IMG/VR virus record: IMGVR_UViG_3300003324_000282 | Span: 1-55,920 of that record | Length of the DNA stretch: 55,920 nt | DNA from: a virus | Taxonomy: Duplodnaviria; Caudoviricetes | Reading direction: 5' to 3' (one strand) | Shown here: one piece after another, positions 1 through 55,920 of the stretch | Layout of the letters: every line of letters begins with the position of its first letter | Numbering within the stretch: the first letter of the stretch is position 1 | Notes under the pieces: generated by a model | Told to the model about the DNA's origin: nothing | The model's database searches: none | The model's input: only the letters and a program-made list of their open reading frames with translations | Made by a program: the position numbers and the translations under genes

Positions 1-40
1 CCCGAAAATATCTCCGGGGGGAAAAATTCGGGAAAAGTTT
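1..40. other. Probable left genome terminus (cos-proximal); inverted repeat CCCGAA(1-6)/TTCGGG(27-32) around AAAATATCTCCGGGGGGAAAAATT
   Basis: Non-coding end of the window, directly upstream of the small-terminase-like/HNH packaging genes; dyad visible in sequence. Confidence 0.6.
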
Positions 41-64
41 TCATGATCATCTTCTGCGTAAGCC

Positions 65-144
65 TATGGGGTTCTGCATAAAGTCTGTTAACCCCCCCGG
101 CAGACTTTGATGCTCGAACTTAAACGACAATAACTGTGCCCATA
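65..144 (+). ncRNA. Three-way-junction RNA motif, copy 1 (leader of first operon)
   Basis: TATGGG(65-70)/CCCATA(139-144); long P2 including AAAGTCTGTT/GGCAGACTTT; TTAAA junction; CG-A-CA..TG-TG P3; same architecture at 43280-43342. Confidence 0.55.
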
Positions 145-168
145 CTATAGTGAAAGGAGTTGAAACCT

Positions 169-519
169 ATGGTATCTCGTCGAGTAGATGGGGAAAAGTC
201 TAAGAAAACTCGTCGCCCAATGGCAACAACTCCTGAGGCTCAAGAGAACCGTCTCATTGGTAAAGCTGTTGATCTGGCTGAAAGACAACTGGAAGATGGA
301 ACTGCTTCTGCGCAGGTCATCACACACTTTCTTAAGCTTGGCTCGTCGCGAGAGAAACTTGAACAAGAACTCGTCGAGCAAAACATTGAACTTCAGAAAG
401 CCAAGCGAGAAAGTATGGCTTCTGCTGCTCGAGTTGAAGAACTTTACTCTGCAGCAATTAGTGCCATGCGCGCATACGCAGGACAAGAACCTCTTGAGCA
501 AGATGATGATTACGAATAG
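169..519 (+). CDS. Putative terminase small subunit
   Basis: First gene of the genome; RBS GAAAGGAG at 152-159 fits ATG 169; helical protein (EDGTASAQVITHFLK..coiled coil); position near HNH and terminase. Confidence 0.6.
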   Translation: MVSRRVDGEKSKKTRRPMATTPEAQENRLIGKAVDLAERQLEDGTASAQVITHFLKLGSSREKLEQELVEQNIELQKAKRESMASAARVEELYSAAISAMRAYAGQEPLEQDDDYE

Positions 520-528
520 GAGAAGGTA

Positions 529-1395
529 GTGATCGAACAAGATTACATAGTTCGCATAAAGAAGTACCAACCGACTGATCCACGACTTGGCCGTCATGTA
601 CGTCATGATAGCAGATCGTTGAGCTTTCCGGTAGAGGCAGAGCCACTTAATTCTCTTAAGAGTATTCGTCACATCTCTCACTTCCCAACTTTGAACCAAA
701 AGAATGTCGGAGCTTGTACTGCTTTCGCTGGAGTCAAGTGTCTCAGTTATGATACCTTTTGGTCAAGTCCTGCCATTCAGAAAGTTCTTTCTTTAAGTGA
801 GACGATGGATGATCAGTATGCTATGACGGCATATAGTGACGTAACTAAGATCGATCCATATCCAGGTACGTATCCGCCGACTGATACTGGCTCAGATGGT
901 TTGTCAGTAGCAAAACTATTCTTGAGCCGAAAGCTTATTTCAGGTTATCAGCATGCGACTTCACTTGAAGCAGCACTTACTGCTTTGGCTAAACAGCCGG
1001 TGATTGTAGGAACTACTTGGAAGTATGACATGTTCCGTCCTGACCCGCTTGATGGCAAGATGAAGATCAGCGGATCTGATCAAGGTGGACATGAGTATGT
1101 TCTCGATGAATTGGATGTAGAACGGCGGCGAGTTTGGCTTCAGAACAGCTGGGCTGATGTTTGGGGAATTCATGGTCGTGCTTACATGACCTGGGATGAA
1201 CTGGGTGAGTTATTGGATGATGATGGCGACTGTACAGTCTTCATTTCATCTTCGCAACCAGCGCCAACTCCGATTCCGCCTACACCGCCGTCTCCTCAGC
1301 CAGCACCAGTTGTTGACTTGAAGGCTGTATTCCAGAGTGATGTAGTCTTTGAGATCAACAAGGTGTTACAAAGTTTTCAAAATAAGCTCGGCTGA
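529..1395 (+). CDS. Papain-like (C1 family) cysteine peptidase
   Basis: Q-x-x-x-G-A-C (QKNVGAC), GGHEY histidine, QNSW..WG asparagine motif; Pro-rich C-terminal linker. Confidence 0.8.
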   Translation: MIEQDYIVRIKKYQPTDPRLGRHVRHDSRSLSFPVEAEPLNSLKSIRHISHFPTLNQKNVGACTAFAGVKCLSYDTFWSSPAIQKVLSLSETMDDQYAMTAYSDVTKIDPYPGTYPPTDTGSDGLSVAKLFLSRKLISGYQHATSLEAALTALAKQPVIVGTTWKYDMFRPDPLDGKMKISGSDQGGHEYVLDELDVERRRVWLQNSWADVWGIHGRAYMTWDELGELLDDDGDCTVFISSSQPAPTPIPPTPPSPQPAPVVDLKAVFQSDVVFEINKVLQSFQNKLG

Positions 1396-1778
1396 TGAGT
1401 AATCCAGTAGCTCTTATTCGTCGAATACGTGATAAGAGAGAGTCATACAAAGCAATCGTACTGTGGTGTCCTGGCTGTGAAATTACCGATGAGGATGGGC
1501 ATGTTCATGCTGGTCTTCATATGCTTCCTATCAATGGTAATGCCAAGAAGCGACCAACCTGGAAGTGGAATGGTGATTTGGTCCAGGTTACTCTTACCCC
1601 GAGCATACTCACAAAGTCTAATCGTGGTGTTATTCCCTTTAGATGTCATTCCTTTCTTCGACAAGGTCGATGGGAATTTCTAAACGATTGCACACACCCA
1701 TTGAAAGGCCGTACTGTTCCAATGGTGCCTTTACCAGATTGGGTGATTCATGAAGACGAGAAACTACCGCGAACTTAG
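1395..1778 (+). CDS. DUF6527-like Cys/His protein
   Basis: CPGC..H..WNG..TLTPSI..CHSFL..G.WEFL.DCTH pattern; TGATG coupling with upstream gene. Confidence 0.6.
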   Translation: MSNPVALIRRIRDKRESYKAIVLWCPGCEITDEDGHVHAGLHMLPINGNAKKRPTWKWNGDLVQVTLTPSILTKSNRGVIPFRCHSFLRQGRWEFLNDCTHPLKGRTVPMVPLPDWVIHEDEKLPRT

Positions 1779-2160
1779 ACGCTTGGAAACTTTTGAAGAT
1801 CGATTCGACTATCTTTCATTAAAAGGAGTGGTCGGAGAGACAACCTTTGGTTTCGATCGTTATTTGAATCAACAGTTTTATCGATCTCGAGAATGGCGAT
1901 TACTCAGAGATGAGATTATTCTTCGAGATGAAGGATGTGATCTAGGCATAATGGGTTATGAGATTCACAGCAAAATTCTTATTCACCATATGAATCCGGT
2001 GATGAAAGAAAATATCTTACATAGAGATCCTGATCTCCTTAATCCTGACTATTTGATCACGACTACAATTCAAACACATAATGCCATTCACTACGGTGAC
2101 AAGAATTTACTTCCAAAAGTATTTGTCGAGCGTAGAAGAGGCGACACTAAACTATGGTAA
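1750..2160 (+). CDS. HNH endonuclease (packaging-associated type)
   Basis: FY.S.EW..LRD.I..RD.GC..IHHMNP..THNAIH; located near the genome end. Confidence 0.8.
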   Translation: MKTRNYRELRRLETFEDRFDYLSLKGVVGETTFGFDRYLNQQFYRSREWRLLRDEIILRDEGCDLGIMGYEIHSKILIHHMNPVMKENILHRDPDLLNPDYLITTTIQTHNAIHYGDKNLLPKVFVERRRGDTKLW

Positions 2161-2169
2161 GGGGTTGGG

Positions 2170-2871
2170 ATGGCTAAAACTATTAACTATGACAAGCATG
2201 TAAAGAACCTGATTGACGAACTTAGCAATACTGGGCATGTTTATCACACGAAGTACAAGAAGACTTCGATTACATTTCACCATAATGGCGGTAATCTTTC
2301 CTTTGAGGACGTCCTTAGAACCTGGACATTCAAGAAGGCTTCCGCACACTTCGACTCTGATGAGTTTGGAAACATTGCTCAGTATGTCAATGCCGAAGAG
2401 TATGCTTGGGCTGTCGGCAATACCGAAGGTAACAAGTCGTCTATCAGCATTGAGATGGCCAACAAGACTGGCGCCCCACATTGGGAGGTTGGTGAAGCCA
2501 CCTGGGAGAGTGCTGCTCGTCTTGCCGGCTGGTTATTTGCTCATGTGATCGAGGAAGAGCCAACTCATAGGAATGTTTTGTTGCATGATCATTGGTCAGC
2601 AACAGAATGTCCCGGCCCTTATGTTCACTCAATCTATAAGCAGCTTCTTGCTGAGGTACAGCGTTGGTATCGGCATTTCCATAAGCTGATTCAGGAAAAG
2701 CATAGTAAAGAAGAACCGCATCATGATGAACTCCAGAAGCATTATACTAAATCTGAAGAGATCATCAGAACCATTCAGGATCTCATGGATGTTAAGGTTG
2801 ATGGCAAGTGGGGACCCAAGACCGATGAAGCTGTTCTTGCATTCAGGAAGAAACACCTGAACAAGTTCTAG
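2170..2871 (+). CDS. Endolysin, N-acetylmuramoyl-L-alanine amidase (Amidase_2) with C-terminal PG-binding-like motif
   Basis: TFHH, SAHF, WAVGN, SIE, H..WSATECPG motifs; C-terminal VDGKWGPKT. Confidence 0.85.
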   Translation: MAKTINYDKHVKNLIDELSNTGHVYHTKYKKTSITFHHNGGNLSFEDVLRTWTFKKASAHFDSDEFGNIAQYVNAEEYAWAVGNTEGNKSSISIEMANKTGAPHWEVGEATWESAARLAGWLFAHVIEEEPTHRNVLLHDHWSATECPGPYVHSIYKQLLAEVQRWYRHFHKLIQEKHSKEEPHHDELQKHYTKSEEIIRTIQDLMDVKVDGKWGPKTDEAVLAFRKKHLNKF

Positions 2872-2880
2872 GAGGTGACC

Positions 2881-3294
2881 ATGGCGGGTAGCATTCTCAA
2901 TGATACAAAGAAAATTCTTGGATTTGAACAAGATGACACCGGTTTCGATCTCGATATTCTGACACATATCAACTCGGCATTTGACACGTTGGAACAATTG
3001 GGGATCGGACCAGCTGGTGGTTTCTCGATTGAGGATGCTACTCCGACATGGGATGACTTCATTGCTTCTGATCCCCGGTACAACTCAATCAAGACCTATG
3101 TATATCTGAAAGTTCGTTTGCTCTTTGATCCTCCAACAACGTCGTTCCATCTTCAAGCGATGCAAGATCAGATTAGACAATATGAATGGCGACTCAATGT
3201 AAAGCGAGAAGATACTGCTTGGGTTAGCCCGTTCCCAGCAATTCCTTCTGAAGATGATGAAGATCCTATTATTCTTGAAGGTGGTACCGTTTAA
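2881..3294 (+). CDS. Head-to-tail adaptor-like (head completion) protein
   Basis: SIL..TKK.LG..FD.DIL.HINSAF..L.QLG..YVYLKVRLLFDPP pattern; RBS GGAGG; C-terminal IILEGGTV. Confidence 0.6.
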   Translation: MAGSILNDTKKILGFEQDDTGFDLDILTHINSAFDTLEQLGIGPAGGFSIEDATPTWDDFIASDPRYNSIKTYVYLKVRLLFDPPTTSFHLQAMQDQIRQYEWRLNVKREDTAWVSPFPAIPSEDDEDPIILEGGTV

Positions 3295-3306
3295 CAAGGA
3301 GGTTTC

Positions 3307-4131
3307 GTGTATATTTTTAAATTAAGACGCGGGTCCTCTACTGAATGGGCGCTTAAAAACCCAGTCCTGCAAGCTGGAGAACCAGCAGTTGAATGGGATA
3401 CTAATAGATTTAAAATTGGTGATGGATCTAGATCCTATCTGGATCTTCCATATTTTGTAGATGAAACTGAATTAGAATCTATGATTAATACTAGTATTTC
3501 TAATCTTGAAATTACCTCTGTTCCTGGACCAGCCGGTGATTCTGCATATCAAACTTGGCTTAATGCCGGTAACGTCGGTACTGAAGAAGATTTTCTTTTG
3601 TCATTAGTTGGTCCGGCAGGAATTTCTATTGGAAGTATCTCTGATTCACATGCAGACATTCAGGTCATAAATACTAATTTAGAAACAGTAATTGCTTCTC
3701 AGCTCTTACCAGTAGACTCAATATCTGGCGATTGGTATTGGTTACGGGTAGTTGGAGATTTGGCTAATAATTTTGGCTCAGCAATTAATATGTTGTGGAA
3801 AGTTATTCTCGGAGATACTCCAGCTATTGTTTCTAATAACTTAGCTATCCCAACAGGTGTTAATCGTCGTCAATGGCAAGCTGACATTTTTGCCCTTGTA
3901 GCTACTCCTCAAGATGTTAGATTATCAGTAAATTTTAGCGGTTTAACTACAAACAATCCTGGCTGGATTATTGGTAGTGGTACTGTGGTTGGTGTAGGTA
4001 GTGGCAGTGCAGCCGAAGATCTAACTCTTGGAAAATATCTTCAATTATCTGTAATTCTAAATACAGCATCTCCGTTGGTTGATTGTCGAGTTAAAACTGC
4101 AGTTTTGTTGAGAGCAAAACGAGAAGTCTAA
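3307..4131 (+). CDS. Fibre protein with Mtd_N/hyaluronidase-N-like domain
   Basis: N-terminal LRRGSSTEW..NPVL.AGE...E.DT.RFKIGDG; GDSAYQ.W...GN.GTE repeat unit; beta-rich C-terminus. Confidence 0.7.
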   Translation: MYIFKLRRGSSTEWALKNPVLQAGEPAVEWDTNRFKIGDGSRSYLDLPYFVDETELESMINTSISNLEITSVPGPAGDSAYQTWLNAGNVGTEEDFLLSLVGPAGISIGSISDSHADIQVINTNLETVIASQLLPVDSISGDWYWLRVVGDLANNFGSAINMLWKVILGDTPAIVSNNLAIPTGVNRRQWQADIFALVATPQDVRLSVNFSGLTTNNPGWIIGSGTVVGVGSGSAAEDLTLGKYLQLSVILNTASPLVDCRVKTAVLLRAKREV

Positions 4132-4149
4132 ACCTAAGGAGTGGTCTAG

Positions 4150-4590
4150 TTGTTTACAAGTGAAGATCTCAAAGACGTAGTTGCTGATACAGATGATTGG
4201 GAGAATACTGCAAGAGCAAATCGAACTTTGCTTCGTGAGTTCAGAACTCTTCTTGGTCAACCGGAATTTTCCGATGTCGAAACTCTTGGCGAACTTAAGC
4301 AACGATTGGCAAATAGTGCTGCTGATAGTTATGGCGTGGTTCGAAGTAATCGTGATAAGCTAATTGCTTTGATTGATAGCGCTCGAGAAGATGGCTCGAA
4401 TTACGAACAATTCAACGACTCACTTTTCCACCTGTTTCGACTGACTGATATGCAGGTCATGTTCGTTCGTGGTATGCGAGAGTTCTTTGGCTCGCCTGTT
4501 GTCACTGAGCTCTCGAACATGATGGACAACGAACGAATTGCTGCTATGAACGAAATTCTTACGAGTGAAGATGACGAAGCAGGTACCTAA
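4150..4590 (+). CDS. Hypothetical helical protein
   Basis: TTG start after TAAGGAG; fills the gap between neighbours. Confidence 0.65.
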   Translation: MFTSEDLKDVVADTDDWENTARANRTLLREFRTLLGQPEFSDVETLGELKQRLANSAADSYGVVRSNRDKLIALIDSAREDGSNYEQFNDSLFHLFRLTDMQVMFVRGMREFFGSPVVTELSNMMDNERIAAMNEILTSEDDEAGT

Positions 4591-5486
4591 TGAAAAGTAC
4601 TTGGACTGAACGAGCCAAGGCAATTTCTTTTGATCCATCTGGTTTGGTAGTTGTCAAAGGCATCAACGTTCAAACAGCTTTGGAAGAACTTGATAACTAT
4701 GTATCCAGCCTTGCGGGGGGTGGAGGTGATCCAGGATCTCCGGGTGCTGACGGTGAATCAGCATATCAGATCTGGCTTGACCTTGGTAACACTGGGACTG
4801 AAGCAGATTTTATTGCTTCTTTAACAGGTCCTGAAGGTGAATCGGCATATCAGGTCTGGTTAGATCTAGGCAACACGGGGACTGAAGCAGATTTTATTGC
4901 TTCACTTCGGGGACCAGCGGGTACTGATGGAACAAATGGTGTTGATGGTACCGATGGGGCGTCAGCTTATCAGATTTGGTTGGGTCTTGGTAACACAGGA
5001 ACTGAAGCAGATTTTATTGCTTCTTTAACAGGTCCTGCTGGTGTTGACGGAGCAGATGGAGGCATTGAGATTGCTGCGGCAATTATTAACGCCAACTATG
5101 TGCCTACAAATGCACAAGCAGATGTTCCTGGTGCGCAATTAGTAGTTCCTGCCAATAGCGGTCCATTTGAACTTGAAGTTCTTGGTGGTGTATACGGCGG
5201 TATTACTACAGGAACCCAACCAGCTAATACTGTTATTCAAATTCAATTACAGTTTGTTGATGAGGCAAATACCATTGTTGCATTCTCAGCAGCAGCCACA
5301 ATTGCAACCGGTACATCTTATTCTACAGTAGTTACTATTCCAATCGCACAATCTTTTGGAAATTTTACCACCGATAAGACTTATCGTCTGCAAGCTCGTA
5401 TGACAGCTCTGGCAAATGGTGCCAGTAGTGTACTTAACTTTGGCGGTATCTTCCCTGCACGTACAATGCGGGCAGTTCGGCGATGA
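4590..5486 (+). CDS. Collagen-like/repeat fibre protein
   Basis: Three GESAYQ(I/V)WL.LGNTGTEADFIASL.GP modules separated by G-x-x triplets; beta-rich C-terminal domain. Confidence 0.7.
   Translation: MKSTWTERAKAISFDPSGLVVVKGINVQTALEELDNYVSSLAGGGGDPGSPGADGESAYQIWLDLGNTGTEADFIASLTGPEGESAYQVWLDLGNTGTEADFIASLRGPAGTDGTNGVDGTDGASAYQIWLGLGNTGTEADFIASLTGPAGVDGADGGIEIAAAIINANYVPTNAQADVPGAQLVVPANSGPFELEVLGGVYGGITTGTQPANTVIQIQLQFVDEANTIVAFSAAATIATGTSYSTVVTIPIAQSFGNFTTDKTYRLQARMTALANGASSVLNFGGIFPARTMRAVRR
4752..5040 (+). repeat. Three copies of an ~84-bp coding repeat
   Basis: Core ACTGAAGCAGATTTTATTGCTTC is identical in three copies (~4797, ~4881, ~5001). Confidence 0.85.
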
Positions 5487-6253
5487 GTGTTCGTACCCTG
5501 TACCAACAAGGATTTTCTGCTGCTAATCCAAGTTTTGCCAGTATCTTGATGTATGAAAAAACGCATGTGTTTGATCAGTCACGTCCCTTGATTATTGGTC
5601 TTCACGGTCATGGCGGTAATGCTTTGCAATTTATGCCTGGTGGGACAATCCCTAATTTTCCAGCTGCTTTAGTTGAAGCTGGATATATTTTTCTGTCGAT
5701 TGACACAGGACCAACCAGTTGGGCAACAGATGCTGCGATGAATGTTATCACTGATGCTGCTAACTGGGCTGCTAGTAAAGTAAAAACTGGAAAACTTGGT
5801 CTTATGGGATATTCCATGAATGGTGCAGGAGCACTTAACTGGCTTAAACGAAATCCAACCAAGGTTGCATGTGCATGGCTTTGGAATCCACTTCTTGACT
5901 TGGACTGGGCACATTCTACCGCAGGATATACACCTCCTGAAGGTGGAACCGTAGCTAACGTCTCTGGTTGGACAACAGAATTAGATGCTGCTTATGGTGG
6001 AAACTTTGCTGTAAATGCTGTAGGACATAAGATAATGAGTGATTTGAGCTCGTATCGTTTAGGTATTCCAATTAAGGTTTCCGCAGCATCGGATGATGCA
6101 ACGATCCCGATCAGTCATGCTCGATATTTTGTTGCTCAGGTTAATGATCCACTAGTTACTCAACGACTACCTGAACCGATAGGCGGTCACGTTCTAGGTA
6201 CAAGAGGTGTTCCTACGCAAGAAGTAGTTGACTTCTTCAAAGCATATCTGTAA
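5483..6253 (+). CDS. Alpha/beta-hydrolase (esterase-like)
   Basis: LHGHGG oxyanion loop, GYSMNG nucleophile elbow, SDD acid, GGH histidine. Confidence 0.75.
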   Translation: MSVRTLYQQGFSAANPSFASILMYEKTHVFDQSRPLIIGLHGHGGNALQFMPGGTIPNFPAALVEAGYIFLSIDTGPTSWATDAAMNVITDAANWAASKVKTGKLGLMGYSMNGAGALNWLKRNPTKVACAWLWNPLLDLDWAHSTAGYTPPEGGTVANVSGWTTELDAAYGGNFAVNAVGHKIMSDLSSYRLGIPIKVSAASDDATIPISHARYFVAQVNDPLVTQRLPEPIGGHVLGTRGVPTQEVVDFFKAYL

Positions 6254-6263
6254 GGAGGTGAAC

Positions 6264-6665
6264 ATGTCCGACCTTCAACATTTTGGAATTAAAGGTATGC
6301 ATTGGGGTGTTCGCCGCCAACGTGCAGCCGATGGAAAAGTTAGGGGTCCTTCTAAATCTACACGAGAAGGTGTCTCTTCCGATGCAGCAAGAGCTCATGA
6401 AGCTAGAGCAAAAGTAAAATCTCATGGATTAGATTCTTTGTCTAATCAAGATCTTCAACATTTAGTTAGTCGTATGAATCTCGAACAACAATATTCTAGA
6501 TTAACTAGTGATAAAACAAATGTTGCTAAAGTAAAGAAGGGCCGTAACGCTATTAAAGAAGTTATTGGCGTTGCCATTATGGCCAAGCAGGTTCATGAGA
6601 TTGTCAACAGTCCTATGGTTAAGGACATTAAAGTTGCCGTGGGTAAAACTAAAAAGGGCGGATAA
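6264..6665 (+). CDS. Small basic protein with N-terminal HFGIKGMHWGVRR motif
   Basis: RBS TAAGGAGG before ATG 6264; motif shared with 8913, 9286 and the RNAP N-terminus. Confidence 0.8.
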   Translation: MSDLQHFGIKGMHWGVRRQRAADGKVRGPSKSTREGVSSDAARAHEARAKVKSHGLDSLSNQDLQHLVSRMNLEQQYSRLTSDKTNVAKVKKGRNAIKEVIGVAIMAKQVHEIVNSPMVKDIKVAVGKTKKGG

Positions 6666-6679
6666 ATCGAGGAGGTGAC

Positions 6680-7153
6680 ATGGATCCAGCCGATGCGTCT
6701 GCAAGTGATGGTGTTATGCTTGCTTTCCTTCCTACCAATAGCGATTGGTCAAGAGTAGATATTCCGCATATGACTTTGGTTTATGCTGGGACAGTAGATA
6801 CCTTCTCGCCGACTGATCTAAATAATCTTGCCAAAGATGCAGCGTCTTTAGCTTTATTAGCAAGTCCATTCTACTTAACAGTAAGAGGTGTAGTCAAGCT
6901 AGGACCAGATGATGATCCAGTTCAGGCGCTGTCTTTTCAAGCTACACCAGATCTTTGGGCTATGCGTAAGTTTGTGGAAAAGTGGAACAAGAGTGAGTTT
7001 CCATTCAATCCACATGCAACCATTGGACCATACAATGCCATGTCGACGTATGTAGAATCTGTACCTCGTTCAGTATACTTCGATCGCCTTTACCTTGGTT
7101 ATGGAGATGAAGGACTTACATTTAATCTTCGTCGAGGTAATGGATCATATTAA
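6680..7153 (+). CDS. 2H phosphoesterase (Acb1/LigT-like)
   Basis: Two HxT motifs, PHMTL and PHATI, about 80 aa apart; RBS GAGGAGG. Confidence 0.8.
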   Translation: MDPADASASDGVMLAFLPTNSDWSRVDIPHMTLVYAGTVDTFSPTDLNNLAKDAASLALLASPFYLTVRGVVKLGPDDDPVQALSFQATPDLWAMRKFVEKWNKSEFPFNPHATIGPYNAMSTYVESVPRSVYFDRLYLGYGDEGLTFNLRRGNGSY

Positions 7154-7170
7154 ATAGAAAGGAGGTTGGC

Positions 7171-8916
7171 ATGGCGCTGTCAAACAGAGCTACTCCGTAT
7201 TATTACGGTCAGTTCCGTGATGCGGTTATTCGTGGAGAGATTCCAGTAAATCGTGAAGTCTCTATGGAGATGAACCGTATTGATGCGCTCATTGCCAATC
7301 CAAACATCTATTACGATGATATGGCTGTAGAAGGATTTATTCTTTATTGTGAGAATGAGCTTACTCTTACTGATGGTTCAGATCTTCATTTACTTCCTAG
7401 TTTTAAAGTATGGGCTGAACAGATCTTTTGTTGGTATTATTTCGTAACTCGAAGTGTATATGAACCATCAAAAGACAATCATGGTGGACGTTATGTAACG
7501 AAGACAATTAAGATGCGTTTAACAACCAAGCAATACCTTATTGTGGCTCGAGGTGCTGCTAAGTCAATGTATGCTGAATGCATTCAGTCGTATTTCTTGA
7601 ATGTAGATACAGCAACAACACATCAGATTACAACCGCGCCTACCATGAAACAAGCCGAAGAAGTAATGCAGCCATTTCGAACTGCTATTACCAGAGCTCG
7701 TGGCCCGTTGTTCAAGTTCCTTACTGAAGGATCGATGCAAAACACTACTGGATCTAAAGCCAATAGAGTTAAACTTGCATCGACAAAGAAAGGTATTGAA
7801 AACTTTCTTACTGGTTCTTTGCTTGAGATTCGCCCAATGACAGTGAATAAACTTCAGGGTCTTCGTCCAAAGGTTTCTACTATTGACGAATGGTTGTCTG
7901 GCGACATTAGAGAAGATGTTGTTGGTGCAATTGAGCAGGGTGCATCTAAACTTGACGACTATTTGATTGTTGCTATCAGCTCAGAAGGTACTGTTCGAAA
8001 TGGTTCTGGCGATACCATCAAAATGGAACTAGCTGACATTCTTAAAGGTGAGTATGTAGCACCACACATTTCTATCTGGCATTACAAATTAGATGAGCTG
8101 GAAGAAGTCGGCGATCCGGCAATGTGGCCAAAGGCTAATCCGAATCTTGGCGCCACTGTTACGTATGAAACGTATCATCTGGACGTGGAACGGGCGGAAA
8201 AAGCCCCCGCTTCGCGGAATGACATTCTTGCCAAACGATTCGGAATTCCGATGGAAGGTTATACTTACTTCTTTACTTATGAAGAAACTCTTACTCATCG
8301 TCGGCAAGATCCTCGAGGAATGCCTTGTTCACTTGGCGCTGACCTTTCCCAAGGTGACGACTTCTGCGCTTTTACTTTCTTGTTTCCATTGCGTAATGAG
8401 AGATTTGCAATCAAAACTAGAAGTTACATTACTTCTTTGACTTTGATGAAACTTCCTGGTGCTATGCGTCAGAAGTATGACGAGTTTATCAAAGAAGGTA
8501 GTCTTCATGTTTTGGACGGAACTGTTCTTGATATGATGGAGGTGTATGACGATCTCGATGCATTCATCATTGCAGAAGAATACGATGTTCGAACACTTGG
8601 GTATGACCCATACAACGCCAAAGAGTTTGTTACTCGATGGGAAGCAGAGAATGGTCCTTTTGGCATCGAGAAAGTCATTCAGGGTGCTAAGACCGAAACG
8701 GTCCCGCTTGGTGAGCTGAAGAATTTAAGTGAGGAAAGACTTCTCCTTTTTGATCAGGAGCTCATGTCGTTTGCTATGGGTAACGCCATTACTATTGAGG
8801 ACACCAACGGTAACAGAAAACTTCTTAAGAGACGACAAGAAGAGAAGATCGACAACGTTGCTGCCTTGATGGATGCATACGTTGCCTACAAAGCAAACAA
8901 GGAGGCATTTGAATGA
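7171..8916 (+). CDS. terL: Terminase large subunit
   Basis: ARGAAKS Walker A, IDEW Walker B, KANPNLG, GADLS..DD nuclease, KIDNVAALMDA C-terminus. Confidence 0.95.
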   Translation: MALSNRATPYYYGQFRDAVIRGEIPVNREVSMEMNRIDALIANPNIYYDDMAVEGFILYCENELTLTDGSDLHLLPSFKVWAEQIFCWYYFVTRSVYEPSKDNHGGRYVTKTIKMRLTTKQYLIVARGAAKSMYAECIQSYFLNVDTATTHQITTAPTMKQAEEVMQPFRTAITRARGPLFKFLTEGSMQNTTGSKANRVKLASTKKGIENFLTGSLLEIRPMTVNKLQGLRPKVSTIDEWLSGDIREDVVGAIEQGASKLDDYLIVAISSEGTVRNGSGDTIKMELADILKGEYVAPHISIWHYKLDELEEVGDPAMWPKANPNLGATVTYETYHLDVERAEKAPASRNDILAKRFGIPMEGYTYFFTYEETLTHRRQDPRGMPCSLGADLSQGDDFCAFTFLFPLRNERFAIKTRSYITSLTLMKLPGAMRQKYDEFIKEGSLHVLDGTVLDMMEVYDDLDAFIIAEEYDVRTLGYDPYNAKEFVTRWEAENGPFGIEKVIQGAKTETVPLGELKNLSEERLLLFDQELMSFAMGNAITIEDTNGNRKLLKRRQEEKIDNVAALMDAYVAYKANKEAFE

Positions 8917-9275
8917 TTGATGAAAAGCCTTCTTTTGAGCATCATGGTGTTAAAGGTATGCATTGGGGTGTTCGAACTCGTACTCAGTCTTCATATGGTG
9001 AAGCTAAAGCCAGAGAAAAGGAACGTGTAGCATCACTTAAACCTAGTCGTGTAATTTCAAGAAAGATTTCTGAAGTTACCGGCGATCCACGGTCAGCTGT
9101 TACTTTTGCTTCTGTTGCTGCTGTAGGAGTTGCATTTACTCAATCACCTCAAGCTAAAGCAGCAATGAAAATTTCTATGTCGAATGTTGGTAAAGCTGCT
9201 GGCAATAGAAACGTACAGCGAATTACGTTCAAAGCATTGAAGGGCGCTGGTAAACTTTACATGAAGACTAGGTGA
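8913..9275 (+). CDS. Small basic protein with N-terminal HHGVKGMHWGVR motif
   Basis: ATGA overlap with terminase; shared motif. Confidence 0.8.
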   Translation: MIDEKPSFEHHGVKGMHWGVRTRTQSSYGEAKAREKERVASLKPSRVISRKISEVTGDPRSAVTFASVAAVGVAFTQSPQAKAAMKISMSNVGKAAGNRNVQRITFKALKGAGKLYMKTR

Positions 9276-9285
9276 GGAGGTGACA

Positions 9286-9690
9286 ATGTTATATGAAGAG
9301 AAACCAACTTTAAACAATGCTATGATTCACTACGGTGTTCTCGGCATGAAGTGGGGTGTAACTCGTCAACAAGCTAGAGGTGGCGATATTCGTGCAGCAC
9401 GAGCAAGACTTGTTTTAGAAAGACAAAAAGTAAAACAAGCTAAACGAAAAGTAAGTGAAGCTAGTACTGCTAAAGATAAAGCTGCTGCAGCTCAGAAACA
9501 TGTTGATTTAAAAATGGGTTTATTAAACAATTCGGACAGAGTTATTGCTTCACGTCTGACTACTGGGGAGAAAGTAGCAACTGCACTTTTGTTTAGTCCT
9601 GTCGGTGCCGCCGCACTGATCGGTACTACATCTGCTACATCTCGACGAATTGAATATAAACAAGACAAAGGCAAGTATACTAAGACGTAG
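9286..9690 (+). CDS. Small basic protein with N-terminal HYGVLGMKWGV motif
   Basis: RBS GAGGAGG; shared motif; coiled coil and hydrophobic C-terminal segment. Confidence 0.8.
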   Translation: MLYEEKPTLNNAMIHYGVLGMKWGVTRQQARGGDIRAARARLVLERQKVKQAKRKVSEASTAKDKAAAAQKHVDLKMGLLNNSDRVIASRLTTGEKVATALLFSPVGAAALIGTTSATSRRIEYKQDKGKYTKT

Positions 9691-9720
9691 TTTATTACAT
9701 TTTTAGAGAGGAGGTGACAT

Positions 9721-10989
9721 GTGTCAACAATCGGGTCTAGATTGAAGCACGCTTGGAACGCTTTTACCAATCAAGAGAGTTCACTTCAGTCATATGGCGA
9801 TGCGGTTTCATATGGTCGTCCGGACAGAACTCGACTTAGGATTCCAAATGAACGTTCTATCATCTCCTCTATTTATACGCGTCTTAGTATTGACGTTGCT
9901 GGTGTCGATATTCGTCATGTGCGCGTCGATGATAGCGGTCGGTTTAGTGGTGACATTGATAGTGGACTTAATAATTGTCTTACTGTTGAGGCTAATTTGG
10001 ATCAAGCGGCTCGAGCTTTTAGACAAGATCTTGCGCTAACGTTATTTGATAATGGTGCCGCGGCTATTGTACCGGTCGATACATCGTTAAATCCGCTTGT
10101 GACTGGTGGATACGATATTTTGAGTCTTCGTGTTGGTGAAATTATTCAATATATGCCTCGACATGTAAAATTGAATGTTTACAATGAAGCCATTGGTCGA
10201 CGTGAGCAAATTGTGCTTGAGAAAAAGTTTGTCGCGATTGTTGAGAATCCGCTATATTCTGTAATGAATGAACCGAACTCAACTCTTCAGCGCCTTATTC
10301 GAAAGCTAAATCTTCTAGACACGATTGATGATCAGTCTGGTTCTGGAAAACTCGATCTCATTATTCAGCTTCCATATGTAATCAAATCTGAATCAAGACG
10401 ACAGCAAGCCGAACAACGTCGTCAGGATATTGAGTTCCAGTTGTCTGGAAGTAAGTACGGCGTTGCTTATACAGATGGTACAGAAAAGATCACCCAGCTT
10501 AATCGACCTGTTGAAAATAATCTATTAAAACAGGTAGAGTATCTGGTCGAGATGTTGTATGGTCAACTTGGCCTTACGCCAGAAATTATGAACGGCACGG
10601 CCGACGAGAAGGCCATGCTGAACTACAACAGTCGTACGATCGAACCAATTCTAGATGCCATTGTTGAAGCAATGCGCCGTACATTTCTTACAAAGACTGC
10701 TCGTTCACAAGGTCAGACTATTGCATATTTCCGCAATGCATTTAAGCTTATTCCACTTAGTGAGATCGCTGAGATTGCTGATGTCTTTGCTCGGAATGAA
10801 ATCGCTACTTCCAACGAAATCAGACAAATTCTTGGATGGAAGCCTCATGATGACCCAAAGGCAGATCAACTTCGGAATAGCAATATGCCACAACCAGGGG
10901 ATAGTCCTCCGACAGATCCATTGGCAAAATTGAAAGAAATTAATAATTTAAAGCGAAGTATTCCGTCCCCGTCGGGGTCGGTTGAATAA
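9721..10989 (+). CDS. Portal protein
   Basis: 422 aa between terminase and capsid; HK97-like portal features (QLGL.PEI.NGTA, TIEPIL.AI, SNEIR..LG). Confidence 0.9.
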   Translation: MSTIGSRLKHAWNAFTNQESSLQSYGDAVSYGRPDRTRLRIPNERSIISSIYTRLSIDVAGVDIRHVRVDDSGRFSGDIDSGLNNCLTVEANLDQAARAFRQDLALTLFDNGAAAIVPVDTSLNPLVTGGYDILSLRVGEIIQYMPRHVKLNVYNEAIGRREQIVLEKKFVAIVENPLYSVMNEPNSTLQRLIRKLNLLDTIDDQSGSGKLDLIIQLPYVIKSESRRQQAEQRRQDIEFQLSGSKYGVAYTDGTEKITQLNRPVENNLLKQVEYLVEMLYGQLGLTPEIMNGTADEKAMLNYNSRTIEPILDAIVEAMRRTFLTKTARSQGQTIAYFRNAFKLIPLSEIAEIADVFARNEIATSNEIRQILGWKPHDDPKADQLRNSNMPQPGDSPPTDPLAKLKEINNLKRSIPSPSGSVE

Positions 10990-11014
10990 AACAGATACGG
11001 AAGGAGACAGTCCA

Positions 11015-13075
11015 GTGGAACCGGATTTCAGCGGTTACGCAACTAAGGCTGGTCTCAAGTGCTCCGACGGCCGGACAATTATGCCTGAGGCATTCAAAGA
11101 GATGGACGGAAAAACCGTTCCGCTCGTCTGGCAACACGGGCACAAGGACCCTTCAAATGTTCTTGGCCATGCCGTTCTCGAAGCTCGTAGTGATGGTGTT
11201 TATGCTCACGCGTTCTTCAATGATACTGAGCCGGCAAAACAGGCTAAGGCGCTTGTTGAGCACAAGGACATTACGTCTTTGTCTATTTATGCTAACAGTC
11301 TTGTTGAAAAGGGCAAAAAGGTATTTCACGGTGTTATTCGTGAGCTTAGTTTGGTTCTTTCCGGTGCCAATCCTGGTGCAGTGATTGACAATATTCGTAT
11401 TGCTCACAGCGATGACCCAGATGACATCGAGACGTTGGATGATGAAGCGATCATTTATACTGGTCTCGATCTCGTGCATTCTGATGAGGGTGCTGAAGCT
11501 GAGAAGAATGCTGATGGCGGGAAGAATGAAGAGAACGCTGAAGGCGGGAACAATGAAGAGAACGCTGAAGGCGGGAAGAATGAAGAGAACGCTGAAGGTG
11601 AAGAAAACGAAGATAATGCTGACAATGAAGAAGTTCAGCATGCTGCAACTAATGACAAAACCGTTCAGGATGTCTTTGATTCCTTTACAGCAGAGCAAAA
11701 GAAAGTTGTTCATTACCTGATCGGAGCCGCTCTCGAAGAAGCTGGCTCCACTGCAGAGCACTCCGACATGGAAGGACAGGAAAACATGGGAACGCGCAAC
11801 GTTTTCGAGCGAGATGGGAATGGCGGCGGTAGCACCGAGACGCATGAGCTGTCGCACGATGCCATCGCAGGGATTGTGGCAGACGCAAAGCGTCGCGGAT
11901 CTCTGAAAGCAGCTGTTGAAGACTATGCAATTCAGCACGGTATCGAGAACATTGACGTTCTTTTCCCGGATGCCAAGAACCTTGATGACGTTCCTGAGTG
12001 GGAGAAGCGTCGTACTGAGTGGGTTGCTGGTGTTTTGAACACTACTCGGCACACCCCATTCTCTCGGATTAGGACTCGTTCTGCTGATCTTACTCACGAA
12101 GAGGCTCGTGCCAAAGGTTACATCAAGGGTAATCTTAAGAAGGAAGAATTCTTCGGTGTTACAAAGCGTACTACCACTCCGACTACGATCTACAAGAAGC
12201 AGCAGCTTGATCGCGATGACATGCTCGACATTACAGACTTTGATGTCGTTGTCTGGCTCAAGGGTGAAATGCGTCTTATGCTCGAAGAGGAAATTGCTCG
12301 GGCTATTCTGATTGGTGACGGTCGAGACGTTGCTCACGAAGACAAGATCAAGGATCCGATGGGTGCTGCTGAAGGTGCTGGTATTCGTTCAATTCTGTAC
12401 GACCACGAGCTTTATGTGACGCATGTGAATGTTGGGCTGCCGGCTACCAATGCAGATTACAACGATGTCGTGGAAGCTGTCATGCGCGCACGTCGTTTCT
12501 ACAAGGGTACTGGTATGCCGAACTTCTACACGACAACTCAGACTTCGGTCGAGATGTTGCTGTCGAAGGACCAGTTTGGACGTCGTCGTTGGAACAGTAA
12601 GGAAGAGTTGGCTAACGCGCTGGGTGTTGGTCAGGTTATCGACGTTGAGGTCATGGACCAAGAGCCGGATCTGCTTGGCATCATTGTCAACCTTGCAGAC
12701 TACTCGGTTGGTACTGACCGTGGTGGCGACATCACCATGTTCGATGACTTTGATATCGACTACAACCAGTACAAGTACTTGATCGAGACTCGTCTGTCTG
12801 GTGCTCTTACCAAGATCAAATCTGCTATGGTTGTTCACCGTCAGGCTGTTGGTGACGTTCAGGTTACGCCGACTGCTCCGGACTTTGACGGCACGACAAT
12901 CACTATTCCGACGGATGCCAATGTCGACTACTTCGCTGATGGCTCACCGGTTGCTGACGCAGCCACGGTTCCGGTTCCGGCTGGAACCACAGTGGAGATC
13001 ACGGCTACTCCGACAGCTGGACACTTCTTCGCTACTAACGAAGAGGACCAGTGGAGCTTCACTAACAACGCCTGA
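11015..13075 (+). CDS. Prohead protease-scaffold-major capsid fusion with C-terminal Ig-like domain
   Basis: FSGYA, VPLVWQH, LSIYA, ELSLVLSGANPGA of HK97-family protease; acidic linker; HK97-fold capsid region; RBS AAGGAG before GTG 11015. Confidence 0.9.
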   Translation: MEPDFSGYATKAGLKCSDGRTIMPEAFKEMDGKTVPLVWQHGHKDPSNVLGHAVLEARSDGVYAHAFFNDTEPAKQAKALVEHKDITSLSIYANSLVEKGKKVFHGVIRELSLVLSGANPGAVIDNIRIAHSDDPDDIETLDDEAIIYTGLDLVHSDEGAEAEKNADGGKNEENAEGGNNEENAEGGKNEENAEGEENEDNADNEEVQHAATNDKTVQDVFDSFTAEQKKVVHYLIGAALEEAGSTAEHSDMEGQENMGTRNVFERDGNGGGSTETHELSHDAIAGIVADAKRRGSLKAAVEDYAIQHGIENIDVLFPDAKNLDDVPEWEKRRTEWVAGVLNTTRHTPFSRIRTRSADLTHEEARAKGYIKGNLKKEEFFGVTKRTTTPTTIYKKQQLDRDDMLDITDFDVVVWLKGEMRLMLEEEIARAILIGDGRDVAHEDKIKDPMGAAEGAGIRSILYDHELYVTHVNVGLPATNADYNDVVEAVMRARRFYKGTGMPNFYTTTQTSVEMLLSKDQFGRRRWNSKEELANALGVGQVIDVEVMDQEPDLLGIIVNLADYSVGTDRGGDITMFDDFDIDYNQYKYLIETRLSGALTKIKSAMVVHRQAVGDVQVTPTAPDFDGTTITIPTDANVDYFADGSPVADAATVPVPAGTTVEITATPTAGHFFATNEEDQWSFTNNA
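11504..11599 (+). repeat. 27-bp tandem repeat (~3.5 copies) encoding NAEGGKNEE
   Basis: GGCGGGAA(G/C)AATGAAGAGAACGCTGAA repeated in the acidic linker. Confidence 0.9.
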
Positions 13076-13090
13076 TAAGCGGGGCTACAG

Positions 13091-13447
13091 ATGGCAAAGT
13101 TCTTCGACAAAATTGGATTTGGTTTCTCAACTGAAACAGCTCCCGGTGTATACAAAGACGTCATTACAGAACGATCTTATCGAGGTGACGTTGTCCGTAA
13201 TTCCCGAGGGCTTGACGAGGGAGAGAAAGTTAACAGTGATCTTACTGTAAGCAATTCTCTCAGCATTATCGCTGATCAGTATGCCAATACGAATTTCTTT
13301 GCCATGCGTTATGTGAGGTGGGCGGGGGCTTTGTGGACTGTTGCAAACGTTGAAGTGCAAAGCCCTCGTCTCATCTTAAGGTTGGGAGGTGTCTATAATG
13401 GCCCAAGAGCAACCGTCGCGGCGGATCCAGCTCCAGACGCTCCTTGA
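13091..13447 (+). CDS. Head closure/head-tail stopper-like protein
   Basis: Position after capsid; beta-rich (YV.W.G..W.V.NVEV..PRL.L.LGG). Confidence 0.65.
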   Translation: MAKFFDKIGFGFSTETAPGVYKDVITERSYRGDVVRNSRGLDEGEKVNSDLTVSNSLSIIADQYANTNFFAMRYVRWAGALWTVANVEVQSPRLILRLGGVYNGPRATVAADPAPDAP

Positions 13448-13712
13448 GTCATTGGCAGGAAAAGTATATTTTCAACCTCCACCTAGTTTGCAAATGGAGT
13501 ATCCTTGTATTGTCTATCAAAAAGATAATCTAGATACAAAATTTGCCAACAATGTTCCGTATGGTACTGCTCAGCGTTATCAGGTTACAGTTATTGATGA
13601 AGATCCAGACAGTGATATTCCAGCGAAGATAGCTACTTTGCCAAAATGTAGCTTTCGTCGTTTCTTTATTGCTGATGGTCTTAACCATGATGTCTACACT
13701 CTTTACTTTTAG
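13398..13712 (+). CDS. Tail terminator-like protein
   Basis: KVYFQPP....YPCIVY motif; RBS GGAGG before ATG 13398; immediately precedes major tail gene. Confidence 0.7.
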   Translation: MAQEQPSRRIQLQTLLESLAGKVYFQPPPSLQMEYPCIVYQKDNLDTKFANNVPYGTAQRYQVTVIDEDPDSDIPAKIATLPKCSFRRFFIADGLNHDVYTLYF

Positions 13713-13723
13713 AAAGGATAAAC

Positions 13724-14593
13724 ATGAGGCTCGCATGGGATCAGGTAGGTGAGCGCGAATACGAAACAGGTGTCGATAAAGGCGTTCTCTATCTTTCCGA
13801 CACCAATGGTGTGTATGATCAGGGCTATGCTTGGAATGGTCTGACTACTGTCACCGAATCACCTAGTGGTGCAGAGTCAAACAAGCAGTATGCTGATAAT
13901 ACCGTGTACTTGAATCTCATCAGTGCCGAGCAGTTCGGTGCAACGATCGAGGCTTTCACTTATCCGGACGAGTTCGGTGAGTGTGATGGTACGGCAGAAC
14001 CTTCTCCTGGTGTTCGTGTTGGGCAGCAGGGTCGTCGGTCCTTTGGTCTGTGTTACCGGACGCTCGTTGGTAACGATGTTGACGGTTCAGACGCCGGTTA
14101 CAAGCTTCATCTCGTGTATGGCGCTCAGGCAGCACCATCTGAGAAGGCTTATGCCACGGTTAACGATACACCGGAGGCTCTCACTTTCAGTTGGGAGATT
14201 AGTACTACTCCGGTTAATGCAACGGGATTGAAGCCTACTGCATCTATCACCATTGACTCCACCAAGGTAGCACCAGCAAGTCTTACAGCTCTTGAAGACA
14301 TGCTGTATGGTACTGCAGGCTCAGACCCTCGTCTTCCTCTTCCTGATGAGGTCATTGAGCTCTTCGGTGGTGATGTAACTATCGTTGAGACGGTTGCACC
14401 GACATATGATCCCGCTACGGACATTATCACCATTCCGGCAACGGCTGGTGTTGAATACCGTATTAACGGAGACATTGTTCCGGCCGGTCCATATGGTCCT
14501 ATTACTGAAGACACTGTTGTTACTGCTACTCCTGCTCCTGGAAACGCATTTAGCAACACTTCAGATACTGACTGGACGATTAATTACAGTTAA
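13724..14593 (+). CDS. Major tail (tube) protein with C-terminal Ig-like domain
   Basis: GVDKGVLY..AWNGL..YADN..IEAFTYPDEF..FGLCYRT..YKLHLVY..FSWE phi13-like tube pattern. Confidence 0.9.
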   Translation: MRLAWDQVGEREYETGVDKGVLYLSDTNGVYDQGYAWNGLTTVTESPSGAESNKQYADNTVYLNLISAEQFGATIEAFTYPDEFGECDGTAEPSPGVRVGQQGRRSFGLCYRTLVGNDVDGSDAGYKLHLVYGAQAAPSEKAYATVNDTPEALTFSWEISTTPVNATGLKPTASITIDSTKVAPASLTALEDMLYGTAGSDPRLPLPDEVIELFGGDVTIVETVAPTYDPATDIITIPATAGVEYRINGDIVPAGPYGPITEDTVVTATPAPGNAFSNTSDTDWTINYS

Positions 14594-14614
14594 TAATTGA
14601 AAGGGGGCCAGAGA

Positions 14615-15151
14615 GTGCTCACAATTATTGTTCCATTAGAAGAAAGCTTTGACGAATCCAAAGATGAGTTTGTGACTATTGGGTTCGAGTTAGAGCTTGA
14701 GCACTCTCTGGCTTCCCTGTCAAAATGGGAGTCAATTTTTGAGAAACCATTTCTTGGTCCAGCCGAGAAGACCACTGAAGAAACGTTGGGGTATATAAAA
14801 TGCATGACTGTAACCCCCAAAGTTCCTCCAGAGGTTTATGAAAAACTCTCAAGTGAAAACTTCCAAGCTATTGAGTATTACATCAATAAAAAGATGACTG
14901 CAACTTGGTTCTCTGAACGTAAACAACCACCTAATCGAGAAATTATTACTGCTGAATTAATTTATTACTGGATGATTACTCTCAATATTCCATTTGAATG
15001 TCAACATTGGCATTTGAATAGTCTTCTCACTTTAGTACAAGTTTGTAATCATAAGAATTCTCCACAGAAGAAGATGAGCAGACGTGAAGTTGCTGAGAGA
15101 AATCGTGCACTGAATGCAGAAAGAAAAGCACGACTAAACACTAGTGGTTGA
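14615..15151 (+). CDS. Tail assembly chaperone-like protein
   Basis: Follows major tail gene; [34 protein letters not shown]; start uncertain (14597 or 14615). Confidence 0.6.
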
Positions 15152-15164
15152 GAGGAGGAATCAT

Positions 15165-15917
15165 ATGACGCAACTTAACTGGGCCACCATTGGAGAGCGT
15201 TTCTTTGAAGCTGGCATTGATCGCGGGGTTCTGTATGTAGAGAACGAAGATGGTGTCGCATGGAACGGGTTGATTTCTGTTTCCGAATCTCCCATTGGTG
15301 GAGAAGTATCTGAATATTATGTTGATGGTATTAAGTATTTGCAAGTAGCTGCTGGCGAACAATTTGAAGCTACGATTGAGGCATATACTTATCCAGATGA
15401 GTTTAATGCATGTGAAGGTATAGTATCTGTTTCCAATGGTTTGCATATGACGCATCAACATAAAAAGTCCTTTGGGCTTTGTTATCGAACTAAAATAGGT
15501 AACGACATTAATGGACTTGATCATGCGTACAAGTTGCATTTGATTTATAATGCGTTGGCTGCTCCGTCTTCTCATGATCATAATACTGTTGGTGAATCAA
15601 TAAGTCCAGATAATTTTAGTTGGAATATTACAACAAAACCCCCAACTTTCACTGGTTATAAGACTACAGCTCACCTTATAATCGATAGTCGAGATGCCCC
15701 CCGTGGCTTATTGAATCAAATCGAAGATATTCTGTATGGAACAGATGATTTAGCTCCTCGGCAACCTAGTCCATCAGAATTAATTTACTTATTTGATTCT
15801 TATAACACTTCGATATTCGATGCTGGCGATCCAGATACTCCATATTATACCACATTTGATGGTGGAACGCCTCCGAATGTCCTTCAGCCCTCGATAATTG
15901 ATGGAGGTACGCCCTAA
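15165..15917 (+). CDS. Second tail tube paralogue (minor tail protein)
   Basis: Colinear similarity to 13724-14593 (GVLY, AWNGL, IEAYTYPDEF, SFGLCYRT, YKLHL.Y); C-terminal DAG/DGG repeats; RBS GAGGAGG. Confidence 0.85.
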   Translation: MTQLNWATIGERFFEAGIDRGVLYVENEDGVAWNGLISVSESPIGGEVSEYYVDGIKYLQVAAGEQFEATIEAYTYPDEFNACEGIVSVSNGLHMTHQHKKSFGLCYRTKIGNDINGLDHAYKLHLIYNALAAPSSHDHNTVGESISPDNFSWNITTKPPTFTGYKTTAHLIIDSRDAPRGLLNQIEDILYGTDDLAPRQPSPSELIYLFDSYNTSIFDAGDPDTPYYTTFDGGTPPNVLQPSIIDGGTP

Positions 15918-17611
15918 TGGCAGACGTAGGCGCACGAATGCTACAAAGGCGCGGTTCTGCTGCTGAGTGGGCCGCAACTAATCCAATTCTTGGTGATGGC
16001 GAAATTGGATATGATCGCGATACAGGACAGATTCGTCTTGGTAATGGTACTGAAGTATGGAACGATCTACCTCGTATTATTAATTCTGATGGTGGTACCT
16101 TTGATGGTGAAGTGGATTTTAATGCAAATATTGGTCTTAAACTAGGTCATGGAGTACGATTTTATTCTCCGGATAACGAAGCCTGGGCAACACTTAATTG
16201 GGATGTTTTAACCCAAAACGGTATTGCTTCAAATTATCCACTTAGAGTTACTGGTAATATCACTGTAGATCGTGCCAATTCTGGTGGAAATACTGTATCG
16301 GTTTCCAAAATTGGCATTGGTTCTTGGGGTGTACTTCAAGACCGAAATGTATCGGGTGATACTACTGGATCCGAATCTTATCGTTCTATGTGGTTGTATA
16401 ATTCATATATAAGTGATATGCCAACAAATACATATCAACAATTTAATCCATGGGGCGAAAAGTTTAAAATTGAGTTAGGAAATGGTAAAGTTTCTATTGG
16501 TTGGCGAGCAGCTGCTGCCGGTGAAAATGATGTTTGGAATGATGGCGGTTGGAGTGAGCCATTTAAAGTTAGTAAAGATGGATCAGTCGAATTACGTGGC
16601 GTTGGTTCCGGTATTGTTCTTCATGGTCGTGATAACGATACCCAGTCGTGGGTTTGGTGGGTCAACGCAAATGTAACTCGTCTATTTTCTAATACTGGTA
16701 ATGTAGATGCATTTATGTTAGATGCCACTGGTCGAGGAATATTTAGAGCTGCAGTAGTAGCTGGTGATCCTGCTACTTCCGGCCAAGTGGTTCTTCATGG
16801 TGGCGATGGCGCTCACTCTGGTTACGTAGAATTTTGGCAACCTAATGGCAACCGTGCTGGTTATATTGGTTATGCACCAAATGGTGCATCCAGTGATCAA
16901 GGACAATTTCTTTATCAAGCTGGACTACATAATTTTGCTGGTCCCGTTAATATGTCTTCTGAACTGGGTATTTATAATGTTCCAATAGTTATTTATTCCA
17001 GTTCCAGTGTTCTTAAAGGCCGCATTACGGTAACCGATATTGCACAATATTTTCAGGTTGCTGATGAACTTCGTATTACGGCACCATTTACCGATACATG
17101 GATGCCACTAAAAGCTGGAGCGGTATACGATAACAATGCTCGAGTATATTCACCTAACAATCCGGCTCCTGGCGATACTCTTACTGCATTCTTAATTGAT
17201 GCTAAGGGTGATCTGATTGTTGGCACAGCTGATAATGCCGCTGCTCGTCTAGCTCGTGGAACAACAGGTCAGGTTCTTGCTGTTCAAGCAGATGGATCAC
17301 TTGGCTGGCAAGCTGGTGGAGGAGGAGCTGTGATTAACCAAACAATTCGAGGGACTGTAACACTAGGAACCACACAATTGGTAATGTCGCCAAGTCTATA
17401 TGGTTCTGCTGTTACTATTCCATCTGTAAATATGGCTAAATCACAATTACGGAATAATGGTTTTAGAACTGCGCAATCATTTACTACTACAACAGGTCCA
17501 TCCAGAAGCTTTGTTACAATGGAAATACATGATCCAATAACGCTTTGGGTTGGAACTTCAGATTCAGGTAGTGCTACATCAGCTGTATATGAAATTACGG
17601 AGTGGACATGA
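15917..17611 (+). CDS. Tail fibre with Mtd_N-like N-terminus
   Basis: QRRG.AAEW...NPIL..GEIGY..DT....LGNG; Gly/beta-rich body; IDAKGDLIVGTADN..RL..GT.GQVL fibre motif. Confidence 0.75.
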   Translation: MADVGARMLQRRGSAAEWAATNPILGDGEIGYDRDTGQIRLGNGTEVWNDLPRIINSDGGTFDGEVDFNANIGLKLGHGVRFYSPDNEAWATLNWDVLTQNGIASNYPLRVTGNITVDRANSGGNTVSVSKIGIGSWGVLQDRNVSGDTTGSESYRSMWLYNSYISDMPTNTYQQFNPWGEKFKIELGNGKVSIGWRAAAAGENDVWNDGGWSEPFKVSKDGSVELRGVGSGIVLHGRDNDTQSWVWWVNANVTRLFSNTGNVDAFMLDATGRGIFRAAVVAGDPATSGQVVLHGGDGAHSGYVEFWQPNGNRAGYIGYAPNGASSDQGQFLYQAGLHNFAGPVNMSSELGIYNVPIVIYSSSSVLKGRITVTDIAQYFQVADELRITAPFTDTWMPLKAGAVYDNNARVYSPNNPAPGDTLTAFLIDAKGDLIVGTADNAAARLARGTTGQVLAVQADGSLGWQAGGGGAVINQTIRGTVTLGTTQLVMSPSLYGSAVTIPSVNMAKSQLRNNGFRTAQSFTTTTGPSRSFVTMEIHDPITLWVGTSDSGSATSAVYEITEWT

Positions 17612-17979
17612 TCACAACTTTTGTTGAATATGATGAGTCTGGTGAAATTTTTCACGTTTGTCAGATTGATACGACAGAGGGTCCTGGAATTATCCCACCA
17701 CCTTTTGATGCATCAGACAAAGAAAAGAAGGCACATTCTGTTCGCGTTCAAATGGCAATTCAAGCTCGAGTAGATCAAACCAAAGCTGAATTGAATACAC
17801 ATCGACAAGCAGGTAAACGTTTATTAGTCGTTCCAGATAATGCAGAAGTACCAAGCCGTGGTATATTTAGAGTAGATCATGCACAAGGAAAAATTATTAA
17901 GAGAACTTCTAACGAATTGGCTAATTGGCGAGCCGCTGAAGAAGCAAAAATTAATTCTCAAAATCCTAATAAACCATAA
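17608..17979 (+). CDS. Hypothetical (possible fibre assembly protein)
   Basis: ATGA overlap with the fibre gene. Confidence 0.6.
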   Translation: MITTFVEYDESGEIFHVCQIDTTEGPGIIPPPFDASDKEKKAHSVRVQMAIQARVDQTKAELNTHRQAGKRLLVVPDNAEVPSRGIFRVDHAQGKIIKRTSNELANWRAAEEAKINSQNPNKP

Positions 17980-17988
17980 GGGGTCATC

Positions 17989-18213
17989 ATGGGTAAAATG
18001 GTAGTGACTGCAACTAATGCAATTCCAAAAAGTTCAACGGCAAATGTGGCCCTAGTTGAAGTCGTAAATGAAGATGATCAAAATTCTACTAATATGATCC
18101 CTACACCAAGAAATGTATCTACTATTAATTTGGTTATTCCTATTGAAAATATTGATCAGTATTTAGTTGGTACTGAATGGAACATGACACTTTCAAAGGT
18201 GACTTCTGTATGA
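17989..18213 (+). CDS. Hypothetical protein
   Basis: ORF with RBS AAGGGG, in operon. Confidence 0.6.
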   Translation: MGKMVVTATNAIPKSSTANVALVEVVNEDDQNSTNMIPTPRNVSTINLVIPIENIDQYLVGTEWNMTLSKVTSV

Positions 18214-18473
18214 ATAACATAGATGAAAAAGATGAATCTTCGACAGTAACTAAAATTAGTCAAACTGCTGTTCTTGAAGTACTAACTAATAAGCTTGAAA
18301 AGAAAATTCTAGATTATAATTTACTTGATCGACACAATACGATATTGGAAGCAATCATTATGGATCGTGATGCCGAAATTTCTGATCTTAAGAAAACTAT
18401 TGCTGAATTGAAGGGTGAATCTATTGGTGAGTTAGATTCAAATAATGAAGAAAAGATTCTAGTTGAATCATAA
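18210..18473 (+). CDS. Hypothetical coiled-coil protein
   Basis: ATGA overlap; heptad-like acidic sequence. Confidence 0.6.
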   Translation: MNNIDEKDESSTVTKISQTAVLEVLTNKLEKKILDYNLLDRHNTILEAIIMDRDAEISDLKKTIAELKGESIGELDSNNEEKILVES

Positions 18474-18488
18474 TGATTAGGAGCCAAG

Positions 18489-18872
18489 ATGGGAATGATT
18501 TCATTCAGATCTCGTGGCTCCACTCAACATATGGAGTCGTTTCTTCGACGAATGCAAACACTTGATATTCGCAGCATTGTTGAACCCTATGCACAGCAAG
18601 GTGTTGAAGCGCTGCGGGCTGCTACTCCAGTAGATTCGGGGTTGGCAGCTCAGTCATGGGGTTATGAAATTGAATCAAATCGAAGTGGTGTTACTATCGC
18701 ATGGACGAACAGCGATATCGAGAATGGTTTCCATGTTGCCGTCATGCTTCAGTACGGTTATGGGACAGGTACAGGCGGATATGTTCAAGGTCGTGATTAT
18801 ATTAATCCGGCCATCAAACCTATATTTGACCAGATAGCCGACGCAGTATGGAAGGTGGTGACCATGTCATGA
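18489..18872 (+). CDS. HK97 gp10-like neck/tail completion protein
   Basis: ATPVDSG...SW, LQYGYGT..GGYVQGRDYINPA pattern. Confidence 0.7.
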   Translation: MGMISFRSRGSTQHMESFLRRMQTLDIRSIVEPYAQQGVEALRAATPVDSGLAAQSWGYEIESNRSGVTIAWTNSDIENGFHVAVMLQYGYGTGTGGYVQGRDYINPAIKPIFDQIADAVWKVVTMS

Positions 18873-21800
18873 GCAGCATTGATGAGAGAGTTGTTGAAGC
18901 TAAGTTTGATAATTCTCAGTTTCAACGCAACATCAAATCTACTCAAGATAGCTTGGATAATTTCAAGAAAAGCTTGAACATGGATGGTGCCACCAGAGGC
19001 ATATCGGGATTAGCTTCTGCTGCGTCTACTGTAGCTAACCGTTTCAACGTCATGCGGGTTGCAGCATACACCGCAGTGGCTACAATTGCGCATCAACTTA
19101 CCATTGCTGGCGAAAATCTGGTTAGATCGTTTACTGTTGGACCACTTATCGATGGTCTACATGAGTATGAAACTCAGCTTAATTCAGTTCAGACGATTCT
19201 TGCTAATACTCAGTGGGAACATAAAAATCTTGATGATGTTAACAAGGCTCTCAATGAGCTGAATCATTACTCGGATAAAACGATTTACAACTTCACCGAG
19301 ATGGCTCGAAACATTGGTACATTCACCGCGGCTGGCGTTGGTCTGGATAAGTCAGTAGCATCTATTAAGGGCATTGCAAACCTTGCTGCTGTTTCTGGTT
19401 CTAATTCTCAGCAAGCGTCCACCGCAATGTACCAGCTTTCTCAAGCTATCTCATCTGGTACCGTTAAGTTGATGGACTGGAATTCAGTTGTCAATGCTGG
19501 CATGGGTGGTAAGGTTTTCCAAGATTCACTTAAAGAGACCGCTCGAGTACATGGTGTCAAAATTGATGAGATGATCAAGAAGGAGGGTAGTTTCCGTAAT
19601 ACTCTCCAGAACGGATGGCTTACATCAAAGATTCTAACTGAGACGCTTAGTAAGTTCACCGGCGATCTGTCTCGCAGTCAGCTCAAGCAGATGGGTTATA
19701 CTGAGAAGCAAATCGACGGCATCATTAAGATGGGTAAGACGGCAACCGATGCCGCTACCAAGGTCAAGACCTTTACCCAGCTTATGGGGACGCTTAGAGA
19801 AGCTGCTGGCTCCGGTTGGGCCAAGACCTGGCAACTTATTATTGGTAACTTCAATCAGGCAAAGCATGTCTGGACTGATGTTTCAAATGTTCTTGGTGGC
19901 ATGATTCAGTCTTCAGCCAAGGCACGAAATAACATGCTTAAAGATTGGGCTGCACTTGGCGGCCGTAAAGCCTTGATTGATGGCATCTCCAATGCTTTTC
20001 ATGCTTTGATGTCGGTGTTGGATCCAATTAGAGATGCATTTCGAGAGATCTTCCCTAGGACAACTGGTGCTCAGCTTGCTGAGATGACAAAGAGCTTCCG
20101 CGATCTGATGGAAAACTTCAAAATAGGAGCAGATACTGCGGACAAGCTTAAGCGTACCTTTGCTGGTGTATTTGCAGTATTTGACATTGGTTGGCAGGTT
20201 ATCAAAGCTGTTGCACATTTCATTGGAGAACTTATCGGTGCCTTCGCAAAAAGCTCCGGAGGACAAATCCTGGAATTCACCGGAAGTATTGGTGATATGC
20301 TTGTTGCATTGGACAATGCTATCAAGAAAGGTCAAGGTCTTACCAAATTCTTTGATGGTTTGGCAAACATGCTTAAACCAATCGTTGCAACATTGGGTAT
20401 TACTAGAATTGCATTAGTTGACATTTTTACTGGTGTGGCAACAGGTGTCAATCAAGCTGCCGGTATTATTCCACGTTTTCTTCATACTCTTGGTAACATG
20501 ATCGATAAGATTCGTGAGTTCTTTAACGGTATGTTCCAAGGTGTGGACTTCGACAATGTCTTGAATCTTTTAAATGCTGGACTATTCACTGGCGTTCTGC
20601 TATTGATACGTAAATTTATCAATCACCTGACTCGAGATAAAGGTCCAGGTCTGATTGAACGTGTTATCAATCGAATTACTCAGCCATTTGAAGATTTAAC
20701 CGCGACACTTCAGAAGATGCAGGCAGCATTACAGGTTGCCACACTTATTCAACTAGCTATTGCAGTTGGTGTTCTTACTGCATCAGTCTTTACACTGTCA
20801 AAGATCAATGCCAAGGATCTATCTAAGTCACTTGCTGCTATTGGCGGTATGTTCGCTGAACTTATGGGCGCTCTATTCTTGTTCAACAAGGTTGGTGGCG
20901 CTAAAGGTCTGTTCACAACCGCTAGTGGTCTTATTCTACTGGCAACCGCTATTAGAGTGCTGGTATCTTCAGTCAAGGCATTATCTGAACTCAGTTGGGG
21001 TCAACTGGCTAAGGGTATTACTGGAGTAACTGCTCTGATCGGTGGATTGATTCTAGCAACTAGGGGTATCGGTAGTAATGCTGCAGGCATGATTCGTGCT
21101 GGTGCCGGACTTATCCTTTTGTCCACAGCGATCAAGGTTCTTGTCAGTGCAGTATCTGACATGGCTGAACTTAGCTGGGGTCAGATGGCTAAGGGTCTGA
21201 CCGGTGTAGCAGCAATGTTGACTGCTCTTGCGTTATTTACCAAGTTTGGTGACACTAATGCCGGTGGGATTTTGCAGGGTGCTGGATTAATTCTCCTTGC
21301 TACTGGAATTAAAGTCTTAGCGAGCGCTGCAACTGACTTTGCCAAACTTAGCTGGGGTCAGATGGCTAAGGGTCTTACTAGTATCTCTGCAATTCTAGTT
21401 GCGTTCAGCTTATTCTCTAAAACTGTGGGTAATCCAGTTTCTTTGGTTGCATCAGGTGCAGCTTTGGTAATGATTTCTGGCTCTATGGTTGTGTTGGCCA
21501 AGGCTATGGATCTATTTTCCAGGTTGGGCTGGGGTCAGATGACTAAGGGTCTGGTCTCAATGGCTGGTGCACTTGCCATTATTACTGTTGCTCTGAATGC
21601 AATGCCTATTACTTCTGCACTTTCTGCTGCTGCATTAGTTGGTATTTCTGTTGCTTTAACTGTGCTTGCGGGTGCACTGAAGGTAATGGGTGATATGAGT
21701 TGGGAGTCTATTGCTAAGGGTTTGATTACTCTTGCTGGCGCTCTTGTTATTATCGCACAAGCGATGCTCGAGATGGAGTTCGCTCTCCCAGGTGCTGCTG

Positions 21801-24445
21801 CATTGTTAGTTGTGTCTGCAGCATTGGTACCTCTTACTGCCGTACTCAAGACGCTTGGCAGTATGGGGTGGGAGAATATTCTCAAGGGACTGGTTGCATT
21901 AGCTGGTGCACTTACTGTTATCGGTGTAGCAGCCCTATTGCTTACCCCAGTTATTCCATCATTGTTCAGTTTGGCTGGGGCTATTACTCTACTAGGTGTT
22001 GGCTTTGCTGCAATCGGAGCCGCGGTATATTTGTTTGCCAGTGGTTTGCAGATTCTAGCTTTATCCGGTGCAGCAGCTGGATCAGCTATCAAGTTGCTGG
22101 TTGAAGATATTGTCAGTCTTCTACCCTATATGGCAAGGGCCGTTGGTACCACATTGGTTCAGCTGTCGCAGGCCATTGTCAAAGCCATGCCGAACTTGAT
22201 TGTGGCAACAATTGCACTTATTGATGGCATGTTGGTTGTTATCAACCGTGAAGGTCCGAAAATCATCAAGACTTTCACCAAGATGATTCTTGAATTGGTA
22301 GATGAGCTGGTTAAGGCTATTCCAAAGATAGCTGCAGCAGCGCTCAAGTTAATGATCGGTATTGTTGAGGCTGTGGATAGGAAAGCACCCACAGTTGTCG
22401 ACAAGATTACACAGATGATTGTCGATATTCTCCATGCAATGGCTCGTAACATGCCAAAGATTGTTGCGGCGGGTACAGAACTTATTGTCTCCTTCCTTGA
22501 AGGTATTGCTGCTCATATGGGCAGAATTGTCAAGGCAGGCGCCGATATTATCATCGCATGGATTCAAGGTATTTCCAAACAAGGTGTTCGTATTGCTAAT
22601 GCTGCCATGGATGCAGTCATTGACTTCGCTAATGGTTTGGCAGATGCAATCGAGAACCATATTGGTGAGTTCCGTGATGCTGGCATGCATCTTGCCTTTG
22701 CAATTGTCGATGGTATGACTTTGGGTCTTGCTTCTAAGGCTAAGTCGGTAGTTGACAAAGCTAAGGGAATTGCTAGTGGTGCATTAAATGGAGCTAAAAA
22801 GATTCTTGGTGTTTTCTCACCATCCAGAGCATTCCATGAGGTTGGTAAGCAATCAGCAATTGGTTTTGCACTGGGTATTGATGATTATGCCAAACTTTCT
22901 GAAGCTGCTTCCAAGAAAATGGCAAATGATGCACTTCAGGGAGCATCTAAAGAGTTTAAGGACGCAGTTAAGTATGTTCTTTTCGATCTGCCGAAGGGTT
23001 TGGTGGGTGGTAAGGACGAGGTCAAACAAACGATTAGTGAAACTCATGATGCCCTTCATGCTGCTGTGCAACAATCACATGAAGACATGCAACAACTTAA
23101 GCAAGATCTACATGAGTTGAAGCAGGGTCGTGACGATGATAGTAAGTCTGTTCGTGATGCTAATCAAGCGGTTGATGATGCAACTAAGAAGTATCATGAC
23201 CTAATAAATGCTAAAAAACAAGACTCAGATGCTATCAAACAAGCTAAGCAAGATATTAGTGATGCCAAAGACAAGTTGAAAGATGCTACACAAGCTCAGA
23301 AGGACCACGAACAAGCTATTAAGGACGATACTGCTGCATTAGAGCATGCTACTGCGGTACATCAACTGGCTAAGGACGCATTTGACCAGTTTAATGCCAA
23401 GATGGATACGCATAAGGCCAAGTTGATTGAACTGAGCAAAGAATACGATGAATACACAGCTAAGATCAATGCGGCTGAACAAGCTCTTCAACAGCAAATT
23501 TCTACTGAACAGAACTACAACGACCAAATTGTTCAGCAGTATAGTTCTTTGCCTGACATCTCAGCTGATACTAGTGTTGAGGATTATACCAACACACTGT
23601 CGGATCAGGTAGACAACACACAAAAGTTTATCGATGATCTGAACACACTTAGAGATCAGTTCAGTCTAAGTGATGACATGTACAAAGAACTCTTGGCTAA
23701 GGGACCAGCGATTCTACCATTTGTAGAACAGTTGTTGTCGGGTGGGCAAGCGGCTGTTGATACGTTGAATAACTTGACAGCTCAGCTGGATACCGAAGCC
23801 AAGACTCTTGGTGACACAGCATCCAAGTCACTTTACCAAGCTGGTGTCGATGCTGCACAGGGTCTGCTTGATGGTCTCAAGAAAGATCAAAATAGGATCG
23901 AAAAGCAGATGGAACACATTGCTGAGGTTATTGCCAAGGCAATCCGTAAGGCTTTGAAGATCAAGTCTCCGTCACAAGTTATGTTGGAAATTGGTCAATA
24001 CGTGGGCCAGGGTCTTGTTGATGGTATGCATTCTATGGAGGGCGACATCGACAAGCAAGGTAACAAGTTGGTGCAGAAGATGAATGCTTATATTAAGCAA
24101 CTTACCGACATGTTAGCTCAAGCAGAAGCCATTACGCCGACAATCACACCGGTATTGGATCTATCTAAGGTTCAGAAGGATGCTGCAAAGATCAGTAGTA
24201 TTGTAGCAAGCCCAATTACAGTATCAACAGCATATTCTAGTGCGAGTCAAGCTGCTGCTGGAGTTAATGCTAATCGAGCCGGAGTGGCTAGTGTAGATGT
24301 GAAACCAGTTGGTACTGTGGTTAGGGATGTTACCTTTATTCAAAACAATACATCTCCGAAGGCTTTGTCATCAGCTGAAATTTATCGAAACACCAATAAT
24401 CAAATTTCACAAGCGAAGGGAGCTCTGGCTAAGAATGTTGCTTAG
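18869..24445 (+). CDS. Tape measure protein
   Basis: ~1858 aa, Ala/Gly/Leu-rich helical; N-terminal tape-measure domain; LSWGQMAKGL repeats; two SPS motifs; ATGA overlap. Confidence 0.95.
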   Translation: MSSIDERVVEAKFDNSQFQRNIKSTQDSLDNFKKSLNMDGATRGISGLASAASTVANRFNVMRVAAYTAVATIAHQLTIAGENLVRSFTVGPLIDGLHEYETQLNSVQTILANTQWEHKNLDDVNKALNELNHYSDKTIYNFTEMARNIGTFTAAGVGLDKSVASIKGIANLAAVSGSNSQQASTAMYQLSQAISSGTVKLMDWNSVVNAGMGGKVFQDSLKETARVHGVKIDEMIKKEGSFRNTLQNGWLTSKILTETLSKFTGDLSRSQLKQMGYTEKQIDGIIKMGKTATDAATKVKTFTQLMGTLREAAGSGWAKTWQLIIGNFNQAKHVWTDVSNVLGGMIQSSAKARNNMLKDWAALGGRKALIDGISNAFHALMSVLDPIRDAFREIFPRTTGAQLAEMTKSFRDLMENFKIGADTADKLKRTFAGVFAVFDIGWQVIKAVAHFIGELIGAFAKSSGGQILEFTGSIGDMLVALDNAIKKGQGLTKFFDGLANMLKPIVATLGITRIALVDIFTGVATGVNQAAGIIPRFLHTLGNMIDKIREFFNGMFQGVDFDNVLNLLNAGLFTGVLLLIRKFINHLTRDKGPGLIERVINRITQPFEDLTATLQKMQAALQVATLIQLAIAVGVLTASVFTLSKINAKDLSKSLAAIGGMFAELMGALFLFNKVGGAKGLFTTASGLILLATAIRVLVSSVKALSELSWGQLAKGITGVTALIGGLILATRGIGSNAAGMIRAGAGLILLSTAIKVLVSAVSDMAELSWGQMAKGLTGVAAMLTALALFTKFGDTNAGGILQGAGLILLATGIKVLASAATDFAKLSWGQMAKGLTSISAILVAFSLFSKTVGNPVSLVASGAALVMISGSMVVLAKAMDLFSRLGWGQMTKGLVSMAGALAIITVALNAMPITSALSAAALVGISVALTVLAGALKVMGDMSWESIAKGLITLAGALVIIAQAMLEMEFALPGAAALLVVSAALVPLTAVLKTLGSMGWENILKGLVALAGALTVIGVAALLLTPVIPSLFSLAGAITLLGVGFAAIGAAVYLFASGLQILALSGAAAGSAIKLLVEDIVSLLPYMARAVGTTLVQLSQAIVKAMPNLIVATIALIDGMLVVINREGPKIIKTFTKMILELVDELVKAIPKIAAAALKLMIGIVEAVDRKAPTVVDKITQMIVDILHAMARNMPKIVAAGTELIVSFLEGIAAHMGRIVKAGADIIIAWIQGISKQGVRIANAAMDAVIDFANGLADAIENHIGEFRDAGMHLAFAIVDGMTLGLASKAKSVVDKAKGIASGALNGAKKILGVFSPSRAFHEVGKQSAIGFALGIDDYAKLSEAASKKMANDALQGASKEFKDAVKYVLFDLPKGLVGGKDEVKQTISETHDALHAAVQQSHEDMQQLKQDLHELKQGRDDDSKSVRDANQAVDDATKKYHDLINAKKQDSDAIKQAKQDISDAKDKLKDATQAQKDHEQAIKDDTAALEHATAVHQLAKDAFDQFNAKMDTHKAKLIELSKEYDEYTAKINAAEQALQQQISTEQNYNDQIVQQYSSLPDISADTSVEDYTNTLSDQVDNTQKFIDDLNTLRDQFSLSDDMYKELLAKGPAILPFVEQLLSGGQAAVDTLNNLTAQLDTEAKTLGDTASKSLYQAGVDAAQGLLDGLKKDQNRIEKQMEHIAEVIAKAIRKALKIKSPSQVMLEIGQYVGQGLVDGMHSMEGDIDKQGNKLVQKMNAYIKQLTDMLAQAEAITPTITPVLDLSKVQKDAAKISSIVASPITVSTAYSSASQAAAGVNANRAGVASVDVKPVGTVVRDVTFIQNNTSPKALSSAEIYRNTNNQISQAKGALAKNVA

Positions 24446-25286
24446 GTCGATTGACGCCATAAATAGTCGGGGCTTCATGTTAGCATTGTCGCTTGAAGAT
24501 ATTTCAGCCGGTTACGTAGTAAAGAAGATTGAGGGTCTAGACCCAGTAAAAGCAACTTTGGTTTCGTCAAGCTTTGCAAATCAGGATGGTGAACAATATC
24601 ATTCTAGTCGTCGAGTTCCTCGAAACATCAAAATTAAGCTGGGTCTAGAACCCGATTATAGTGTTCAGGGTGTAAAAGAACTTCGTGATCAACTATATAA
24701 CTTTTTCATGCCTGAGAATCCTATTACATTAGGGTTCAATTTGTTTGATAAATTTGCAGTTAGTGTGTTTCTTGATGATTTGAAAGTTCAGATTCCCGGA
24801 CGAATTGAGTCCTTTGACTCTGACATGTTTACTCAAGATCCAGAAGTAGATATTTCGATTATGTGTTTTAATCCGGATTTTTTCGACCCCATTCCAGTTG
24901 TGTTTTCGGGTGTCACCGTTGCTGATCTTACTCAAACAATATTGACATATATTGGAACAATTGATACCGGGGTTACTTTTACTTTGACTTTTGATAGAGA
25001 TGTTAATCAGTTTACTATCTATCATCAGCCGCCTGATAATACAATGAAAACTGTTGATGTTGCATATCCATTTCTAGCTGGGGATACTTTTAAGATTACA
25101 AGTATTGTCGGTTCAAAAAGTGTCCGTTTAATCCGAGACGGGGTTGAAACTTCTATTCTTTATGCTCAATCACCCCAATCAGCTTGGCTTGAACTTCAAC
25201 CTGGTGATAACAATCTTAGAGTGTATGCGGAAGGAGCCCCGATACCATACACAATTGAATACACTAACAAGTATGGAGGACTCTAG
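24435..25286 (+). CDS. Distal tail (Dit-like) protein
   Basis: Directly after tape measure; IEGLDP, DG......R..RNI, WLELQPGDN C-terminal pattern. Confidence 0.8.
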   Translation: MLLRSIDAINSRGFMLALSLEDISAGYVVKKIEGLDPVKATLVSSSFANQDGEQYHSSRRVPRNIKIKLGLEPDYSVQGVKELRDQLYNFFMPENPITLGFNLFDKFAVSVFLDDLKVQIPGRIESFDSDMFTQDPEVDISIMCFNPDFFDPIPVVFSGVTVADLTQTILTYIGTIDTGVTFTLTFDRDVNQFTIYHQPPDNTMKTVDVAYPFLAGDTFKITSIVGSKSVRLIRDGVETSILYAQSPQSAWLELQPGDNNLRVYAEGAPIPYTIEYTNKYGGL

Positions 25287-26911
25287 TGGAGATATATGTC
25301 CTCGACAGTCTTTTCCGTCGGATGGAAGTTGTGGATTTGTATGAGTCAATGATCTGGACAGAGAGATTTGCTGAGATTGGGGATTTTGAGCTTGATCTCA
25401 AGTCTACTCTCGCAAATCGTAGCTTGTTTACTACAGGTACTCGTCTGGCGATCAACAATTCACATCGAGTCATGAGGGTTGAGACTGTCGAGGATACCTC
25501 CGATAGTGATGGTAAATTAATGCTTAAGATCAAAGGGCGATCAATTGAAACTGTCCTCGAAGATCGAGTGGCTAAAGAATCTATGTCAGATACTACTACG
25601 GAACCAAAGTGGATTCTAACGGGTACACCAGATGAAATTGCCAATGAGATGTTCGATCATATTTGTCGTAATGGTGCACTTAGTCTAGCTGATGTTATTC
25701 CATTCTTGATGCCTGGAACATTTCTAGCAGATGATACAGTGCCAAAGTCTAGTACTACTATTGTCTGGGAACAAGAACCAGATTTTTTGTACAACGCAAT
25801 TAAGAATCTAGTTGATCTTTATGATCTAGGTTTCCGGTTGGTACGAAATTTCGATACCTCTCAGCTATATTTTGACATCTATTCTGGAATTGATCGCACT
25901 TCTCGACAGACAATTTTAGCTCCGGTGATCTTTTCACCAATGCTTGACAATTTACAGAATACCACTGAGTTCACCACAGTTCAAGATAGTAAGAACGTTG
26001 CGTATGTGTTCTCTCCTGCTGGATTTGAAATCGTCTATGGAGAGAATGTTGATCCAGACACACAAGGTTTTGAACGGCATGTGTTGGTGGTCAATGCTAC
26101 GGATGTTACTATTGATAATCCTGATGTTAGTGGTGCACTTATTCAGCGTGGTACAGAAGAACTTTCAAAAGCCAGAGGTAAATCATATTTCGATGGTGAA
26201 CTCAACCAAAATGGTGAGTATATTTATGGAATCGACTACAATGTAGGCGATCTAGTTGAAATGCGAAATGTCGATGGTATTATCACTTACAAACGAGTAA
26301 CTGAACAAATATTTGTTTGTGATGCTGAAGGTGAGCGTTCTTACCCGACTCTAGTCGAAGACATGTTCGCAAATACCAATACTTGGTTGTCGTATGACAA
26401 TAAGCCTACTACTTGGGCTGATTTCGACTACATGAGTTATATTTATCCAAGCATAACAAACACCACGGATCTGCTTAAGCTTGCTGATGGTGTAACTTTG
26501 AATTTAATAAGTGGTACTAGATTCTGGTGGGAAGACAACACTACAGATATTCGTGCTCTTTTAAACCCGGATGGGATAACAAGAAGAGCTGCTATTTGGT
26601 ATGATCCTGGAGTTGTTCATTTTCAACTCAACTTTGTTAATGCTTGGTCTGGAATATTGCGAATGTATGCTGTTGACTGGGATAGTGCTAATCGACGTGA
26701 AACCTTTACCGTAACAGATAGTATTGGCACTAGCTCACAATCGATAACTAGTTCATTTCATGACGGTGTGTGGGTAGAGTTTCCGGTTGAAATTAACGCC
26801 GGCGGAATTTTGGATGTCTCAATATCTAATGATGCTGCCGGTAATGCTGTTATTTCAGGTATATTCCTGGACGATGGAAACGAATCTGTCACTTGGGCTG
26901 ATATGGAATAG
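25286..26911 (+). CDS. Baseplate hub/minor tail protein (ReqiPepy6 gp37-like) with inserted C-terminal domain
   Basis: YESMIWTERF...GDFEL, YGIDYNVGDLV motifs; position after Dit. Confidence 0.8.
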   Translation: MEIYVLDSLFRRMEVVDLYESMIWTERFAEIGDFELDLKSTLANRSLFTTGTRLAINNSHRVMRVETVEDTSDSDGKLMLKIKGRSIETVLEDRVAKESMSDTTTEPKWILTGTPDEIANEMFDHICRNGALSLADVIPFLMPGTFLADDTVPKSSTTIVWEQEPDFLYNAIKNLVDLYDLGFRLVRNFDTSQLYFDIYSGIDRTSRQTILAPVIFSPMLDNLQNTTEFTTVQDSKNVAYVFSPAGFEIVYGENVDPDTQGFERHVLVVNATDVTIDNPDVSGALIQRGTEELSKARGKSYFDGELNQNGEYIYGIDYNVGDLVEMRNVDGIITYKRVTEQIFVCDAEGERSYPTLVEDMFANTNTWLSYDNKPTTWADFDYMSYIYPSITNTTDLLKLADGVTLNLISGTRFWWEDNTTDIRALLNPDGITRRAAIWYDPGVVHFQLNFVNAWSGILRMYAVDWDSANRRETFTVTDSIGTSSQSITSSFHDGVWVEFPVEINAGGILDVSISNDAAGNAVISGIFLDDGNESVTWADME

Positions 26912-26925
26912 CGAAGGAGGTTGAT

Positions 26926-27165
26926 ATGGCAATTGGTGATGATGCTCTTGCTGCCGGATTTCCGTTAGTACCAGATACGGGGGAAGAAGGCCGAATTCGC
27001 TGGGGTGGGCGAGAGATGAACCGAACACGAGACTTAATTGCTCAAGTGTTTGCTCTTATTCCTGTCGGCAAATCGGCATATCGTGCAGCATCGGGAATTT
27101 CTTCAGGTACTGATGATCCAGCTGGTGGTAATGACGGAGACATTTACTTTAAGATTCTTGGTTAG
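26926..27165 (+). CDS. Small minor tail protein
   Basis: RBS AAGGAGG; C-terminal SGT.DP.GG.DGDIYFK motif typical of tail proteins. Confidence 0.65.
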   Translation: MAIGDDALAAGFPLVPDTGEEGRIRWGGREMNRTRDLIAQVFALIPVGKSAYRAASGISSGTDDPAGGNDGDIYFKILG

Positions 27166-27168
27166 CTT

Positions 27169-27627
27169 ATGAATGAATATGTTTTTAATATAGGCACTGC
27201 GGGTCAAGTAAAAATTCAAGAAGATCCAGTGGCTCATAGTGTTGTCAGCTGGATCAAAGGTCCAGGTATTGAAATACCAGTAGGATATTGGTCGTATGTT
27301 GTTTATGATTCTGATGGTAATGATGTTATTGTCAGTAATCTTAAATCTTTTCATCTTTTAGCCAATACAGATTGGCAACGTTTAGGATATGTATATGTTG
27401 GATTGAATGCTAGTTTCCTGCTTGGAATCGGTGGTACTGATACTGCTGAAATGGGTAGTGGAGAAACATTTACTATTCCTTTATTAGGGAATCCTGATAT
27501 TCATTTTGTTTCTATTAAAGTTGGGGATAAATATAAAAAGGCGGTTCCATATGTTAATGTTGATGGTGTTTGGAAAACCGCAAAAGCTTTGATTATGTCT
27601 AATAGCGAATGGAAGGAAGTTACTTAG
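27169..27627 (+). CDS. Minor tail protein
   Basis: Beta-rich; C-terminal IKVG..YK.A.PYVNVDGVWK motif. Confidence 0.6.
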   Translation: MNEYVFNIGTAGQVKIQEDPVAHSVVSWIKGPGIEIPVGYWSYVVYDSDGNDVIVSNLKSFHLLANTDWQRLGYVYVGLNASFLLGIGGTDTAEMGSGETFTIPLLGNPDIHFVSIKVGDKYKKAVPYVNVDGVWKTAKALIMSNSEWKEVT

Positions 27628-27639
27628 AAAGGAGGTCTC

Positions 27640-27831
27640 GTGCGGCTCATTGGCGGTAAATCGGGATTCAAAACATTTCGAGACCTTGCTTTCTTTGTTG
27701 CTGGGTTGACTATTTGTTTCTACCATATTTTCACCACGCCGGCAAAAGATCTGTCACTCAAGTTGTTGGTGTTTGGTGGAAGTATAGCTGGCGCTCCAGT
27801 CGCGTTTCGGCAAGATGAGAAGAAGGAGTAG
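27640..27831 (+). CDS. Small two-TM membrane protein
   Basis: RBS AAGGAGG; two hydrophobic segments. Confidence 0.7.
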   Translation: MRLIGGKSGFKTFRDLAFFVAGLTICFYHIFTTPAKDLSLKLLVFGGSIAGAPVAFRQDEKKE

Positions 27832-27833
27832 CT

Positions 27834-27935
27834 ATGAAGCATCATATTCTCAAGCGTAAATACTTGCTGTCGTATATTGCTGTAATCGTGACGGTAGAGC
27901 TAGGTATTCAGATTGGACAATCTCTTGCCTCCTAG
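27834..27935 (+). CDS. 33-aa single-TM protein (not in ORF track)
   Basis: AAGGAG at 27823-27828; MKHHILKRKYLLSYIAVIVTVELGIQIGQSLAS. Confidence 0.55.
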   Translation: MKHHILKRKYLLSYIAVIVTVELGIQIGQSLAS

Positions 27936-28515
27936 AAAGAAAGAGAATTCGGCTGTCCCAGCAGACGTCGTAGAAGTTGACCCAAGCTTGATACCTATTC
28001 CAGCTGCTATTGTCGAAGATAAGCGAAACACATTAGGCAAAAGACTAGGCGCGTTTGCCATTATTATCCTTCTGTTGTTCTTTGCTATTGGTGGTTATAT
28101 TTCATCAGCACAAAACAATAGCCTGTTACATAGAGCGGCAAAAGATCGAACGGCGCTTATCGATGGTGAACATAAGCTGGTCAAGTCGAATCAAAGACTA
28201 GTCAAGTCGAACAAAGCACAGTCTGATCTAATTCGTAAGCTTCAGCAAGCAATTCGAGAGCAAAACAAAATTCTTAGAGAGGCGGGGTTAGAGACTGTAC
28301 CAGTTCCTAGTAAAAGTCCGTCTACGAGCTCCTCAGGGCCGTCTAGCAACCCTTCTCATAACCCCCAACCTAAGCCAAAACCTAGTCATTCGCCACATCC
28401 TCACCCACATCCGACACATTCACCCCCTCCACCCGATGCAATTCAAAAGGTGCGAGACCGAGTCTGTAATCTAACAGGGATCTGCGTCAATATATCGCAG
28501 TTCTTTAGATTTTAA
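27913..28515 (+). CDS. Membrane-anchored coiled-coil, Pro/Ser/His-rich protein
   Basis: One TM, coiled coil, long Pro-rich linker, terminal Cys pair; adjacent to holin; start uncertain. Confidence 0.65.
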   Translation: MDNLLPPRKKENSAVPADVVEVDPSLIPIPAAIVEDKRNTLGKRLGAFAIIILLLFFAIGGYISSAQNNSLLHRAAKDRTALIDGEHKLVKSNQRLVKSNKAQSDLIRKLQQAIREQNKILREAGLETVPVPSKSPSTSSSGPSSNPSHNPQPKPKPSHSPHPHPHPTHSPPPPDAIQKVRDRVCNLTGICVNISQFFRF

Positions 28516-28524
28516 GGAGAAAAC

Positions 28525-28908
28525 ATGTTGCTGCTTACTGGTAAAAGCTATGACGCGGCTAAGTACGTCGCACAGGTAGTTCTTCCGGCCATCGCTACAT
28601 TATATTTTGCTATTGACCAAATTTGGGGTCTTGGACAAGCAGAGAAGGTTGTTGGAACTATTGTTGCCATTGACACTTTCCTGGGTGTGGTATTGCATCT
28701 TAGTTCGACTGCTTATAACAACAGCGATGCTAAGTACGACGGCACCGTCCAAGTAACAGATACTGGCGAGAAAAAGAGCTTCAACTTTATTGTCAATGGT
28801 AATCCATATGATCTTGACGAGAAAGACGAAGTTACTTTAAAGGTCGCAAAGGTATCGACGCCGCAGACTACCAAGAAAGCAGCAACTAAGAAGAAAACTA
28901 ACTCCTAA
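28525..28908 (+). CDS. Holin (Dp-1-like)
   Basis: YD..KY.A..VLPA.ATLY..I..IWG......V.GTI.AIDTFLG..L..SS; two TMs and basic tail. Confidence 0.85.
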   Translation: MLLLTGKSYDAAKYVAQVVLPAIATLYFAIDQIWGLGQAEKVVGTIVAIDTFLGVVLHLSSTAYNNSDAKYDGTVQVTDTGEKKSFNFIVNGNPYDLDEKDEVTLKVAKVSTPQTTKKAATKKKTNS

Positions 28909-28915
28909 TTTAGGG

Positions 28916-28947
28916 TCGCAGGTAATACATCTCATATAATGAGACCC
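28916..28947 (+). promoter_or_regulatory. Phage promoter motif P1
   Basis: TCGCA-ggtaa-TAC-atctca-TATAAT-GAGACCC. Confidence 0.8.
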
Positions 28948-28963
28948 TAAAGAAGGAGAACAC

Positions 28964-29245
28964 ATGTTCGAAGTGAGAAAGTCAGCAAACGATGCTGGAC
29001 TTAAGAAAGCCATCGAGACTGTGTACTCTGAAATGGCCGGATCAGAAAGTTATACCGAAGAATATTCTAAATCGGTTGACCAGTTAACTAAGCTATACGC
29101 GTTGAAGGAACCACCTAGACGAGTTAGCCCAGATACACTGGCAATCGTGATTGGTAATATTCTTGGTATCATTCTGATTGTCGGTCATGAAAGAGCACAT
29201 ATCGTGACTTCGAAAGCTCTGCAATTCGTGCTGAAATCACGATGA
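28964..29245 (+). CDS. Cassette-encoded membrane protein
   Basis: Own promoter, RBS AAGGAG, C-terminal TM. Confidence 0.8.
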   Translation: MFEVRKSANDAGLKKAIETVYSEMAGSESYTEEYSKSVDQLTKLYALKEPPRRVSPDTLAIVIGNILGIILIVGHERAHIVTSKALQFVLKSR

Positions 29246-29265
29246 ACATTCTGTCCTGAAAGGAG

Positions 29266-29325
29266 GCTCGAAAGCGTAGAAGCTGTGTAAGAACAAATTA
29301 CATGGCTTCTACGTTTTCGGGTTTT
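29266..29325 (+). terminator. Intrinsic terminator (25-bp stem with G-U pairs)
   Basis: GCTCGAAAGCGTAGAAGCTGTGTAA / TTACATGGCTTCTACGTTTTCGGGT followed by T-run. Confidence 0.8.
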
Positions 29326-29351
29326 CTACATAGATTTTATATTTTTGCCTA

Positions 29352-29382
29352 TCGCAAAAGATACTTGGGCTTTAATGAAACC
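29352..29382 (+). promoter_or_regulatory. Phage promoter motif P2
   Basis: TCGCA-aaaga-TAC-ttgggc-TTTAAT-GAAACC. Confidence 0.7.
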
Positions 29383-29486
29383 AAACTACACCCAAACCGC
29401 AAGACCCCCTCCATACCGCGGAACCGCACTTCCCGGCTGCCTTGTGTACCTAACCCTCCGCCCACCAGGATTAGGTTTTTGTTTTT
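29377..29486 (+). ncRNA. Candidate C-rich small RNA
   Basis: Between P2 and terminator ACCTAACCCT..AGGATTAGGT-TTTTGTTTTT; no RBS; two CCCTCC motifs. Confidence 0.5.
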
Positions 29487-29522
29487 GAAAAATTACCCCT
29501 GGAGGAAAATTTGGAAAAAGTC

Positions 29523-29555
29523 TCGCAAAATTTACGTGGCTTATAACGAGACCCC
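29523..29555 (+). promoter_or_regulatory. Phage promoter motif P3
   Basis: TCGCA-aaatt-TAC-gtggct-TATAAC-GAGACCCC. Confidence 0.8.
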
Positions 29556-29575
29556 TACTATCTAAGGAGACCCAA

Positions 29576-29764
29576 ATGTCAGACACACTGAAAGATGAAT
29601 TCGCCGACAACTTTGGCAAGTACCTTGCAAAGACCCTCGCAGCAAGTACTGTTACCACAACAGGCATTGTGCTGGGAATGGCCACTGCAGGTTACATTAT
29701 CACTGTTGTCAAGAAATTCAACAAGAAGCGCGAAGATATGAAAAATCCCCATCTTAGTGACTGA
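29576..29764 (+). CDS. Cassette-encoded small membrane protein
   Basis: Own promoter, RBS TAAGGAG, one TM. Confidence 0.8.
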   Translation: MSDTLKDEFADNFGKYLAKTLAASTVTTTGIVLGMATAGYIITVVKKFNKKREDMKNPHLSD

Positions 29765-29769
29765 TCTCA

Positions 29770-29801
29770 AAGCTCAGAGTCCCACACGGACTTTGAGTTT
29801 T
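29770..29801 (+). terminator. Intrinsic terminator
   Basis: GCTCAGAGTCC-cacac-GGACTTTGAGT-TTT. Confidence 0.8.
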
Positions 29802-29833
29802 CGCAGATTTTACATCTCTTATAATGAGACCCC
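29801..29833 (+). promoter_or_regulatory. Phage promoter motif P4
   Basis: TCGCA-gattt-TAC-atctct-TATAAT-GAGACCCC. Confidence 0.8.
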
Positions 29834-29858
29834 CTCACCATCTATCTAAAGGAGAAAG

Positions 29859-30068
29859 ATGAACGAGCTCAAGCAAGAGACGCCCTCAACTCCTCGTCGA
29901 GTGAAGAACTTTGTGCAGAAGCATAAGGTCGCTATCACCGTTGTTGTCACCAGTACTGTCTGGATCTACATCAACCGTAGCGCCCTGAAGCAGCATAACG
30001 ACTTCCTCAAGGAGAAGGGACTCTACGACGAGTTCTACACACCCACTGATGAAGAAATGGGCGAGTAA
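29859..30068 (+). CDS. Cassette-encoded small membrane protein
   Basis: Own promoter, RBS AAAGGAG, one TM. Confidence 0.8.
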   Translation: MNELKQETPSTPRRVKNFVQKHKVAITVVVTSTVWIYINRSALKQHNDFLKEKGLYDEFYTPTDEEMGE

Positions 30069-30076
30069 CTCTCACA

Positions 30077-30114
30077 AGACTAGGACCCCTAACACGGGTT
30101 CTAGTTTTTTCTTT
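30077..30114 (+). terminator. Intrinsic terminator
   Basis: GACTAGGACCC-ctaacac-GGGTTCTAGTT-TTTT. Confidence 0.8.
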
Positions 30115-30115
30115 C

Positions 30116-30148
30116 TCGCATTTTTTACACTCATTATAACGAGACCCC
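30116..30148 (+). promoter_or_regulatory. Phage promoter motif P5
   Basis: TCGCA-ttttt-TAC-actcat-TATAAC-GAGACCCC. Confidence 0.8.
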
Positions 30149-30165
30149 TACTATAAGGAGAAGAA

Positions 30166-30426
30166 ATGTCCACCAAGAACAAGATCATCCTGTCTACCGT
30201 AATCGTCACCGCAGCTGGTGCACTTGCTTACTGGTTCAGTATTCTTGGTTCCGAGATTGCACTGTTCGAGCGCTTTCCCGACATCGACCCAAAGATCGTC
30301 GTGAAGGCACATCGAAAGTTCATTCGAGAAACCCTAAAAGGAACCTATAAGGATCGCGTCATCGTTACTGACGAAGACCACGACAAGGTATTTCTTGAAA
30401 TTGTGGAAGCTCTAACCACAAAGTAA
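30166..30426 (+). CDS. Cassette-encoded protein with N-terminal TM
   Basis: Own promoter, RBS TAAGGAG. Confidence 0.8.
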   Translation: MSTKNKIILSTVIVTAAGALAYWFSILGSEIALFERFPDIDPKIVVKAHRKFIRETLKGTYKDRVIVTDEDHDKVFLEIVEALTTK

Positions 30427-30433
30427 ACTCTTA

Positions 30434-30476
30434 AAAGGCTAAGTACCCTTACAAGGTACTTGGTCTTTGTGTTTTT
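30434..30476 (+). terminator. Intrinsic terminator
   Basis: AAAGGCTAAGTACC-cttacaa-GGTACTTGGTCTTT-GTGTTTTT. Confidence 0.75.
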
Positions 30477-30560
30477 GGTATAGGATCATATCAAGAACTA
30501 TATTCTAGTCGCTCTCCGTTGATGTCAGAGTCACTAATTCCTATAGGAATTATACTTTTT

Positions 30561-30633
30561 GCCCTACTAGCCCAATGGCAGAGGCAGAAGACTTAAAATC
30601 TTCCAAGTGTGGGTTCGAGTCCCACGTAGGGCA
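30561..30633 (+). tRNA. tRNA-Leu (anticodon TAA), short variable loop, CCA not encoded
   Basis: Acceptor GCCCTAC/GTAGGGC, D loop with TGG, anticodon arm GAAGA-CTTAAAA-TCTTC, T arm GTGGG-TTCGAGT-CCCAC, discriminator A. Confidence 0.9.
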
Positions 30634-30636
30634 CAA

Positions 30637-30669
30637 TCGCAAAAATTGCACGGCTTATAATGAGACCCC
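30637..30669 (+). promoter_or_regulatory. Phage promoter motif P6
   Basis: TCGCA-aaaat-TGC-acggct-TATAAT-GAGACCCC. Confidence 0.8.
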
Positions 30670-30688
30670 TACTATGAAAGGAAATGTC

Positions 30689-30883
30689 ATGAAAGAAGAC
30701 GCCAAACGATTTTACAACAAACTCAAGGCGCAAGCTCAAGAGAACCCTATGGCCGCCATCGTCATTGCCACCCTCGTTATTACCGCAACGAGCAAGCTGA
30801 TCGATGCTAACACCAGAAGGTCGAACGCTCGCGCTTGGGAAAAGGAAGTCGACCGTCGTCGTATTCAGTCATCCCGCAAGTAA
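30689..30883 (+). CDS. Cassette-encoded small membrane protein
   Basis: Own promoter, RBS GAAAGGA, one hydrophobic helix. Confidence 0.8.
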   Translation: MKEDAKRFYNKLKAQAQENPMAAIVIATLVITATSKLIDANTRRSNARAWEKEVDRRRIQSSRK

Positions 30884-30888
30884 CTCTC

Positions 30889-30925
30889 AAGCCTAGAGCC
30901 CTGCAAGGGTTTTAGGTTTTTCTTT
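30889..30925 (+). terminator. Intrinsic terminator
   Basis: AAGCCTAGAGCCC-tgcaa-GGGTTTTAGGTTT-TTCTTT. Confidence 0.8.
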
Positions 30926-30934
30926 GGAGGAGAC

Positions 30935-31039
30935 ATGAAGGTATCAGATAAGCAGTGTCCAAACATTGAACCAGAACCGCATCTTCTTGGCGAGTTTCCA
31001 ATGAGCTGTTATCAATGTCATATTTATGCTGACTCCTAG
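30935..31039 (+). CDS. 34-aa Cys/His mini-protein (not in ORF track)
   Basis: RBS GGAGGAG; MKVSDKQCPNIEPEPHLLGEFPMSCYQCHIYADS. Confidence 0.6.
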   Translation: MKVSDKQCPNIEPEPHLLGEFPMSCYQCHIYADS

Positions 31040-31042
31040 GGG

Positions 31043-31073
31043 TCGCATAAATTACATGGATCTTAATGAGAAG
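31043..31073 (+). promoter_or_regulatory. Phage promoter motif P7
   Basis: TCGCA-taaat-TAC-atggat-CTTAAT-GAGAAG. Confidence 0.7.
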
Positions 31074-31136
31074 AGACTTCATGTCTGTCCGAACCCTTGA
31101 ACGGGATACGGTTAACTTCTCCTATCTTTTTATTTT
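31068..31136 (+). ncRNA. Candidate small three-way-junction RNA or structured leader
   Basis: GAGAAG/CTTCTC closing stem, AGAC/GTCT and CCG..CCC/GGG..CGG hairpins, then T-rich tail; no ORF. Confidence 0.5.
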
Positions 31137-31169
31137 CGCCCATTCGGGCCACTATCGAAAGGAACTGAA

Positions 31170-31400
31170 ATGAGTGCTGACAATGGTTACATTCTTCGCA
31201 AGAACAAAGCGGGTAAGTACGCTTTGCAGCACTACTTCGCGAGTGCAGACGAACTACCTAATGTTGAGAAAGCAACAAAGGTCTTCGATACGGTCGAGGA
31301 AGCCATCCTGCACTACAACGCGCTTGAAAATGAAGCATCCCCATATGCCTCTGAGTATGGTCTCAGTGTGCAACTTATCGAAAGGAAAGACAATGCCTAA
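31170..31400 (+). CDS. Hypothetical protein
   Basis: RBS GAAAGGA. Confidence 0.7.
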   Translation: MSADNGYILRKNKAGKYALQHYFASADELPNVEKATKVFDTVEEAILHYNALENEASPYASEYGLSVQLIERKDNA

Positions 31401-31506
31401 GAAGTATGGTCTCGCTCGCTTTTTGTTTGACTTTTTCATGATCACTATCACGGGAGGTTTGTGGTTGCTCTGGATCGTCCTTAAATTCCTTCGGAAGAAT
31501 TCCTGA
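31393..31506 (+). CDS. Small membrane protein
   Basis: RBS GAAAGGA; FDFFM...TGGLWLLWI motif. Confidence 0.7.
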   Translation: MPKKYGLARFLFDFFMITITGGLWLLWIVLKFLRKNS

Positions 31507-31516
31507 GAGGATCAAA

Positions 31517-31687
31517 ATGGCACTGTTCTTCATCATCCTGGTATTCATGATTCTTATATTTTTGATCGCTGCTATTAGAGATGGCGTATCACTATTCGGT
31601 GATTGGAGACACCGCCACCAGGACGAACTAAAAACAGTAAATGGTTGGGACAAATTTCGTAACTTTGGGGAGGAGAACCGTAAGTGA
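31517..31687 (+). CDS. Small membrane protein (not in ORF track)
   Basis: RBS GAGAGG; N-terminal TM; GTGA overlap with next gene. Confidence 0.6.
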   Translation: MALFFIILVFMILIFLIAAIRDGVSLFGDWRHRHQDELKTVNGWDKFRNFGEENRK

Positions 31688-32487
31688 CCTCAACTAAATT
31701 GCTGAAGATGGCTGAGAAACTAATCGTGGATAATGCACCTACGATTCTAACTGGTATTGGTGTGGTAGGCACTGCTACTACTGCATATTTGACTGGTAAA
31801 GCCACCTTCAAGGCAGCAAAATTGATTGAGAAAGAGTCATTCAAGACAAAGATTCAAACACCAGCTGTACCGGGTCGACTACCTGATGAAGATCCTCTCA
31901 GTAACGTAGAGAAAGTTAAAATTGTCTGGAAAGTTTATGTTCTTCCAGCTGCTGTGGGTGTAGGTACAATCGCAGCGATTTTCTATGCTAATCGAATCAA
32001 CACAAAGCGAGCAGCAGCATTGGCAGCAGCATATGCCATCTCACAGGACAAGTTCTCAGACTACAAAGACAAAGTAGCTGATAAGCTTGGTGTGAAGAAG
32101 GAACAAGCTATTAAGGACGAGCTTGCACAAGATCAAGTAAACAAGAATCCGCCAAGTGGCGATTTGGTCATTGTTGGCAATGGTACCGTTCTTTGTAGAG
32201 ACGAATTTACTGGACGATATTTCCGTAGTTCTGTCGAAGCCATCAAACGAGCCGAAAATGAGATTAACTTCGAGATCATCAATAGCGGTTATGCAACTGT
32301 TAGTGACTTTTACGAACGAATCGGTTTGAAACCAACTTCGGTATCTGAACAATTTGGTTGGAATGTTCCTACCCGAAAGTTGGAGCTTGCTTGGACGGCA
32401 ATTATTACTCCAGACGACGAACCCTGTATGGCTTTTGACTTCAACGCATATCCTCTAAACCCGTATGGGATTTGTGCAGCGGAATAA
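31684..32487 (+). CDS. DUF6353-like protein
   Basis: PTILTGIGVVG..TA.L..KAT..A; RAAALAAAY; GRYF.S; GW near C-terminus; paralogue of 34611. Confidence 0.65.
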   Translation: MTSTKLLKMAEKLIVDNAPTILTGIGVVGTATTAYLTGKATFKAAKLIEKESFKTKIQTPAVPGRLPDEDPLSNVEKVKIVWKVYVLPAAVGVGTIAAIFYANRINTKRAAALAAAYAISQDKFSDYKDKVADKLGVKKEQAIKDELAQDQVNKNPPSGDLVIVGNGTVLCRDEFTGRYFRSSVEAIKRAENEINFEIINSGYATVSDFYERIGLKPTSVSEQFGWNVPTRKLELAWTAIITPDDEPCMAFDFNAYPLNPYGICAAE

Positions 32488-32498
32488 TTGATACAAAT

Positions 32499-32531
32499 TC
32501 GCATAAAATACATGGGTCATAATGAGACCCC
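32499..32531 (+). promoter_or_regulatory. Phage promoter motif P8
   Basis: TCGCA-taaaa-TAC-atgggt-CATAAT-GAGACCCC. Confidence 0.8.
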
Positions 32532-32551
32532 CATCTACCGAAAGGAACATC

Positions 32552-32722
32552 ATGTCCGAGCAGGTTACCCCGGTCGTCGAACTCCCCGTCACCACCTCCG
32601 CCCTCAAGCGTTGGTCAAAGCGCGCGGTTGTCGCTGCAGTTGCAGTTGGCGCCGCCGTTCTGGTCATCGCAAAGGTGCGAGGTAATAGCGAAGAGTCGGA
32701 CACCGACACCTCCCAGGCCTGA
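32552..32722 (+). CDS. Cassette-encoded small membrane protein
   Basis: Own promoter, RBS GAAAGGA, one TM. Confidence 0.8.
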   Translation: MSEQVTPVVELPVTTSALKRWSKRAVVAAVAVGAAVLVIAKVRGNSEESDTDTSQA

Positions 32723-32744
32723 TTCCACCAGGAACAAGGTCAAC

Positions 32745-32792
32745 AAGAGCAAGAGCTTTGTAGCAATACAAGGTTCTTGTTCTTTGCCTTTT
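32745..32792 (+). terminator. Intrinsic terminator (GNRA loop)
   Basis: AAGAGCAAGAGCTTTGTA-gcaa-TACAAGGTTCTTGTTCTT. Confidence 0.75.
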
Positions 32793-32812
32793 CATATTTA
32801 GAAAGGACAACT

Positions 32813-33343
32813 GTGCTTAAGAAGACAATCAAGTACAAGGATCTTGATGGGAATGATGTAGAGGATGACTTCTACTTCAATCTCAACAAGGCCGAGATCG
32901 CTGAACTTGAGCTTAGTAGAAAAGGTGGCTTGACCGCATATTTCCAGGCATTGATTGATGCAGATGAAGCTGGTCAAGTCGTTGCTATTTTCAAGGAGAT
33001 CCTTGAACGATCAATTGGTAAACGTTCAGCAGATGGTAAGCAATTCATTAAGAACCAAGAAATTCGTGACTCTTTCTTTCAGTCGGATGCATATTCTTCG
33101 TTGTTCATGGAATTCTTGGAGAATCCAACAGAAGAGATGGGTGCTGCGTTCATGCGCGGTATCGTGCCGGCAGATCTCGTTGATACTTTGCCACCTTTGA
33201 AGCCAAAGGGAACTACAGATGTTCAGTTGCCAAATAATGAACCAAATTGGCTCAAAGAAGGTCGAGTTCCAACAGCAGAAGAATTTGCCGCTGCTACGAC
33301 CGAACAGAAGCAAAAAGCTTTTCAAATGAAAACATCCCAGTAA
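32813..33343 (+). CDS. Conserved hypothetical, tail-assembly-chaperone-like
   Basis: RBS GAAAGGA; KKTIKY.D.DG....DFYFNL.KAEI..G.RS.DG..F.K pattern. Confidence 0.5.
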   Translation: MLKKTIKYKDLDGNDVEDDFYFNLNKAEIAELELSRKGGLTAYFQALIDADEAGQVVAIFKEILERSIGKRSADGKQFIKNQEIRDSFFQSDAYSSLFMEFLENPTEEMGAAFMRGIVPADLVDTLPPLKPKGTTDVQLPNNEPNWLKEGRVPTAEEFAAATTEQKQKAFQMKTSQ

Positions 33344-33366
33344 TCTATATTTTGAAAGGTATATCA

Positions 33367-33798
33367 ATGGAACTGACAGATGCTGAAAAGAATATTCAGG
33401 AAGAAGCTCGAAAAAAGCTTGCCGAAATCAAGGATCATCCCGAAATTATTGCAAAGGGTGCAATTAGTACCGTTGTAGGATGGGGTGTCAGTGCAGTTGT
33501 TGGACTTGCTCTTCACACCATTGTACCTAAGGATACTTTGACAAAAAAACAAAAGGTACAAATGACGGTTGCTGCTTGGGCAATTGGTGGTGCGGTAGCA
33601 CAGCGCGCAAGTAAGTGGGCTTCTGAAGAGTCACTTACAAGTGGGCTTCTGTGCGGTACCGTGCGAGGTATTTCTAAGCAATTCAATAAGACAGAAGAAA
33701 AGACAGAAGAAAAGTCAGACGAAACAGAAAAGAAGTCTGATGGTGATGTTGAAGAAATGCTTGATGAACCGGTTATTCCTGAAACAGACCCAAGTTAA
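33367..33798 (+). CDS. Hypothetical membrane protein
   Basis: RBS GAAAGG; two hydrophobic segments, acidic tail. Confidence 0.7.
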   Translation: MELTDAEKNIQEEARKKLAEIKDHPEIIAKGAISTVVGWGVSAVVGLALHTIVPKDTLTKKQKVQMTVAAWAIGGAVAQRASKWASEESLTSGLLCGTVRGISKQFNKTEEKTEEKSDETEKKSDGDVEEMLDEPVIPETDPS

Positions 33799-33821
33799 AA
33801 CATATTCTGATTGGACAAATT

Positions 33822-34457
33822 ATGCCCGACGAATTTCCGGGAAACAGTAACAAAGACAAGGAGCGTCCTAAGCAGGTACGACGTGAGCCTGAGAAAAAGA
33901 TTCAAAAAGTTGCCCGTGGTCGGGTTCAGCGTCGAAAGAAACCATTTGGTCGTCGTTTGAAGGAAACTTTCTTTGGTGGCGATGGTCGAGGTGTATGGGA
34001 GTACATCACTGGCGACGTTCTTATTCCATCATTGAAAGACACAATTGCAGATGTCGTTACGCTCGGGATTGAGCGAATGATATTTGACGAGGTACGACCT
34101 AGTGGTCGGAGAGGTCGTAGAGATCCTCGTGGTCACGTTAGATATGATCGATACTCTTCAGGACCCGGGCGGCGGGAAGAATCTAGGAATATTAGTCGTA
34201 GAGGTCGATCTTCACATAACTTTGACGAGATTATTCTGGATTCTCGAGTAGAAGCTGAAGAAGTAATTGATAGCATGTTTGAGCTTATTCAGCAGTTTGA
34301 GGAAGTAACCGTTGCAGATCTGTACGAACTAGTAGGTATTTCAGGAAACTACACTGATCAGAAGTGGGGTTGGGACGATCTTACTGGCGCAGGTGCAACT
34401 CGGCTAAGCGGTGGTGGATATTTGCTTGACCTACCACGACCAATTCCTTTGGACTAA
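33822..34457 (+). CDS. Conserved hypothetical, Arg-rich with C-terminal winged-helix-like segment
   Basis: VTVADLYELVG....TD.KWGW motif, similar to the C-termini of the DUF6353-like genes. Confidence 0.7.
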   Translation: MPDEFPGNSNKDKERPKQVRREPEKKIQKVARGRVQRRKKPFGRRLKETFFGGDGRGVWEYITGDVLIPSLKDTIADVVTLGIERMIFDEVRPSGRRGRRDPRGHVRYDRYSSGPGRREESRNISRRGRSSHNFDEIILDSRVEAEEVIDSMFELIQQFEEVTVADLYELVGISGNYTDQKWGWDDLTGAGATRLSGGGYLLDLPRPIPLD

Positions 34458-34466
34458 GGGGAGGAG

Positions 34467-34601
34467 ATGGCTAGCAACCAAGAGCGAGAACTCTTAAAGA
34501 AGGCATATCCCAGTAAGAAATGGGCTGAAAAGGTAAACAAGATGTCGGACTCTCAGGTTGCAGCTGTATATTTGCGGCTGAAGAGCCAGGGAAAAGTTTA
34601 A
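34467..34601 (+). CDS. 44-aa hypothetical (not in ORF track)
   Basis: RBS GGGGAGGAG; W..KV.KMSD.QV.A.Y motif. Confidence 0.7.
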   Translation: MASNQERELLKKAYPSKKWAEKVNKMSDSQVAAVYLRLKSQGKV

Positions 34602-34610
34602 GGAGAAATT

Positions 34611-35531
34611 GTGGATCTTAATGTTGTGAAGAATGCAGTGACTTCTAAGATCGCTCGACAGATCTTAATTGGTCAGAAGCACTCACCGACGATTCTGTTC
34701 GCAGGTGGTGTAGTTGGTATTGCCGGCACAGTGGTACTTGCATGTCGTGCAACTCTCAAGATGGAAAATGTTCTCGACAATGCAGAAACAAAGCGTGCTC
34801 AGATCGATCAAGCACTTAAAATCTCAGATCCAAAACGATATTCTGAAAAAGATGCTAAGCATGATCGTGGCTTAGTAAAAATTCAGCTAGCCGGCGATAT
34901 GGTAAAGCTTTACGCGCCACCGGTTGCATTAGGTGTTGCATCTATTGCGGCACTTACTGGCTCTCACGTTATTCTTACTAAGAGGAACGTGGCACTCACG
35001 GCTGCATATAAAGTTCTTGACGAAGGATTTAACGAGTATCGCAAGCGAGTTCGTGAAGAATTTGGTGAAGAAAAGGAACGTGAACTTCGTCATGATATTC
35101 GTGAAGAGACTTATCGAATGGATGATACTAAAGAAGGTAAAGTTCGAGAAATCAAGGTAGGAACAGCTAAGGCGTCAATCTACGCTAGGTTCTTCGATGA
35201 ACTCAATGATAACTGGAAGAGTAATCACGAGCTTAATCTCATGTTCTTGAACATGAAGCAGAATTACGCAAACGATCGTCTTCATGCTAAAGGTCATCTT
35301 TTCTTGAACGAAGTTTATGATGAGCTTGGTATTGAAAGATCAAAGGCTGGACAAGTTGTGGGTTGGATTATCGGTCATGGCGATGATCATGTCGATTTCG
35401 GAATTTATGATGCATCTAACCCACAGAAGCGAGACTTTGTCAACGGTTTCGAACCGGCGATTCTTCTTGACTTTAACGTCGCTGGTCCGATCTACGATTT
35501 GATTGAGAAAAAGAGGGATAATGGCCGGTAA
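34611..35531 (+). CDS. DUF6353-like protein
   Basis: KHSPTIL...GVVG....VLAC.ATLK; LTAAY; SIYARFFDE; GHLFLNEVYD.LG; VGW; LDFNV.G. Confidence 0.7.
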   Translation: MDLNVVKNAVTSKIARQILIGQKHSPTILFAGGVVGIAGTVVLACRATLKMENVLDNAETKRAQIDQALKISDPKRYSEKDAKHDRGLVKIQLAGDMVKLYAPPVALGVASIAALTGSHVILTKRNVALTAAYKVLDEGFNEYRKRVREEFGEEKERELRHDIREETYRMDDTKEGKVREIKVGTAKASIYARFFDELNDNWKSNHELNLMFLNMKQNYANDRLHAKGHLFLNEVYDELGIERSKAGQVVGWIIGHGDDHVDFGIYDASNPQKRDFVNGFEPAILLDFNVAGPIYDLIEKKRDNGR

Positions 35532-36366
35532 AGAAGCGGTTGACGCAATTGAAAAGTCTTTGGATGTGATTGAAAAGAATCTTGATCGTATCGAAGATCC
35601 AGTTGCATATATTGCTGATCAGCGAGCATCTCTGATTCTTGGTGGTGTAGCAATTGGAATGGGTCTCGGACTAGCTGTTGGGACCATTGGTTATATTCTT
35701 GCCAAGAAGCGAATCCAGGCTAAGTACGAGGAGATTCTCGAACAAGAACGTCTCGAGATGAAAGACTATTATGCAAAGTTTTACAAAGAAGATGATTTCA
35801 AGACCCCGGGAGATGCAGTTAAGAGCCTAGGTCGAGAAGCAGATGTTGCACTTACTAATTATCAAGGCATGGGAGAAAAAGTTTCCCGTCTATCAGAAGT
35901 TGAGGAAGAATTGATAGTAGAAGAAGAAACAGAAGTGGAGGTGACTCCAACCACTAAGAATATCTTTACTGAGAATAAATCCGATGAAGTATGGGATCAA
36001 GATCAAGAAGACTCTAAGCGAGCTTCAAATCCTGATGATCCATATGTTATTACGCTTGATGAGTTTCAGGATAACGAGCATGACTACGAACAGATCACAC
36101 TGACATATTTTTCGGAAGATGATGTGTTGGTTGATCAAAACGAGAAGCCAATCGAGAGTATTGATGGCGTAGTCGGTGAAGGAAATCTTCTTCGATTTGG
36201 CCATGGATCCAAAGACAATCGGATCGTTTATATTCGAAACAACTCGCTTAGCTATGATTTTGAAGTAGTCAAGAAAGATGGTAGTTATGCCAGGGATATT
36301 TTGGGCTTCCAACATAGCGATGGTGGGAGTCGAAAAGTTAGAAAGTTTAGAGGTGTCGATGAGTGA
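35521..36366 (+). CDS. Conserved hypothetical, N-terminal TM and acidic domain
   Basis: One TM; PYVI..DEF..LTYF..DDVL.D..VYIRN C-terminal domain. Confidence 0.75.
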   Translation: MAGKEAVDAIEKSLDVIEKNLDRIEDPVAYIADQRASLILGGVAIGMGLGLAVGTIGYILAKKRIQAKYEEILEQERLEMKDYYAKFYKEDDFKTPGDAVKSLGREADVALTNYQGMGEKVSRLSEVEEELIVEEETEVEVTPTTKNIFTENKSDEVWDQDQEDSKRASNPDDPYVITLDEFQDNEHDYEQITLTYFSEDDVLVDQNEKPIESIDGVVGEGNLLRFGHGSKDNRIVYIRNNSLSYDFEVVKKDGSYARDILGFQHSDGGSRKVRKFRGVDE

Positions 36367-36887
36367 GCGCCATACTTGACGAGCTATATTTCGAATGGCT
36401 TTACAGCCAGGTAGCTCCGGTCAAGGCGAAGAACCCGAAAAGAACCTACTGGAAGATATTCAACATTCTCTTCAAAAAAGAGTTTGTTTGGATCGTTCCT
36501 AATGATGATAATCGAATCGAAGATGGTAAGGAGCTCAGACTTGAGTTCATTGCTGAATGCGAGATTGAGCACGTAGATAATGAATGGTTAGATCTAGGTT
36601 GTTCTATGCTGGAACTATTCATTGGGTTATCACGTCGTCTTGCCTTTGAAACGAATGCACCACCGTATGAATGGTTCTGGGAGATCATGGAAAATCTTGA
36701 TCTCGTTTACAACGATACGATCCATATTCCCCGTGATCGTGTCGAAGAAATACTTGACCGTGTTATCTGGCGTACGTATCGACCAAATGGCCAAGGGGGA
36801 TTGTTCCCTTTGAGAAGGCCAAAACAAGATCAACGAGAGGTTGAGCTTTGGTATCAGCTTAACGCATATCTTCTTGAACGAGACTAG
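36363..36887 (+). CDS. Conserved hypothetical protein
   Basis: YFEWL, DDNR..DG..LR, G.GGLFP, ELWYQL..Y; GTGA overlap; precedes replicase. Confidence 0.75.
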   Translation: MSAILDELYFEWLYSQVAPVKAKNPKRTYWKIFNILFKKEFVWIVPNDDNRIEDGKELRLEFIAECEIEHVDNEWLDLGCSMLELFIGLSRRLAFETNAPPYEWFWEIMENLDLVYNDTIHIPRDRVEEILDRVIWRTYRPNGQGGLFPLRRPKQDQREVELWYQLNAYLLERD

Positions 36888-36904
36888 ATGCGAAAGGAGG
36901 GTAG

Positions 36905-39900
36905 GTGGACTTTTATCAGATCGGCACTAAAGAAACCAAGGGCGGAGTCATTGAGATATTCCCAGACTTCACTGTTGGCCGATCTAAAGACCTCATGGTG
37001 CGTGGACGTTCTTTCTATGCAATCTGGGATGAAGAAAAAGGTCTATGGTCTACGGACGAATACGATGTACAACGTTTAGTGGACAAAGAGCTTTCTGAGT
37101 TTGCAGACAAGCTGAAGAAAGACGGACATATTTGCACTGTAAAATACCTTCGTTCGTTCAGTAGTAACACTTGGAGTCAGTTTCAGAATTTTTTGAGCAA
37201 AGTTGGAGATAATGCTCATACGCTCGACCAGAATCTGACTTTCAGTAATACCGAAGTTTCGAAGTCTGATTATATAAGTAAACGTCTACCATACCCTCTC
37301 GCCCCAGGTTCTACTCCTGCTTGGGACGAGCTGATAGGTACATTATACTCTGTTGAGGAAAGAGCAAAAATTGAATGGGCAATTGGATCAGTCGTTTCAG
37401 GAGATTCTAAGAAAATCCAAAAGTTTCTCGTCTTATACGGACCTGCTGGAACAGGCAAGTCAACAGTTCTCAATATTGTCCAAAAACTGTTCGAAGGCTA
37501 CACAACTACTTTTGAAGCTAAGGCCCTTGCTTCCTCAAATGGAACCTTCTCGACAGAAGCATTCAAAAACAATCCACTAGTTGCAATTCAACATGATGGT
37601 GATTTGTCAAAGATCGAGGATAACACAAAACTGAACTCGATTGTTTCTCATGAAGAGATGACAATGAATGAGAAGTATAAACCGAGTTATACTGCTCGCG
37701 TTAACTCCTTCTTGTTCATGGGAACGAATCAACCAGTAAAGATATCTGATGCCAAGTCGGGTATCATTCGTCGTTTAATTGATGTTCATCCTACTGGCAT
37801 CAAGATTCCGATCAATCACTATCATACGTTAATGAGCAAGATTGACTTTGAGTTAGGTGCTATTGCGCATCGTTGTCTTGAAGTCTATCAACAAATGGGA
37901 AAGAACTATTACAACGGATATCGTCCACTCGAGATGATGTTACAAACAGATGTATTCTTTAACTTCATCGAGGCTAACTACGATATTTTCAAATCACAAA
38001 ATGGTACTTCCTTGAAGCAGGCATACGCGCTATACAAAGATTTCTGTAATGATACGGGAATTGAACGACAACTTCCACAATACAAGGTACGAGAAGAACT
38101 TCGTAACTACTTTGAAGACTTCAAAGACCGAGCTGTAGTTGATGGTGAGACAATTCGAAGTTATTACTATGGTTTCACCGCACATCCATTTAAAACGCCT
38201 TCTAAGGATGCTAACACGTTCTCGTTGGTTATTGATGAAACTACATCTATATTTGAGAAGTTATATGAAGATTGTGCAGCGCAGTATGCCAAAGAAGATG
38301 GAACTCCTCAAAAGAGGTGGATTACAGTAAAGACCAAGCTTAGTGATATTGATACCAGTCAACTTCACTACGTAAAGGTTCCTGATGATCATATTGTGAT
38401 TGACTTCGATCTTAAGGACGAGAATGGTAACAAAAGCTTGGAACGAAATTTGGAAGCAGCCAGCAGCTGGCCCGCTACCTACGCCGAAATCAGCAAATCT
38501 GGATCCGGCGTGCATCTACATTACCGTTATGACGGAGACGTTAACACCCTCTCTAGAAGCTTTGCTGATGGAGTTGAAGTTAAAGTCTTCAATGGTGATA
38601 GTTCTTTGCGCCGTCGATTCACAAAATGCAACAGTGTATCGATTAGCACAATAAGTAGTGGGCTCCCTACGAAGGAGAAGAAGGTGCTTCAATCCCAAAC
38701 TATCAAGAGCGAGAAAGGTCTTCGGGAACTTATCGCTCGAAATCTACGCAAGGAGATTCATCCAGGAACGAAGCCCTCTGTCGACTTCATCAAACATATT
38801 CTGGATCAAGCATATACAGATGGTTTGACCTATGATGTCTCAGACCTTCGACCAAAGCTAATTACATTCGCAAACAACAGTACCAATAGGCCATTAGAAT
38901 GTCTTAAGATCGTACAGAGCATGAAGTTCAAATCTGAGAAAGAAACAGAATCTGTTGACACTAGAAGTAATACTACATCAACAGCGGCTATGGATACATA
39001 TTCTGCTCCAGAAGATGATGTGATTGCTCCGTTCGATACTGAAGTATTTCCAAACCTATTTATTGTGTGCTGGAAGTATCGAGGGTCTGACCAAGTAGTA
39101 AAGATGATTAACCCATCACCTACAGAAATTGAAAAACTTGTCGAGCTCAAGTTAATTGGGTATAACAATCGACGGTTTGATAATCATATTCTGTATGCAC
39201 GAATTATGGGTTATAACAATCAGCAATTGTTCGAACTCTCACAAAAATTAATCAATGGTAACACCAGTGCATATTTTGGCGAAGCATATAATCTTTCTTA
39301 TGCAGATGCCTATGATTTTATCACAGACAAAAAGAGTTTGAAGAAGTTTCAAATTGAACTAGGTTTACCTCATGTTGAACTGGATTTGCCATGGGATCAG
39401 CCAGTTCCTGATGAACTAATTGACAAAGTTGTTGAATATTGTGTCAACGATGTGCTCAGTCTTGAATCGGTAATTGAAGAGCGAGAAGCAGATTTAGTTG
39501 CTCGACAAATTCTAGCTGAGTTATCTGGTCTGTCTATCAACGACACCACACAACGACACACAGCAGCAATTATATTTGGTAAGGATAACAAAAAACCACA
39601 GAAAGATTTCGTTTATACCCATTTAAGCAAGGAGTTTCCAGGATATGAGTATGATCGTGGCGTTAGTACGTATCGTGACGAAGTTGTCGGTGAAGGCGGC
39701 TATGTTTATGCTGAGCCTGGTATGTACAACGACGTTGCTCTCCTGGATGTGGCGTCTATGCACCCGACGTCGATCGAAGAGCTAAATCTGTTCGGACCAT
39801 ATACTCCGAATTTTACCGCTCTTAAGAACGCTCGTTTGGCTATCAAATATGGTGACTATTCATCAGCTCGAGAAATGATGGATGGTAAGCTTGCGCCATA

Positions 39901-40675
39901 TTTGAAGAATGAGAAAAACTCAGCGGCATTGGCCTATGCTTTGAAGATTGCAATCAACACAGTGTACGGTCTTACCGCGGCCAAGTTTGACAACCCGTTC
40001 AGAGACAATCGCAACATTGATAATATTGTAGCAAAGCGTGGTGCTCTGTTCATGATCGATTTAAAACATGCAGTACAGGAACAAGGTTATACTGTCGCTC
40101 ATATCAAAACGGACTCTATCAAGATTCCGGAAGCTACACAAGAGATCATCGATTTCGTTGTCAATTTTGGTACTAAATATGGCTATGAGTTCGAACACGA
40201 GGCTACGTATGACAAATTTTGTCTCGTGAACGATGCAGTTTATATTGCACACAAGCCCGAGAGTAACATTTGGGTTGCAGTAGGAGCTCAGTTCCAGCAT
40301 CCGTATGTGTACAAAACATTGTTCAGTGGCGAAGAAATTGAATTTGACGACTTGTGTGAGACAAAACAAGTTATGCAGGGCGTTATGTATCTAGAATATC
40401 CGGACAATGTTCGAGAGCATGTCGGTAGGATTGGAAGATTTGTTCCAGTGCTTGAAGGTGGTGGCACGTTGTTGCGGGTTAAGGATGACAAAGCCTACGC
40501 AGTTACAGGCACCAAGAACTACGAGTGGGTTGAAGCCGAGATGGCTCGAAATAACCAAGATACAATCAAGATTAACATGTCATATTTCGAGAAGCTAGCT
40601 AATGATGCTCGAGATGCTATCGATTATTATGGATCATTCCATGATTTTGTGCTACTAGATGGGGTCAATAGATAA
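36905..40675 (+). CDS. Fused SF3/D5-like helicase + AEP primase + family-B-like DNA polymerase with proofreading exonuclease
   Basis: GPAGTGKS Walker A; VIDFD and SKSGSGVHLHY primase motifs; FDTE, GYN...FD, YC.ND exonuclease motifs; DVASMHP, K...N..YG, KTDS polymerase motifs. Confidence 0.9.
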   Translation: MDFYQIGTKETKGGVIEIFPDFTVGRSKDLMVRGRSFYAIWDEEKGLWSTDEYDVQRLVDKELSEFADKLKKDGHICTVKYLRSFSSNTWSQFQNFLSKVGDNAHTLDQNLTFSNTEVSKSDYISKRLPYPLAPGSTPAWDELIGTLYSVEERAKIEWAIGSVVSGDSKKIQKFLVLYGPAGTGKSTVLNIVQKLFEGYTTTFEAKALASSNGTFSTEAFKNNPLVAIQHDGDLSKIEDNTKLNSIVSHEEMTMNEKYKPSYTARVNSFLFMGTNQPVKISDAKSGIIRRLIDVHPTGIKIPINHYHTLMSKIDFELGAIAHRCLEVYQQMGKNYYNGYRPLEMMLQTDVFFNFIEANYDIFKSQNGTSLKQAYALYKDFCNDTGIERQLPQYKVREELRNYFEDFKDRAVVDGETIRSYYYGFTAHPFKTPSKDANTFSLVIDETTSIFEKLYEDCAAQYAKEDGTPQKRWITVKTKLSDIDTSQLHYVKVPDDHIVIDFDLKDENGNKSLERNLEAASSWPATYAEISKSGSGVHLHYRYDGDVNTLSRSFADGVEVKVFNGDSSLRRRFTKCNSVSISTISSGLPTKEKKVLQSQTIKSEKGLRELIARNLRKEIHPGTKPSVDFIKHILDQAYTDGLTYDVSDLRPKLITFANNSTNRPLECLKIVQSMKFKSEKETESVDTRSNTTSTAAMDTYSAPEDDVIAPFDTEVFPNLFIVCWKYRGSDQVVKMINPSPTEIEKLVELKLIGYNNRRFDNHILYARIMGYNNQQLFELSQKLINGNTSAYFGEAYNLSYADAYDFITDKKSLKKFQIELGLPHVELDLPWDQPVPDELIDKVVEYCVNDVLSLESVIEEREADLVARQILAELSGLSINDTTQRHTAAIIFGKDNKKPQKDFVYTHLSKEFPGYEYDRGVSTYRDEVVGEGGYVYAEPGMYNDVALLDVASMHPTSIEELNLFGPYTPNFTALKNARLAIKYGDYSSAREMMDGKLAPYLKNEKNSAALAYALKIAINTVYGLTAAKFDNPFRDNRNIDNIVAKRGALFMIDLKHAVQEQGYTVAHIKTDSIKIPEATQEIIDFVVNFGTKYGYEFEHEATYDKFCLVNDAVYIAHKPESNIWVAVGAQFQHPYVYKTLFSGEEIEFDDLCETKQVMQGVMYLEYPDNVREHVGRIGRFVPVLEGGGTLLRVKDDKAYAVTGTKNYEWVEAEMARNNQDTIKINMSYFEKLANDARDAIDYYGSFHDFVLLDGVNR

Positions 40676-40884
40676 TGCCACAAATTCGAACATATGAAGT
40701 ATCACAAACACGAAAAGTAAAAGTCACTGCAAATAATCCAGCAGATGCTGTAGCAATTGCAAATGCTGCATTTACTAATGGACAAAATAGTGACAGAGGT
40801 GCGAAAGATGCCCCGGCGGGTATTTGGGGTAATATCTCTTCGGAAATTAGAATTGCAGATATGACTTGTTATGAGGAGATCTAA
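40675..40884 (+). CDS. Hypothetical protein
   Basis: TAATG coupling to the replicase gene. Confidence 0.65.
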   Translation: MPQIRTYEVSQTRKVKVTANNPADAVAIANAAFTNGQNSDRGAKDAPAGIWGNISSEIRIADMTCYEEI

Positions 40885-41382
40885 ATGGTAAGAGAGCGTG
40901 ATCGAAAGAACTGGACATTTGAAGATCATCGAGTTATTTTCAAGAACTTTGCTGGTAAGCCTGGACCATTTAACGCAGAGGGAGATAGAAACTTCGCACT
41001 CTGTCTAGACGATCCCAAGGAAGCCAAAGAGCTTGAAAAAGAAGGTTGGAATGTCAAGTATCTAGACCCAAGAGAGGATGGTGATGCTGCTCAGGCATAT
41101 TTGCCCTGCTCAGTCAGCTTCAAAAACTATCCACCGAAGATTTACATGATTACTTCTCGTGGGCGTACTCTTCTTGGTGAACACGAAGTTGAATTACTTG
41201 ATTATGCTGACTATGAGACTGTTGATGTCATTGTTCGACCTTATGAATGGGTTATCAGTGGAAAGACTGGTATCAAGGCATACGTAAAGTCGATGTATGT
41301 AACGATCCAGGAAGATGATCTGGACATGAAGTATCGTGACGTGGCGGATGTTCCTACTCGTTCTGGAAAGACATATGAATAA
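40885..41382 (+). CDS. Putative single-stranded DNA-binding protein
   Basis: IFKNF.G....N.EG.RNF, GWNVK, RPY.W...GK.GIKAY pattern; follows the replicase. Confidence 0.6.
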   Translation: MVRERDRKNWTFEDHRVIFKNFAGKPGPFNAEGDRNFALCLDDPKEAKELEKEGWNVKYLDPREDGDAAQAYLPCSVSFKNYPPKIYMITSRGRTLLGEHEVELLDYADYETVDVIVRPYEWVISGKTGIKAYVKSMYVTIQEDDLDMKYRDVADVPTRSGKTYE

Positions 41383-41396
41383 AGATTTGGGGACTC

Positions 41397-42191
41397 ATGA
41401 CTGAGCATAGTATTTTAATCCGTAAAATTGATGATGTTCGCAAACCTAGATTAAAAACTGGTGCAATTTTTAAAGAAGATTCTCGAAATCTTGACTTTGT
41501 GCATTCAGATCGAATGGCTGCTCGAGCTCAACCGCCATTACCGATTACTGATGTGAACTGGCCACGACACATCAAAATCATGAATCAAAATGCCTCAGTA
41601 ACAGTTAATGGTCGACGTTATAACGGACTTGGCAGTTGTGTGCCTAACAGTGGTATTACTACTCTTTCTACTGGACCATTCAAGCCACCATATCCACGTC
41701 CTACTGAGCAAAAGACCATTGTTCCACTATATGAGACACTGAGTGCTGAGCTCGGTCCGGAGTATGCTTTTCCTCCGAACGACAAAGGTTGCAGCATCGG
41801 TGACTTTATGTCATTGGCGATAGAACGTGGCTGGATCTCTGAGTACAACTGGGTATATACCTTAGATGACATGCTGCAAGCACTGATGCATGGACCAGTT
41901 CAAGTAGCAATTGCATATCTTCATTCATATGAGCGAGATGCTAGTAGTGCTCGTTTCCCTGTGCATTTGAAGAGTGGTATTATTAGTTTTCATGCTTTGT
42001 GTGCCGATGAAGTTCGACTTAGCAAAAAGCAAGTTTGGTACACAAATAGTTGGGGTCATGTTGGTGCTAGAGATGCAAAAGGTAACTGGACTGGTAAATT
42101 CTATCAGACCTTTACTGATCTGGAACGGTTATTTAAGAGCAACAATATTCAGGTTGCAGTACCAATTCCTTCTCCTACTAGGAGGGTATAA
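41397..42191 (+). CDS. Second papain-like cysteine peptidase
   Basis: NQ..GLGSC, FHAL, TNSWG; colinear similarity to 529-1395. Confidence 0.75.
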   Translation: MTEHSILIRKIDDVRKPRLKTGAIFKEDSRNLDFVHSDRMAARAQPPLPITDVNWPRHIKIMNQNASVTVNGRRYNGLGSCVPNSGITTLSTGPFKPPYPRPTEQKTIVPLYETLSAELGPEYAFPPNDKGCSIGDFMSLAIERGWISEYNWVYTLDDMLQALMHGPVQVAIAYLHSYERDASSARFPVHLKSGIISFHALCADEVRLSKKQVWYTNSWGHVGARDAKGNWTGKFYQTFTDLERLFKSNNIQVAVPIPSPTRRV

Positions 42192-42283
42192 TGACAATGT
42201 TGCTGGTAGGTGCTGGAATTACTCTTTTTTCAATGGTCATCGGATACGCTCTCGGTGCGGCTAAGAACGAAGATAAAAACTAA
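42191..42283 (+). CDS. 30-aa single-TM protein (not in ORF track)
   Basis: RBS GGAGG, TAATG coupling. Confidence 0.55.
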   Translation: MTMLLVGAGITLFSMVIGYALGAAKNEDKN

Positions 42284-42319
42284 ACATTTCCTCCCGATGG
42301 TAAAGGACTAAACTTAATT

Positions 42320-42631
42320 ATGGAAACGCGAACGTTTATCCGTAAGTCGTTCGAGGTTGAGGCAGTTCAGGTTACTGCTGAAAATATGATGGAAGTATCC
42401 AAATGGTGTCAGGGGCGAGTTGTAAATGCCAATGGCGATGAGGAACGGCATATTAAGGTTCGAGTTCTCAGAGTCTTGGATGAGCGACAGACTAAAGCTT
42501 TTGTCGGAGACTGGGTACTCTATGCCGGTAATGGGTACAAGGTGTACAACAACAAAGCTTTTCAAAAGAGTTTTGAGCCTGTTGGTGAGGAACTTCGCGT
42601 CGTGGATGAGCCTGCCGAGGCAACTACTTGA
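42320..42631 (+). CDS. Conserved phage protein (RK.F.VEAVQ..GDW...F.K.FE), possible Acb4-like sponge
   Basis: Motif pattern; RBS AAAGGA. Confidence 0.5.
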   Translation: METRTFIRKSFEVEAVQVTAENMMEVSKWCQGRVVNANGDEERHIKVRVLRVLDERQTKAFVGDWVLYAGNGYKVYNNKAFQKSFEPVGEELRVVDEPAEATT

Positions 42632-42789
42632 TTATTCTAGCATTCCTTTGTTTGGCATTTCCTATCGGAATTTGGCTTGGGTTGGAAGGGTATGAACTGC
42701 CAGCCTTATTCTGTCTTATTTTTGGTTGGGCTCCTGCTGCAACTGTAATTGTCTCTGTCATAACAAAGGAACGCAGAAACATAAAATAG
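42628..42789 (+). CDS. Two-TM small membrane protein (not in ORF track)
   Basis: TTGA overlap; 53 aa, hydrophobic. Confidence 0.5.
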   Translation: MIILAFLCLAFPIGIWLGLEGYELPALFCLIFGWAPAATVIVSVITKERRNIK

Positions 42790-42790
42790 T

Positions 42791-43012
42791 TAACAAGCTT
42801 CCTGGAGAGGGGTCTCTGGGAAAATGGGTGCTATCCGTCCTGTGCTAATTCAATGGGATACGGGCTGTTAAGTACGGGAAGTCAGCCCATCCTTATAAGC
42901 GCCGACGAGCGCCTAGTCGTCCTGTGTCGAGCGCACTTTTACAACGGGCAGGATGGGAGAGTCGCGGGCCTGGCTACAACAGCGACACAATCGTGGCAAC
43001 AAGGCCACTACA
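42791..43012 (+). ncRNA. Candidate structured RNA (~220 nt)
   Basis: GC-rich intergenic stretch with several helices and alternative pairings. Confidence 0.45.
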
Positions 43013-43030
43013 TGAAAGGAAGTGACAGTT

Positions 43031-43270
43031 ATGCCTCCGGAGAACGAGGGCCAGGAGACACCGGTTGCTCAGTCGCAGACTGCTGAGGAGCCGCGGGGTT
43101 CGAACGAGCCCAACACCACTGAGACGGCTCAGACAGATGTTACAGCACCAGATCGTGCTGAGGAAAAGAAGGTTGACGTTCCTCAGAATGAGACATCTGT
43201 TACGGATGACAGGGCCGCGGAAGCTGGTCCGACCGATGCCGGCACAGTTTCGGGTGACACCACCCCGTAG
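43031..43270 (+). CDS. Acidic low-complexity protein
   Basis: RBS GAAAGGA; rich in E/D/T/P, almost no hydrophobic core. Confidence 0.65.
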   Translation: MPPENEGQETPVAQSQTAEEPRGSNEPNTTETAQTDVTAPDRAEEKKVDVPQNETSVTDDRAAEAGPTDAGTVSGDTTP

Positions 43271-43274
43271 TTAA

Positions 43275-43346
43275 AGGTTTGTGGGGACCACGCTTTGGTG
43301 GGTGCGTGGCTTAAACGACCGACTATATCTCCGGCGCCCACAACCT
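43275..43346 (+). ncRNA. Three-way-junction RNA motif, copy 2
   Basis: AGGTTTGTGGG/CCCACAACCT; CCACGC/GCGTGG; TTAAA; CG-A-CCG..CGG-CG. Confidence 0.55.
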
Positions 43347-43378
43347 CGCAAGATATACAGGGGTTATTATGAGACCCC
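43346..43378 (+). promoter_or_regulatory. Phage promoter motif P9
   Basis: TCGCA-agata-TAC-aggggt-TATTAT-GAGACCCC. Confidence 0.8.
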
Positions 43379-43395
43379 TATTGAAAGGATTGAGA

Positions 43396-43581
43396 ATGAC
43401 GCCTATCGAAATTCAAGATCTGCTAACGGAAGTATCGAAGAATGTCCAAGATATCGGAAGAAAAATTGGTTCGCCTAAAAACGATCCAGATGATCTTCAG
43501 AAACTTGCTGACGCACTACGATTCTCCGCGCAGACCGTTGAAGTCGTAAAGGTCGCATTACTCGAGTATTATGAACAGTGA
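43396..43581 (+). CDS. Cassette-encoded small helical protein
   Basis: Own promoter, RBS GAAAGGA and terminator. Confidence 0.75.
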   Translation: MTPIEIQDLLTEVSKNVQDIGRKIGSPKNDPDDLQKLADALRFSAQTVEVVKVALLEYYEQ

Positions 43582-43586
43582 TCTCG

Positions 43587-43620
43587 AAAGCCAGAGGCCC
43601 TTACAAGGCTTCTGGTTTTT
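43587..43620 (+). terminator. Intrinsic terminator
   Basis: AAAGCCAGAGGCC-cttacaa-GGCTTCTGGTTTT-T. Confidence 0.8.
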
Positions 43621-43648
43621 AATTTTTGGTATCTAGAAAGGATCTGAA

Positions 43649-43879
43649 ATGCAACCGGCATTTACCACAACTCCTCTAGCTGAGGACATGGTTATTGAAG
43701 ATGATCACGGAGATCACGCTCTTGATAACAAGTGGCTTAAAGGCAACTATTGTCTCGGCATCCTTATTCTTTGTGTTAGTTGTGAGTGGACCGGTCATTT
43801 CTGTGACGGATCAACCGATCATTTCTTCAACCACAAATGTAAGCTTCGGACCCAATCTATATCTGAGAAGGATCTCTAA
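43649..43879 (+). CDS. Cys/His-rich hypothetical protein
   Basis: RBS GAAAGGA; CVSC..HFC..H...H.C. Confidence 0.65.
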   Translation: MQPAFTTTPLAEDMVIEDDHGDHALDNKWLKGNYCLGILILCVSCEWTGHFCDGSTDHFFNHKCKLRTQSISEKDL

Positions 43880-44176
43880 ATGAAGAACTACGACAGTATG
43901 AATTTGTCTGAGCTGTATGACGCTTGGATTGAGAACTGGAAGGTATTTCGTACCGGTCTTCGTGAGCTATTTGGTAACGAACCAGTTCCGGATCCTCGAG
44001 AGATGGCGGATATGATGGCTGAAATGCCCATTCATGTTTGGATCCGACTGTTTGAAAGTGAGACTGCTTCTGAAGAGATCCGTAAAAAAATGGACATCAA
44101 CAAGCTTATGGCCGAGATCCAGCTAGAGAATGCCGCAATTCTTGCCACGGCGTTGACTAAAGGCGTTCAAACATGA
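43880..44176 (+). CDS. Hypothetical protein
   Basis: RBS GAAGGA; in operon. Confidence 0.7.
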   Translation: MKNYDSMNLSELYDAWIENWKVFRTGLRELFGNEPVPDPREMADMMAEMPIHVWIRLFESETASEEIRKKMDINKLMAEIQLENAAILATALTKGVQT

Positions 44177-44475
44177 AAGATTGGTTGAAGTATAGAGTGT
44201 GGAAACTATTTGCTCTTGATCCTCATATTTTCATCTGGAAATTCTTTGGTCGGCGATTTTTCAAAATAACCGAGAAAACCGTTCTTGATGATGAATATGA
44301 CTACATGGCTGAAGATGATCGAATCGACATGAAGAGTTGGGCCTCAGAACACGGTGATAAGTACTTTAAGTACTACTACAAGCTGTTTAAAAAACGACGA
44401 AACTGGTATATACGTCACGGTTTCTTCGAGTTGGCAGATGATATTCAGACCGCAATATGGGTGCGTGGTAAATGA
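44173..44475 (+). CDS. Hypothetical protein
   Basis: ATGA overlap. Confidence 0.65.
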   Translation: MKDWLKYRVWKLFALDPHIFIWKFFGRRFFKITEKTVLDDEYDYMAEDDRIDMKSWASEHGDKYFKYYYKLFKKRRNWYIRHGFFELADDIQTAIWVRGK

Positions 44476-44660
44476 ATACCATCATTTTCTCTATCACATT
44501 ACAAGAAGGAACCTCTCTTGAAGACAGTCAGCGAATTCGAGAAGAAACACTTGTTGTTCTTCGCAGACAAATGAAATGGCAAAGTCAAGATGGAGCTGTT
44601 ATTGGCAGCTCACTCGAGATTGATTCGGAGACCGATGACCTTAAGAGCACGGGGGCCTAG
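44472..44660 (+). CDS. Hypothetical protein
   Basis: ATGA overlap. Confidence 0.6.
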   Translation: MNTIIFSITLQEGTSLEDSQRIREETLVVLRRQMKWQSQDGAVIGSSLEIDSETDDLKSTGA

Positions 44661-44934
44661 CTACGAACGAGAAGAGAGTCTGCAAGATCCTCTAAATCCA
44701 CAACATGAGTTGATGGTAACTGCAGTAACTGGTACGAACGGAAAGAAATTTAAAGTTCGGTGCAAATGTATGGCTGAGTACAAAAATATTGATACGACTA
44801 GATATTACAACTTCGATTATATTAAAATAGTAGATAATTTCAAAGAAGCAAATCGTATTTATGAAAATCATCTTCGAGTTTCAGCCATCTTGGTAGCAGT
44901 TGCTAAGTTCTATCATCAACAGAGAGGGAAATGA
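44635..44934 (+). CDS. Hypothetical protein
   Basis: GGAG before ATG 44635; start uncertain. Confidence 0.6.
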   Translation: MTLRARGPSYEREESLQDPLNPQHELMVTAVTGTNGKKFKVRCKCMAEYKNIDTTRYYNFDYIKIVDNFKEANRIYENHLRVSAILVAVAKFYHQQRGK

Positions 44935-45074
44935 TGCCACATATTTCAAACTCAATTCCTCGTGGATGTCCAAATTGTAACAATGAGCAGCTTGGTTTGT
45001 ACAAACTGACTGTGACCTGTCTACGTTGTGGGTGGAGTAGAGTTCTTATTCCTAAACGTAAAGAAAAGAGATAA
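44931..45074 (+). CDS. Zinc-ribbon mini-protein (not in ORF track)
   Basis: ATGA overlap; CPNC..CLRCGW. Confidence 0.6.
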   Translation: MMPHISNSIPRGCPNCNNEQLGLYKLTVTCLRCGWSRVLIPKRKEKR

Positions 45075-45075
45075 T

Positions 45076-45300
45076 ATGTTTGATTGGTTATTTTGGCTTG
45101 TTCCATCCTTTCATGATGCTACTCTTGGTATAGCAGCTATTCTAGGTTGGAAAACTGGTGAATGGCTAGTTAGACGTAGAAGAATGCCATATCGATGGAA
45201 GTGTCCACAATGTGATTTCAAAATTCAGTCTAGCACTCGAGATGTGTACGAGATCAGCAAGTCCAGTCATAACCATATTTCAACCAAGGAGTACAAGTAA
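45076..45300 (+). CDS. TM plus C2H2-like zinc finger protein
   Basis: N-terminal hydrophobic segment; CPQC..H.H. Confidence 0.6.
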   Translation: MFDWLFWLVPSFHDATLGIAAILGWKTGEWLVRRRRMPYRWKCPQCDFKIQSSTRDVYEISKSSHNHISTKEYK

Positions 45301-45548
45301 TGTTTGTTGCTGTTCCGTATAAGAGTCAAGAAGAGATCGTTTATATCAACCTCGATAACGTAGCAATGGCACAGCCTAGGTTCGCCCGTACTGGTGGGCC
45401 TGGTGAGCGTAAAGGTAAGACCTATACCTCGTTTCTACTTATCAGTTATGTTGGTACTTCGGCGGTGCTGGAGACACTACTGGAGTGGAGCGAATTCATG
45501 GAGATTGCTGCACCACATGAGTCTAAGTGGGATCCAAAGGCACTCTAA
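45300..45548 (+). CDS. Hypothetical protein
   Basis: RBS AAGGAG; TAATG coupling. Confidence 0.65.
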   Translation: MFVAVPYKSQEEIVYINLDNVAMAQPRFARTGGPGERKGKTYTSFLLISYVGTSAVLETLLEWSEFMEIAAPHESKWDPKAL

Positions 45549-45721
45549 TGCTTATATTTCTGGTAATCATTGAGTTCCTCTTTGCAGTATTTGCTTTGAT
45601 TAGTTTTTTAACTTGGTCCTTCTCAAAAGATAGACCTTTTATCGGTGTGTTTGGCTATATTCTAATTTCCATTATCGGTGCTGTTGTCATCATGGAAACA
45701 GTTGACATACTGACAGGATGA
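45548..45721 (+). CDS. Two-TM membrane protein
   Basis: TAATG coupling; hydrophobic. Confidence 0.65.
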   Translation: MLIFLVIIEFLFAVFALISFLTWSFSKDRPFIGVFGYILISIIGAVVIMETVDILTG

Positions 45722-45924
45722 TCATGGAAGGTATCACTGCTAAGAACGTCATAATCGATGAAGTTACAGCAATGCGACAGAAAAAATGTGCGCAACGTCC
45801 ACAAGGACATACATTCACTCAAGATTATTTTGGAGTATGCAGTAACTGTTTGCTTAAAATTACCCCGGAGGAAGCAGCGAAGATTAACTCTAACCATAAG
45901 AGCCAATATGAGGAAGACCAATGA
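45718..45924 (+). CDS. Cys/His hypothetical protein
   Basis: ATGA overlap; C..H..CSNC. Confidence 0.6.
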   Translation: MIMEGITAKNVIIDEVTAMRQKKCAQRPQGHTFTQDYFGVCSNCLLKITPEEAAKINSNHKSQYEEDQ

Positions 45925-45946
45925 TATGTCGTCTTAAAGCAATGGG

Positions 45947-46210
45947 GTGGTAGAGATAATGAAAAACAAACTTAAGTGGTGGCGATATCTAGTTTACAAA
46001 TGGTGGCACAGCACATTACCACTTTGGGTAGCAAACAAGATGCCGAAAAAGATTGTCTATTGGTGTGCTATCCGAGTCGGTGTCAACGCAACCACAAAAG
46101 TCTACGAAAATCAAGTAGTTGCGGAACTTCTGGTCATGGATGCTCTGAAGCGATGGGAAATTTTATATGGGCAAAAACAGTCCAAGCGCAAAACTTCATC
46201 GAGCGCTTAA
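45947..46210 (+). CDS. Hypothetical Trp-rich protein
   Basis: W.A.KMPK.IVYWCAIRV pattern; start 45947 or 45959. Confidence 0.6.
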   Translation: MVEIMKNKLKWWRYLVYKWWHSTLPLWVANKMPKKIVYWCAIRVGVNATTKVYENQVVAELLVMDALKRWEILYGQKQSKRKTSSSA

Positions 46211-46340
46211 AACTTTGGCACATATTGCTCAGTACAAAAAATATGGACCGTTAATTGGACCAAAAGAAAAGCATCAACCAAATCCTAGGTGGGATACAAC
46301 ACGGAGGATTGATGGAGGAAAAAGAATACCCCACTCCTAA
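46167..46340 (+). CDS. Possible small basic protein (not in ORF track)
   Basis: 57-aa ORF filling the gap; weak RBS; overlaps both neighbours. Confidence 0.35.
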   Translation: MGKNSPSAKLHRALKTLAHIAQYKKYGPLIGPKEKHQPNPRWDTTRRIDGGKRIPHS

Positions 46341-46473
46341 ACAAATCGATGAACTGCGTAAGATCTGGAAAGATCCGGGGGTTATACCGGCGTATCATAT
46401 TGCTCAGAAAAATCTGCTCAAGAAACGCTGGCCATTGTTGTGGAACTGGTTGAACCGAAATTTTGGAGAGTGA
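46312..46473 (+). CDS. Hypothetical protein
   Basis: RBS GGAGG; W.DPG..P.YH....L...WP.L pattern. Confidence 0.6.
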   Translation: MEEKEYPTPKQIDELRKIWKDPGVIPAYHIAQKNLLKKRWPLLWNWLNRNFGE

Positions 46474-46476
46474 GTT

Positions 46477-46623
46477 ATGACTGTGGTACCAGGTGAAGCC
46501 TGTCCAGAGTGTAAGAACGTGAATGTTGTTCATGAGGAGGACTTCAGTTGGTGTCGCAACTGTGGTTGGACCTCAGACGGGGGCGAAGTTCCTACTCCGG
46601 GACTTAAGAACAAAGGACGTTAA
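46477..46623 (+). CDS. Zinc-ribbon mini-protein (not in ORF track)
   Basis: GGAG RBS; CPEC..CRNCGW. Confidence 0.65.
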   Translation: MTVVPGEACPECKNVNVVHEEDFSWCRNCGWTSDGGEVPTPGLKNKGR

Positions 46624-46796
46624 TGCCACGACAAGAGACGATGCGAGTTCCACCAACCACTAAAGAAAGTATGGACATTTTGGTTCAGGAGACTTGTAAA
46701 AAAACAAAGATGACAGATCAAATGGTACGAGAGCTGTTTAATACTGGCTGGAAGTATCATGAAGCAAATGGTCAAATCATGTGGATCAAAGCTTAG
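46623..46796 (+). CDS. Hypothetical protein (not in ORF track)
   Basis: AAAGGA RBS; TAATG coupling. Confidence 0.55.
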   Translation: MPRQETMRVPPTTKESMDILVQETCKKTKMTDQMVRELFNTGWKYHEANGQIMWIKA

Positions 46797-46804
46797 GGGA
46801 CTTA

Positions 46805-47536
46805 ATGACTGAAATCACTTTCAAGACAACGCCCGAGGTCACGCTTGTTGATTATCATGGTAGTGATGCGTCAATCGTGGCCGCAGCTCGAGTATCGGTC
46901 GCCGGCGGTGAAGAAGCTCAGTACCTGGAGCATTTGAATGTTGCTAAGACCAAGGAATACCGCGGTCTAATCAACTATCTGATGACTCATCGTCACGGTA
47001 CACCGTTCGAGCACAATAGCATAACTTTCCGAGTTGCTGCTCCGATCTTCGTATTTCGTGAGTGGCATCGTCACCGGGTTCCGTGGTCTTACAACGAAGA
47101 GTCAGGACGTTACAAGCAGCTTGACCCAGTCTTCCATATTCCAGGTCCAGCGCGTCCTCTCATCAATGTTGGGACAAGTGCTCGACCGCAGATGGTTCCT
47201 GGCTCTTTCGAGCAGTGGGAAAAGCTCAGGGCAGAGATGGAAGAGCACTACATTCTTGCTTATCGTTCCTATGAACGGTCTCTTGCTGCAGGCATTACTA
47301 AAGAAGTTGCTCGCGAAGTTCTTCCAGTAGGAATCTTCTCCACAATGTATGCCACTGCAAACCTCCGGGGAATTCTGCACTTCTTGAGTTTGCGTATTCA
47401 TGACCCAGAGGCCAAGTTTGTTTCATATCCGCAGTACGAGATTCAACAGGCTGCACAGCAAGTCGAGAATATTGTTAAGAAATTGTTTCCCATCGCATAT
47501 TCCTGTTACATCGATAACGGACGGGTTGCTCCATGA
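46805..47536 (+). CDS. thyX: Flavin-dependent thymidylate synthase
   Basis: AARVS, HGTPFEH, REWHRHR..SYNEESGRY signature, E.AR..LP. Confidence 0.95.
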   Translation: MTEITFKTTPEVTLVDYHGSDASIVAAARVSVAGGEEAQYLEHLNVAKTKEYRGLINYLMTHRHGTPFEHNSITFRVAAPIFVFREWHRHRVPWSYNEESGRYKQLDPVFHIPGPARPLINVGTSARPQMVPGSFEQWEKLRAEMEEHYILAYRSYERSLAAGITKEVAREVLPVGIFSTMYATANLRGILHFLSLRIHDPEAKFVSYPQYEIQQAAQQVENIVKKLFPIAYSCYIDNGRVAP

Positions 47537-47763
47537 ACGATGCGGTCAATCATCCATCTCACTATGGTGGCGAAGACAATCCATACGAGGCAATCAAAGT
47601 TATTGAAGCATGGGATCTTGATTTCTGTCTTGGTAACACAGTCAAGTACATTTCTCGAGCTGGTAAGAAAGATCGCACAAAAGAGCTAGAAGATCTGAAG
47701 AAAGCGCGATGGTATCTCGATCGAGAAATTCAACGATTGGAATCTAATGGATCAACAGTATAG
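47533..47763 (+). CDS. DUF3310 (T7 gp1.7/SaV-like) protein
   Basis: D.VNHPSHY..E.I..I..F.LGN..KY..RAG.K..EDL.KA.WYL. Confidence 0.9.
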   Translation: MNDAVNHPSHYGGEDNPYEAIKVIEAWDLDFCLGNTVKYISRAGKKDRTKELEDLKKARWYLDREIQRLESNGSTV

Positions 47764-47866
47764 TGAATGTACTAACTGTGGTAAGACCGATGCTGAATGC
47801 TGTGCTGAGTTCGCTACTTATGGTAAAAATTGCTGTATGAAATGTAATCATATTCCTCTTCCATAA
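47747..47866 (+). CDS. 39-aa Cys-rich mini-protein (not in ORF track)
   Basis: CTNC..CC..CC..C.H (7 Cys). Confidence 0.5.
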   Translation: MDQQYSECTNCGKTDAECCAEFATYGKNCCMKCNHIPLP

Positions 47867-47875
47867 GGACTAGAT

Positions 47876-48214
47876 ATGTGGGATAGAAAATGCCCAAAGT
47901 GTAAATCAGACAACTGGTCTGTAGTCGGCAGTAGTAACTGTATCTGCGACAACTGTAACTACCACTGGATTGTAACCGCAGCCAACCATTTGTTCCCTGA
48001 GCGTGTCAAGAATCCTCGAGAAGATGTGCTGATGACCAGTGGTGAAGTGGCTAAAATATTCCGCGTTGATCCTAAGACCGTGTCGCGATGGGCCAAACAA
48101 GGTCGGTTGCAATCAGTGAAAACACCAGGCGGACATCGCAGATTTTTGCGGACCGAAGTAACCAAATTGCTGAACACCTCGTTTCAGCCTAACAGCAAGG
48201 ATAGCAATGATTAA
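47876..48214 (+). CDS. bldC: Zinc-ribbon fused to BldC-like MerR-type winged HTH
   Basis: N-terminal CPKC..C.CDNC; C-terminal LMTSGEVAKIFRVDPKTVSRWAKQGRLQSVKTPGGHRRF closely matches Streptomyces BldC as I recall it. Confidence 0.85.
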   Translation: MWDRKCPKCKSDNWSVVGSSNCICDNCNYHWIVTAANHLFPERVKNPREDVLMTSGEVAKIFRVDPKTVSRWAKQGRLQSVKTPGGHRRFLRTEVTKLLNTSFQPNSKDSND

Positions 48215-48440
48215 ACTTGGTGAGATCGAGTTCGACAGCTATGATACTGGTCCGGGAAAACTGGAGCTTATTTCTGAGGGAGAGTTTCTCTGGATCAGAA
48301 TTCATAAGCTTGGTCCTGAACAAAAAGAAGAATCTACTCGTCCAATGGAGAAGCGAGACCCAGAACGATGGAAGACATTTCAGCTTAGCAACCGCACACT
48401 AAAGTTCTTCAGCCAGTGGAATGACAAGTATATCCGATGA
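48207..48440 (+). CDS. Hypothetical protein
   Basis: RBS AAGGA; overlap with upstream gene. Confidence 0.65.
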   Translation: MIKLGEIEFDSYDTGPGKLELISEGEFLWIRIHKLGPEQKEESTRPMEKRDPERWKTFQLSNRTLKFFSQWNDKYIR

Positions 48441-48685
48441 GAGACTACGAGCGGCTTCGAGAACGAGACTTAAGAGATATGGAGGACATGGCTTATAAAA
48501 ACCGTAATCCTCTCCACCACAGTACAGGCATCCCACTCTGTGAACATCCACGTGATTGTAAACTGTGTACAAATGCAGCTAGACTAGCGATTCAGCATTA
48601 TCGCCCAATTCTAGAACGACGTGTTGTCGAACATATCATGTCTGAGTATGACGTTCGCTGCGAATTTCCACATGGAGGAGATTAG
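48437..48685 (+). CDS. Cys/His hypothetical protein
   Basis: ATGA overlap; CEH..DC..C. Confidence 0.6.
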   Translation: MRDYERLRERDLRDMEDMAYKNRNPLHHSTGIPLCEHPRDCKLCTNAARLAIQHYRPILERRVVEHIMSEYDVRCEFPHGGD

Positions 48686-48931
48686 ATGGGACTAAAGGAA
48701 AACCAACAGCTAGCTGAACAATACCCAATTCTCGAGTACTTCAAGTACAACCATCTTCATCCGGCATTGAAAGAGGTGTCAGCACCATTTTGCACCTTGG
48801 CTTGGAAACTGGCACGTAAGCTACCCAGGAATGCAGAGACATCGGTGTCGTTACGAAAGTTACTGGAGTCTAAGGACGCTGCGGTAAGAGCTGCTATTGA
48901 TATCCAGCTGGAAACAGAAAGAATGGTTTGA
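48686..48931 (+). CDS. Acb2/Tad1-like helical-hairpin protein (candidate signal sponge)
   Basis: RBS GGAGGAG; F.Y.HL...L..VS.PF..LA..L...LP...E....LRKLLE.KDAAVRA. Confidence 0.55.
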   Translation: MGLKENQQLAEQYPILEYFKYNHLHPALKEVSAPFCTLAWKLARKLPRNAETSVSLRKLLESKDAAVRAAIDIQLETERMV

Positions 48932-48932
48932 T

Positions 48933-49148
48933 GTGAAACCTAGATGGTATCATCGATATTCGGTAGTAGCAATTTTAAAACTACCAAATGGTCAAGATAA
49001 GTTCTTCGAGTACCAGCCACGATATTTCGTTCTACGATCAAATGCTGTTTTGTTTCAAGCGATGTTGTACAGCGATTTTGGTCCGGAACAAGTACGAGTA
49101 CGACTTGAGAAACTTCGTGGTCGACATTATATGACAGAAATGGGATAA
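48933..49148 (+). CDS. Hypothetical protein
   Basis: Fills gap; start uncertain. Confidence 0.55.
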   Translation: MKPRWYHRYSVVAILKLPNGQDKFFEYQPRYFVLRSNAVLFQAMLYSDFGPEQVRVRLEKLRGRHYMTEMG

Positions 49149-49151
49149 CAA

Positions 49152-50345
49152 ATGTTAGAATTAGCCCCCCATCAGGAGAAAGTCGTGCCTCAACTACGCA
49201 ACGGCTCCATCCTCTGGGGCGGTGTAGGGACGGGTAAAAGTCGTGTTGCAGTTGCTTATTACTTAACTAAGGAGGCGCCTAGAGATGTCTACGTCATTAC
49301 CACCGCAAAGAAACGGGACTCACTCGACTGGGACAAAGAGTTTGTGGCAGCCAATGTCGGTACAAGATCAGATTCGACATTTCATGGAACGCTCACTGTT
49401 GACAGCTGGAATAATATCTCCAAGTACAACAACATTTACGGAGCATTCTTCATCTTTGATGAGCAACGACTTGTCGGCAGCGGCGCATGGGTTAAGTCAT
49501 TCCTCAAGATTGCGAAACGAAATCATTGGATATTGCTCAGTGCCACCCCTGGTGATACTTGGCTCGACTACGTTCCTGTGTTTATTGCTAATGGATTCTA
49601 TCAGAACCGTACTGAGTTCAAACGTGAGCACGTCATTTACAACCCGTATTCGAAATTTCCGAAGGTCGACCGATATGTCGGAACCGGACGTCTTCTAAAA
49701 CAGCGAGATCAGATCCTAGTAGAGATGCCCTACCTTCGACACACGGTAAGAAAGACACACTATATAGATGCTAAGTACGACGAAGATGCGCTTCGCAAGG
49801 TCACACTTGGTAGATGGAATGTCTTTGAGGAGCAGCCTCTGAGAAGCCCGGCTGAGCTTGTATCCGTGGCTAGGAGAGTAGTTAACAGCGATCCTTCTCG
49901 GCTATCTGCTATCCGTGTATTAATGAAGGACCATCCCCGTTTGATTATATTCTATAACTTTGATTACGAATTAGATATTTTGCGGGGGCTGGCGGCGGAC
50001 GTGCCGCTAGCTGAATGGAATGGGCATAAGCACGAACCGATCCCAAATGAACCAAAATGGGTATATTTAGTCCAGTATGTCGCTGGTGCAGAATCTTGGA
50101 ATTGTACGGACACAGACACGACAATTTTCTACAGTTTGACTTACTCTTATCGAAACTGGCACCAAGCTCACGGACGAATTGACCGGTTGAATACACCCTT
50201 TTCGATCTTGTATTATTACGTTATTCGCTCAAAATCCAAAATTGACATGGCAATCTTGGCAAGCTTAAAGGCAAAGAAAAGCTTTAATGAAAGGGACATT
50301 TACGCTCAACTTGGTATAGATACCGGACATTTTGACGAATTCTAA
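49152..50345 (+). CDS. Superfamily 2 DNA helicase
   Basis: [29 protein letters not shown] motifs. Confidence 0.9.
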
Positions 50346-50351
50346 GCTAAA

Positions 50352-50473
50352 TGATCTTGCCAAAAAAAACCTTAAAACCTTTCTCTACGCGGACCACTTA
50401 GGTATCTATATCTAGTAGATACCATGTATAGAATTCTATAGACTTTGTTTGACAAAAAATCTTGGCAAGATCA
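50352..50473. other. Nested inverted-repeat element, candidate replication origin
   Basis: 12-bp IR TGATCTTGCCAA/TTGGCAAGATCA enclosing GGTATCTA/TAGATACC and palindrome TATAGAATTCTATA; AT-rich intergenic gap after helicase. Confidence 0.5.
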
Positions 50474-50489
50474 ACTTCTAAGGAGAATC

Positions 50490-50870
50490 ATGGGAAACCG
50501 CCGAAAGTTAAAATTAGCGTCCTTAAACGGCATGTCGGCACTATCTGGTCCTCAACCGTTGGATCAACCTACCGAGCTTCCCGGACCGGGCGCCATCAAT
50601 GCATACGTATGTAACCGTTGCTACAACCTGACCATTGTTCAGAATGTTGATCGTGGTACAACACCGATGTATATGACTTGTTTGGCTAAGGAAGGCTGTG
50701 AAGGTACGGCCAGGAGCATGAGATACCCTCCAAATCCGCCTCAGAAGGTCATAGACGCAGTAAAATGGGAGTGGTATAGGCCTACCGGCCTGGAATTCGA
50801 AAATCTCTCTCCTGAGATGCGTCAGCGCGTTTTGAATGGTGAGCTGGTGTTGAGAGAGAAATTGAGGTGA
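50490..50870 (+). CDS. Zinc-binding hypothetical protein
   Basis: RBS TAAGGAG; CNRC..D.GTTP....C....C..S..Y..EWYRP. Confidence 0.7.
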   Translation: MGNRRKLKLASLNGMSALSGPQPLDQPTELPGPGAINAYVCNRCYNLTIVQNVDRGTTPMYMTCLAKEGCEGTARSMRYPPNPPQKVIDAVKWEWYRPTGLEFENLSPEMRQRVLNGELVLREKLR

Positions 50871-50873
50871 GCG

Positions 50874-51365
50874 ATGGATTGGAAACCTATCAAAGAGTTC
50901 CCTGGATATTCAATTAGTAATATGGGTAGAGTAAGAAACGATGATACCGATCGTATTATGGCTTTACAACGTAATCCACATGGTATAGTACATGTGGGGT
51001 TGTGGAAAGACGGTAAGCAATACAAGCGATCCGTGGCAGTTCTTGTTTGTGAAGCTTTCCTCCCTCCTCCTACCCCACCCACCTTCGATACACCAATCCA
51101 TCTAGACGGAGACAAGACTAACTGCCGTATTGATAACTTGATGTGGCGTCCGCGTTGGTTTGCTGTTCGTTATCATCGTCAATTTCACGATAATCGACCA
51201 ATGGGTTTCTCCGGACCTATCAGAGACAAGCGTACGGGAGAAGTGTTTCGTAACTCAATGGAAGCTGCTATGCGATTTGGGTTGTTGGATTGGGATATAT
51301 TCAAATCAACAATTGCTCGTACTTATGTCTGGCCAACCTATCAAGAGTTCAGAGAGGTGAGTTGA
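50874..51365 (+). CDS. NUMOD4-HNH endonuclease-like protein
   Basis: WKPI..FPGYSISN.GRVRN (NUMOD4); LV..AF, HLDGDKTN....NL.W (HNH). Confidence 0.85.
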   Translation: MDWKPIKEFPGYSISNMGRVRNDDTDRIMALQRNPHGIVHVGLWKDGKQYKRSVAVLVCEAFLPPPTPPTFDTPIHLDGDKTNCRIDNLMWRPRWFAVRYHRQFHDNRPMGFSGPIRDKRTGEVFRNSMEAAMRFGLLDWDIFKSTIARTYVWPTYQEFREVS

Positions 51366-51601
51366 TGTCTGCTAAGAGAGAACACATTGTTAAAAAGACT
51401 AAAACTCTTTCATGTGGACATCAACAAACCTTCTCTACTCCAGTTCCTGTTGCAGGAAATATGGTTTGGTGTCGAACATGTAGGATGGATGCAATAATTC
51501 CATCGAGAAAAACTAAAACTGTTGCTCAAGGCCGACCACGTCGTCTCAAGGCAAATCCTCGTTCTAACAATCAATATACGAAAGGTAGAGCTCTATCATG
51601 A
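51365..51601 (+). CDS. Zinc-binding basic hypothetical protein
   Basis: LSCGH..WCRTC; TGATG coupling. Confidence 0.6.
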   Translation: MSAKREHIVKKTKTLSCGHQQTFSTPVPVAGNMVWCRTCRMDAIIPSRKTKTVAQGRPRRLKANPRSNNQYTKGRALS

Positions 51602-51789
51602 TTGAAACCGTGTTTATTTTTGGTCACATCAGCGAGACTGCACAACTGGAGAATGCTCGAAGAAAGGCAAAAAATAACCCCCATGGTCTTTCAAACGTGT
51701 GTTATCACAAGTGGGGTACTAGTCATAACGATAAATGTTACACGTTTGACATCAACGATAAAGGCGACCCAGAAAAAGAGAACACATAG
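51598..51789 (+). CDS. Hypothetical protein
   Basis: ATGA overlap. Confidence 0.55.
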   Translation: MIETVFIFGHISETAQLENARRKAKNNPHGLSNVCYHKWGTSHNDKCYTFDINDKGDPEKENT

Positions 51790-51821
51790 GTTTTATTTTT
51801 TGTGCAATAATAGATACCCAA

Positions 51822-51850
51822 CCGCTGTGAATACGTAGATTATAATGAAG
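51822..51850 (+). promoter_or_regulatory. Variant phage promoter motif P10 upstream of the nuclease-RNAP operon
   Basis: CCGCT-gtgaa-TAC-gtagat-TATAAT-GAAG, same spacing as P1-P9. Confidence 0.65.
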
Positions 51851-51908
51851 GGAGTAGAATATCTACGCTTCTTGTCCTATGTTTTTTGGTAGAGAAGGGA
51901 GGTTTGGT

Positions 51909-52229
51909 ATGCTTGAGCGTAAATATCAGGCACAATTGATTAAGACATTACGCGAAATGTTTCCAGGATGTATCATTCTCAAAAATGATACCGAATACAT
52001 GCAAGGTGTACCAGATCTCACTATTCTCTGGCATGATCGATGGGCTATGCTTGAGGTAAAGGGAACGAAAGATTCTCCAGAACAAGCTAATCAAAGGTTC
52101 TATGTTGAGTCAATGAATGACATGTCTTTCGCTGCCTTTATCTATCCAGAGAATGAAAGGAAAGTGTTGGATGAACTTCAACAAGCATTTAGATCTCGTC
52201 GATCAACACGCCTTTCTCTCACCAAGTAA
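51909..52229 (+). CDS. VRR-NUC domain nuclease (Holliday resolvase-like)
   Basis: LE...Q, GVPDL, LEVK, NQ PD-(D/E)XK motifs; RBS GGGAGG. Confidence 0.85.
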   Translation: MLERKYQAQLIKTLREMFPGCIILKNDTEYMQGVPDLTILWHDRWAMLEVKGTKDSPEQANQRFYVESMNDMSFAAFIYPENERKVLDELQQAFRSRRSTRLSLTK

Positions 52230-52728
52230 GTATCACTGGATCAACTATAGTGAGGAAAAATTAGAGCGTGTCTTTGTTGCACATGAAGCTGCTCGTCGAG
52301 GCAGTGATTTACATAATCTTGCACATGAAGCAATTCGACTTGGTGTTAAGCTTGCAGGTAGAAATACACTAGGCTTGTATGTTAATGATGCTATTGGTTA
52401 TCGTATGACCTGTGAACAAGTTTTATATTTTTCACCAAATGCGTTTGGAACCGCGGATACTATTTCTTTCCGTCGTAACAAGCTTAGGATTCATGATTTG
52501 AAAACTGGGGTCTATCCATGTTCTGAACATCAGCTTGAGGTTTATGCTGCTCTGTTCTGTCTTGAATACGGATTCAAACCAGCTAACATTGAGATTGAAC
52601 TTCGTATTTACCAGTCTGACGAAGCTCGTATTTATGAGGCTGACCCAGACATTATTACACACATCATGGATAGAATTATAACGTTTGACAAGAAGATCAA
52701 CGAACTTAGATTGGAGGCGATGTCATGA
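52171..52728 (+). CDS. Cas4/RecB-like PD-(D/E)XK exonuclease
   Basis: HAFLSPS..W, G..LH, FGTAD, IHDLKTG, QL.VYA. Confidence 0.8.
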   Translation: MNFNKHLDLVDQHAFLSPSKYHWINYSEEKLERVFVAHEAARRGSDLHNLAHEAIRLGVKLAGRNTLGLYVNDAIGYRMTCEQVLYFSPNAFGTADTISFRRNKLRIHDLKTGVYPCSEHQLEVYAALFCLEYGFKPANIEIELRIYQSDEARIYEADPDIITHIMDRIITFDKKINELRLEAMS

Positions 52729-55415
52729 TTCTAGAAGGCGAAGACGCACTCCAGCACTATGGTATTCTCCGCAAGTCAGGTAGGTATCCTTGGGGTTCTG
52801 GTGAAGACCCGGTTCAAAGAAGTAACACGTTTTTGGGTATGGTTGCCGACCTACGTGAAAAAGGACTCACCCCAAAAGAGATTGCTGTTGGGTTAGGTTT
52901 AGAGAACACTACCAATCTTCGTAATGTTACAACTATTGCTCGGGCTGAGAAGAAAGCCGCCGATGTCAGTATAGCTATTCGGTTGAAAGAAAAAGGCATG
53001 TCCAATATTGCCATTGGTAAACAAATGGGCGTTGGTGAATCTCAGGTTCGTGCATTGTTGAAAGCACATGAAGACGATAACTTGCATATTCTCAAAGCCA
53101 CTACAGAAGTTATCAAAAAACGTTGTGATGAAGTTAAGTACCTTGACGTTGGTACAGGTCAACAATATCATGTACCTACTGGTGTCAGTGAAAACAAATT
53201 CAAAGCTGCAATTGCTGCGCTTGAAGATCAAGGCTACAAAGTTCATTATCTTAAAGTTCCTCAATTGGGAACCACACATGAAACAACACATAAAGTCCTA
53301 GCACCACCAGGTGTACCATATTCTGAAGTCAGTAAGAATCGTGATAACATTCGTGGTTTTACTGAATGGACCAATGATGGTGGTAGGTCTTGGTTGGGCA
53401 TTGATCCACCAATTTCTATTAGTTCAAAGCGTCTTGGTATTCGATACAAAGAAGAAGGCGGCGCAGAAGCAGATGGTGTCATCTATGTTCGACCCGGTGT
53501 AAGAGACATTTCACTAGGTCGATCCCGTTATGCTCAGGTGCGTATTCAAATTGATGATACGCATTACATCAAGGGCATGGCAATGTACAAGGATGATCTT
53601 CCATCTGGAACCGACCTTCTTTTCAATACGAATAAGTCGAACACTGGAAATAAATTAGATGCTTTGAAGCCACTGAAGAATGATCCTGACAACCCATTTG
53701 GATCTACTGTTCGTCAGCTTAAAGATGAAAATAAAAAAGTATACTCGGCAATGAATATTGTTTATGAAGAAGGTACCTGGGAGCGTTGGTCTAATAAGTT
53801 GTCTTCACAGTTCCTATCCAAGCAAACTCCGGATCTGGTTAAGAAGCGGCTTGACCTAACGTTTGAAAAGAAGAAGTCTGAGCTAGATGAAATCATGAAG
53901 TTGACAAACCCCGCAGTTAGAAAGCATCTTCTATTCAAGTTTGCTGAAGAGGCCGATTCTTCTGCGGTTCATCTCAAGGCGGCTGGGTTCAAACGTTCTG
54001 CTGCACATGTTATCTTACCTATTACTTCTATGAAAGAAACAGAAATCTATGCACCTAACTTCAAGAATGGTGAACGAGTAGTTCTTATTCGTCATCCGCA
54101 TGCAGGTGTATTTGAGATTCCAGAACTAACTGTTAATAACCGTCATCCAGAAGCTAGAAAACTTCTTGGTCCTACCAAGGATCGTCCTGAGCCGGTTCGA
54201 GATGCAGTAGGCATTCATCCCAAGGTTGCACAACATCTTTCTGGTGCAGACTTTGATGGTGATACGGTTCTGGTAATTCCAAACAATGATAGAAGAATTA
54301 AGAACTCTCCACCATTAGCTGGGTTAAAAGACTTTGATCCGCAGATATACAAGATTCCTGATGACAGTCCAATACCCAGAATTAAACCAAAGACAAAGCA
54401 ACTACAAATGGGTGATGTTTCAAATTTGATCACCGATATGACTATCAAAGGAGCACCCCCATCCGAGCTTGCTCGAGCAGTTCGGCATTCTATGGTAGTT
54501 ATCGATGCTGAGAAACATCATCTAAACTATAAGCAATCAGCCATTGATAATGGTATTTCTCAACTTAAGAAGCGGTATCAAACAGATGCTGCTGGTAACC
54601 CTTCTTCTCGAGCTGGTGCTTCAACTTTAATTTCTAGAGCTAAGAGTCGTAAAGAAGTACCAGAGAGAAAACAAGGGTTTAAGATTAATCCTGAAACTGG
54701 TGCCAAAGAGTATCGTTATACTGGTGCAACTAAGATAGATGCAAAAGGTAGGGTTGTCCCTCGTACAACCAGGTCTACTAAGATGGCTGAAACTAATGAT
54801 GCCCGTACTCTGTTGTCTAAGGGTGGTGGTACAAAGGTAGAGCACATCTATGCAGACTATGCTAATAGACTTAAGACTATGGCTAATGATACGAGGAAAG
54901 AGTACATCAATACAAAGCCTACGCCATATGATAGTTCAGCAAGAACTGCCTACTCAAAAGAGGTGGCCTCTCTTAACGCAAAGCTCCACCTGGCTTTAAG
55001 AAACAGCCCCCTTGAAAGACAAGCCCAGGTCCTAGGAAACCGGGTCTATAAACAAAAGCTCAATGACCAACCAGACATGGATGAGTCTGAGAAGAAGAAA
55101 GTAAAAGCTCAGGCTCTAATGGAAGCTAGAACTAGGGTTGGTGCACATAAAGAACAGATCAAGATTGATGAAAATGAGTGGGCTGCTATTCAAGCAGGTG
55201 CTTTCCATAACAACACTCTCACTAAGATTCTAGACAATGCAGATCTTGATACAGTGAGGAAGCTAGCTACACCTAAGGAAACAGTACTAATGACTAACTC
55301 CAAGACAGCTAGAGCACAGTCTATGCTTAAGGGTGGTGCCACACAGGCTGAGGTTGCTGAGGCTCTTGGTGTATCACTTAGTACTCTTAAGCGTAGTCTA
55401 GGTGGTGAAGGGTAA
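52725..55415 (+). CDS. Single-chain two-barrel DNA-dependent RNA polymerase (YonO-like) with terminal HTH domains
   Basis: DG.I..QVRI..KGM first-barrel motifs; LIRHPH and SGADFDGDTV (54249-54263 encode DFDGD); HTHs GMSNIAIGKQMGVGESQVR and GATQAEVAEALGVSLSTLKR. Confidence 0.8.
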   Translation: MILEGEDALQHYGILRKSGRYPWGSGEDPVQRSNTFLGMVADLREKGLTPKEIAVGLGLENTTNLRNVTTIARAEKKAADVSIAIRLKEKGMSNIAIGKQMGVGESQVRALLKAHEDDNLHILKATTEVIKKRCDEVKYLDVGTGQQYHVPTGVSENKFKAAIAALEDQGYKVHYLKVPQLGTTHETTHKVLAPPGVPYSEVSKNRDNIRGFTEWTNDGGRSWLGIDPPISISSKRLGIRYKEEGGAEADGVIYVRPGVRDISLGRSRYAQVRIQIDDTHYIKGMAMYKDDLPSGTDLLFNTNKSNTGNKLDALKPLKNDPDNPFGSTVRQLKDENKKVYSAMNIVYEEGTWERWSNKLSSQFLSKQTPDLVKKRLDLTFEKKKSELDEIMKLTNPAVRKHLLFKFAEEADSSAVHLKAAGFKRSAAHVILPITSMKETEIYAPNFKNGERVVLIRHPHAGVFEIPELTVNNRHPEARKLLGPTKDRPEPVRDAVGIHPKVAQHLSGADFDGDTVLVIPNNDRRIKNSPPLAGLKDFDPQIYKIPDDSPIPRIKPKTKQLQMGDVSNLITDMTIKGAPPSELARAVRHSMVVIDAEKHHLNYKQSAIDNGISQLKKRYQTDAAGNPSSRAGASTLISRAKSRKEVPERKQGFKINPETGAKEYRYTGATKIDAKGRVVPRTTRSTKMAETNDARTLLSKGGGTKVEHIYADYANRLKTMANDTRKEYINTKPTPYDSSARTAYSKEVASLNAKLHLALRNSPLERQAQVLGNRVYKQKLNDQPDMDESEKKKVKAQALMEARTRVGAHKEQIKIDENEWAAIQAGAFHNNTLTKILDNADLDTVRKLATPKETVLMTNSKTARAQSMLKGGATQAEVAEALGVSLSTLKRSLGGEG

Positions 55416-55684
55416 TGGATACAGTTGACTACATGCTTACTACTACTGACAATCCTTACAATCCTTTCACTGAATTTGATGAATGGAATGCATGGGACGA
55501 AGCACAGGGCTACTACACTACTGCTTACTTAGCAAGAATTACAAGAAGTTCTGATGAGATCTCAGAAGCTAATCAGGATGTAGCCATAGAGAATGCTATC
55601 GATGAGATTGTTAAAGAGAATATTCTTGGGATTTATCGTAAGGTAAGTGCAAAGGATTATACTACTACTGGTACGATAGAGTGA
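55415..55684 (+). CDS. Small acidic protein coupled to the RNAP gene
   Basis: TAATG overlap; MLTT.DNPYNPF..FDEW..D...GY.T..YLAR. Confidence 0.75.
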   Translation: MDTVDYMLTTTDNPYNPFTEFDEWNAWDEAQGYYTTAYLARITRSSDEISEANQDVAIENAIDEIVKENILGIYRKVSAKDYTTTGTIE

Positions 55685-55812
55685 TGGTTATGCTATCTCG
55701 TATTCTCACTAGTCTCTCTACACGTAAGTGTTACAGTTGTGATGATAAAAGTTTTCATACACATCATCTAACATGGGTAGGTAGGCATCGATACATTCTT
55801 AATAAATAAAAT

Positions 55813-55856
55813 AAATTTTAAAAAATAATTTTTATAAAATTTTAAAAAATAATTTT
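55813..55856. repeat. 20-bp direct repeat in an almost pure A/T tract
   Basis: AAATTTTAAAAAATAATTTT at 55813-55832 and 55837-55856. Confidence 0.8.
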
Positions 55857-55883
55857 CATTTTGAAAAAAATTTTTACGGTATC

Positions 55884-55920
55884 GGGGGAGGGGTCCGCGA
55901 TATTTACCCCCCCTTTGCAT
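55884..55920. other. Probable right genome terminus (cos-proximal G/C dyad)
   Basis: GGGGGAGGGGT..ACCCCCCC dyad followed by TTTGCAT at the window end, after an A/T tract. Confidence 0.55.

What the first reader, a model, noticed from the sequence alone, without database searches (positions are those of the whole stretch)
65..144. Three-way-junction RNA motif present twice, 43 kb apart, with covariation
Seen: 65-144 and 43280-43342 share TRTGGG-G-[variable hairpin]-C-TTAAA-CG-A-C[hairpin]G-YG-CCCAYA. P1 covaries (TATGGG/CCCATA versus TGTGGG/CCCACA). P2 differs entirely in sequence but pairs in both. P3 keeps a bulged A (CG-A-CA/TG-TG versus CG-A-CCG/CGG-CG). One copy ends 7 nt before the RBS of the first packaging gene; the other directly follows the stop of an acidic ORF and abuts promoter P9. 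Inference: a conserved structured RNA (processing site, protein-binding or antitermination element, or ribozyme) that I cannot assign to a known family.
Basis: partly seen in the sequence, partly recalled or inferred. Interest (0 to 1): 0.8.

Follow-up and report, generated by a model that had tools for sequence, protein, structure and literature searches.

The report
New three-way-junction RNA in phages
The two look-alike stretches are genuine copies of a small, strongly conserved folded RNA that recurs in many phage genomes, often beside tRNA genes and self-cutting RNAs; it matches no catalogued RNA family and its job is still unknown.

Summary
Both copies (65-144 and 43280-43342, + strand) are real. 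They are the only two hits in the window to a covariance model: 46.0 and 45.7 bits, next best 12.3, reverse strand 7.5.

The element is a family. In 64 aligned members from phage contigs, metagenomes, five isolated actinophages and one Arthrobacter genome, 93.8% of cells pair, against 73.9% in shuffles. There are 174 double-change cells against 60. A reversed-pattern control gave 0 of 120 structural passes against 21 of 109.

The core GGG-G..C-UUAAA-CG(A)C..GYG-CCC does not vary, but most members were found with patterns that fix it. P2, P3 and outer P1 covary. Rfam 15 has no match.

Placement is sporadic and not tied to any gene: between ORFs, just before promoter-like sites, inside tRNA arrays (7 of 46 loci), beside pistol or hammerhead ribozymes (6 of 54 loci), and once directly before a terminator.

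Best reading (about 0.35): a self-contained RNA module at transcript boundaries that a conserved host factor recognises. Rivals are a new self-cleaving ribozyme, a put-like antiterminator, and an aptamer or decoy. Function was not shown.

The parts
65..144 (+). Copy 1 of the three-way-junction RNA. P1 is 65-70/139-144, P2 is 71-119, the junction UUAAA is 120-124, and P3 is 125-138 with A127 bulged.
   Evidence: Sequence. Covariance model hit at 63-146, 45.7 bits. The lowest-energy fold is the junction, z -3.13.
43280..43342 (+). Copy 2 of the three-way-junction RNA. P1 is 43280-85/43337-42, P2 is 43286-43310, the junction UUAAA is 43311-15, and P3 is 43316-36 with A43318 bulged.
   Evidence: Sequence. 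Covariance model hit at 43278-43344, 46.0 bits; the reverse strand scores 7.5 bits. The single-sequence lowest-energy fold differs from the junction.
169..519 (+). Context: the first gene of the genome (116 aa). Its AAGGAG ribosome-binding site starts 10 nt after copy 1.
   Evidence: PHROG 4259, unknown function. Homologues in 80 related loci carry no motif upstream.
43022..43270 (+). Context: an acidic 82-aa ORF whose stop codon lies 9 nt before copy 2.
   Evidence: No PHROG match.
43346..43378 (+). Context: one of 7 copies of a promoter-like repeat (TCGCA-N14-TATNAT-GAGACCC). It begins 4 nt after copy 2.
   Evidence: Repeat families D3/D4. The same arrangement follows the motif in L018, Yotsuba and Figliar.
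43397..43581 (+). Context: a small gene (61 aa from ATG 43397) lying between the promoter-like site and the terminator.
43586..43620 (+). Context: an intrinsic-terminator-like hairpin with a T-run, about 245 nt downstream of copy 2. It belongs to repeat family D11.
   Evidence: Terminator-like sites are more frequent 0-600 nt downstream of family members: 12 downstream against 2 upstream.

Best explanation
Shown: the two stretches are copies of a self-contained, strand-specific structured RNA of 50-112 nt. Its three helices meet at a core that did not vary in the members found: P1 ...GGG/CCC..., P2 closed by G-C, a single 5-nt junction strand UUAAA, and P3 CG-(bulged A)-C.../...G-YG. The same module is carried by many phages in unrelated transcript settings.

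Inferred, and my first choice: it is a 'punctuation' module at the boundaries of transcription or processing units. It folds by itself wherever it is transcribed. Its invariant junction is recognised by a conserved host RNA-processing factor. Cutting in the unstructured, G-poor flanks, or the processing of neighbouring tRNAs or ribozymes, then leaves it either as a stable structured end on the upstream RNA or as a free small RNA. On this reading it defines and protects RNA ends rather than regulating one particular gene.

The partner factor, any cleavage and any stabilising effect are all inferred. None was tested.
For: 1. A real, selected RNA fold.
- In 64 members, 93.8% of cells pair, against 73.9 +/- 1.0% in shuffles. 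There are 174 double-change cells against 59.6 +/- 7.8. Slid registers give 33-58%.
- Forward pattern hits pass a structural filter in 21 of 109 loci; reversed-pattern hits pass in 0 of 120.

2. It acts as RNA on the + strand.
- At P3 pair 2 the types are G-C 32, G-U 31 and A-U 1.
- The reverse strand scores 7.5 bits against 46.
- It lies on the strand of all window genes, of the tRNAs in 7 of 7 arrays and of all 6 ribozyme hits.

3. It is independent of gene context.
- No flanking gene family is shared by more than 6 of 33 loci.
- It is absent upstream of 80 of 80 homologues of gene 1 and beside 67 of 67 homologues of w42320.

4. It sits at boundaries.
- In several loci it begins 2-33 nt after an upstream stop codon.
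- A ribosome-binding site plus start codon follows within 25 nt in 14 of 29 loci.
- A promoter-like TCGCA-N14-TANNNT follows within 20 nt in 4 of 33 loci; the background rate is 0.002 per 90 nt.
- It lies 3 nt before an intrinsic terminator at the end of an operon in an Arthrobacter chromosome.
- It follows the endolysin region in an unrelated 58.7-kb phage.

5. It keeps company with RNA-processing elements.
- It is embedded in same-strand tRNA arrays in 7 of 46 metagenome loci; by my reading it lies about 5-14 nt from the nearest tRNA in five of these (L308, L340, L346, L393, L416) and further off in L371 and L395. Two more cases occur among 29 viral or isolate loci.
- There are pistol hits in 5 and a type II hammerhead in 1 of 54 loci scanned.

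6. The flanks are not conserved and the downstream flank is G-poor. This fits single-stranded flanks.

7. It is phage-borne, not a host gene: 1 of 151 genomes of the Arthrobacter host's family carries it.
Against: - No RNA ends, cleavage or stability were measured, and no sequencing run could be listed for the window.
- No conserved flanking cut site or CCA-like tail exists.
- tRNA finders do not call the motif.
- A core this invariant is more typical of a catalytic or ligand-binding site than of a nuclease stop.
- Terminator-like hairpins are enriched 0-600 nt downstream (12 against 2). This reading does not explain that; an antitermination role fits it better.
- In L358 the motif appears to form the tip of a pistol ribozyme's P3 helix. 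That needs a separate explanation.
- Most members were ascertained with patterns that fix the core, so its invariance is partly built in. Independent support comes only from the isolate genomes and a few off-pattern hits (L053 and L426).
Confidence: 0.35

Rival explanations
1. It is a new class of small self-cleaving ribozyme that cuts polycistronic phage transcripts at gene boundaries. The invariant junction would be the catalytic core.
For: - It is about 74 nt on average, with some 20 invariant nucleotides at a junction and freely varying peripheral helices.
- Distribution is sporadic, and several contigs carry two copies: the window, L327, L364, L426 and L053.
- Known ribozymes lie on the same strand in 6 of 54 loci. 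A review reports that regions near known ribozymes were used to find twister-sister, hatchet and pistol (PMC6765202, passages read).
Against: - No known class matches in Rfam.
- There is only one unpaired junction strand.
- In L358 it would be a ribozyme nested in another ribozyme's P3.
- In L223 it sits 3 nt before a terminator, and in tRNA arrays self-cleavage would be redundant.
- The same review notes that other motifs found near ribozymes did not cleave.
- I could run no background rate of pistol hits in control contigs.
Confidence: 0.2
2. It is a put-like processive antiterminator. The nascent RNA binds the transcribing polymerase and lets it read through downstream terminators and untranslated stretches.
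For: - Two copies per genome head long units: copy 1 precedes the roughly 28-kb structural operon, and copy 2 lies 245 nt before a terminator.
- Terminator-like hairpins number 12 downstream against 2 upstream within 600 nt.
- By my reading, the motif is the first element of the tRNA array in 4 of 7 cases.
- In L223 a terminator follows immediately.
- A target as conserved as RNA polymerase would explain an invariant core across phages of different hosts.
- HK022 has two similar put RNAs of about 70 nt, and they act without staying tethered to the transcript (PMC9378689, passages read).
Against: - put is a V of two stem-loops with no closing helix; this motif is a closed junction.
- Nothing better than chance-level promoter matches was seen near copy 1.
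- In 4 of 33 members the motif lies upstream, not downstream, of the nearest promoter-like site.
- It also occurs inside tRNA arrays and on a pistol helix.
- Most close relatives lack it.
- The terminator count includes syntenic loci, which are not independent.
Confidence: 0.2
3. It is an aptamer or decoy. The junction would bind a small molecule or a host protein, for example a tRNA-directed enzyme. It could work as a sponge when released from tRNA arrays, or as an allosteric arm when grafted on a ribozyme helix.
For: - The invariant junction with variable helices resembles riboswitch aptamers.
- Placement in tRNA arrays would yield a free, abundant small RNA.
- In L358, P1 of the motif doubles as P3 of a pistol, the layout expected of an allosteric ribozyme.
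- In L223 a terminator follows at 3 nt.
Against: - There is no consistent downstream gene family.
- No alternative pairing links P1 to the ribosome-binding site or terminator in the copies I inspected.
- No ligand clue comes from neighbouring genes.
- No binding data exist.
Confidence: 0.15
4. It is a DNA-level element, either a single-stranded origin or priming signal or a protein binding site, rather than an RNA.
For: In relatives the motif flanks the replication module. Position B lies before it and position A after the polymerase.
Against: - G-T occupies half of one conserved pair, which would be an A-C mismatch on the other strand.
- It always lies on the transcribed strand.
- Its settings in tRNA arrays and beside ribozymes point to RNA.
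Confidence: 0.03

Closest known systems
HK022 put RNAs (putL/putR)
   Same: They are phage-encoded, about 70 nt, present as two related copies per genome in transcribed intergenic DNA upstream of terminators, and act as RNA without a dedicated phage protein (PMC9378689, passages read).
   Different: put is two stem-loops in a V with a short triplex and no closing P1. No sequence similarity was seen by eye. This motif also occurs in tRNA arrays, next to ribozymes and just upstream of promoter-like sites. No antitermination was tested here.
Orphan phage- or ribozyme-associated motifs of Weinberg et al. 2017 (drum, skipping-rope, DUF3800-I, FuFi-1)
   Same: They are compact motifs with many invariant nucleotides. 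They are rarely in 5' UTRs and are thought unlikely to be riboswitches or self-cleavers. Their function is unknown (PMC5737381, passages read).
   Different: Those motifs carry their own 3' terminators, and three of them associate with a particular protein family. Here a terminator directly follows in only 1 or 2 of 29 loci, and no associated protein family was found. No Rfam family, whichever of these it holds, matched at the motif.
Pistol ribozyme (RF02679)
   Same: It is found on the same strand within 0-2 kb in 5 of 54 loci. In L358 and L380 the motif begins 1-2 nt after the conserved pistol 5' domain.
   Different: The motif itself does not match the pistol model. It lacks the hairpin-pseudoknot layout. 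The window contains no pistol.
Stable non-tRNA RNAs inside phage tRNA clusters (T4 'species 1 and 2' RNAs; recalled, not checked here)
   Same: They are small structured RNAs encoded among phage tRNA genes on the same strand, presumably released by tRNA processing.
   Different: No sequence or structure comparison was made. In this window the motif is not next to the tRNA at 30561-30633.

Membership tests
Any Rfam 15 family (4227 models) | A covariance-model match at or near the family's gathering score | tested here: not met
   Whole window: only the tRNA at 30561-30633. Local scans at E up to 10: only noise, E 5.4-7.3, 12-13 bits. No family lies at the motif position in 54 other motif-bearing loci.
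HK022 put RNA | Two adjacent stem-loops without a closing helix | tested here: not met
   This motif is closed by P1, which pairs in 93.5% of cells. The put architecture is taken from PMC9378689.
HK022 put RNA | Lies downstream of a promoter and upstream of the terminators it suppresses | tested here: inconclusive
   Terminator-like sites number 12 against 2 within 600 nt downstream versus upstream. Promoter-like matches around copy 1 are at chance level. In 4 of 33 members the motif lies just upstream of a promoter-like site.
HK022 put RNA | Binds RNA polymerase and causes terminator read-through | not testable with these tools
   Needs a reporter or an in vitro transcription assay.
Small self-cleaving ribozymes (hammerhead, twister, twister-sister, pistol, hatchet, HDV-like) | The conserved core and fold of a known class | tested here: not met
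   No such Rfam hit lies on the motif. Pistol and hammerhead hits lie beside it, not on it.
Small self-cleaving ribozymes (as a new class) | Site-specific self-cleavage | not testable with these tools
   Needs an in vitro cleavage assay.
tRNA or tRNA-like RNA | Called by tRNA models (ARAGORN, Rfam RF00005), or has a T-arm or CCA end | tested here: not met
   Neither tool calls the motif, although both call the neighbouring tRNAs. The 3' flank is not conserved and has no CCA.
Riboswitch | Consistently in the 5' UTR of functionally related genes | tested here: not met
   Flanking proteins cluster into small syntenic groups only; the largest covers 6 of 33 loci and lies upstream. The motif also occurs in tRNA arrays and at an operon end.
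Intrinsic terminator | A GC-rich hairpin followed by a U-run | tested here: not met
   No T-run follows either window copy. A terminator-like site within 160 nt was seen in 2 of 29 loci, as a separate hairpin.

The most novel reading that the evidence does not exclude
The junction is the catalytic core of a previously unrecognised class of small self-cleaving ribozyme. Phages would use it, alongside tRNAs, pistol and hammerhead ribozymes, to cut long transcripts into defined pieces.
Probability: 0.15. Interest if true: 0.9.

Novelty: new variant of a known kind. Interest (0 to 1): 0.72.

Why it matters
Well-supported new RNA folds with an invariant core are rare. They have repeatedly turned out to be ribozymes, riboswitches or polymerase-binding RNAs.

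This one offers several advantages for follow-up:
- More than 60 covarying examples are in hand.
- It occurs in cultivable, non-pathogenic systems, the Arthrobacter phages Argan and Circum.
- Its company (tRNA arrays, pistol and hammerhead ribozymes, promoter and terminator boundaries) narrows the possibilities.
- It is small enough for direct biochemical tests.

Whatever its function, it is a handle on how this large group of phages with their own RNA polymerase organise their transcripts, a subject my literature searches turned up nothing on.

Tried and rejected
Searches and tests that led nowhere or ruled something out:
- Megablast of window 1-3000 against isolated phages: no match.
- Sequencing runs holding the window: none was listed, so no expression evidence either way.
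- A motif conserved before the first gene: rejected, 0 of 80 loci.
- A motif conserved after homologues of w42320: rejected, 0 of 67 loci.
- A host-encoded RNA: rejected, 1 of 151 genomes of the Arthrobacter host's family. The genome-collection pattern scan gave 30 hits, of which only the Arthrobacter locus scored like a member.
- A recurrent pistol-motif fusion in viral contigs: the pattern scan gave 11 loci, none with the 3' half of the motif.
- Sigma-70-type promoter scans around copy 1 and the right end: chance level.
- The structure string stored with alignment A2 was two columns out of register in helices 2 and 3 and gave meaningless counts. I recomputed the register and used.

Rows I dropped:
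- For the context counts, I dropped nine low-scoring rows of A2 as probable chance pattern matches: L206, L221, L203, L211, L218, L059, L111, L044 and L019.
- One row (L087) was dropped.

Literature:
- Searches for the core sequence string and for phage structured-RNA, ribozyme and tRNA terms found no description of this motif.
It may already contain this motif.
- canT of Tn916 (PMC11658703) and RNA-based prophage origins (PMC7157519) were read and set aside as unrelated in size and context.

Not tested:
- The idea that UUAAA forms a T-loop with the bulged A inserted is recalled structural knowledge only.

Full report
WHAT THE WINDOW IS

The window is a whole IMG/VR virus record of 55,920 bp, rated 94% complete. 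The long ORFs, and every gene I identified, lie on the + strand. The genes identified are:
- a large terminase, 7171-8916
- a portal protein, 9721-10989
- a 697-aa protein matching the head maturation protease family, 10982-13075
- a 1256-aa primase-polymerase, 36905-40675
- an 896-aa protein at the right end, 52725-55415, that matches PHROG 4291, 'RNA-dependent RNA polymerase'

tblastn finds this last protein in 250 isolated phages, all below 60% identity. They infect Arthrobacter, Gordonia, Streptomyces, Lactococcus and other hosts. A preprint describes it as a YonO-like polymerase with helix-turn-helix domains that marks this supercluster (bioRxiv 10.1101/842583, passages read).

CHECKING THE OBSERVATION

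- Each has a 6-bp P1. The two differ by one compensatory A-U to G-C swap.
- P2 begins directly after P1 with a G that pairs with the C before TTAAA. The rest of P2 is unrelated in sequence between the copies but pairs in both.
- A five-base junction TTAAA follows.
- P3 begins CG, then a bulged A, then C, and ends G-Y-G directly before the 3' strand of P1.

The literal pattern occurs twice forward in the record, never in reverse and never in the read-backwards control.

Folding each copy alone is only partly supportive. Copy 1 folds into the junction (z -3.13). The lowest-energy fold of copy 2 is a different structure (z -1.37). Rfam 15 gives only a tRNA in the whole window and noise around the two copies.

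IT IS A FAMILY

A pattern scan of viral contigs gave 109 loci. Many of these hits fold into the same junction with entirely different P2 and P3 sequences.

As a control I scanned for the same pattern read backwards and applied the mirrored structural filter. Of the forward loci, 21 of 109 pass. Of the reversed loci, 0 of 120 pass.

I built a covariance model from 22 sequences, the two window copies and 20 other hits. It finds exactly the two copies in the window at 46.0 and 45.7 bits. The next hit scores 12.3 bits, and the reverse strand of copy 2 scores 7.5.

The final model-based alignment has 64 distinct members. In the correct register:
- 93.8% of cells pair, against 73.9 +/- 1.0% in shuffles.
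- 174 cells carry changes on both sides, against 59.6 +/- 7.8.
- Slid registers give 33-58%.

Pairs that vary do so in a compensatory way:
- The fourth pair of P1 is U-A in 33 members, G-C in 15 and A-U in 4.
- P2 pairs 2-4 and P3 pair 4 each show four to six pair types.
- The second P3 pair is G-C in 32 members and G-U in 31. This pattern makes sense only on this strand.

A caution applies. The search patterns fix GGG(G), CTTAAACGAC and GYGCCC, so their invariance is partly built in. Independent support comes from whole-genome model searches of isolated phages. The core is intact in five of them, while outer P1 differs:
- Arthrobacter phage Circum, 24.7 bits
- Arthrobacter phage Argan, 34.6 bits
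- Streptomyces phage Scarif, 27.1 bits
- Curtobacterium phage Yotsuba, 20.4 bits
- Gordonia phage Figliar, 16.9 bits

Two off-pattern members show compensated changes in P3 (L053 and L426). Streptomyces phage Scap1, Arthrobacter phage Gordon and Lactococcus phage P078 gave no hit.

Members are 50-112 nt long, with a mean of 74. P1 is 3-15 bp (63 of 64 rows, one dropped).

WHERE IT SITS

The motif is sporadic and not tied to any gene.
- None of 80 loci around homologues of the first gene has it.
- None of 67 loci around homologues of w42320 has it.
- Clustering of flanking ORFs shows only two small syntenic groups. 'Position A' lies after the polymerase module, as for copy 2. 'Position B' lies before the replication genes, as in Circum and probably in Scarif and the other isolates.
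- A relative, L364, carries one copy 15 nt after its polymerase gene and a second copy 4.4 kb further on.
- Four of five motif-bearing genomes examined encode the polymerase-like protein. The fifth is an unrelated 58.7-kb phage with the motif after its endolysin region.
- One copy lies in an Arthrobacter chromosome. It follows a methylase gene and a small ORF, and sits 3 nt before an intrinsic terminator that faces a convergent gene. Only 1 of 151 genomes of that family has the motif.

Typical local layout:
- In several loci the upstream ORF ends only 2-33 nt before the motif.
- A ribosome-binding site and start codon follow within 25 nt in 14 of 29 loci.
- In 4 of 33 loci a promoter-like TCGCA-N14-TANNNT follows within 20 nt. 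These are copy 2, L018, Yotsuba and Figliar. The background rate is 0.002 per 90 nt. Three more such cases are visible in the flanks printed (L320, L385, L426).
- Terminator-like hairpins are more frequent 0-600 nt downstream (12) than upstream (2). At 600-1000 nt the trend reverses, 0 against 4. Several of these loci are syntenic and therefore not independent.

THE COMPANY IT KEEPS

In 7 of 46 metagenome loci the motif is embedded in a tRNA array on the same strand. By my reading it is the first element of the array in four (L308, L340, L393, L416) and internal in three (L346, L371, L395), and it lies about 5-14 nt from the nearest tRNA in five of the seven. Two more cases lie among 29 viral or isolate loci (L109, and L053, which also has a tmRNA).

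Rfam scans of 54 motif-bearing loci, about 276 kb in all, never hit the motif itself. They did find:
- pistol ribozymes on the motif's strand in L380 (43.6 bits), L404 (38.6), L358 (38.1), L004 (35.3) and L352 (33.9, just under the 34.5 cut-off)
- a type II hammerhead in L031 (45.7 bits)

In L358 and L380 the motif begins 1-2 nt after the conserved pistol 5' domain. In L358, read against the Rfam alignment, the motif's extended P1 occupies the place of pistol P3, and a complement to the pistol P2 strand follows the motif. This is my reading by eye of one locus, not a tested fold.

WHAT IT MOST LIKELY IS

Four things are shown:
- It is a selected RNA fold on the transcribed strand.
- It is carried by phages.
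- It is independent of gene context.
- It is concentrated at boundaries between transcript units and among RNA-processing elements.

From this I infer, at about 0.35, a self-contained 'punctuation' module. A conserved host RNA-processing factor would recognise its invariant junction. The module would end up as a stable structured end on the upstream RNA, or as a free small RNA. The flanks are not conserved and the downstream flank is G-poor, which fits single-stranded flanks.

Three rivals remain live:
- A new self-cleaving ribozyme (0.2). The size, conservation pattern, copy number and ribozyme neighbours favour it. The single junction strand, the nesting in a pistol helix and the terminator-adjacent copy count against it.
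- A put-like antiterminator (0.2). The downstream terminators, the copies at the heads of long or untranslated units and the two copies per genome favour it. Against it, put is not a closed junction and some copies lie upstream of the nearest promoter-like site.
- An aptamer or decoy (0.15).

A DNA-level role is unlikely (0.03), because of the G-T pair and the consistent strand.

NOVELTY

No Rfam family matches. Full-text searches for the core string and for related terms found no description.

The closest known things are the orphan, highly conserved phage- and ribozyme-associated motifs of Weinberg et al. 2017 and, by analogy of use, HK022 put.

A catalogue of 8,495 candidate RNAs from IMG/VR may already list this motif without comment. 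Its supplements could not be read here.

I therefore class it as a new variant of a known kind, an orphan structured phage RNA. There is a real chance that it is something categorically new once its activity is known.

Noticed in passing
window 28916, 29523, 29801, 30116, 30637, 32499, 43346 (+): Seven copies of a 32-46-nt promoter-like repeat, TCGCA-N14-TATAAT-GAGACCCC, each before a small gene. The conserved TCGCA lies only 13 nt from the -10-like hexamer, which is unusual for a sigma-70 -35 box. The same signal occurs in Gordonia, Curtobacterium and metagenomic relatives. It could be the promoter of the phage's own polymerase.
   Followed up: partly
window 30446-30475, 32763-32792, 43598-43627 (+): A family of similar terminator-like hairpins (CCCTTACAAGG...T-run). 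Together with the promoter-like repeat they frame short one-gene cassettes.
   Followed up: partly
window 52725-55415 (+): An 896-aa YonO-like 'RNA-dependent RNA polymerase' family protein with helix-turn-helix matches. It is the second-to-last gene at the right end, as in the Arthrobacter, Gordonia and Streptomyces phages of this supercluster.
   Followed up: partly
window 30561-30633 (+): A single tRNA gene (61.1 bits) sits between a terminator-like hairpin and a promoter-like repeat, 12.6 kb from the nearest motif copy.
   Followed up: no
L352 367-830, L404 (- strand) 1440-1971, L358 3684-3870, L380 844-1010: A pistol-like 5' domain is followed by shared sequence blocks: a hairpin with an AAGGA loop and an A-rich ...AAAAAACCGC stretch. 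This suggests a larger unrecognised non-coding RNA whose 5' end would be made by the pistol. The junction motif sits at different places within or after it.
   Followed up: partly
window 55790-55880 and 1-64: The right end has an extremely AT-rich stretch with repeated AAAATAATTTT units, followed by G/C runs at both termini. This may be the packaging or origin region. No terminal repeat was detected by IMG/VR.
   Followed up: no
window 11473-11607 and 20921-21552: There are in-frame tandem repeats inside coding regions: a 27-nt period inside the 10982-13075 gene, and a 177-180-nt period in the 1865-aa ORF at 18848-24445, probably the tape measure.
   Followed up: no
window 529-1395 and 41397-42191: Two genes 40 kb apart both match the same PHROG, 16701 'peptidase'. 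The first lies where relatives annotate an endolysin.
   Followed up: no
window 124-151 (+): The P3 start of copy 1 (ACGACA) and the TATAGT just after the motif score as a sigma-70-like promoter, 9 of 12 matches. Such matches are at chance frequency in this region, 19 found against 17.4 expected.
   Followed up: partly

Follow-up and report, generated by a model that had tools for sequence, protein, structure and literature searches.

Why should three dissimilar small proteins and the RNA polymerase of one phage begin with related short peptides? The stretch of phage DNA in question, here called the window, is an IMG/VR record of 55,920 nucleotides, and an earlier note on it had read the peptide as a tag that the prohead protease cuts after a histidine and that loads diverse cargo, the polymerase included, into the head for ejection. 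All features located below lie on the + strand, and a slash within a motif marks a proposed cut.

A short N-terminal motif on three small basic proteins

The three small proteins are encoded at 6264..6665 (protein 1, 133 aa, pI 10.5), 8913..9275 (protein 2, 120 aa, pI 10.9) and 9280..9690 (protein 3, pI 10.4, with 136 aa from the GTG at 9280 or 134 aa from the ATG at 9286), and the N-terminal motif is the only part that they have in common. The N-termini that the earlier note had quoted for them and for the polymerase were all recovered in place, and outside the tag the three are as dissimilar as it had held, with BLASTP E values of 1.2, 1.6 and 26 and no likeness of protein 2 to either protein 1 or protein 3. 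The tag occupies residues 4-20 of protein 1 (6273-6323) and reads PSFEH/HGVKGMHWGVR in protein 2 (8937-8987) and NAMIH/YGVLGMKWGV in protein 3 (9313-9372). The body of protein 1 is a conserved helical module (LSNxELQxLVxRMNLEQQYSRL) that recurs as the final module of the polyproteins examined, and an alignment of 46 homologs of this protein shows H6, G8, G11, W14 and G15 to be invariant. By composition, protein 2 has a Gly/Ala-rich hydrophobic segment at about residues 61-79 and protein 3 a hydrophobic segment at residues 99-117.

All three proteins match the Pfam domain DUF7211 (PF23847) with 37.6, 33.8 and 34.9 bits respectively (E 1.4e-9 to 2.1e-8), and with 39.7, 35.8 and 37.2 bits at the DNA level, and so pass the 27-bit gathering cut-off that defines membership for this 25-position profile. 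To our knowledge DUF7211 is a domain without an assigned function, and the literature searched contained neither a mention of it nor a paper describing a tag or processing reading. Its canonical form is (D/E)-x-(F/Y)-L-x-H-(Y/F/H)-G-V-K-G-M-K-W-G-V-R-K. In a six-frame regular-expression scan of the window the core G[IVLM].GM.WG occurs exactly three times, each time at the N-terminus of a tagged ORF, and the looser H-aromatic-G...WG adds one further occurrence, the start of the RNA polymerase.

Among 408 distinct copies of the tag the residue before the proposed cut (P1) is His in all 408, P3 is L, I, F, V or M in all 408 and P1' is aromatic in 404. The strongest conservation (YGVKGMKWGVRK) lies C-terminal to this point and would remain on the mature protein. 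It is through the tag that the window's three proteins match 12, 6 and 10 different PHROG families. In an AlphaFold model of protein 1 the tag is coil (pLDDT 51-56) followed by four helices; low-confidence coil is as expected of a linear motif, and the model suggests that the DUF7211 motif is a short, unfolded linear signal.

The tag and the head genes of one siphophage lineage

Tagged genes flank the large terminase gene (7171..8916; phrog_9, E = 6.7e-113) on both sides and sit among lysis genes, terminase and portal, the last encoded at 9721..10989 (PF04860, 56.2 bits). This setting recurs in relatives. Of 80 IMG/VR loci fetched by tag pattern, which are those best matching a query derived from the window's own lineage, 79 encode homologs of the window's TerL, portal or protease-capsid protein, and the protease-capsid fusion is present in 40 of the 41 tag loci whose sequence continues for at least 6 kb beyond the last tag. 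All 13 loci with a tagged polyprotein have a TerL, portal or protease-capsid homolog and where the flanks reach (L036, for example) the gene order is TerL, polyprotein, portal, fusion. On 23 of the 80 contigs, counted among the rows listed, the gene for the RNA polymerase is found 3-9 kb upstream of TerL, which makes it part of one continuous stretch with the late and head genes. In cultured phages the polymerase is found in 250 records, the fusion in 244 and the protein 1 family in 212, with nearly equal counts per host genus.

The tag was found almost exclusively beside the S78-HK97 fusion head module and belongs to one large siphophage lineage of Actinobacteria and Firmicutes in which an S78 protease, an acidic linker and an HK97 capsid protein are fused. 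Because the association runs through the whole lineage, it counts for the most part as a single evolutionary event, not as many separate ones.

Candidate cleavage sites in the protease-capsid fusion

A protease-capsid fusion is mentioned in Klyczek et al. 2017; that of the window has no PDB relative by sequence. Its prohead serine protease domain (S78, HK97 type) is encoded at 10982..11407 (fusion residues 1-142). Residues 15-102 match Pfam PF04586 with 27.4 bits against a cut-off of 21, phrog_3270 is matched as well, and 51 aligned sequences all share H52, H54 and S101. The domain terminates at the first phi-x-H site, IAH142/SD, whose His and I/L/V at P3 are kept in 124 of 124 homologs. An acidic scaffold-like linker follows (11408..11938, residues 143-319; D+E 48/177, pI 4.1), with candidate cuts after H166 (11477-11479), H220 (11639-11641), H260 (11759-11761), H292 (11855-11857) and H319 (11936-11938). 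All six sites counted by the earlier note therefore exist. P3 is aliphatic in the window at H142, H166, H220, H292 and H319; at AEH260-S, the fourth listed, it is Ala and the alignment is less clean. Across the 124 homologs H142 is kept in 124, H166 in 123, H292 in 124 and H319 in 123, with weaker retention of H220 (90) and H262 (96). At each site 96% or more have an aliphatic P3, P2 is variable and P1' is S, G, A, D or E.

Beyond the linker lies the capsid domain (11939..13075, residues 320-697), with GIENIDVLFP as its predicted mature N-terminus and an extra C-terminal beta domain from about residue 623. An AlphaFold model of fusion residues 260-697 (mean pLDDT 68.7) retrieved the Bxb1 and GTA capsids in Foldseek at E = 6e-6. 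In VIA-align it matched the GTA capsid 6tb9 with Z 12.9 (rmsd 3.5 over 203 residues) and HK97 1ohg_A with Z 11.5, residues 78-363 of the model lying on HK97 125-383. Judged from this model, whose match to solved capsids takes in the A and P domains and the spine helix, the domain is an HK97-fold major capsid protein. We take the mature N-terminus of the HK97 capsid protein to be Ser104, whose equivalent in this register falls at about fusion residue 316. The last site, which had been placed where the capsid domain seemed to begin, would accordingly lie at that boundary, as H319/G320 is some 3-5 residues from the modelled HK97 equivalent; by aligned range it is also near the mature capsid start of T5.

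A prediction of the protease domain (residues 1-138) in complex with the N-terminal 45 residues of protein 1, run without controls, gave ipSAE values of 0.01 and 0.00, which weigh neither for nor against binding. The portal N-terminus, RLKH/AW, was considered as an extra site and rejected, as it is not kept in Gordonia phage Kenosha, Arthrobacter phage Circum or Lactococcus phage P078.

A variant of the tag on the RNA polymerase

The RNA polymerase (52725..55415, 896 aa) matches phrog_4291, labelled 'RNA-dependent RNA polymerase', with 1263.8 bits and has no PDB relative by sequence. HTH domains stand at either end of the chain and residues 509-513 read DFDGD, a DxDGD pattern found also in 150 of 150 representatives; by this loop and its family homology it is classed as a two-barrel YonO/RdRP-like enzyme. 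Koert et al. (bioRxiv 10.1101/842583) propose this identity, cite the YonO and crAss motifs and report an HHpred link to PF05183. The YonO-like family comprises 2212 representatives at E <= 0.001.

The earlier note had given the polymerase the same tag, and this holds in part: a related variant, ALQH/YGILRKSGRYPWGSG, does stand at its N-terminus (about 52749-52796), but it falls below the 27-bit DUF7211 threshold. The window polymerase gives no DUF7211 match at E <= 0.01, that of Kenosha reaches 14.6 bits and the canonical regular expression finds none of the 150 representatives. The variant form is L-x-H-Y-G-(T/I)-x-R-x-S-G-R-Y-P-W-G-S-G. When 355 DUF7211 copies were compared with 57 polymerase N-termini, hhalign returned a probability of 95.7% (E = 8.5e-9) over 15 columns spanning the leader and L-x-H-Y-G-(V/T), so that the polymerase N-terminus is related to the tag over its first half only. 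The variant is present in 147 of the 150 diverse representatives, 4-41 residues from the N-terminus. Exceptions are P0252 and P0262, which carry it at residues 171-172 behind a 2H phosphoesterase and with another phi-x-H 11 residues upstream (FTLH/DTVDDVLEH/YG). In P0267 a Phage_portal domain takes the place of the tag and the first HTH; a search for its genomic context returned 11 IMG/VR loci and one GTDB locus, all encoding ordinary tagged polymerases of about 900 aa.

Tagged polyproteins in relatives

At E <= 0.001 the tag profile matched 7631 of 8000 scored candidates from the protein database. The best 120 of these carry 2-6 tags each, and 284 of their 360 copies are internal, where they separate GNAT, 2H-phosphoesterase, CW_7 and Gln_amidase (deamidase-like) modules. 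The polyproteins often have a second site, phi-x-H-(S/A/D)-(D/E), about 10 residues upstream of the tag: of 254 non-identical internal tags, 112 (44%) have a His 9-14 residues ahead of them, against about 13% expected from composition. The junctions of P0010 read AMSD, SMSQ and AMAQ, with M or Q at the site and the tag His retained; on this evidence the His of the tag might serve in binding and not as P1. In P0262, Q replaces the tag His and an LIH/N site lies 11 residues upstream.

Under the polyvalent-protein definition of at least two unrelated effector domains on a single chain whose gene accompanies head or transfer genes, Kenosha gp13, Mossy P0083, P0008, P0011 and P0018 are such proteins; the tagged proteins of the window are single-module and fall outside it. 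The window phage also encodes a 2H (LigT-like) phosphoesterase (6680..7153; PF13563, E = 2e-7) that is free-standing and untagged, and the same domain is fused ahead of a DUF7211 module in Kenosha gp13 or of the polymerase in P0252 and P0262.

A proposed cleaved head-loading signal and its rivals

We favour, with moderate confidence, the reading that the tag is both a prohead-protease site, cut after His, and a head-loading signal for ejected cargo that would include the RNA polymerase. The phi-x-H pattern said to unite these proteins is indeed nearly invariant in the precursor linker across 124 homologs and occurs in 408 of 408 tags and in 140 of 147 anchored polymerase N-termini. Several observations count against this reading. 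The tag His is absent from seven of the 147 polymerases, the strongest conservation of the tag follows the proposed cut, unlike in the T4 targeting sequence, and the 2H phosphoesterase of the window phage itself is untagged. The share of internal tags with an upstream His is only 44%, the remaining junctions having none at -9 to -14, and the portal-polymerase fusion is a single sequence on one 18.6-kb contig. In addition a new N-terminal Tyr or Phe would be a destabilising N-end-rule residue in bacteria.

In the mechanism that we propose, the protease domain would cut phi-x-H sites after His. Conservation and fold position suggest that the capsid domain would be freed from protease and linker at up to six sites, the last being H319/G320. 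Since phi-x-H is present in every tag, and often again about 10 residues upstream of internal ones, tagged proteins and polyproteins would be substrates inside the assembling prohead, together with hundreds of tethered protease domains. The YGVKGMKWG left after cleavage and the basic stretch behind it could form the docking part, perhaps with the protease itself or the acidic linker as partner, in which case recruitment and cleavage might be coupled. The mature head would then keep its cargo until this exits with the DNA: small basic proteins with Gly/Ala-rich hydrophobic segments and the polymerase, and in relatives also GNAT, 2H-phosphoesterase and deamidase-like modules. An injected polymerase could serve early transcription, as happens in N4 and crAss-like phages.

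One alternative, which we consider unlikely, is that the tag is a docking motif left uncleaved at its own His, the invariant His-aromatic-Gly being part of a surface that binds portal, capsid interior, acidic linker, terminase, DNA or a host factor. Polyproteins would then be split nowhere but at the phi-x-H-(S/A/D)-(D/E) upstream of the tag, with M/Q sites taking its place in some phages. The most conserved residues do follow the His, P0010 keeps the tag His at junctions of another kind, P0262 has lost it yet retains its upstream site, and the aromatic P1' of the tags differs from the small or acidic residues of the linker sites. However, P1' is already variable within the linker, the aliphatic P3 and the His at P1 are equally strict in tags and linker sites, and free-standing proteins, which lack an upstream site, retain the conserved leader that precedes the His. 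Somewhat less probable in our view is a tag that serves processing only, a phage or host protease splitting and activating modules in the cytoplasm and the products, polymerase included, staying unpackaged. The junction architecture requires a protease but not packaging, and the polymerase could be an ordinary middle or late enzyme, as YonO is in SPbeta; the literature searched yielded neither virion proteomics nor a virion polymerase for the window's lineage. On the other side, the head module shows a single protease, which forms one chain with the capsid protein, and HK97-type proteases work inside proheads, as established for HK97. Moreover the tagged genes lie among lysis genes, terminase and portal, single-module proteins keep the tag although they have nothing to be separated from, and one polymerase carries a portal fusion.

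We regard it as extremely improbable that the N-termini owe their likeness to gene duplication or to chance and serve no joint function. The three genes lie close together in one cluster, but BLASTP shows no likeness beyond the tag, Pfam E values are about 1e-8 to 1e-9 and the tag occurs on GNAT, 2H and other domain families. Dissimilar bodies together with 408 copies of invariant His contradict this explanation. A type VII secretion WXG signal was also rejected, the tag having W-G and not W-x-G and lying in an N-terminal coil and not at the turn of a helical hairpin.

Implications of the proposed cleaved head-loading tag

If our preferred reading is true, it gives a function to DUF7211, the domain behind the 7631 of 8000 matches, and predicts that the YonO-like polymerases form a family of virion enzymes in the siphophages of Actinobacteria and Firmicutes. 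A candidate tag with which proteins could be loaded into these phages would be a further gain. The reading would also reveal a phi-x-His prohead-protease specificity, which we did not find described in the literature searched, where work on prohead-protease cleavage appeared to deal with T4- and phiKZ-type (x-E) enzymes only. The reading makes a clear and cheap prediction for virion proteomics, with many cultured SEA-PHAGES isolates and dairy Lactococcus phages to hand. A bolder proposal, which we put forward tentatively and as somewhat doubtful, is that this widespread lineage loads its heads by substrate tethering: a His-specific protease borne on every capsid subunit would capture tagged proteins and cut them after assembly, giving a programmable cargo of anti-defence-type enzymes (2H phosphoesterase, GNAT, deamidase-like), membrane-active small proteins and a YonO-like polymerase whose injection would set transcription going. 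In that case foreign proteins could be packaged into such phages by attaching the tag, which would act as a portable signal. Should the preferred reading prove false, the boundaries between modules in a large class of phage polyproteins are marked by the tag all the same.

Comparison with known systems

In T4 the internal proteins IPI-III and Alt carry a capsid-targeting sequence that the prohead protease gp21 removes at (L/I)-x-E. The likeness drawn by the earlier note holds for the short N-terminal leader on unrelated cargo and extends to a putative cut site with hydrophobic P3 and fixed P1, to basic or enzymatic cargo that is presumed to be ejected and to a protease of the same assemblin-like clan. 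It does not hold for the side of conservation or the position of the tag: here P1 would be His and not Glu, the conserved residues follow the proposed cut and would stay on the mature protein, the tag stands between polyprotein modules as well, and protease and capsid protein are one covalent chain.

Virion-packaged RNA polymerases are known from N4 (vRNAP) and from crAss-like phages, the latter related to RdRPs. Like these, the window enzyme is phage-encoded, consists of a single chain, bears the two-barrel signature DxDGD and would reach the cell along with the DNA. It differs in belonging to a siphophage of Gram-positive hosts and in being a roughly 900-aa enzyme with HTH domains, and its packaging is deduced from the tag, the gene position and one portal fusion only.

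Polyvalent proteins of phages and conjugative elements, as described by Iyer et al. 2017 (PMC5512222), are multi-module effectors whose genes lie among those for the head and for which packaging and injection are predicted, a portal or MuF fusion serving there as an argument for location in the head. The strings 'KWG', 'Arthrobacter' and 'Streptomyces phage' are absent from the text of that paper. GNAT, 2H phosphoesterase and peptidase-like modules among head genes are common to both. Here, however, the modules are punctuated by a defined tag and His sites, the window itself has single-module versions and processing is ascribed to the capsid-fused S78 protease rather than to zincin-like peptidases. 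Encapsulins, to which the capsid model aligns with Z 10-11 in VIA-align, likewise use a short linear peptide to steer diverse cargo into an HK97-fold shell, but their peptides are usually C-terminal, uncleaved and unrelated in sequence to the tag.

Genome layout and lineage

The window covers the complete extent of its record (55,920 bases, with a completeness estimate of 94%) and represents a siphophage in which almost every long ORF lies on the same strand. The left arm starts with a peptidase, an HNH endonuclease, an endolysin, a connector-like virion protein, two tail-fibre-like proteins and a hydrolase. Tagged protein 1 (6264-6665) comes next, and between it and the other two tagged proteins (protein 2, 8913-9275; protein 3, 9280-9690) lie the genes for a 2H phosphoesterase (6680-7153) and the large terminase (TerL, 7171-8916). 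The portal (9721-10989) follows, and then a 697 aa protease-capsid precursor (10982-13075), here called the fusion, in which an acidic linker connects an S78 prohead protease to a capsid domain. The RNA polymerase (RNAP) of 896 aa (52725-55415) is the penultimate gene at the right end. The window phage is a member of a lineage that Koert et al. (bioRxiv 10.1101/842583) describe as common to actinophages (Streptomyces BI, Arthrobacter, Gordonia and others), Lactococcus 1706-like phages and Faecalibacterium phages. One tail-fibre-like gene (4590-5486) sits upstream of the head genes, away from the tail genes, and its product carries three copies of a ~35-residue unit (..SAYQ(I/V)WL.LGNTGTEADFIASL.GP.G..) behind a Gly-rich stretch.

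A shared tag on otherwise dissimilar proteins

The N-termini which the earlier note had quoted for the three small tagged proteins are present in the window, and each of the three scores above the gathering cut-off for Pfam DUF7211 (PF23847), a 25-position family of unknown function that represents the canonical form of the tag, (D/E)-x-(F/Y)-L-x-H-(Y/F/H)-G-V-K-G-M-K-W-G-V-R-K. The description of these proteins as basic and otherwise dissimilar also holds, with pI values of 10.4-10.9 and no detectable similarity among them beyond the tag. A six-frame scan of the window found no further canonical copies and located a looser form elsewhere only at the RNAP start. AlphaFold modelled the tag of protein 1 as low-confidence coil, as expected of a linear motif. 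Gly/Ala-rich hydrophobic segments are found in proteins 2 and 3 and in several modules of the polyproteins described below, and our guess is that these might suit membrane-active ejection proteins. A cut after the tag His would leave Phe, His, Tyr and Tyr as mature N-termini (window 6282, 8943, 9331 and 52758). As N-terminal Phe and Tyr are destabilising under the bacterial N-end rule, such an end would imply a shorter life for injected cargo, or else would argue against cleavage at that bond.

A tag profile (A2) built from 14 tags of the window and the cultured phages Kenosha, Circum, P078 and HotFries matched 7631 of 8000 scored candidates at E <= 0.001. The best 120 matches are long proteins bearing 2-6 tags apiece, and of their 360 tags 284 are internal and 76 lie within 40 residues of the N-terminus. 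Modules between the tags include a GNAT acetyltransferase, a 2H phosphoesterase, CW_7, 'Gln_amidase' and many that are unassigned, while the final module of the polyproteins inspected is usually that of protein 1 (RMNLEQQY motif; alignment A3). Among cultured relatives, Kenosha gp13 begins with a 2H phosphoesterase and continues through a middle region to a tag at residue 350, behind which lies the protein-1 module; Kenosha gp15-18, four distinct proteins encoded in the terminase to portal interval, are all tagged, Circum gp7 has two tags and P078 gp08 has a tag at residue 45. Across 408 distinct copies the His is invariant (408/408), position P3 relative to the candidate cut is always L, I, F, V or M (408/408) and the residue after the His is aromatic in 404. 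The His count is not circular, since the search for copies relied on the downstream G..G(M/Q).WG.

The 2H (LigT-like) phosphoesterase of the window is free-standing and untagged, and in relatives it is fused ahead of either the DUF7211 module (Kenosha gp13) or the RNAP (database proteins P0252 and P0262). Enzymes of this type have been proposed to break down nucleotide immune signals (Iyer et al. 2017, PMC5512222). Circum gp11 (L022:7441-8052) and Kenosha gp20 (L021:8667-9275), encoded between the portal and protease-capsid genes, are charged coiled-coil proteins that have no counterpart in the window. Their N-termini (..AEDFLEHYSSQ.. and ..LSELFHEYDP..) correspond to the opening half of the tag (the leader and phi-x-H-aromatic) and lack GMKWG; the pair may represent a third type of tagged protein, or else a scaffold.

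Association with the head genes

Homologs of the window's TerL, portal or protease-capsid protein were present in 79 of 80 IMG/VR loci with the tag pattern, and the fusion in 40 of the 41 that reach at least 6 kb past the last tag, both in a biased sample since the loci are the best matches to a tag query built from this lineage. Each of the 13 loci retrieved with polyprotein P0008 likewise has a homolog of at least one of these three proteins, and TerL identity to that of the window reaches 79%. Where flanks permit, the order (as in locus L036) is TerL, polyprotein, portal and fusion, so that proteins 2 and 3 fill the slot of a 1,400-1,600-aa polyprotein in the nearest relatives. In a set of 50,697 cultured-phage records we found the RNAP in 250, the fusion in 244 and protein 1 in 212, with near-identical counts per host genus; the less sensitive tblastn search with the short tag returned 192. 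Such agreement reflects a common lineage rather than independent co-occurrence. The product of Lactococcus phage P078 gp10 (L023:5181-6476), labelled 'tail length tape-measure protein' in RefSeq, lies between terminase and protease-capsid gene in the portal slot of the window, Kenosha and Circum, and by gene position is probably a mis-annotated portal.

RNA polymerase

The RNAP aligns end to end with phrog_4291 'RNA-dependent RNA polymerase' and contains the DFDGD loop typical of two-barrel polymerases; Koert et al. (bioRxiv 10.1101/842583) proposed the lineage's protein to be a YonO/crAss-like RNA polymerase. The claim that it bears the same tag stands for the first half of the motif only. 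Its N-terminus scores below the DUF7211 threshold, and in an hhalign comparison (probability 95.7%, E = 8.5e-9, 15 columns) the common part is the acidic/aromatic leader with L-x-H-Y-G-(V/T), whereas the second half reads RxSGRYPWGSG in the RNAP and KGMKWGVRK in DUF7211.

A phmmer search of 1.84 billion representatives gave 2212 RNAP relatives at E <= 0.001, and 147 of the best 150 have the N-terminal variant, with His at the key position in 140 of the 147 and L, I, F or V at P3 in 145. In 145 relatives the distance from the start to the tag His is 4-41 residues, the exceptions being P0252 and P0262, where the tag stands at residues 171-172 after an N-terminal 2H phosphoesterase and has an extra phi-x-H 11 residues upstream. 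As this is the domain that precedes the DUF7211 tag in Kenosha gp13, the RNAP tag holds the same architectural position as DUF7211. One of the three untagged relatives, P0267 (1789 aa; one sequence on one contig), joins a Phage_portal domain (76-389) through a long Ala/Lys/Pro-rich middle to an RNAP core (1057-1787). By the polyvalent-protein reasoning of Iyer et al. 2017 (PMC5512222), this single sequence would point to a head location. P0287 (1809 aa), also a single sequence on one contig, has its middle and RNAP in common with P0267 and a different N-terminus. In 23 of the 80 contigs that carry the tag, the RNAP gene precedes TerL by 3-9 kb and thus adjoins the late region on a circular or concatemeric map. 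In L006 (Siphovirus contig89, human saliva virome) the RNAP homolog at 1492-4152 is labelled 'tail fiber protein' (gp106) and carries the RNAP tag variant DILKHYGTKRHSGRYPWG.

Histidine sites in the capsid precursor and at polyprotein junctions

We compared 124 fusion homologs: that of the window itself, those of three cultured phages, and the best 120 matches in the database (56-75% identity to the window). Sequence varies strongly along the linker, which is acidic (D+E 48/177, pI 4.1 in the window), and within it four His residues are near-invariant (H142 and H292 in 124/124, H166 and H319 in 123/124) and two are frequent (H220 in 90/124, H262 in 96/124). At each site P3 is aliphatic in at least 96% of sequences, P2 is variable and P1' is small or acidic; conserved His residues off this pattern (H116, H244, H288) lie in folded or helical elements. 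The resulting phi-x-H|(S/G/A/D)(D/E) parallels the sites of T4 gp21, which cuts at (L/I)-x-E, and herpesvirus assemblin, which cuts at (V/L)-x-A|S, both proteases of the same clan as that of the fusion. An acidic (N/K)NEENAEGG repeat, present about three times in the linker (window 11516-11630, fusion residues ~179-216), is missing from ~90% of the homologs compared (gap fraction 0.88-0.97).

An AlphaFold model of fusion residues 260-697 (mean pLDDT 68.7) has the HK97 fold, with Z 12.9 against the GTA capsid and 11.5 against HK97, model residues 78-363 aligning onto HK97 125-383. Mature HK97 begins at Ser104, for which the equivalent is fusion residue ~316, three residues from H319|G320; with a mature start near residue 160, T5 (aligned range 181-457) gives ~315. 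The last phi-x-H site therefore falls where the earlier note placed it, at the apparent start of the capsid domain.

Ahead of internal tags, positions -9 to -13 from the tag His show a 2.7- to 4.6-fold excess of His, and 112 of 254 non-identical junctions have one at -9 to -14 against ~13% expected, typically in linker-type contexts (VSHSD, ELKHVD, VTHAD, KHSE). A frequent junction runs from the module end through phi-x-H, (S/A/D/V)(D/E), ~6 residues and (D/E)-(F/Y)-L-x-H to Y-G-V-K-G-M-K-W-G. The upstream His is missing at more than half of the junctions, and at some, including those of polyprotein P0010, M or Q occupies the upstream site with the tag His retained. Mainly for these reasons we keep open a rival view, that the tag His serves in binding and is not the cut site.

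Proposed role and relation to known systems

The tag with its invariant residues and positions, the linker sites, the capsid fold, the synteny and the fusions together suggest, wholly by comparative inference, a route for loading head cargo. The capsid-fused protease would cut after His; the tagged proteins would be its substrates, hence co-assembled in the prohead, and would stay in the head until ejected. Speculatively, residues on the P' side, together with the basic stretch that follows, might dock on the protease or the acidic linker, in which case capture and cleavage would be one process. The tag is widespread, the finding is sharply testable and, if correct, it would change the understanding of a large phage RNAP family.

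The literature searched yielded no function for DUF7211, no virion RNAP in this lineage and no His-specific prohead protease; the polyvalent-protein paper (Iyer et al. 2017, PMC5512222) mentions neither the motif nor these phages. Among known systems, those nearest to this proposal are the T4 capsid-targeting sequence, propeptides on the ejection proteins of phiKZ-like phages, polyvalent proteins, the cargo peptides of encapsulins, and the virion RNAPs found in N4 and crAss-like phages.

What the first reader, a model, noticed from the sequence alone, without database searches (positions are those of the whole stretch)
28916..43378. Ten copies of a non-canonical promoter with rigid spacing: YCGCW-N5-TAC-N6-TATAAY-GAGACCCC
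Seen at 28916, 29352, 29523, 29801, 30116, 30637, 31043, 32499, 43346 and (variant) 51822. All are intergenic, on the + strand and identically spaced, with 14 nt between TCGCA and the -10-like hexamer rather than the 16-18 nt after TTGACA of housekeeping promoters. A conserved mid-spacer TAC and a conserved downstream GAGACCCC are also present. Inference: the recognition site of the phage's own RNAP, whose HTHs could replace sigma. The alternative is host RNAP plus a phage activator. I am not aware of a defined promoter consensus for this RNAP class.
Basis: partly seen in the sequence, partly recalled or inferred. Interest (0 to 1): 0.88.

Follow-up and report, generated by a model that had tools for sequence, protein, structure and literature searches.

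The report
Conserved promoter of a phage RNA polymerase
A 33-base sequence repeated in front of this phage's early genes recurs in distant relatives that all encode the same unusual RNA polymerase, so it is probably that enzyme's own promoter, though no experiment shows this yet.

Summary
The window is a whole 55.9-kb siphophage genome. It holds seven full copies of TCGCA-N5-TAC-N6-TATAAT-GAGACCCC, two degenerate copies and one variant (51822). All lie on the + strand with identical spacing. The first copy starts 8 nt after the holin gene.

The motif follows the phage lineage, not the host. Its TAC-N6-TATA(A/G)T core recurs in all 9 RNAP-encoding genomes examined, from six host genera plus an oral contig and the window's own unknown host. 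All 10 long IMG/VR contigs tested that carry the motif encode the RNAP.

The 896-aa protein folds like QDE-1 and P74-26 gp62, has an invariant DFDGD loop, and carries HTH domains at both ends. No copy fits a sigma-70 promoter: the spacer is 14 nt and there is no TGn. In the Lactococcus relatives the Shine-Dalgarno sequence abuts the hexamer.

Best reading (about 0.6): this is the cognate promoter of the phage's two-barrel RNAP. Main rival (about 0.22): host RNAP plus a phage activator, as at T4 middle promoters. I found no published consensus, but three key older papers could not be read. No transcript 5' ends were available.

The parts
28916..28948 (+). Promoter-like copy 1 (TCGCA..TAC..TATAAT GAGACCCT). 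It starts 8 nt after the holin gene. The start codon of a 93-aa gene (phrog_5818) is at 28964.
29352..29384 (+). Degenerate copy (hexamer TTTAAT, then GAAACCAA). It follows the terminator at 29271-29317. No SD-led ORF follows, so it may drive a short non-coding RNA.
29523..29555 (+). Full copy (hexamer TATAAC); start codon at 29576 (62 aa).
29801..29833 (+). Full copy; start codon at 29859 (69 aa, phrog_12653).
30116..30148 (+). Full copy (TATAAC), 8 nt after the terminator at 30076-30108; start codon at 30166 (86 aa).
30637..30669 (+). Full copy (TGC in place of TAC), 3 nt after tRNA-Leu; start codon at 30689 (64 aa, phrog_13500).
31043..31075 (+). Degenerate copy (CTTAAT, GAGAAGAG) with a leader of about 95 nt before the SD-led ATG at 31170 (76 aa, phrog_16893).
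32499..32531 (+). Full copy (CATAAT); start codon at 32552 (56 aa). The terminator at 32745-32784 follows, then the replication genes, which have no further copy for 10.8 kb.
43346..43378 (+). Full copy (TATTAT); start codon at 43396 (61 aa); the terminator at 43586-43620 follows.
51822..51854 (+). Second-class variant (CCGCT..TAC-N6-TATAAT-GAAGGGAG) upstream of the endonuclease-exonuclease-RNAP operon. The same variant sits at the same place in Xenomorph and Secretariat, and in degenerate form in HotFries.
52725..55415 (+). 896-aa two-barrel (QDE-1-like) RNA polymerase. GADFDGD lies at residues 507-513 (nt 54243-54263). The N-terminal HTH is at residues 84-116 (nt 52974-53072). The C-terminal three-helix HTH is at about residues 858-892 (nt 55296-55400).
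55415..55684 (+). 89-aa acidic protein (phrog_4303). Its start overlaps the RNAP stop codon, and it lies next to the RNAP in all relatives examined. Its role is unknown.
29271..29317 (+). Intrinsic-terminator-like hairpin plus T-run. It is the first of six that bracket the small transcription units; the others are at 30076-30108, 30434-30468, 30889-30919, 32745-32784 and 43586-43620.
28525..28908 (+). Holin gene, the last gene of the structural/lysis arm. It marks the boundary just before the first promoter copy.
30561..30634 (+). tRNA-Leu(TAA) embedded in the promoter cluster.

Best explanation
The motif is the cognate promoter of the phage's own single-polypeptide, two-barrel (QDE-1-like) RNA polymerase, the 896-aa product of 52725-55415.

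Proposed mechanism, all of it inferred:
- The enzyme's helix-turn-helix modules read two upstream elements, TCGCA and TAC(A). These elements and the hexamer sit at roughly 10-bp centre-to-centre intervals, so all three lie on one face of the helix.
- The AT-rich TATAAT box is the melting region and abuts the start site.
- Transcription begins at or next to the purine-rich GAGA that follows the hexamer.
- The 7 full copies therefore drive short early transcription units, each a small gene usually closed by a hairpin/T-run terminator, and all of these mRNAs share a 5'-GAGACCCC leader.
- A second class (51822), with the same TAC-N6-TATAAT core but different flanks, drives the nuclease-RNAP operon.
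- The enzyme may arrive with the DNA as a virion protein. I hold this last step at about 0.5.

Shown here: the motif, its statistics, its rigid spacing, its lineage-wide co-occurrence with the RNAP gene, the phage-specific variation of the upstream element, and the polymerase fold with its catalytic loop. Inferred: which protein reads the motif, where the start site is, and when the units are expressed.
For: 1. The motif is real and is the only repeated non-coding family in the window apart from terminator hairpins.

2. The same architecture recurs in all 9 RNAP-encoding genomes examined, at GC contents from 33% to 61%. These are the window, Streptomyces HotFries, Gordonia Secretariat, Rhodococcus Pepy6, Arthrobacter Xenomorph and CapnMurica, oral contig D_HF4_2, and Lactococcus P078 and 1706.

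In 55 of the 55 loci with two or more matches, all copies are on one strand. I tested 10 of the 120 contigs, chosen as those longer than 41 kb with a single listed match, and 10 of 10 encode the RNAP at E <= 3e-229. For comparison, the RNAP occurs in 250 of 50,697 phage records.

4. TCGCA was not part of that search pattern. It still sits at a fixed offset in 205 unique instances, with per-base frequencies of 0.98, 1.00, 1.00, 0.94 and 0.87. That is rigid spacing with no +/-1 play.

5. Two clusters that infect the same strain, Arthrobacter sp. ATCC 21022, differ in the pentamer. CapnMurica has TCGCA at 7 of 7 sites and Xenomorph has NCGCG at 5 of 5.

6. According to Koert et al. (passages read), few genes are shared across the whole lineage. 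Of these, only the HTH/RNAP protein is a DNA binder.

7. PHROG scans of 20 early and middle proteins found no sigma factor or regulator.

8. The protein is a polymerase. D509, D511 and D513 are invariant in 60 sequences. The AF2 model has pLDDT 86.5. Foldseek's top hits are QDE-1 (E 3e-10), P74-26 gp62 (E 7e-8) and RDR2, followed by beta-prime subunits.

9. The copies do not fit a sigma-70 promoter. The sigma-70 scan of 27.5-44.5 kb calls none of the copies. The upstream element lies 14 nt from the hexamer, and there is no TGn.

10. In Lactococcus 1706 and P078 an extended SD (AGAAAGAAGGT, GAAAGAAGG) begins at the first or second base after the hexamer. A start 7 nt downstream would remove most of that SD.

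11. The GenBank record of 1706 calls the homologue a 'structural protein', and the Pepy6 record repeats this. That fits virion delivery.
Against: - There are no transcript 5' ends, no rifampicin data and no in vitro data for any member. No sequencing run could be listed for the window.
- The hexamer is a perfect sigma-A -10 consensus. In Actinobacteria, -10-only promoters are common (my own knowledge, not tested here).
- In the crAss-like phage phi14:2, which also has a two-barrel virion RNAP, the conserved tripartite motif proved to be a host sigma-70 promoter, and the phage enzyme's early transcripts had no common motif (passages read).
- Counted as a sigma-70 promoter, TCGCA would be centred near -29. 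That geometry matches T4 MotA-dependent middle promoters (recalled).
- The SD-adjacency argument is not strict. A residual AGG(A/T) would remain on a very short leader.
- The collection contains no close relative lacking the RNAP. The natural control used for P23-45 therefore does not exist here.
- The hexamer variation in 306 instances does not discriminate. Position 2 is A in 93% and position 6 is T in 99%.
- 'Structural protein' is a depositor's label. I could not check its basis.
Confidence: 0.6

Rival explanations
1. These are host-RNAP promoters that depend on a phage-encoded activator, as in sigma appropriation at T4 middle promoters. In this reading sigma-A reads TATAAT as a -10 element. 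A phage protein reads TCGCA/TAC in place of a -35 element. That protein could be the HTH domains of the 896-aa protein itself, expressed first from the 51822-type promoter.
For: - The hexamer is a perfect -10 consensus.
- TCGCA would be centred near -29, like a MotA box (recalled, not tested).
- The upstream element varies by phage cluster in a single host strain. This demands a phage-encoded reader but does not say which enzyme polymerises.
- The 51822 class lacks TCGCA. It could therefore be the activator-independent first step.
- There is a crAss-like precedent for a conserved host-type motif in a phage that has its own two-barrel RNAP.
Against: - It leaves a conserved, catalytically intact polymerase without any promoter. 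This motif is the only repeated non-coding family in the genome apart from terminator hairpins.
- No MotA-, AsiA-, sigma- or regulator-like protein was found among the 20 early and middle proteins scanned.
- The spacing is rigid, with no +/-1 play.
- In the GAGACCCC clade, the positions 6-9 nt after the hexamer are all pyrimidines. These are poor sigma-70 start sites.
- In the Lactococcus phages the SD abuts the hexamer, and they have neither a -35 element nor TGn.
Confidence: 0.22
2. These are ordinary strong early promoters for host sigma-A holoenzyme alone. The extra conserved blocks would be kept by shared descent, or would act as UP-like or discriminator elements. The phage RNAP would transcribe other (late) genes from unrecognised signals.
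For: - TATAAT is universal for primary sigma factors.
- The copies lie in front of the first genes after the late arm, as early promoters do.
- The crAss virion RNAP has no recognisable motif.
Against: - The flanks have been conserved at fixed offsets across relatives whose RNAPs are only 39-59% identical and whose hosts span two phyla.
- The pentamer differs between clusters on the same host strain.
- There is no -35 element at 16-18 nt, and none of the copies is called by the sigma-70 scan.
- A 20-specified-base version of the motif occurs on only 5 short contigs in one genome each of 185,579 species. Two of those 5 assemblies also carry the phage RNAP.
Confidence: 0.08
3. This is not primarily a promoter. 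It could be an operator array for a repressor or shut-off protein. It could also be a conserved 5' leader acting at the RNA level, in translation or stability, on transcripts made from elsewhere.
For: - The GAGACCCC(TAC)GAAAGG leader is conserved together with the SD.
- Actinobacteriophage clusters are known to carry start-associated sequences and other intergenic repeats of unknown role (passages read in PMC7302621).
Against: - Most copies directly follow a hairpin/T-run terminator or the end of an operon. Something must restart transcription there.
- The upstream half (TCGCA..TAC..TATAAT) is as conserved as the leader.
- In the Lactococcus phages some copies precede tRNA-like sequence rather than an ORF. 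I read this by eye and did not test it with a tRNA finder.
Confidence: 0.05

Closest known systems
Promoters of the two QDE-1/crAss-like RNAPs of Thermus phage P23-45 (gp96 virion RNAP, AT-rich motif; gp64 non-virion RNAP, GC-rich motif), Chaban et al. 2024, PMC10770324 (passages read)
   Same: - Both are siphoviruses with a single-polypeptide two-barrel RNAP.
- Both have conserved motifs upstream of (pre-)early genes.
- The same argument applies, that the motif travels with the polymerase gene among relatives.
- The crystal structure of the gp64 homologue, P74-26 gp62 (8f5m), is among the top fold matches of the window's protein (E 7e-8).
   Different: - The P23-45 promoters were defined by ONT-cappable-seq and ChIP-seq. 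Here nothing is mapped.
- The word 'helix-turn-helix' occurs 0 times in that paper, whereas this enzyme has HTHs at both ends.
- Here the motif is tripartite with a TATAAT box.
- I could not see their motif logos because supplements and figures are not held. Sequence likeness between the motifs is therefore untested.
Virion RNAP gp66 of crAss-like phage phi14:2 (bioRxiv 10.1101/2020.03.07.982082, passages read)
   Same: Both are two-barrel, QDE-1-like phage RNAPs with a DFDxD loop. gp66 is virion-packaged and transcribes early genes. The same is suspected here from the 'structural protein' label on the 1706 homologue.
   Different: gp66's early transcripts showed no common upstream motif. The conserved -35/-10-like motif of that phage is a host sigma-70 promoter for middle and late genes. 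If the present motif belongs to the phage enzyme, the situation here is the reverse.
YonO of Bacillus prophage SPbeta (Forrest et al. 2017, PMC5467207, passages read)
   Same: Both are single-peptide RNAPs homologous to multisubunit RNAPs and encoded by a siphovirus-type phage.
   Different: [quoted passage not shown] The present family has many copies of a defined motif in front of early-region genes. I did not measure sequence or fold relatedness to YonO.
T7-type single-subunit RNAP promoters (recalled textbook knowledge)
   Same: It would work in the same way:
- one contiguous, rigidly spaced block of about 25-33 bp read by one polypeptide;
- an AT-rich TATA stretch abutting the start;
- a purine-rich initially transcribed sequence;
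- many copies on one strand, with short units and terminators.
   Different: The enzyme fold is unrelated (two-barrel, not right-hand Pol I-like). Upstream recognition would be by HTH modules. Membership is excluded.
Sigma-70/sigma-A promoters and T4 MotA-dependent middle promoters (recalled)
   Same: Both have a TATAAT hexamer. In sigma-70 numbering the upstream box lies near -30, as at MotA-dependent promoters.
   Different: There is no -35 element at 16-18 nt, no TGn, and no +/-1 play in spacing. The sequence immediately downstream of the hexamer is conserved. No MotA or AsiA homologue was seen.

Membership tests
Two-barrel (double-psi beta-barrel) QDE-1/crAss/YonO-like single-polypeptide RNAP (PHROG 4291) | Metal-binding DxDGD loop | tested here: met
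   GADFDGD lies at residues 507-513. A508, D509, D511, G512 and D513 are invariant in 60 aligned relatives of 43-84% identity.
Two-barrel (double-psi beta-barrel) QDE-1/crAss/YonO-like single-polypeptide RNAP (PHROG 4291) | Fold likeness to solved members | tested here: met
   The AF2 model has pLDDT 86.5 and pTM 0.74. Foldseek against the PDB gives QDE-1 7y7r at E 3.1e-10, P74-26 gp62 8f5m at E 6.7e-8 and maize RDR2 at E 8e-6, followed by beta-prime and Rpb1 chains. Whole-chain TM-scores are low (about 0.3), which is expected for multidomain proteins. phrog_4291 matches at E = 0 over 4-894.
Two-barrel (double-psi beta-barrel) QDE-1/crAss/YonO-like single-polypeptide RNAP (PHROG 4291) | DNA-templated RNA synthesis | not testable with these tools
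   This needs purified protein. I found no experiment on any member of this family in the papers I could search or read.
Sigma-70-type (primary sigma) promoter | -10 hexamer close to TATAAT | tested here: met
   All 7 full copies have 5-6 of 6 matches. TATAAT is the hexamer in 221 of 306 family instances, but this set is biased by the TATAAT seed pattern.
Sigma-70-type (primary sigma) promoter | -35 element (TTGACA-like) 16-18 nt upstream, or a TGn extended -10 | tested here: not met
   The consensus scan of 27500-44500 sites, and none is a motif copy. The conserved upstream block lies 14 nt from the hexamer. The bases before the hexamer are CT, CA or TC, never TGn. P078 has neither element.
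Sigma-70-type (primary sigma) promoter | Start site 6-9 nt downstream of the hexamer, sensitive to rifampicin | not testable with these tools
   No RNA run could be listed. Indirect evidence: those positions are CCCC or CCCT in the GAGACCCC clade, and the SD abuts the hexamer in the Lactococcus phages.
Cognate promoter of a phage-encoded single-polypeptide RNAP (functional class, as for T7 or P23-45) | Multi-copy, one-strand, rigidly spaced block upstream of genes | tested here: met
Cognate promoter of a phage-encoded single-polypeptide RNAP (functional class, as for T7 or P23-45) | Co-occurrence with the polymerase gene across genomes and independence from the host | tested here: met
   The motif is present in 9 of 9 RNAP-bearing genomes and the RNAP in 10 of 10 motif-bearing long IMG/VR contigs. 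Variants differ on the same host strain. The converse could not be tested: no relatives lacking the RNAP were found.
Cognate promoter of a phage-encoded single-polypeptide RNAP (functional class, as for T7 or P23-45) | Accurate initiation by the purified enzyme, with mapped 5' ends | not testable with these tools
   No data.
T4 MotA/AsiA-type activator-dependent middle promoter | A -10 element plus an activator box near -30, and an activator/co-activator pair | tested here: inconclusive
   The geometry is compatible (TCGCA would be centred near -29). No regulator-annotated family was hit among 20 early and middle proteins in PHROGs. MotA and AsiA were not searched for specifically, and many small ORFs were left unscanned.

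The most novel reading that the evidence does not exclude
The motif is the first sequence-defined promoter grammar for an HTH-bearing two-barrel single-polypeptide RNAP. This is a large family, with 873 clusters at 50% identity reaching E <= 1e-30, found in phages of both Actinobacteria and Firmicutes.

In this reading:
- The enzyme is carried in the virion and injected.
- It recognises duplex DNA by itself through built-in HTH readers of TCGCA and TAC, a sigma-like function fused to the catalytic chain.
- It melts a TATAAT box that abuts the start site.
- It needs no host factor.

The likeness to a sigma-70 -10 element would then be convergence on an easily melted sequence. Cluster-specific pentamers (CGCA versus CGCG) would mark orthogonal enzyme/promoter pairs.
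Probability: 0.3. Interest if true: 0.82.

Novelty: new variant of a known kind. Interest (0 to 1): 0.62.

Why it matters
Phage-encoded two-barrel RNAPs (YonO, crAss gp66, P23-45 gp64 and gp96) are recent discoveries. Their promoter recognition is largely unknown. YonO's promoter was left undetermined, and gp66's early transcripts showed no motif.

Here a very large and so far uncharacterised branch of that group comes with a sharp, lineage-wide consensus and an obvious candidate reader, the terminal HTH domains. That makes the question of how a sigma-less, cellular-type catalytic core finds promoters directly testable. The test needs one purified protein and a 40-bp DNA.

If the enzyme is self-sufficient, the family would also offer compact, possibly orthogonal transcription modules for Gram-positive hosts. 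It would explain as well how these phages express early genes in hosts as different as Streptomyces and Lactococcus. If the motif instead proves to be host-dependent, it would be a new case of an activator replacing -35 recognition.

Tried and rejected
- **Public sequencing runs.** The look-up of sequencing runs on 28800-33000 listed none. This is no evidence either way.
- **RNAP with its 89-aa neighbour.** Complex prediction on alignments A1 and A2 gave no verdict, with scores 0.00 and 0.01 against a mark of 0.32. This is not evidence for or against binding.
- **Rfam.** A scan of the whole window at gathering thresholds found only the tRNA. No known RNA family explains the leaders.
- **Sequence search of the PDB with the RNAP.** Nothing better than E 0.07 was found. 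Only the fold search showed the relationship.
- **RNAP N-terminal peptide versus DUF7211.**
  - I tested whether the invariant, disordered N-terminal peptide of the RNAP (HYG..R.SGRYPWGSG) is the same motif as DUF7211, which is found in three small head-module proteins.
  - Pfam does not match the RNAP N-terminus.
  - A profile of that peptide ranks two of the three DUF7211 proteins first among 603 ORFs, but at E 0.74 and 1.4. This is not significant, so I dropped it as evidence for packaging.
- **HTH recognition helix versus pentamer.** I compared the C-terminal HTH recognition helices with the upstream pentamers in 8 genomes. The differences are too few to call covariation.
- **Hexamer substitution pattern.** It does not separate a sigma-70 reading from another reading.
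- **RNAP-less close relatives as a natural control.** The primase-polymerase finds the same roughly 252 records, so no such control is available.
- **Literature.**
  - Ten searches found no description of this motif. One search was swamped by 'cluster bi(ogenesis)'.
  - Klyczek 2017 has 0 hits for 'promoter' and for 'motif', and Pope 2017 has 0 hits for 'promoter' (term counts only).
  - Koert et al. has 0 hits for 'promoter'.
  - Summer et al. 2011 (PMC3020559) is not held. I did not see Garneau et al. 2008 on phage 1706 or Kot et al. 2014. Any of these three may already describe the repeat.
  - Supplements were closed and figures are not held. The P23-45 motif logos and Koert's Fig. S1 were therefore not seen.

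Full report
**1. What the window is**

The window is a complete 55,920-bp virus record with 43% G+C. All plausible genes lie on the + strand.
- The left 28.9 kb encodes the endolysin, terminase, portal, protease/capsid, tail proteins, tape measure, Dit and minor tail proteins, and a holin at 28525-28908.
- Next comes a block of small genes.
- After that come replication genes, including a 1256-aa primase-polymerase, an annealing protein, thymidylate synthase and a helicase.
- At the far right lies an endonuclease-exonuclease-RNAP operon, followed by an 89-aa gene.

**2.

- The downstream half, TATAAYGAGACCCC, with up to 2 mismatches occurs 7 times. Shuffles expect 0.38, and 0 of 100 reach 7.
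- The upstream half, TCGC[AT]-N5-T[AG]C-N6-hexamer, occurs 9 times on the + strand and never on the - strand.
- The spacing is the same in every copy.
- Seven copies are full. Two are degenerate in both the hexamer and the downstream block (29352, 31043). One (51822) keeps only TAC-N6-TATAAT-GA.
- The first copy starts 8 nt after the holin gene.
- The seven full copies lie 23-33 nt upstream of a start codon with an SD.
- Long hairpin/T-run terminators close most of the small units: 24 terminator-like sites were found against 13.4 expected.
- The repeat finder shows that this is the only repeated non-coding family in the genome besides the terminator hairpins.

**3. The copies are not canonical sigma-70 promoters**

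The sigma-70 consensus scan of 27.5-44.5 kb finds 17 sites, fewer than the 30.4 expected from shuffles, and none coincides with a copy. The conserved upstream block lies 14 nt from the hexamer, and no copy has TGn.

**4. The 896-aa protein is a polymerase**

- It matches phrog_4291 ('RNA-dependent RNA polymerase') end to end at E = 0.
- Pfam sees only HTH domains, at residues 84-116 and about 861-892. The C-terminal one weakly resembles sigma-70 region 4.
- It contains GADFDGD, and D509, D511 and D513 are invariant in 60 relatives.
- A sequence search of the PDB finds nothing.
- An AlphaFold2 model with pLDDT 86.5 matches QDE-1 at E 3e-10, P74-26 gp62 at E 7e-8 and plant RDR2, followed by the large subunits of cellular RNAPs.
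- The family is large. 873 clusters at 50% identity reach E <= 1e-30, and 250 of 50,697 phage records carry it.
- That this protein may be an RNAP was already proposed by Koert et al. (bioRxiv 10.1101/842583) from HHpred and the DxDGD motif. I read passages only. The word 'promoter' does not occur in that paper.

**5. The motif travels with the phage lineage, not the host**

The full motif, including the GAGACCCC(TAC)GAAAGG leader, is present in three further phages:
- Streptomyces phage HotFries (61% GC), with 6 clear copies;
- Gordonia phage Secretariat (53% GC), with 8 copies;
- Rhodococcus phage Pepy6.

Other relatives carry variants:
- Arthrobacter phage CapnMurica has TCGCA-N5-TAC-N6-TATAAT-GA at 7 sites.
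- Arthrobacter phage Xenomorph has NCGCG-N5-TAC-N6-TATAAT followed by purines at 5 sites, plus the operon variant.
- An oral-metagenome phage has the motif with GAGAAC(T/C)AAC downstream.
- Lactococcus P078 has TTTTACATACCCTATAATGA(A/G)AGG.
- Lactococcus 1706 has (C/G)CACA/CGCA-N5-TAC-N6-TATAGT-AGAAAGAAGG.

Counts of the strict core TAC-N6-TATA[AG]T, + strand / - strand, with the mononucleotide-shuffle mean in brackets:

| Genome | + / - | Shuffle mean |
|---|---|---|
| Window | 3 / 0 | 0.82 |
| HotFries | 2 / 0 | 0.07 |
| Secretariat | 10 / 0 | 0.21 |
| Xenomorph | 6 / 2 | 0.55 |
| Pepy6 | 4 / 0 | 0.31 |
| D_HF4_2 | 3 / 0 | 0.26 |
| P078 | 11 / 2 | 1.73 |
| 1706 | 12 / 0 | 1.42 |

The low strict counts in the window and HotFries reflect hexamer variants. 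The looser patterns recover these.

**6. Motif to polymerase**

- These hold 239 matches. All 55 loci with two or more matches have every copy on one strand.
- I tested 10 of the 120 contigs, chosen as those longer than 41 kb with a single listed match. All 10 encode the RNAP at E <= 3e-229.
- Across 205 unique instances, the TCGCA block was not part of the pattern. It still sits at a fixed offset, with frequencies 0.98, 1.00, 1.00, 0.94 and 0.87.

A 20-specified-base version was scanned across one genome for each of 185,579 bacterial and archaeal species. It occurs on 5 contigs, 4 of them of 3-5 kb and one of 50.6 kb. Two of the 5 assemblies also contain the RNAP, and one of those matches lies near the end of a large contig. 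The motif is therefore not a common feature of host genomes.

The converse control was not possible. The primase-polymerase finds the same roughly 252 records, so the collection holds no close relative that lacks the RNAP.

**7.

CapnMurica and Xenomorph were both isolated on Arthrobacter sp. ATCC 21022. One uses CGCA at 7 of 7 sites and the other uses CGCG at 5 of 5. A host factor would not impose two different optima in one strain.

By Koert et al.'s account, the genes shared across the whole lineage are few, and only the HTH/RNAP protein among them binds DNA. PHROG scans of 20 early and middle proteins of the window found no sigma factor or regulator.

**8. Where transcription probably starts (inference)**

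In phage 1706, most copies read TATAGT followed at once by AGAAAGAAGGT, a near-perfect extended SD, with the ATG 19 nt after the hexamer. P078 shows the same arrangement. A sigma-70-type start about 7 nt downstream would remove most of that SD.

In the GAGACCCC clade, the positions 6-9 nt after the hexamer are all pyrimidines. Both points suggest a start at or next to the first purine after the hexamer, as at T7-type promoters.

Neither point is strict. A short leader with a residual AGG remains conceivable.

**9. Geometry (inference)**

The centres of TCGCA, TAC(A) and the hexamer lie about 9.5-10 bp apart. All three therefore face one side of the helix. That would suit two HTH modules plus a melting site on one polypeptide.

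**10. A second promoter class**

The 51822 variant sits upstream of the endonuclease-exonuclease-RNAP operon. The same TAC-N6-TATAAT core, followed by a purine-rich stretch (AGGGAG or AGAAAGG), sits at the same place in Xenomorph and Secretariat. HotFries has a degenerate form. The enzyme's own operon thus carries a related but distinct signal.

**11. Virion delivery (weak)**

The GenBank record of Lactococcus phage 1706 labels the homologue (orf75) 'structural protein', alongside other scattered 'structural proteins'. The Pepy6 record repeats the label. I recall that such labels in the 1706 paper came from virion mass spectrometry, but I could not read that paper. If the label is correct, the enzyme could transcribe the early units on arrival, as N4 (recalled), crAss-like and P23-45 virion RNAPs do.

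**12. Evidence against my reading**

- Nothing is mapped, and no run was listed.
- The hexamer is a perfect sigma-A -10 element.
- In crAss-like phi14:2 the conserved -35/-10-like motif was a host promoter, and the phage enzyme had no motif.
- Numbered as a sigma-70 promoter, TCGCA would lie near -29, as the MotA box does at T4 middle promoters (recalled).
- The 51822 class could be an activator-independent first step.
- The hexamer substitution pattern is uninformative.

For these reasons I put the phage-RNAP promoter reading at about 0.6. I put host RNAP plus a phage activator at about 0.22, host RNAP alone at about 0.08, and a non-promoter role at about 0.05.

**13. Novelty**

The polymerase prediction is in print, in Koert et al. 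and in RefSeq and PHROG labels. Cognate promoters for phage two-barrel RNAPs are known for P23-45. They are undefined for YonO and undetectable for crAss gp66.

I found no description of the present motif in ten full-text searches. The cluster papers I could open do not mention it either. Summer 2011 (not held), Garneau 2008 and Kot 2014 were not seen, and supplements were closed.

I file it as a new variant of a known kind. It is a promoter grammar for an HTH-bearing branch of two-barrel phage RNAPs, supported by comparative evidence only.

Noticed in passing
window 6264-6665, 8913-9275, 9280-9690 (+): Three small proteins flanking terminase and portal each begin with the DUF7211 motif (L.H[YFH]G[IV].GM.WG), at 34-38 bits against a cut-off of 27. 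By eye it resembles the invariant, disordered N-terminal peptide of the RNAP (HYGILRKSGRYPWGSG). A profile test was not significant (E 0.74 and 1.4). It might be a shared capsid-targeting or ejection signal.
   Followed up: partly
window 30446-30475, 32763-32792, 43598-43627; also 30076-30108 and 30889-30919: The terminator hairpins share sequence (loop region CCCTTACAAGG or CCCTAACACGGG), not just shape. Similar words (AAACACGGG, TATAGGCTTT) are among the most frequent 9-mers in the oral phage D_HF4_2 and appear just upstream of several of its promoter copies. This could be a lineage-specific terminator.
   Followed up: partly
window 29985-30044, inside the 69-aa gene 29859-30068 (phrog_12653): A 60-nt stretch is 92-93% identical to about 20 Streptomyces phages of much higher G+C. 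This is unusually high DNA conservation for a small gene in otherwise diverged genomes.
   Followed up: no
window 29385-29522 and 31076-31169: The two degenerate motif copies are followed by about 95-140 nt with no SD-led ORF. These may be small non-coding RNAs or long leaders. Rfam finds nothing there.
   Followed up: partly
L126 45700-46050, L004 32250-32640, L005 45920-46330, L003 44840-45100: In the relatives, the long non-coding region upstream of the nuclease/RNAP operon is packed with short direct and inverted repeats (GTGGCCAA in Xenomorph, TGGGACA in D_HF4_2, CTTCGGGA in 1706, CCCGGA in P078). These look like iterons and may be an origin or a regulator array. I did not examine the window's equivalent region.
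   Followed up: no
window 55415-55684 (+): An 89-aa acidic protein (phrog_4303) has a start codon that overlaps the RNAP stop codon. It follows the RNAP in every relative examined, and 328 relatives were found. It has 18 invariant residues. It might be an accessory factor, but the complex prediction gave no verdict.
   Followed up: partly
window 1-160 and 55800-55920: The genome ends carry C/G runs and an extremely AT-rich stretch of about 80 nt. The Pepy6 record annotates a 3' cos overhang. Just before the first gene the window reads TAC-TATAGT-GAAAGGAG. This looks like the hexamer-plus-SD arrangement of the Lactococcus phages, but it lacks the N6 spacer and is not conserved in HotFries.
   Followed up: partly
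window 31684-32487 and 34611-35531 (+): Two paralogous genes of the same unknown family (phrog_2152, E 4e-76 and 1e-87) lie 2 kb apart in the early/replication region.
   Followed up: no
window 11473-11607 (+): Four 27-nt tandem repeats lie inside the protease/capsid fusion gene and encode a repeated acidic and glycine-rich peptide.
   Followed up: no
L003 about 19498 and L005 about 25361: In the Lactococcus phages a motif copy is followed by tRNA-like sequence (GCTCAGAGGGAGAGC) rather than by an ORF. I read this by eye and did not run a tRNA finder on these loci.
   Followed up: no

Follow-up and report, generated by a model that had tools for sequence, protein, structure and literature searches.

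An uncultivated phage of the Caudoviricetes (IMG/VR record IMGVR_UViG_3300003324_000282), analysed here over its whole stretch of 55,920 nt (the window), encodes a 112-aa protein whose C-terminal domain truly belongs to the BldC family, as its curated score, its fold and its residues all show. This domain is joined to an N-terminal module of four cysteines that is probably a zinc ribbon and, as far as sequence comparison can tell, the fusion of a zinc ribbon to BldC was found nowhere else in the searches made. BldC is a well-studied switch that holds Streptomyces in vegetative growth, and a true BldC-family protein borne by a phage is a concrete candidate for contact between a phage and a developmental switch.

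Results

The CDS lies at 47876..48214 on the + strand (112 aa, stop included in the coordinates). Its start codon is the first ATG past the upstream stop, and a Shine-Dalgarno-like AAGGA, read from the sequence, stands 6 nt ahead of it (47865..47869, +). From the N-terminus the protein comprises the four-cysteine module (residues 1-35; 47876..47980, +), a linker that is predicted with low confidence (residues 36-50; 47981..48025, +), a BldC-family winged helix-turn-helix (HTH) in the order strand, helix, helix, strand, helix (residues 51-102; 48026..48181, +) and a polar, low-confidence tail (residues 103-112 and the stop codon; 48182..48214, +).

The original prediction had read a BldC pattern in the C-terminal ~50 aa, and this pattern is present letter for letter (L52.T54..E57VA..F62RVDPKTV.R71WAK.G76.L78.S80..T83.GGHRR89). 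Residues 52-99 align to profile positions 2-49 of the 49 in NCBIfam HTH_BldC (NF033787) and score 91.1 bits, where the curated cut-off is 77, and a six-frame search of the genome returned 92.5 bits for the same locus. Cellular and metagenomic BldC proteins score in the same range (P0058, 91.7 bits; P0004, 91.5 bits), all five members of a set of cultured actinophage HTH/Xis proteins, Gp36 of D29 not being among them, fall under the cut-off (52.0-64.0 bits), and none of 14 control genomes gave an HTH_BldC match above it. Two Pfam profiles, HTH_17 at 47.2 bits and MerR at 36.1 bits, also exceed their cut-offs on the HTH. Moreover, the sequence matches the PDB chains of the BldC-DNA complexes 6ama (E 8.8e-16) and 6amk (E 2.9e-15). 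In the AF2 model the HTH (strands 52-54 and 88-91; helices 55-62, 66-75 and 92-102) has a pLDDT of 90-96 and is followed by just a 10-residue tail, with no coiled coil or effector domain C-terminal to it. A Foldseek search of the PDB placed BldC chains in the top 7 positions (rmsd 0.6-1.6 Å, TM by target 0.87-0.94); RacA came after them (E 2.5e-3) and Pukovnik Xis at rank 30 (E 0.069).

We scored the 20 residues named for DNA contact or head-tail packing by Schumacher et al. 2018 (PMC5859096), 16 of which are identical in the phage protein. In BldC, as described there, Arg30 makes the YpG contact, and Lys26, Trp31, His46, Arg47 and Arg48 also read DNA (PMC5859096). All of these DNA-reading residues are retained (Lys26, Arg30, Trp31, His46, Arg47 and Arg48 corresponding to K67, R71, W72, H87, R88 and R89). 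However, they are almost invariant across the whole BldC family (alignment of 65 homologues) and are therefore uninformative on which genome is read. The head-tail interface of BldC is described as packing Phe21, Val23 and Trp31 against Leu11, Ile40, Thr42, Leu43 and Gly44, with an Arg22-Glu16 pair and a position 43 that is neither charged nor polar (PMC5859096). Here the interface is identical at L52, E57, F62, R63, V64, W72, T83 and G85 and is changed from Ile40 to V81 and from Leu43 to P84, which is non-polar; the remaining differences among the 20 are Ala15 to G56 and Thr29 to S70. Each of these variants is common in the family (G56 in 30, S70 in 52, V81 in 43 and P84 in 27 of the 65 aligned homologues), and every invariant or nearly invariant family position is kept. 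A homodimer prediction with two copies scored 0.00 against a mark of 0.42, which gives no verdict on self-association either way. BldC itself is monomeric in solution.

Ahead of the HTH a CxxC..CxxC domain had been claimed, and it is found as C6-P-K-C9 ... C22-I-C24-D-N-C27 (CPKC-x12-CICDNC), the CPKC and CDNC knuckles lying 14 residues apart. Within the window, 3/89 ORFs contain the motif CxxC-x(8-25)-CxxC, and all three lie in the interval 46477-48214; the motif arose in 0/300 residue shuffles of the proteome, in which cysteine makes up 0.73% of residues; it is therefore not a product of chance. AF2 gives the module three short strands (14-16, 21-24 and 30-32) at a pLDDT of about 70 and the linker block means of 52 and 56, with segment 36-41 below 50. 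Structural look-alikes of the module in the Atlas are zinc ribbons (TM 0.60-0.68), which are under the naming bar and serve as leads only, and every match of the module to zinc-ribbon family profiles falls far under its cut-off. Thus, of the label "zinc ribbon" that the module had been given, the four cysteines stand, and the ribbon fold is no more than moderately supported, given the pLDDT of about 70 and the sub-cut-off profile scores. With the N-terminal domain alone, a word-based search among proteins of similar length returned the query as the sole match, and a comparison with shorter proteins gave no candidate. Against the other zinc-ribbon ORF, at 46477-46623, the module aligns over 10 residues (E 0.035), which is no evidence of kinship.

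The gene sits in a co-directional string for nucleotide metabolism and replication (ThyX, DUF3310, ..., helicase) with which it is probably co-expressed. Immediately upstream in the same string is a cysteine-rich 39-aa ORF (CTNC...CC...CCMKC; 47747..47866, +). Downstream is a 77-aa ORF (48207..48440, +) whose ATG overlaps the stop region at 48214 by 8 nt, so that translational coupling of the two is possible. Neither flanking ORF has a match in Pfam or PHROG. The gene has a GC3 of 0.52 (rank 7/81), whereas the genome averages 0.385, and 4.4% of 112-codon windows reach the value of the gene; this is a weak pointer to recent capture. Tandem-repeat, promoter and terminator scans around the gene gave nothing that exceeds shuffles, and no DNA near-identical to 46500-49500 was found in deposited phages.

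Identity to Streptomyces BldC is ~55% (31/56 aligned residues, counted by hand). The nearest relatives are metagenomic proteins at 68-78% identity. Among the 10 close matches looked up by cluster, 8 are without a name, P0058 is a protein of a freshwater actinobacterial MAG that NCBI names "BldC family", and P0055 has no more specific name than "excisionase family DNA binding protein". In an all-against-all search the strongest matches were three tandem BldC-repeat metagenome proteins (P0002, P0121 and P0122), in which the BldC domain is likewise built into a larger protein; unlike the phage protein, these have 2-7 HTH copies per chain and no zinc ribbon. A protein scan of the genome collection, for which exact 8-residue words are needed, returned only 5 acidobacterial loci (36-42% identity), which point to neither a donor nor a host, and no search returned a full-length homologue of the 112-aa protein. 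In a tree, a branch at 100/96 groups the phage protein with 4/4 named cellular BldC proteins, apart from 4/5 cultured-phage HTH proteins, and the phage HTH appears to be as near to cellular BldC as the cellular proteins are to one another. The original prediction was to fall if the domain clustered with generic excisionase HTHs and left development and BldC targets unaffected; by both the tree and the profile scores it does not cluster there.

Beyond this phage, at least 182 IMG/VR stretches carry BldC-family genes, hence a phage-borne BldC is not unique to it. The family is thus abundant in uncultivated viral contigs and is absent from deposited cultured phages. In the best 80 of these at least 182 stretches, none has a CxxC N-terminal to the HTH. 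Five other BldC-carrying IMG/VR records were checked and contained no integrase; an HK97-capsid Pfam was not found in them, and they are taken as phages on the strength of polymerase, primase and tail-sheath matches in PHROG together with the IMG/VR classification. HTH-only genes such as L002, L004 and L006 are phage-borne and above the cut-off (80.0-89.4 bits), like the present one; unlike it, their products (78-111 aa) lack the Cys module, and their contigs belong to unrelated phage lineages of higher GC (0.53-0.75 vs 0.43). L002 and L006 have replication-type neighbourhoods, as here, with the BldC-family gene among primase and DNA-polymerase genes. Such neighbourhoods in two other lineages hint at a replication-linked, phage-directed role and speak against a host-directed target. 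The BldC domain is also modular, occurring with the zinc-ribbon fusion, with C-terminal Cys/His extensions and in chains of 2-7 tandem copies. Two facts reach beyond the single gene, namely that BldC is frequent in uncultivated viral contigs and that its domain is modular in nature.

The record is 94% complete and has a GC content of 43%, against about 59% in its cultured relatives. In a comparison of three proteins with all deposited phages the best cultured relatives are Streptomyces phages, with identities of up to 89% for the terminase, 59% for the polymerase-like protein and 58% for the minor tail protein; for the helicase, ClubPenguin was the sole phage compared (66.6% identity). Protein identities to these relatives are only 55-89%, and Arthrobacter and Gordonia phages lie close behind. 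A Streptomyces host had been assumed from the start; in view of the uncultivated origin, the 43% GC and the modest identities, the phage kinship makes Streptomyces no more than a candidate host. Since 7 of the best 80 contigs with BldC homologues, from metagenomes, also have a GC of 0.40-0.45, a lower-GC, non-sporulating actinobacterial host is possible. No WhiB gene was found in the phage, and the ORF at 27913-28515, in the putative lysis region, has no match in deposited phages or Pfam. Neither a tyrosine (PF00589) nor a serine (PF00239) recombinase is matched in the 94%-complete record, in agreement with the lytic lifestyle claimed for this phage. A BldC-family match is lacking from all 80 helicase-linked loci and all 10 whole records of relatives. 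The gene is therefore accessory and dispensable for the phage lineage.

Lastly, we counted BldC-type sites in the window. The double site AATTN4C x2 (≤1 mismatch) has 7 matches against 7.9 expected, the exact triple repeat 0 against 0.13 and a relaxed x3 pattern (≤2 mismatches) 51 against 48.8. There is thus no enrichment of BldC-type site arrays in the window and no operator is proposed; chance-level counts of this kind say nothing for or against cooperative AATT-N4-C binding. A promoter-like repeat with an AT-rich spacer is conserved in 7 copies in the window, one of which overlaps a double BldC-type site (≤1 mismatch). The phage genome, at 57% A+T, is rich in degenerate AT-rich sites, and binding to phage DNA would be hard to avoid, which counts against a host-directed target.

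Discussion

The HTH of the phage protein resembles BldC of Streptomyces coelicolor and S. venezuelae (6AMA, 6AMK) in being a winged HTH of the MerR-like kind that lacks both a coiled coil and an effector domain. However, BldC is a chromosomally encoded single domain of 68 residues with Leu at position 43, whereas the phage-encoded protein has 112 aa, Pro at that position and an added N-terminal four-cysteine module and linker. By analogy with BldC we expect with good confidence that it binds DNA in the BldC manner. In cultured actinophages, MerR-like and Xis proteins are at most 59% identical to it (typically 36-47%), and among the BFVD matches listed none of the MerR-like proteins has a zinc ribbon. 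Gp36 of mycobacteriophage D29 is a small MerR-like winged HTH protein reported to bind direct repeats, to oligomerise weakly and to affect phage expression (PMC12266134); according to the same report its likeness to BldC is confined to structure, and the repeats that it prefers are GC-rich. As the one studied phage analogue, it is described as regulating phage genes (PMC12266134), a point against a host-directed target.

Tentatively, and at rather less than even confidence for the explanation as a whole, we hypothesise that the protein is an accessory zinc-ribbon/BldC fusion acting on host BldC promoters. A lytic-type siphovirus of Actinomycetota would have acquired a BldC-family gene as an accessory gene, whose product would have a zinc ribbon at its N-terminus and, beyond a flexible linker, the BldC winged HTH at its C-terminus. 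This protein would assemble cooperatively into head-to-tail multimers on AT-rich direct repeats (AATT-N4-C type) and, like BldC, may bend or coat the bound DNA. Its targets would be host promoters under BldC control, at which it would mimic or compete with host BldC, and in a sporulating host the balance would shift towards staying in vegetative growth. Tethered beside the head-tail interface, the zinc ribbon may provide a second contact, to a protein partner or to nucleic acid, that host BldC does not have. Host promoters appear the likeliest target because the domain is close to cellular BldC, the gene is dispensable and BldC-type site arrays are not enriched in the phage. The identity to Streptomyces BldC of only about 55% points away from such a target. 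Development is described as limiting phage spread in Streptomyces and infection as repressing development early (PMC10117723), and BldC as delaying entry into development (PMC6428758). The developmental reading would draw solely on the kinship with Streptomyces phages, and that the protein alters development or the BldC regulon is something that we purely infer.

Alternatively, the protein may be a phage-directed regulator or architectural protein with an incidental BldC ancestry, which binds direct repeats of its own genome and times early, middle or late transcription, organises the replication origin or coats the AT-rich genome. We regard this as a possible if doubtful account. It draws on the abundance of small MerR-like/Xis-like HTH proteins in actinophages (218 records matched, together with BFVD matches), on Gp36, which is reported to bind direct repeats in the D29 genome and to affect phage gene expression (PMC12266134), and on the place of the gene within a replication and nucleotide-metabolism block, with the BldC-family genes of L002 and L006 likewise lying between primase and DNA-polymerase genes. 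The at least 182 BldC-like IMG/VR stretches and the five integrase-free records point to some recurrent use by phages, and the 7-copy promoter-like repeat would be a candidate target. However, a core regulator should be conserved, and this gene occurs in 0/10 whole records and 0/80 linked loci of relatives; moreover, BldC-type repeat arrays are without enrichment in the window and just 1/7 promoter-like repeats overlaps a double site with ≤1 mismatch. A captured gene in decay, with the Cys module as a meaningless extension, is highly improbable: the gene is a singleton for which no search found a full-length homologue, yet its frame is intact with a good ribosome-binding site, every invariant or near-invariant family position is kept, the Cys motif never arises in shuffles and the HTH is modelled with confidence.

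Other identities are suggested by the order of the two domains and by weaker profile matches. MqsA and InsA of IS1 also have a four-cysteine zinc module followed by an HTH, and a protein of this kind could work as a regulator, antitoxin-like or anti-defence, with a ribbon that holds a protein partner, perhaps the product of the downstream 77-aa ORF with its 8-nt overlap. This is very unlikely, given that both profile matches are far under their cut-offs (TIGR03830 MqsA over residues 5-75, 19 bits against 61.8; IS1 transposase N-terminus over residues 6-81, 23.2 bits against 100), that the HTH is of the MerR/BldC and not the XRE or transposase class, and that the neighbours, without a Pfam or PHROG match, include no evident toxin. 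The resemblance is one of architecture, not of kinship. Identity as a transposase N-terminus was rejected on the IS1 score. It is scarcely credible that the protein is an excisionase (recombination directionality factor) or a small-terminase-like DNA-recognition subunit, even with matches to TIGR01764 excise (35.6 bits), to the phrog_66 excisionase and, over residues 47-82, to phrog_57 small terminase, and with a structural kinship between BldC and Xis noted in PMC5859096. HTH_BldC outscores the excise model by 55 bits, Pukovnik Xis ranks merely thirtieth by fold, and the 94%-complete genome shows no tyrosine or serine recombinase; the terminase large subunit lies at 7171-8916, 39 kb from the gene.

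A bolder version of the host-directed explanation, which we consider unlikely, is that actinomycete phages repeatedly capture host BldC to reprogramme the host, as the at least 182 stretches and the integrase-less lineages may suggest, and that in the present case a zinc ribbon has been added. The fusion would then join or cap head-to-tail filaments of host BldC, at developmental promoters or on AT-rich phage DNA. If so, the host would be locked in a phage-permissive vegetative state, or a BldC-type coat would be stripped from the invading genome. This would be a first case of a virus encoding a mimic of a bacterial master regulator of development, to counter the containment of infection by development.

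The phage also encodes a single tRNA-Leu(UAA), which with the BldC-family gene had been taken as the second of two bld-like functions. The tRNA is real; its developmental role is not borne out, since the phage carries 176 TTA codons of its own, in 52/81 genes, and low-GC relatives have Lys(UUU) and Met tRNAs alongside the Leu(UAA) tRNA. Codon compensation fits these observations and is simpler than a developmental function.

Genome context of the BldC-like gene

The window, a linear DNA of 55,920 bases, makes up one IMG/VR virus record, to which CheckV assigns 94% completeness. Its long ORFs all lie on the + strand, and G+C content runs from 41 to 46% along its length (43.2% overall). The BldC-like ORF (47876..48214, +) encodes 112 residues, has AAGGA 6 nt upstream of its ATG and shares its final 8 nt with the ATG region of the next ORF. 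It is part of a tight co-directional + strand gene string comprising a primase/polymerase (36905-40675), many small ORFs, the thymidylate synthase ThyX (46781-47536), a DUF3310 protein (47533-47763), a 39-aa Cys-rich ORF directly before the BldC-like gene (47747-47866), four small ORFs without family matches after it and a DNA helicase (49152-50345).

The C-terminal half is a BldC-family domain

The original prediction of a BldC homologue holds for the C-terminal half, which genuinely belongs to the BldC family. Over residues 52-99 the protein scores 91.1 bits on the full-length NCBIfam model HTH_BldC, whose cut-off is 77; a generic excisionase model reaches 35.6 bits. The cut-off separates the families, because all five HTH/Xis proteins of cultured actinophages compared (Schnabeltier gp41, Brujita gp35, Noelani gp24, prophiGD53-3 Xis and Bowser gp41) fall below it at 52.0-64.0 bits, P0058, a freshwater actinobacterial MAG protein of the BldC family by its NCBI name, scores 91.7 bits, and none of 14 control genomes exceeds it. 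Searched by sequence, the solved structures gave both BldC-DNA entries as top matches (E 8.8e-16 and 2.9e-15). An AlphaFold2 model built with 66 aligned sequences has pLDDT 90-96 over the HTH, and Foldseek against the PDB ranked BldC chains as its best seven matches (rmsd 0.6-1.6 Å, TM by target 0.87-0.94), with RacA and classical MerR proteins coming next and Pukovnik Xis at rank 30.

Moreover, we mapped the 20 residues named in Schumacher et al. 2018 (PMC5859096), BldC residue n corresponding to window residue n+41, an offset confirmed by the agreement of all 20 letters with the BldC chain in the solved-structure alignment. Sixteen are identical, including the base- or groove-reading Lys26, Arg30, His46, Arg47 and Arg48, the kinking Trp31 and the Glu16-Arg22 pair. 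At the other four positions the window protein has Gly for Ala15, Ser for Thr29, Val for Ile40 and Pro for Leu43, replacements found in 30, 52, 43 and 27 of 65 aligned homologues, respectively. Position 43 is still non-polar, the property by which that paper divides BldC-like from classical MerR proteins (PMC5859096).

A maximum-likelihood tree (51 rows, 69 columns) was poorly resolved overall because the domain is so short. One branch (support 100/96) nevertheless separates the window protein, the metagenomic matches and every one of the four named cellular BldC proteins from four of the five cultured-phage proteins; the fifth, Noelani gp24, sits on an 8-unit branch and its placement is unreliable. 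Closest to the window protein are the unnamed metagenomic proteins P0003, P0004, P0008 and P0018, whose identity to it in the tree columns reaches 68%. The domain therefore does not cluster with generic excisionase HTHs, the outcome named at the outset as counting against BldC ancestry, since tree branch, scores, fold and residues all fall on the BldC side. An excisionase is an unlikely reading of the window protein; small-terminase, MqsA-like and pseudogene readings are unlikely too. Elsewhere in IMG/VR, the BldC-like ORF of locus L007 (3533-3757) lacks the GGHRR wing (...TRTPGAQVMEMAEG) and looks truncated or rearranged relative to those of loci L002 and L006.

The N-terminal cysteine module and the search for other fusions

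Residues 6-27 read CPKC-x12-CICDNC. The pattern CxxC-x(8-25)-CxxC occurs in 3 of 89 window ORFs, all within 46477-48214, but never when the residues of the proteome were shuffled (300 shuffles), so the four-Cys part of the proposed zinc-ribbon fusion is real. That this predicted module is a zinc ribbon is probable: the N-terminal half is modelled as three short strands (pLDDT ~70) that lead into a linker of low confidence (residues 36-50), and the ESM Atlas structures resembling this half are zinc ribbons of the YjdM, L37ae, NrdR and IS1595 types, with TM values (0.60-0.68) that by the tool's own bar are leads only. The phage's sole three such modules lie within 1.8 kb on the + strand, in mini-ORFs of 48 aa (46477-46623) and 39 aa (47747-47866) and at the N-terminus of the BldC-like gene (47876-47980); the 48-aa ORF and the fusion show weak pairwise similarity (E 0.035 over 10 residues).

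No similar-length match covered more than 61% of the query among the 119 non-self matches listed. An exhaustive search of 1.84 billion representatives yielded 6,996 matches at E <=0.001, and among the 150 of these listed just two best stretches extend into the N-terminus, P0246 and P0147. We rejected both as second fusions, the former being a Streptomyces-like BldC with an apparently mis-called upstream extension and the latter, on inspection, a four-repeat HTH protein. Residues 1-48 alone matched only the query itself, and a comparison with shorter proteins gave no match. Neither the best 80 of 588 metagenome stretches nor the best 80 of 182 IMG/VR stretches showed an in-frame CxxC on the N-terminal side of the HTH. 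Judged from these sequences the fusion appears to be unique, although a diverged one may have escaped, as the tallies are confined to the top-scoring portion of every search.

Other architectures were seen. Many metagenomic proteins (P0002, P0121, P0122 and P0130 among them) carry 2 to 7 BldC-like HTH domains in tandem per chain, linked in P0002 by ~6 residues; such chains resemble a head-to-tail BldC filament whose units are covalently joined. BldC-family proteins with a C-terminal Cys/His-rich extension (e.g. ...CRH...CERC at the end), encoded at IMG/VR loci L186 and L206 and seen also in protein P0205, may be a second, independent type of BldC-plus-metal-site fusion.

Distribution in viruses, relatives and host

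The BldC-like gene is accessory in its phage lineage. None of 80 helicase-linked loci of relatives matched the window protein at E <1, and no BldC-family match was found in ten whole records of relatives (ClubPenguin and nine from IMG/VR, six of these >=90% complete). Best matches in deposited phages are below 60% identity (218 records, no Streptomyces phage among them). With P0246 as query, 223 deposited records were recovered, again none from a Streptomyces phage, with one unverified faecal contig at 73%. At least 182 IMG/VR stretches encode BldC-like proteins, the best 80 all on contigs of 53-75% G+C, and all three of the ORFs scored exceed the BldC cut-off. The gene lies amid primase and DNA-polymerase genes in L002 and L006 and near a tail-sheath gene in L004, and no tyrosine or serine recombinase was found in five other BldC-carrying records, two of them complete. 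Some among these 182 stretches may stem from host DNA or from the margins of prophages; in L211 and L246, for example, the ORFs resemble chromosomal bldC with long spurious extensions. The literature surveyed, to which Supplementary Fig. 11 of PMC5859096 (BldC-like proteins) did not belong, describes no phage-encoded BldC-family gene. Phage-borne BldC is recurrent in metagenomic viruses and apparently undescribed so far, and new here is a BldC-family regulator with a predicted N-terminal zinc ribbon in an integrase-less actinophage. The nearest literature case is Gp36 of phage D29, for which a 2025 study reports structural similarity to BldC (PMC12266134).

The 50,697 deposited phage records contain no near-identical DNA. 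At the protein level the best-matching cultured relatives are Streptomyces phages, with Arthrobacter and Gordonia phages close runners-up. The terminase large subunit is 89.0% identical to that of ClubPenguin, the top 25 among the matches listed being Streptomyces phages throughout; the 896-aa polymerase-like protein is 59.1% identical to that of HotFries, and the minor tail protein 58.3% to that of Bing over the first 70% of the protein. Compared with ClubPenguin alone, the helicase is 66.6% identical and gene order is conserved from there to the right end. Cultured relatives have ~59% G+C (ClubPenguin stretch, 59.3%; Scarif, 59.1% and predicted virulent, PMC11536984), and G+C ranges over 43-60% (median 50%) across 80 IMG/VR loci whose helicase is related (59-69% identity). 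Given these protein relatives and this range, the window phage is a low-GC member of a large actinophage group. Compositional spread within one phage group is wide, a 43% G+C phage having a terminase 89% identical to that of a 59% G+C Streptomyces phage. On sequence grounds the host is most likely an actinobacterium, perhaps Streptomyces; a lower-GC actinobacterial host is possible, because BldC homologues also occur on metagenome contigs of GC 0.40-0.45 (7 of the best 80).

The sole tRNA, Leu(UAA) (30561-30634, +), had been proposed as a second bld-like function beside BldC. Codon compensation is the simpler reading: TTA occurs 176 times across 52 of the phage's 81 genes, accounting for 12.4% of Leu codons, and is absent from the BldC-like gene. 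In a high-GC actinomycete host an AT-rich phage would need this tRNA to translate its own genes. Among 44 loci of relatives scanned, tRNA-Leu(UAA) occurs in three low-GC loci, with Lys(UUU) and Met in L070 and L072 (GC 0.43) and with Lys(UUU) in L081. This pattern fits an AT-rich phage that compensates for its codon usage on a host higher in G+C, and mildly points to such a host.

Proposed action and target DNA

With family, fold, residues, lack of a recombinase and accessory status established, the BldC structures suggest how the protein would act. In each HTH the His-Arg-Arg wing would read a narrowed AT-rich minor groove and Arg71 a C-G pair at a distance of four base pairs, and protomers would stack head-to-tail on 9-bp direct repeats, bending and shortening the DNA. 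The N-terminal extension exits the domain at Leu52, equivalent to BldC Leu11, which belongs to the head-tail interface (PMC5859096). The predicted zinc ribbon would therefore hang on a ~15-residue tether beside the next protomer's docking place, where it could modulate filament growth or recruit a partner.

We lean tentatively, and as a whole statement at less than even confidence, towards a BldC-type protein whose target is host DNA. Four points favour this: the domain scores like cellular BldC, resident phage HTH regulators having diverged to 52-64 bits; the lineage can do without the gene; BldC-type repeat arrays in the window are about as frequent as chance predicts (7 for an expected 7.9, 51 for an expected 48.8); and development contains phage infection in Streptomyces (PMC10117723). 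Action on the phage's own DNA is nearly as good an explanation, if a somewhat more doubtful one. D29 Gp36 provides a precedent, binding GC-rich direct repeats and affecting phage gene expression (PMC12266134); the gene sits among replication genes both here and in L002 and L006, and a 57% A+T genome must contain many degenerate sites.

Other features of the genome

A conserved 32-46 nt intergenic motif occurs in seven + strand copies (28916, 29523, 29801, 30116, 30637, 32499 and 43346), each immediately 5′ of a small + strand ORF and laid out as TCGCA, an AT-rich stretch, TAC..TATAAT and GAGACCCC. It looks like a phage promoter family, whose reader may be a host sigma factor or the phage's own large polymerase-like protein. 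The latter (896 aa; 52725-55415, +) scores 1264 bits on phrog_4291, whose label is RNA-dependent RNA polymerase. In 250 deposited phages, those of Arthrobacter, Gordonia, Streptomyces and Lactococcus among them, it is conserved at the right end of the genome, and most records among the matches listed annotate it only as a helix-turn-helix DNA-binding protein. A hairpin and T-run repeat (CCCTTACAAGG...TTTT) is present in three + strand copies (30446-30475, 32763-32792 and 43598-43627), the last of which a terminator scan also recovered, as 43586-43620; these are likely terminators delimiting small early units. Lastly, in-frame tandem repeats on the + strand occupy 4743-5059 (84 nt units, inside ORF 4590-5486) and 20921-21552 (~177-180 nt units), the latter inside a 1865-aa ORF (18848-24445) that, from its size and position alone, is presumably the tape measure protein.
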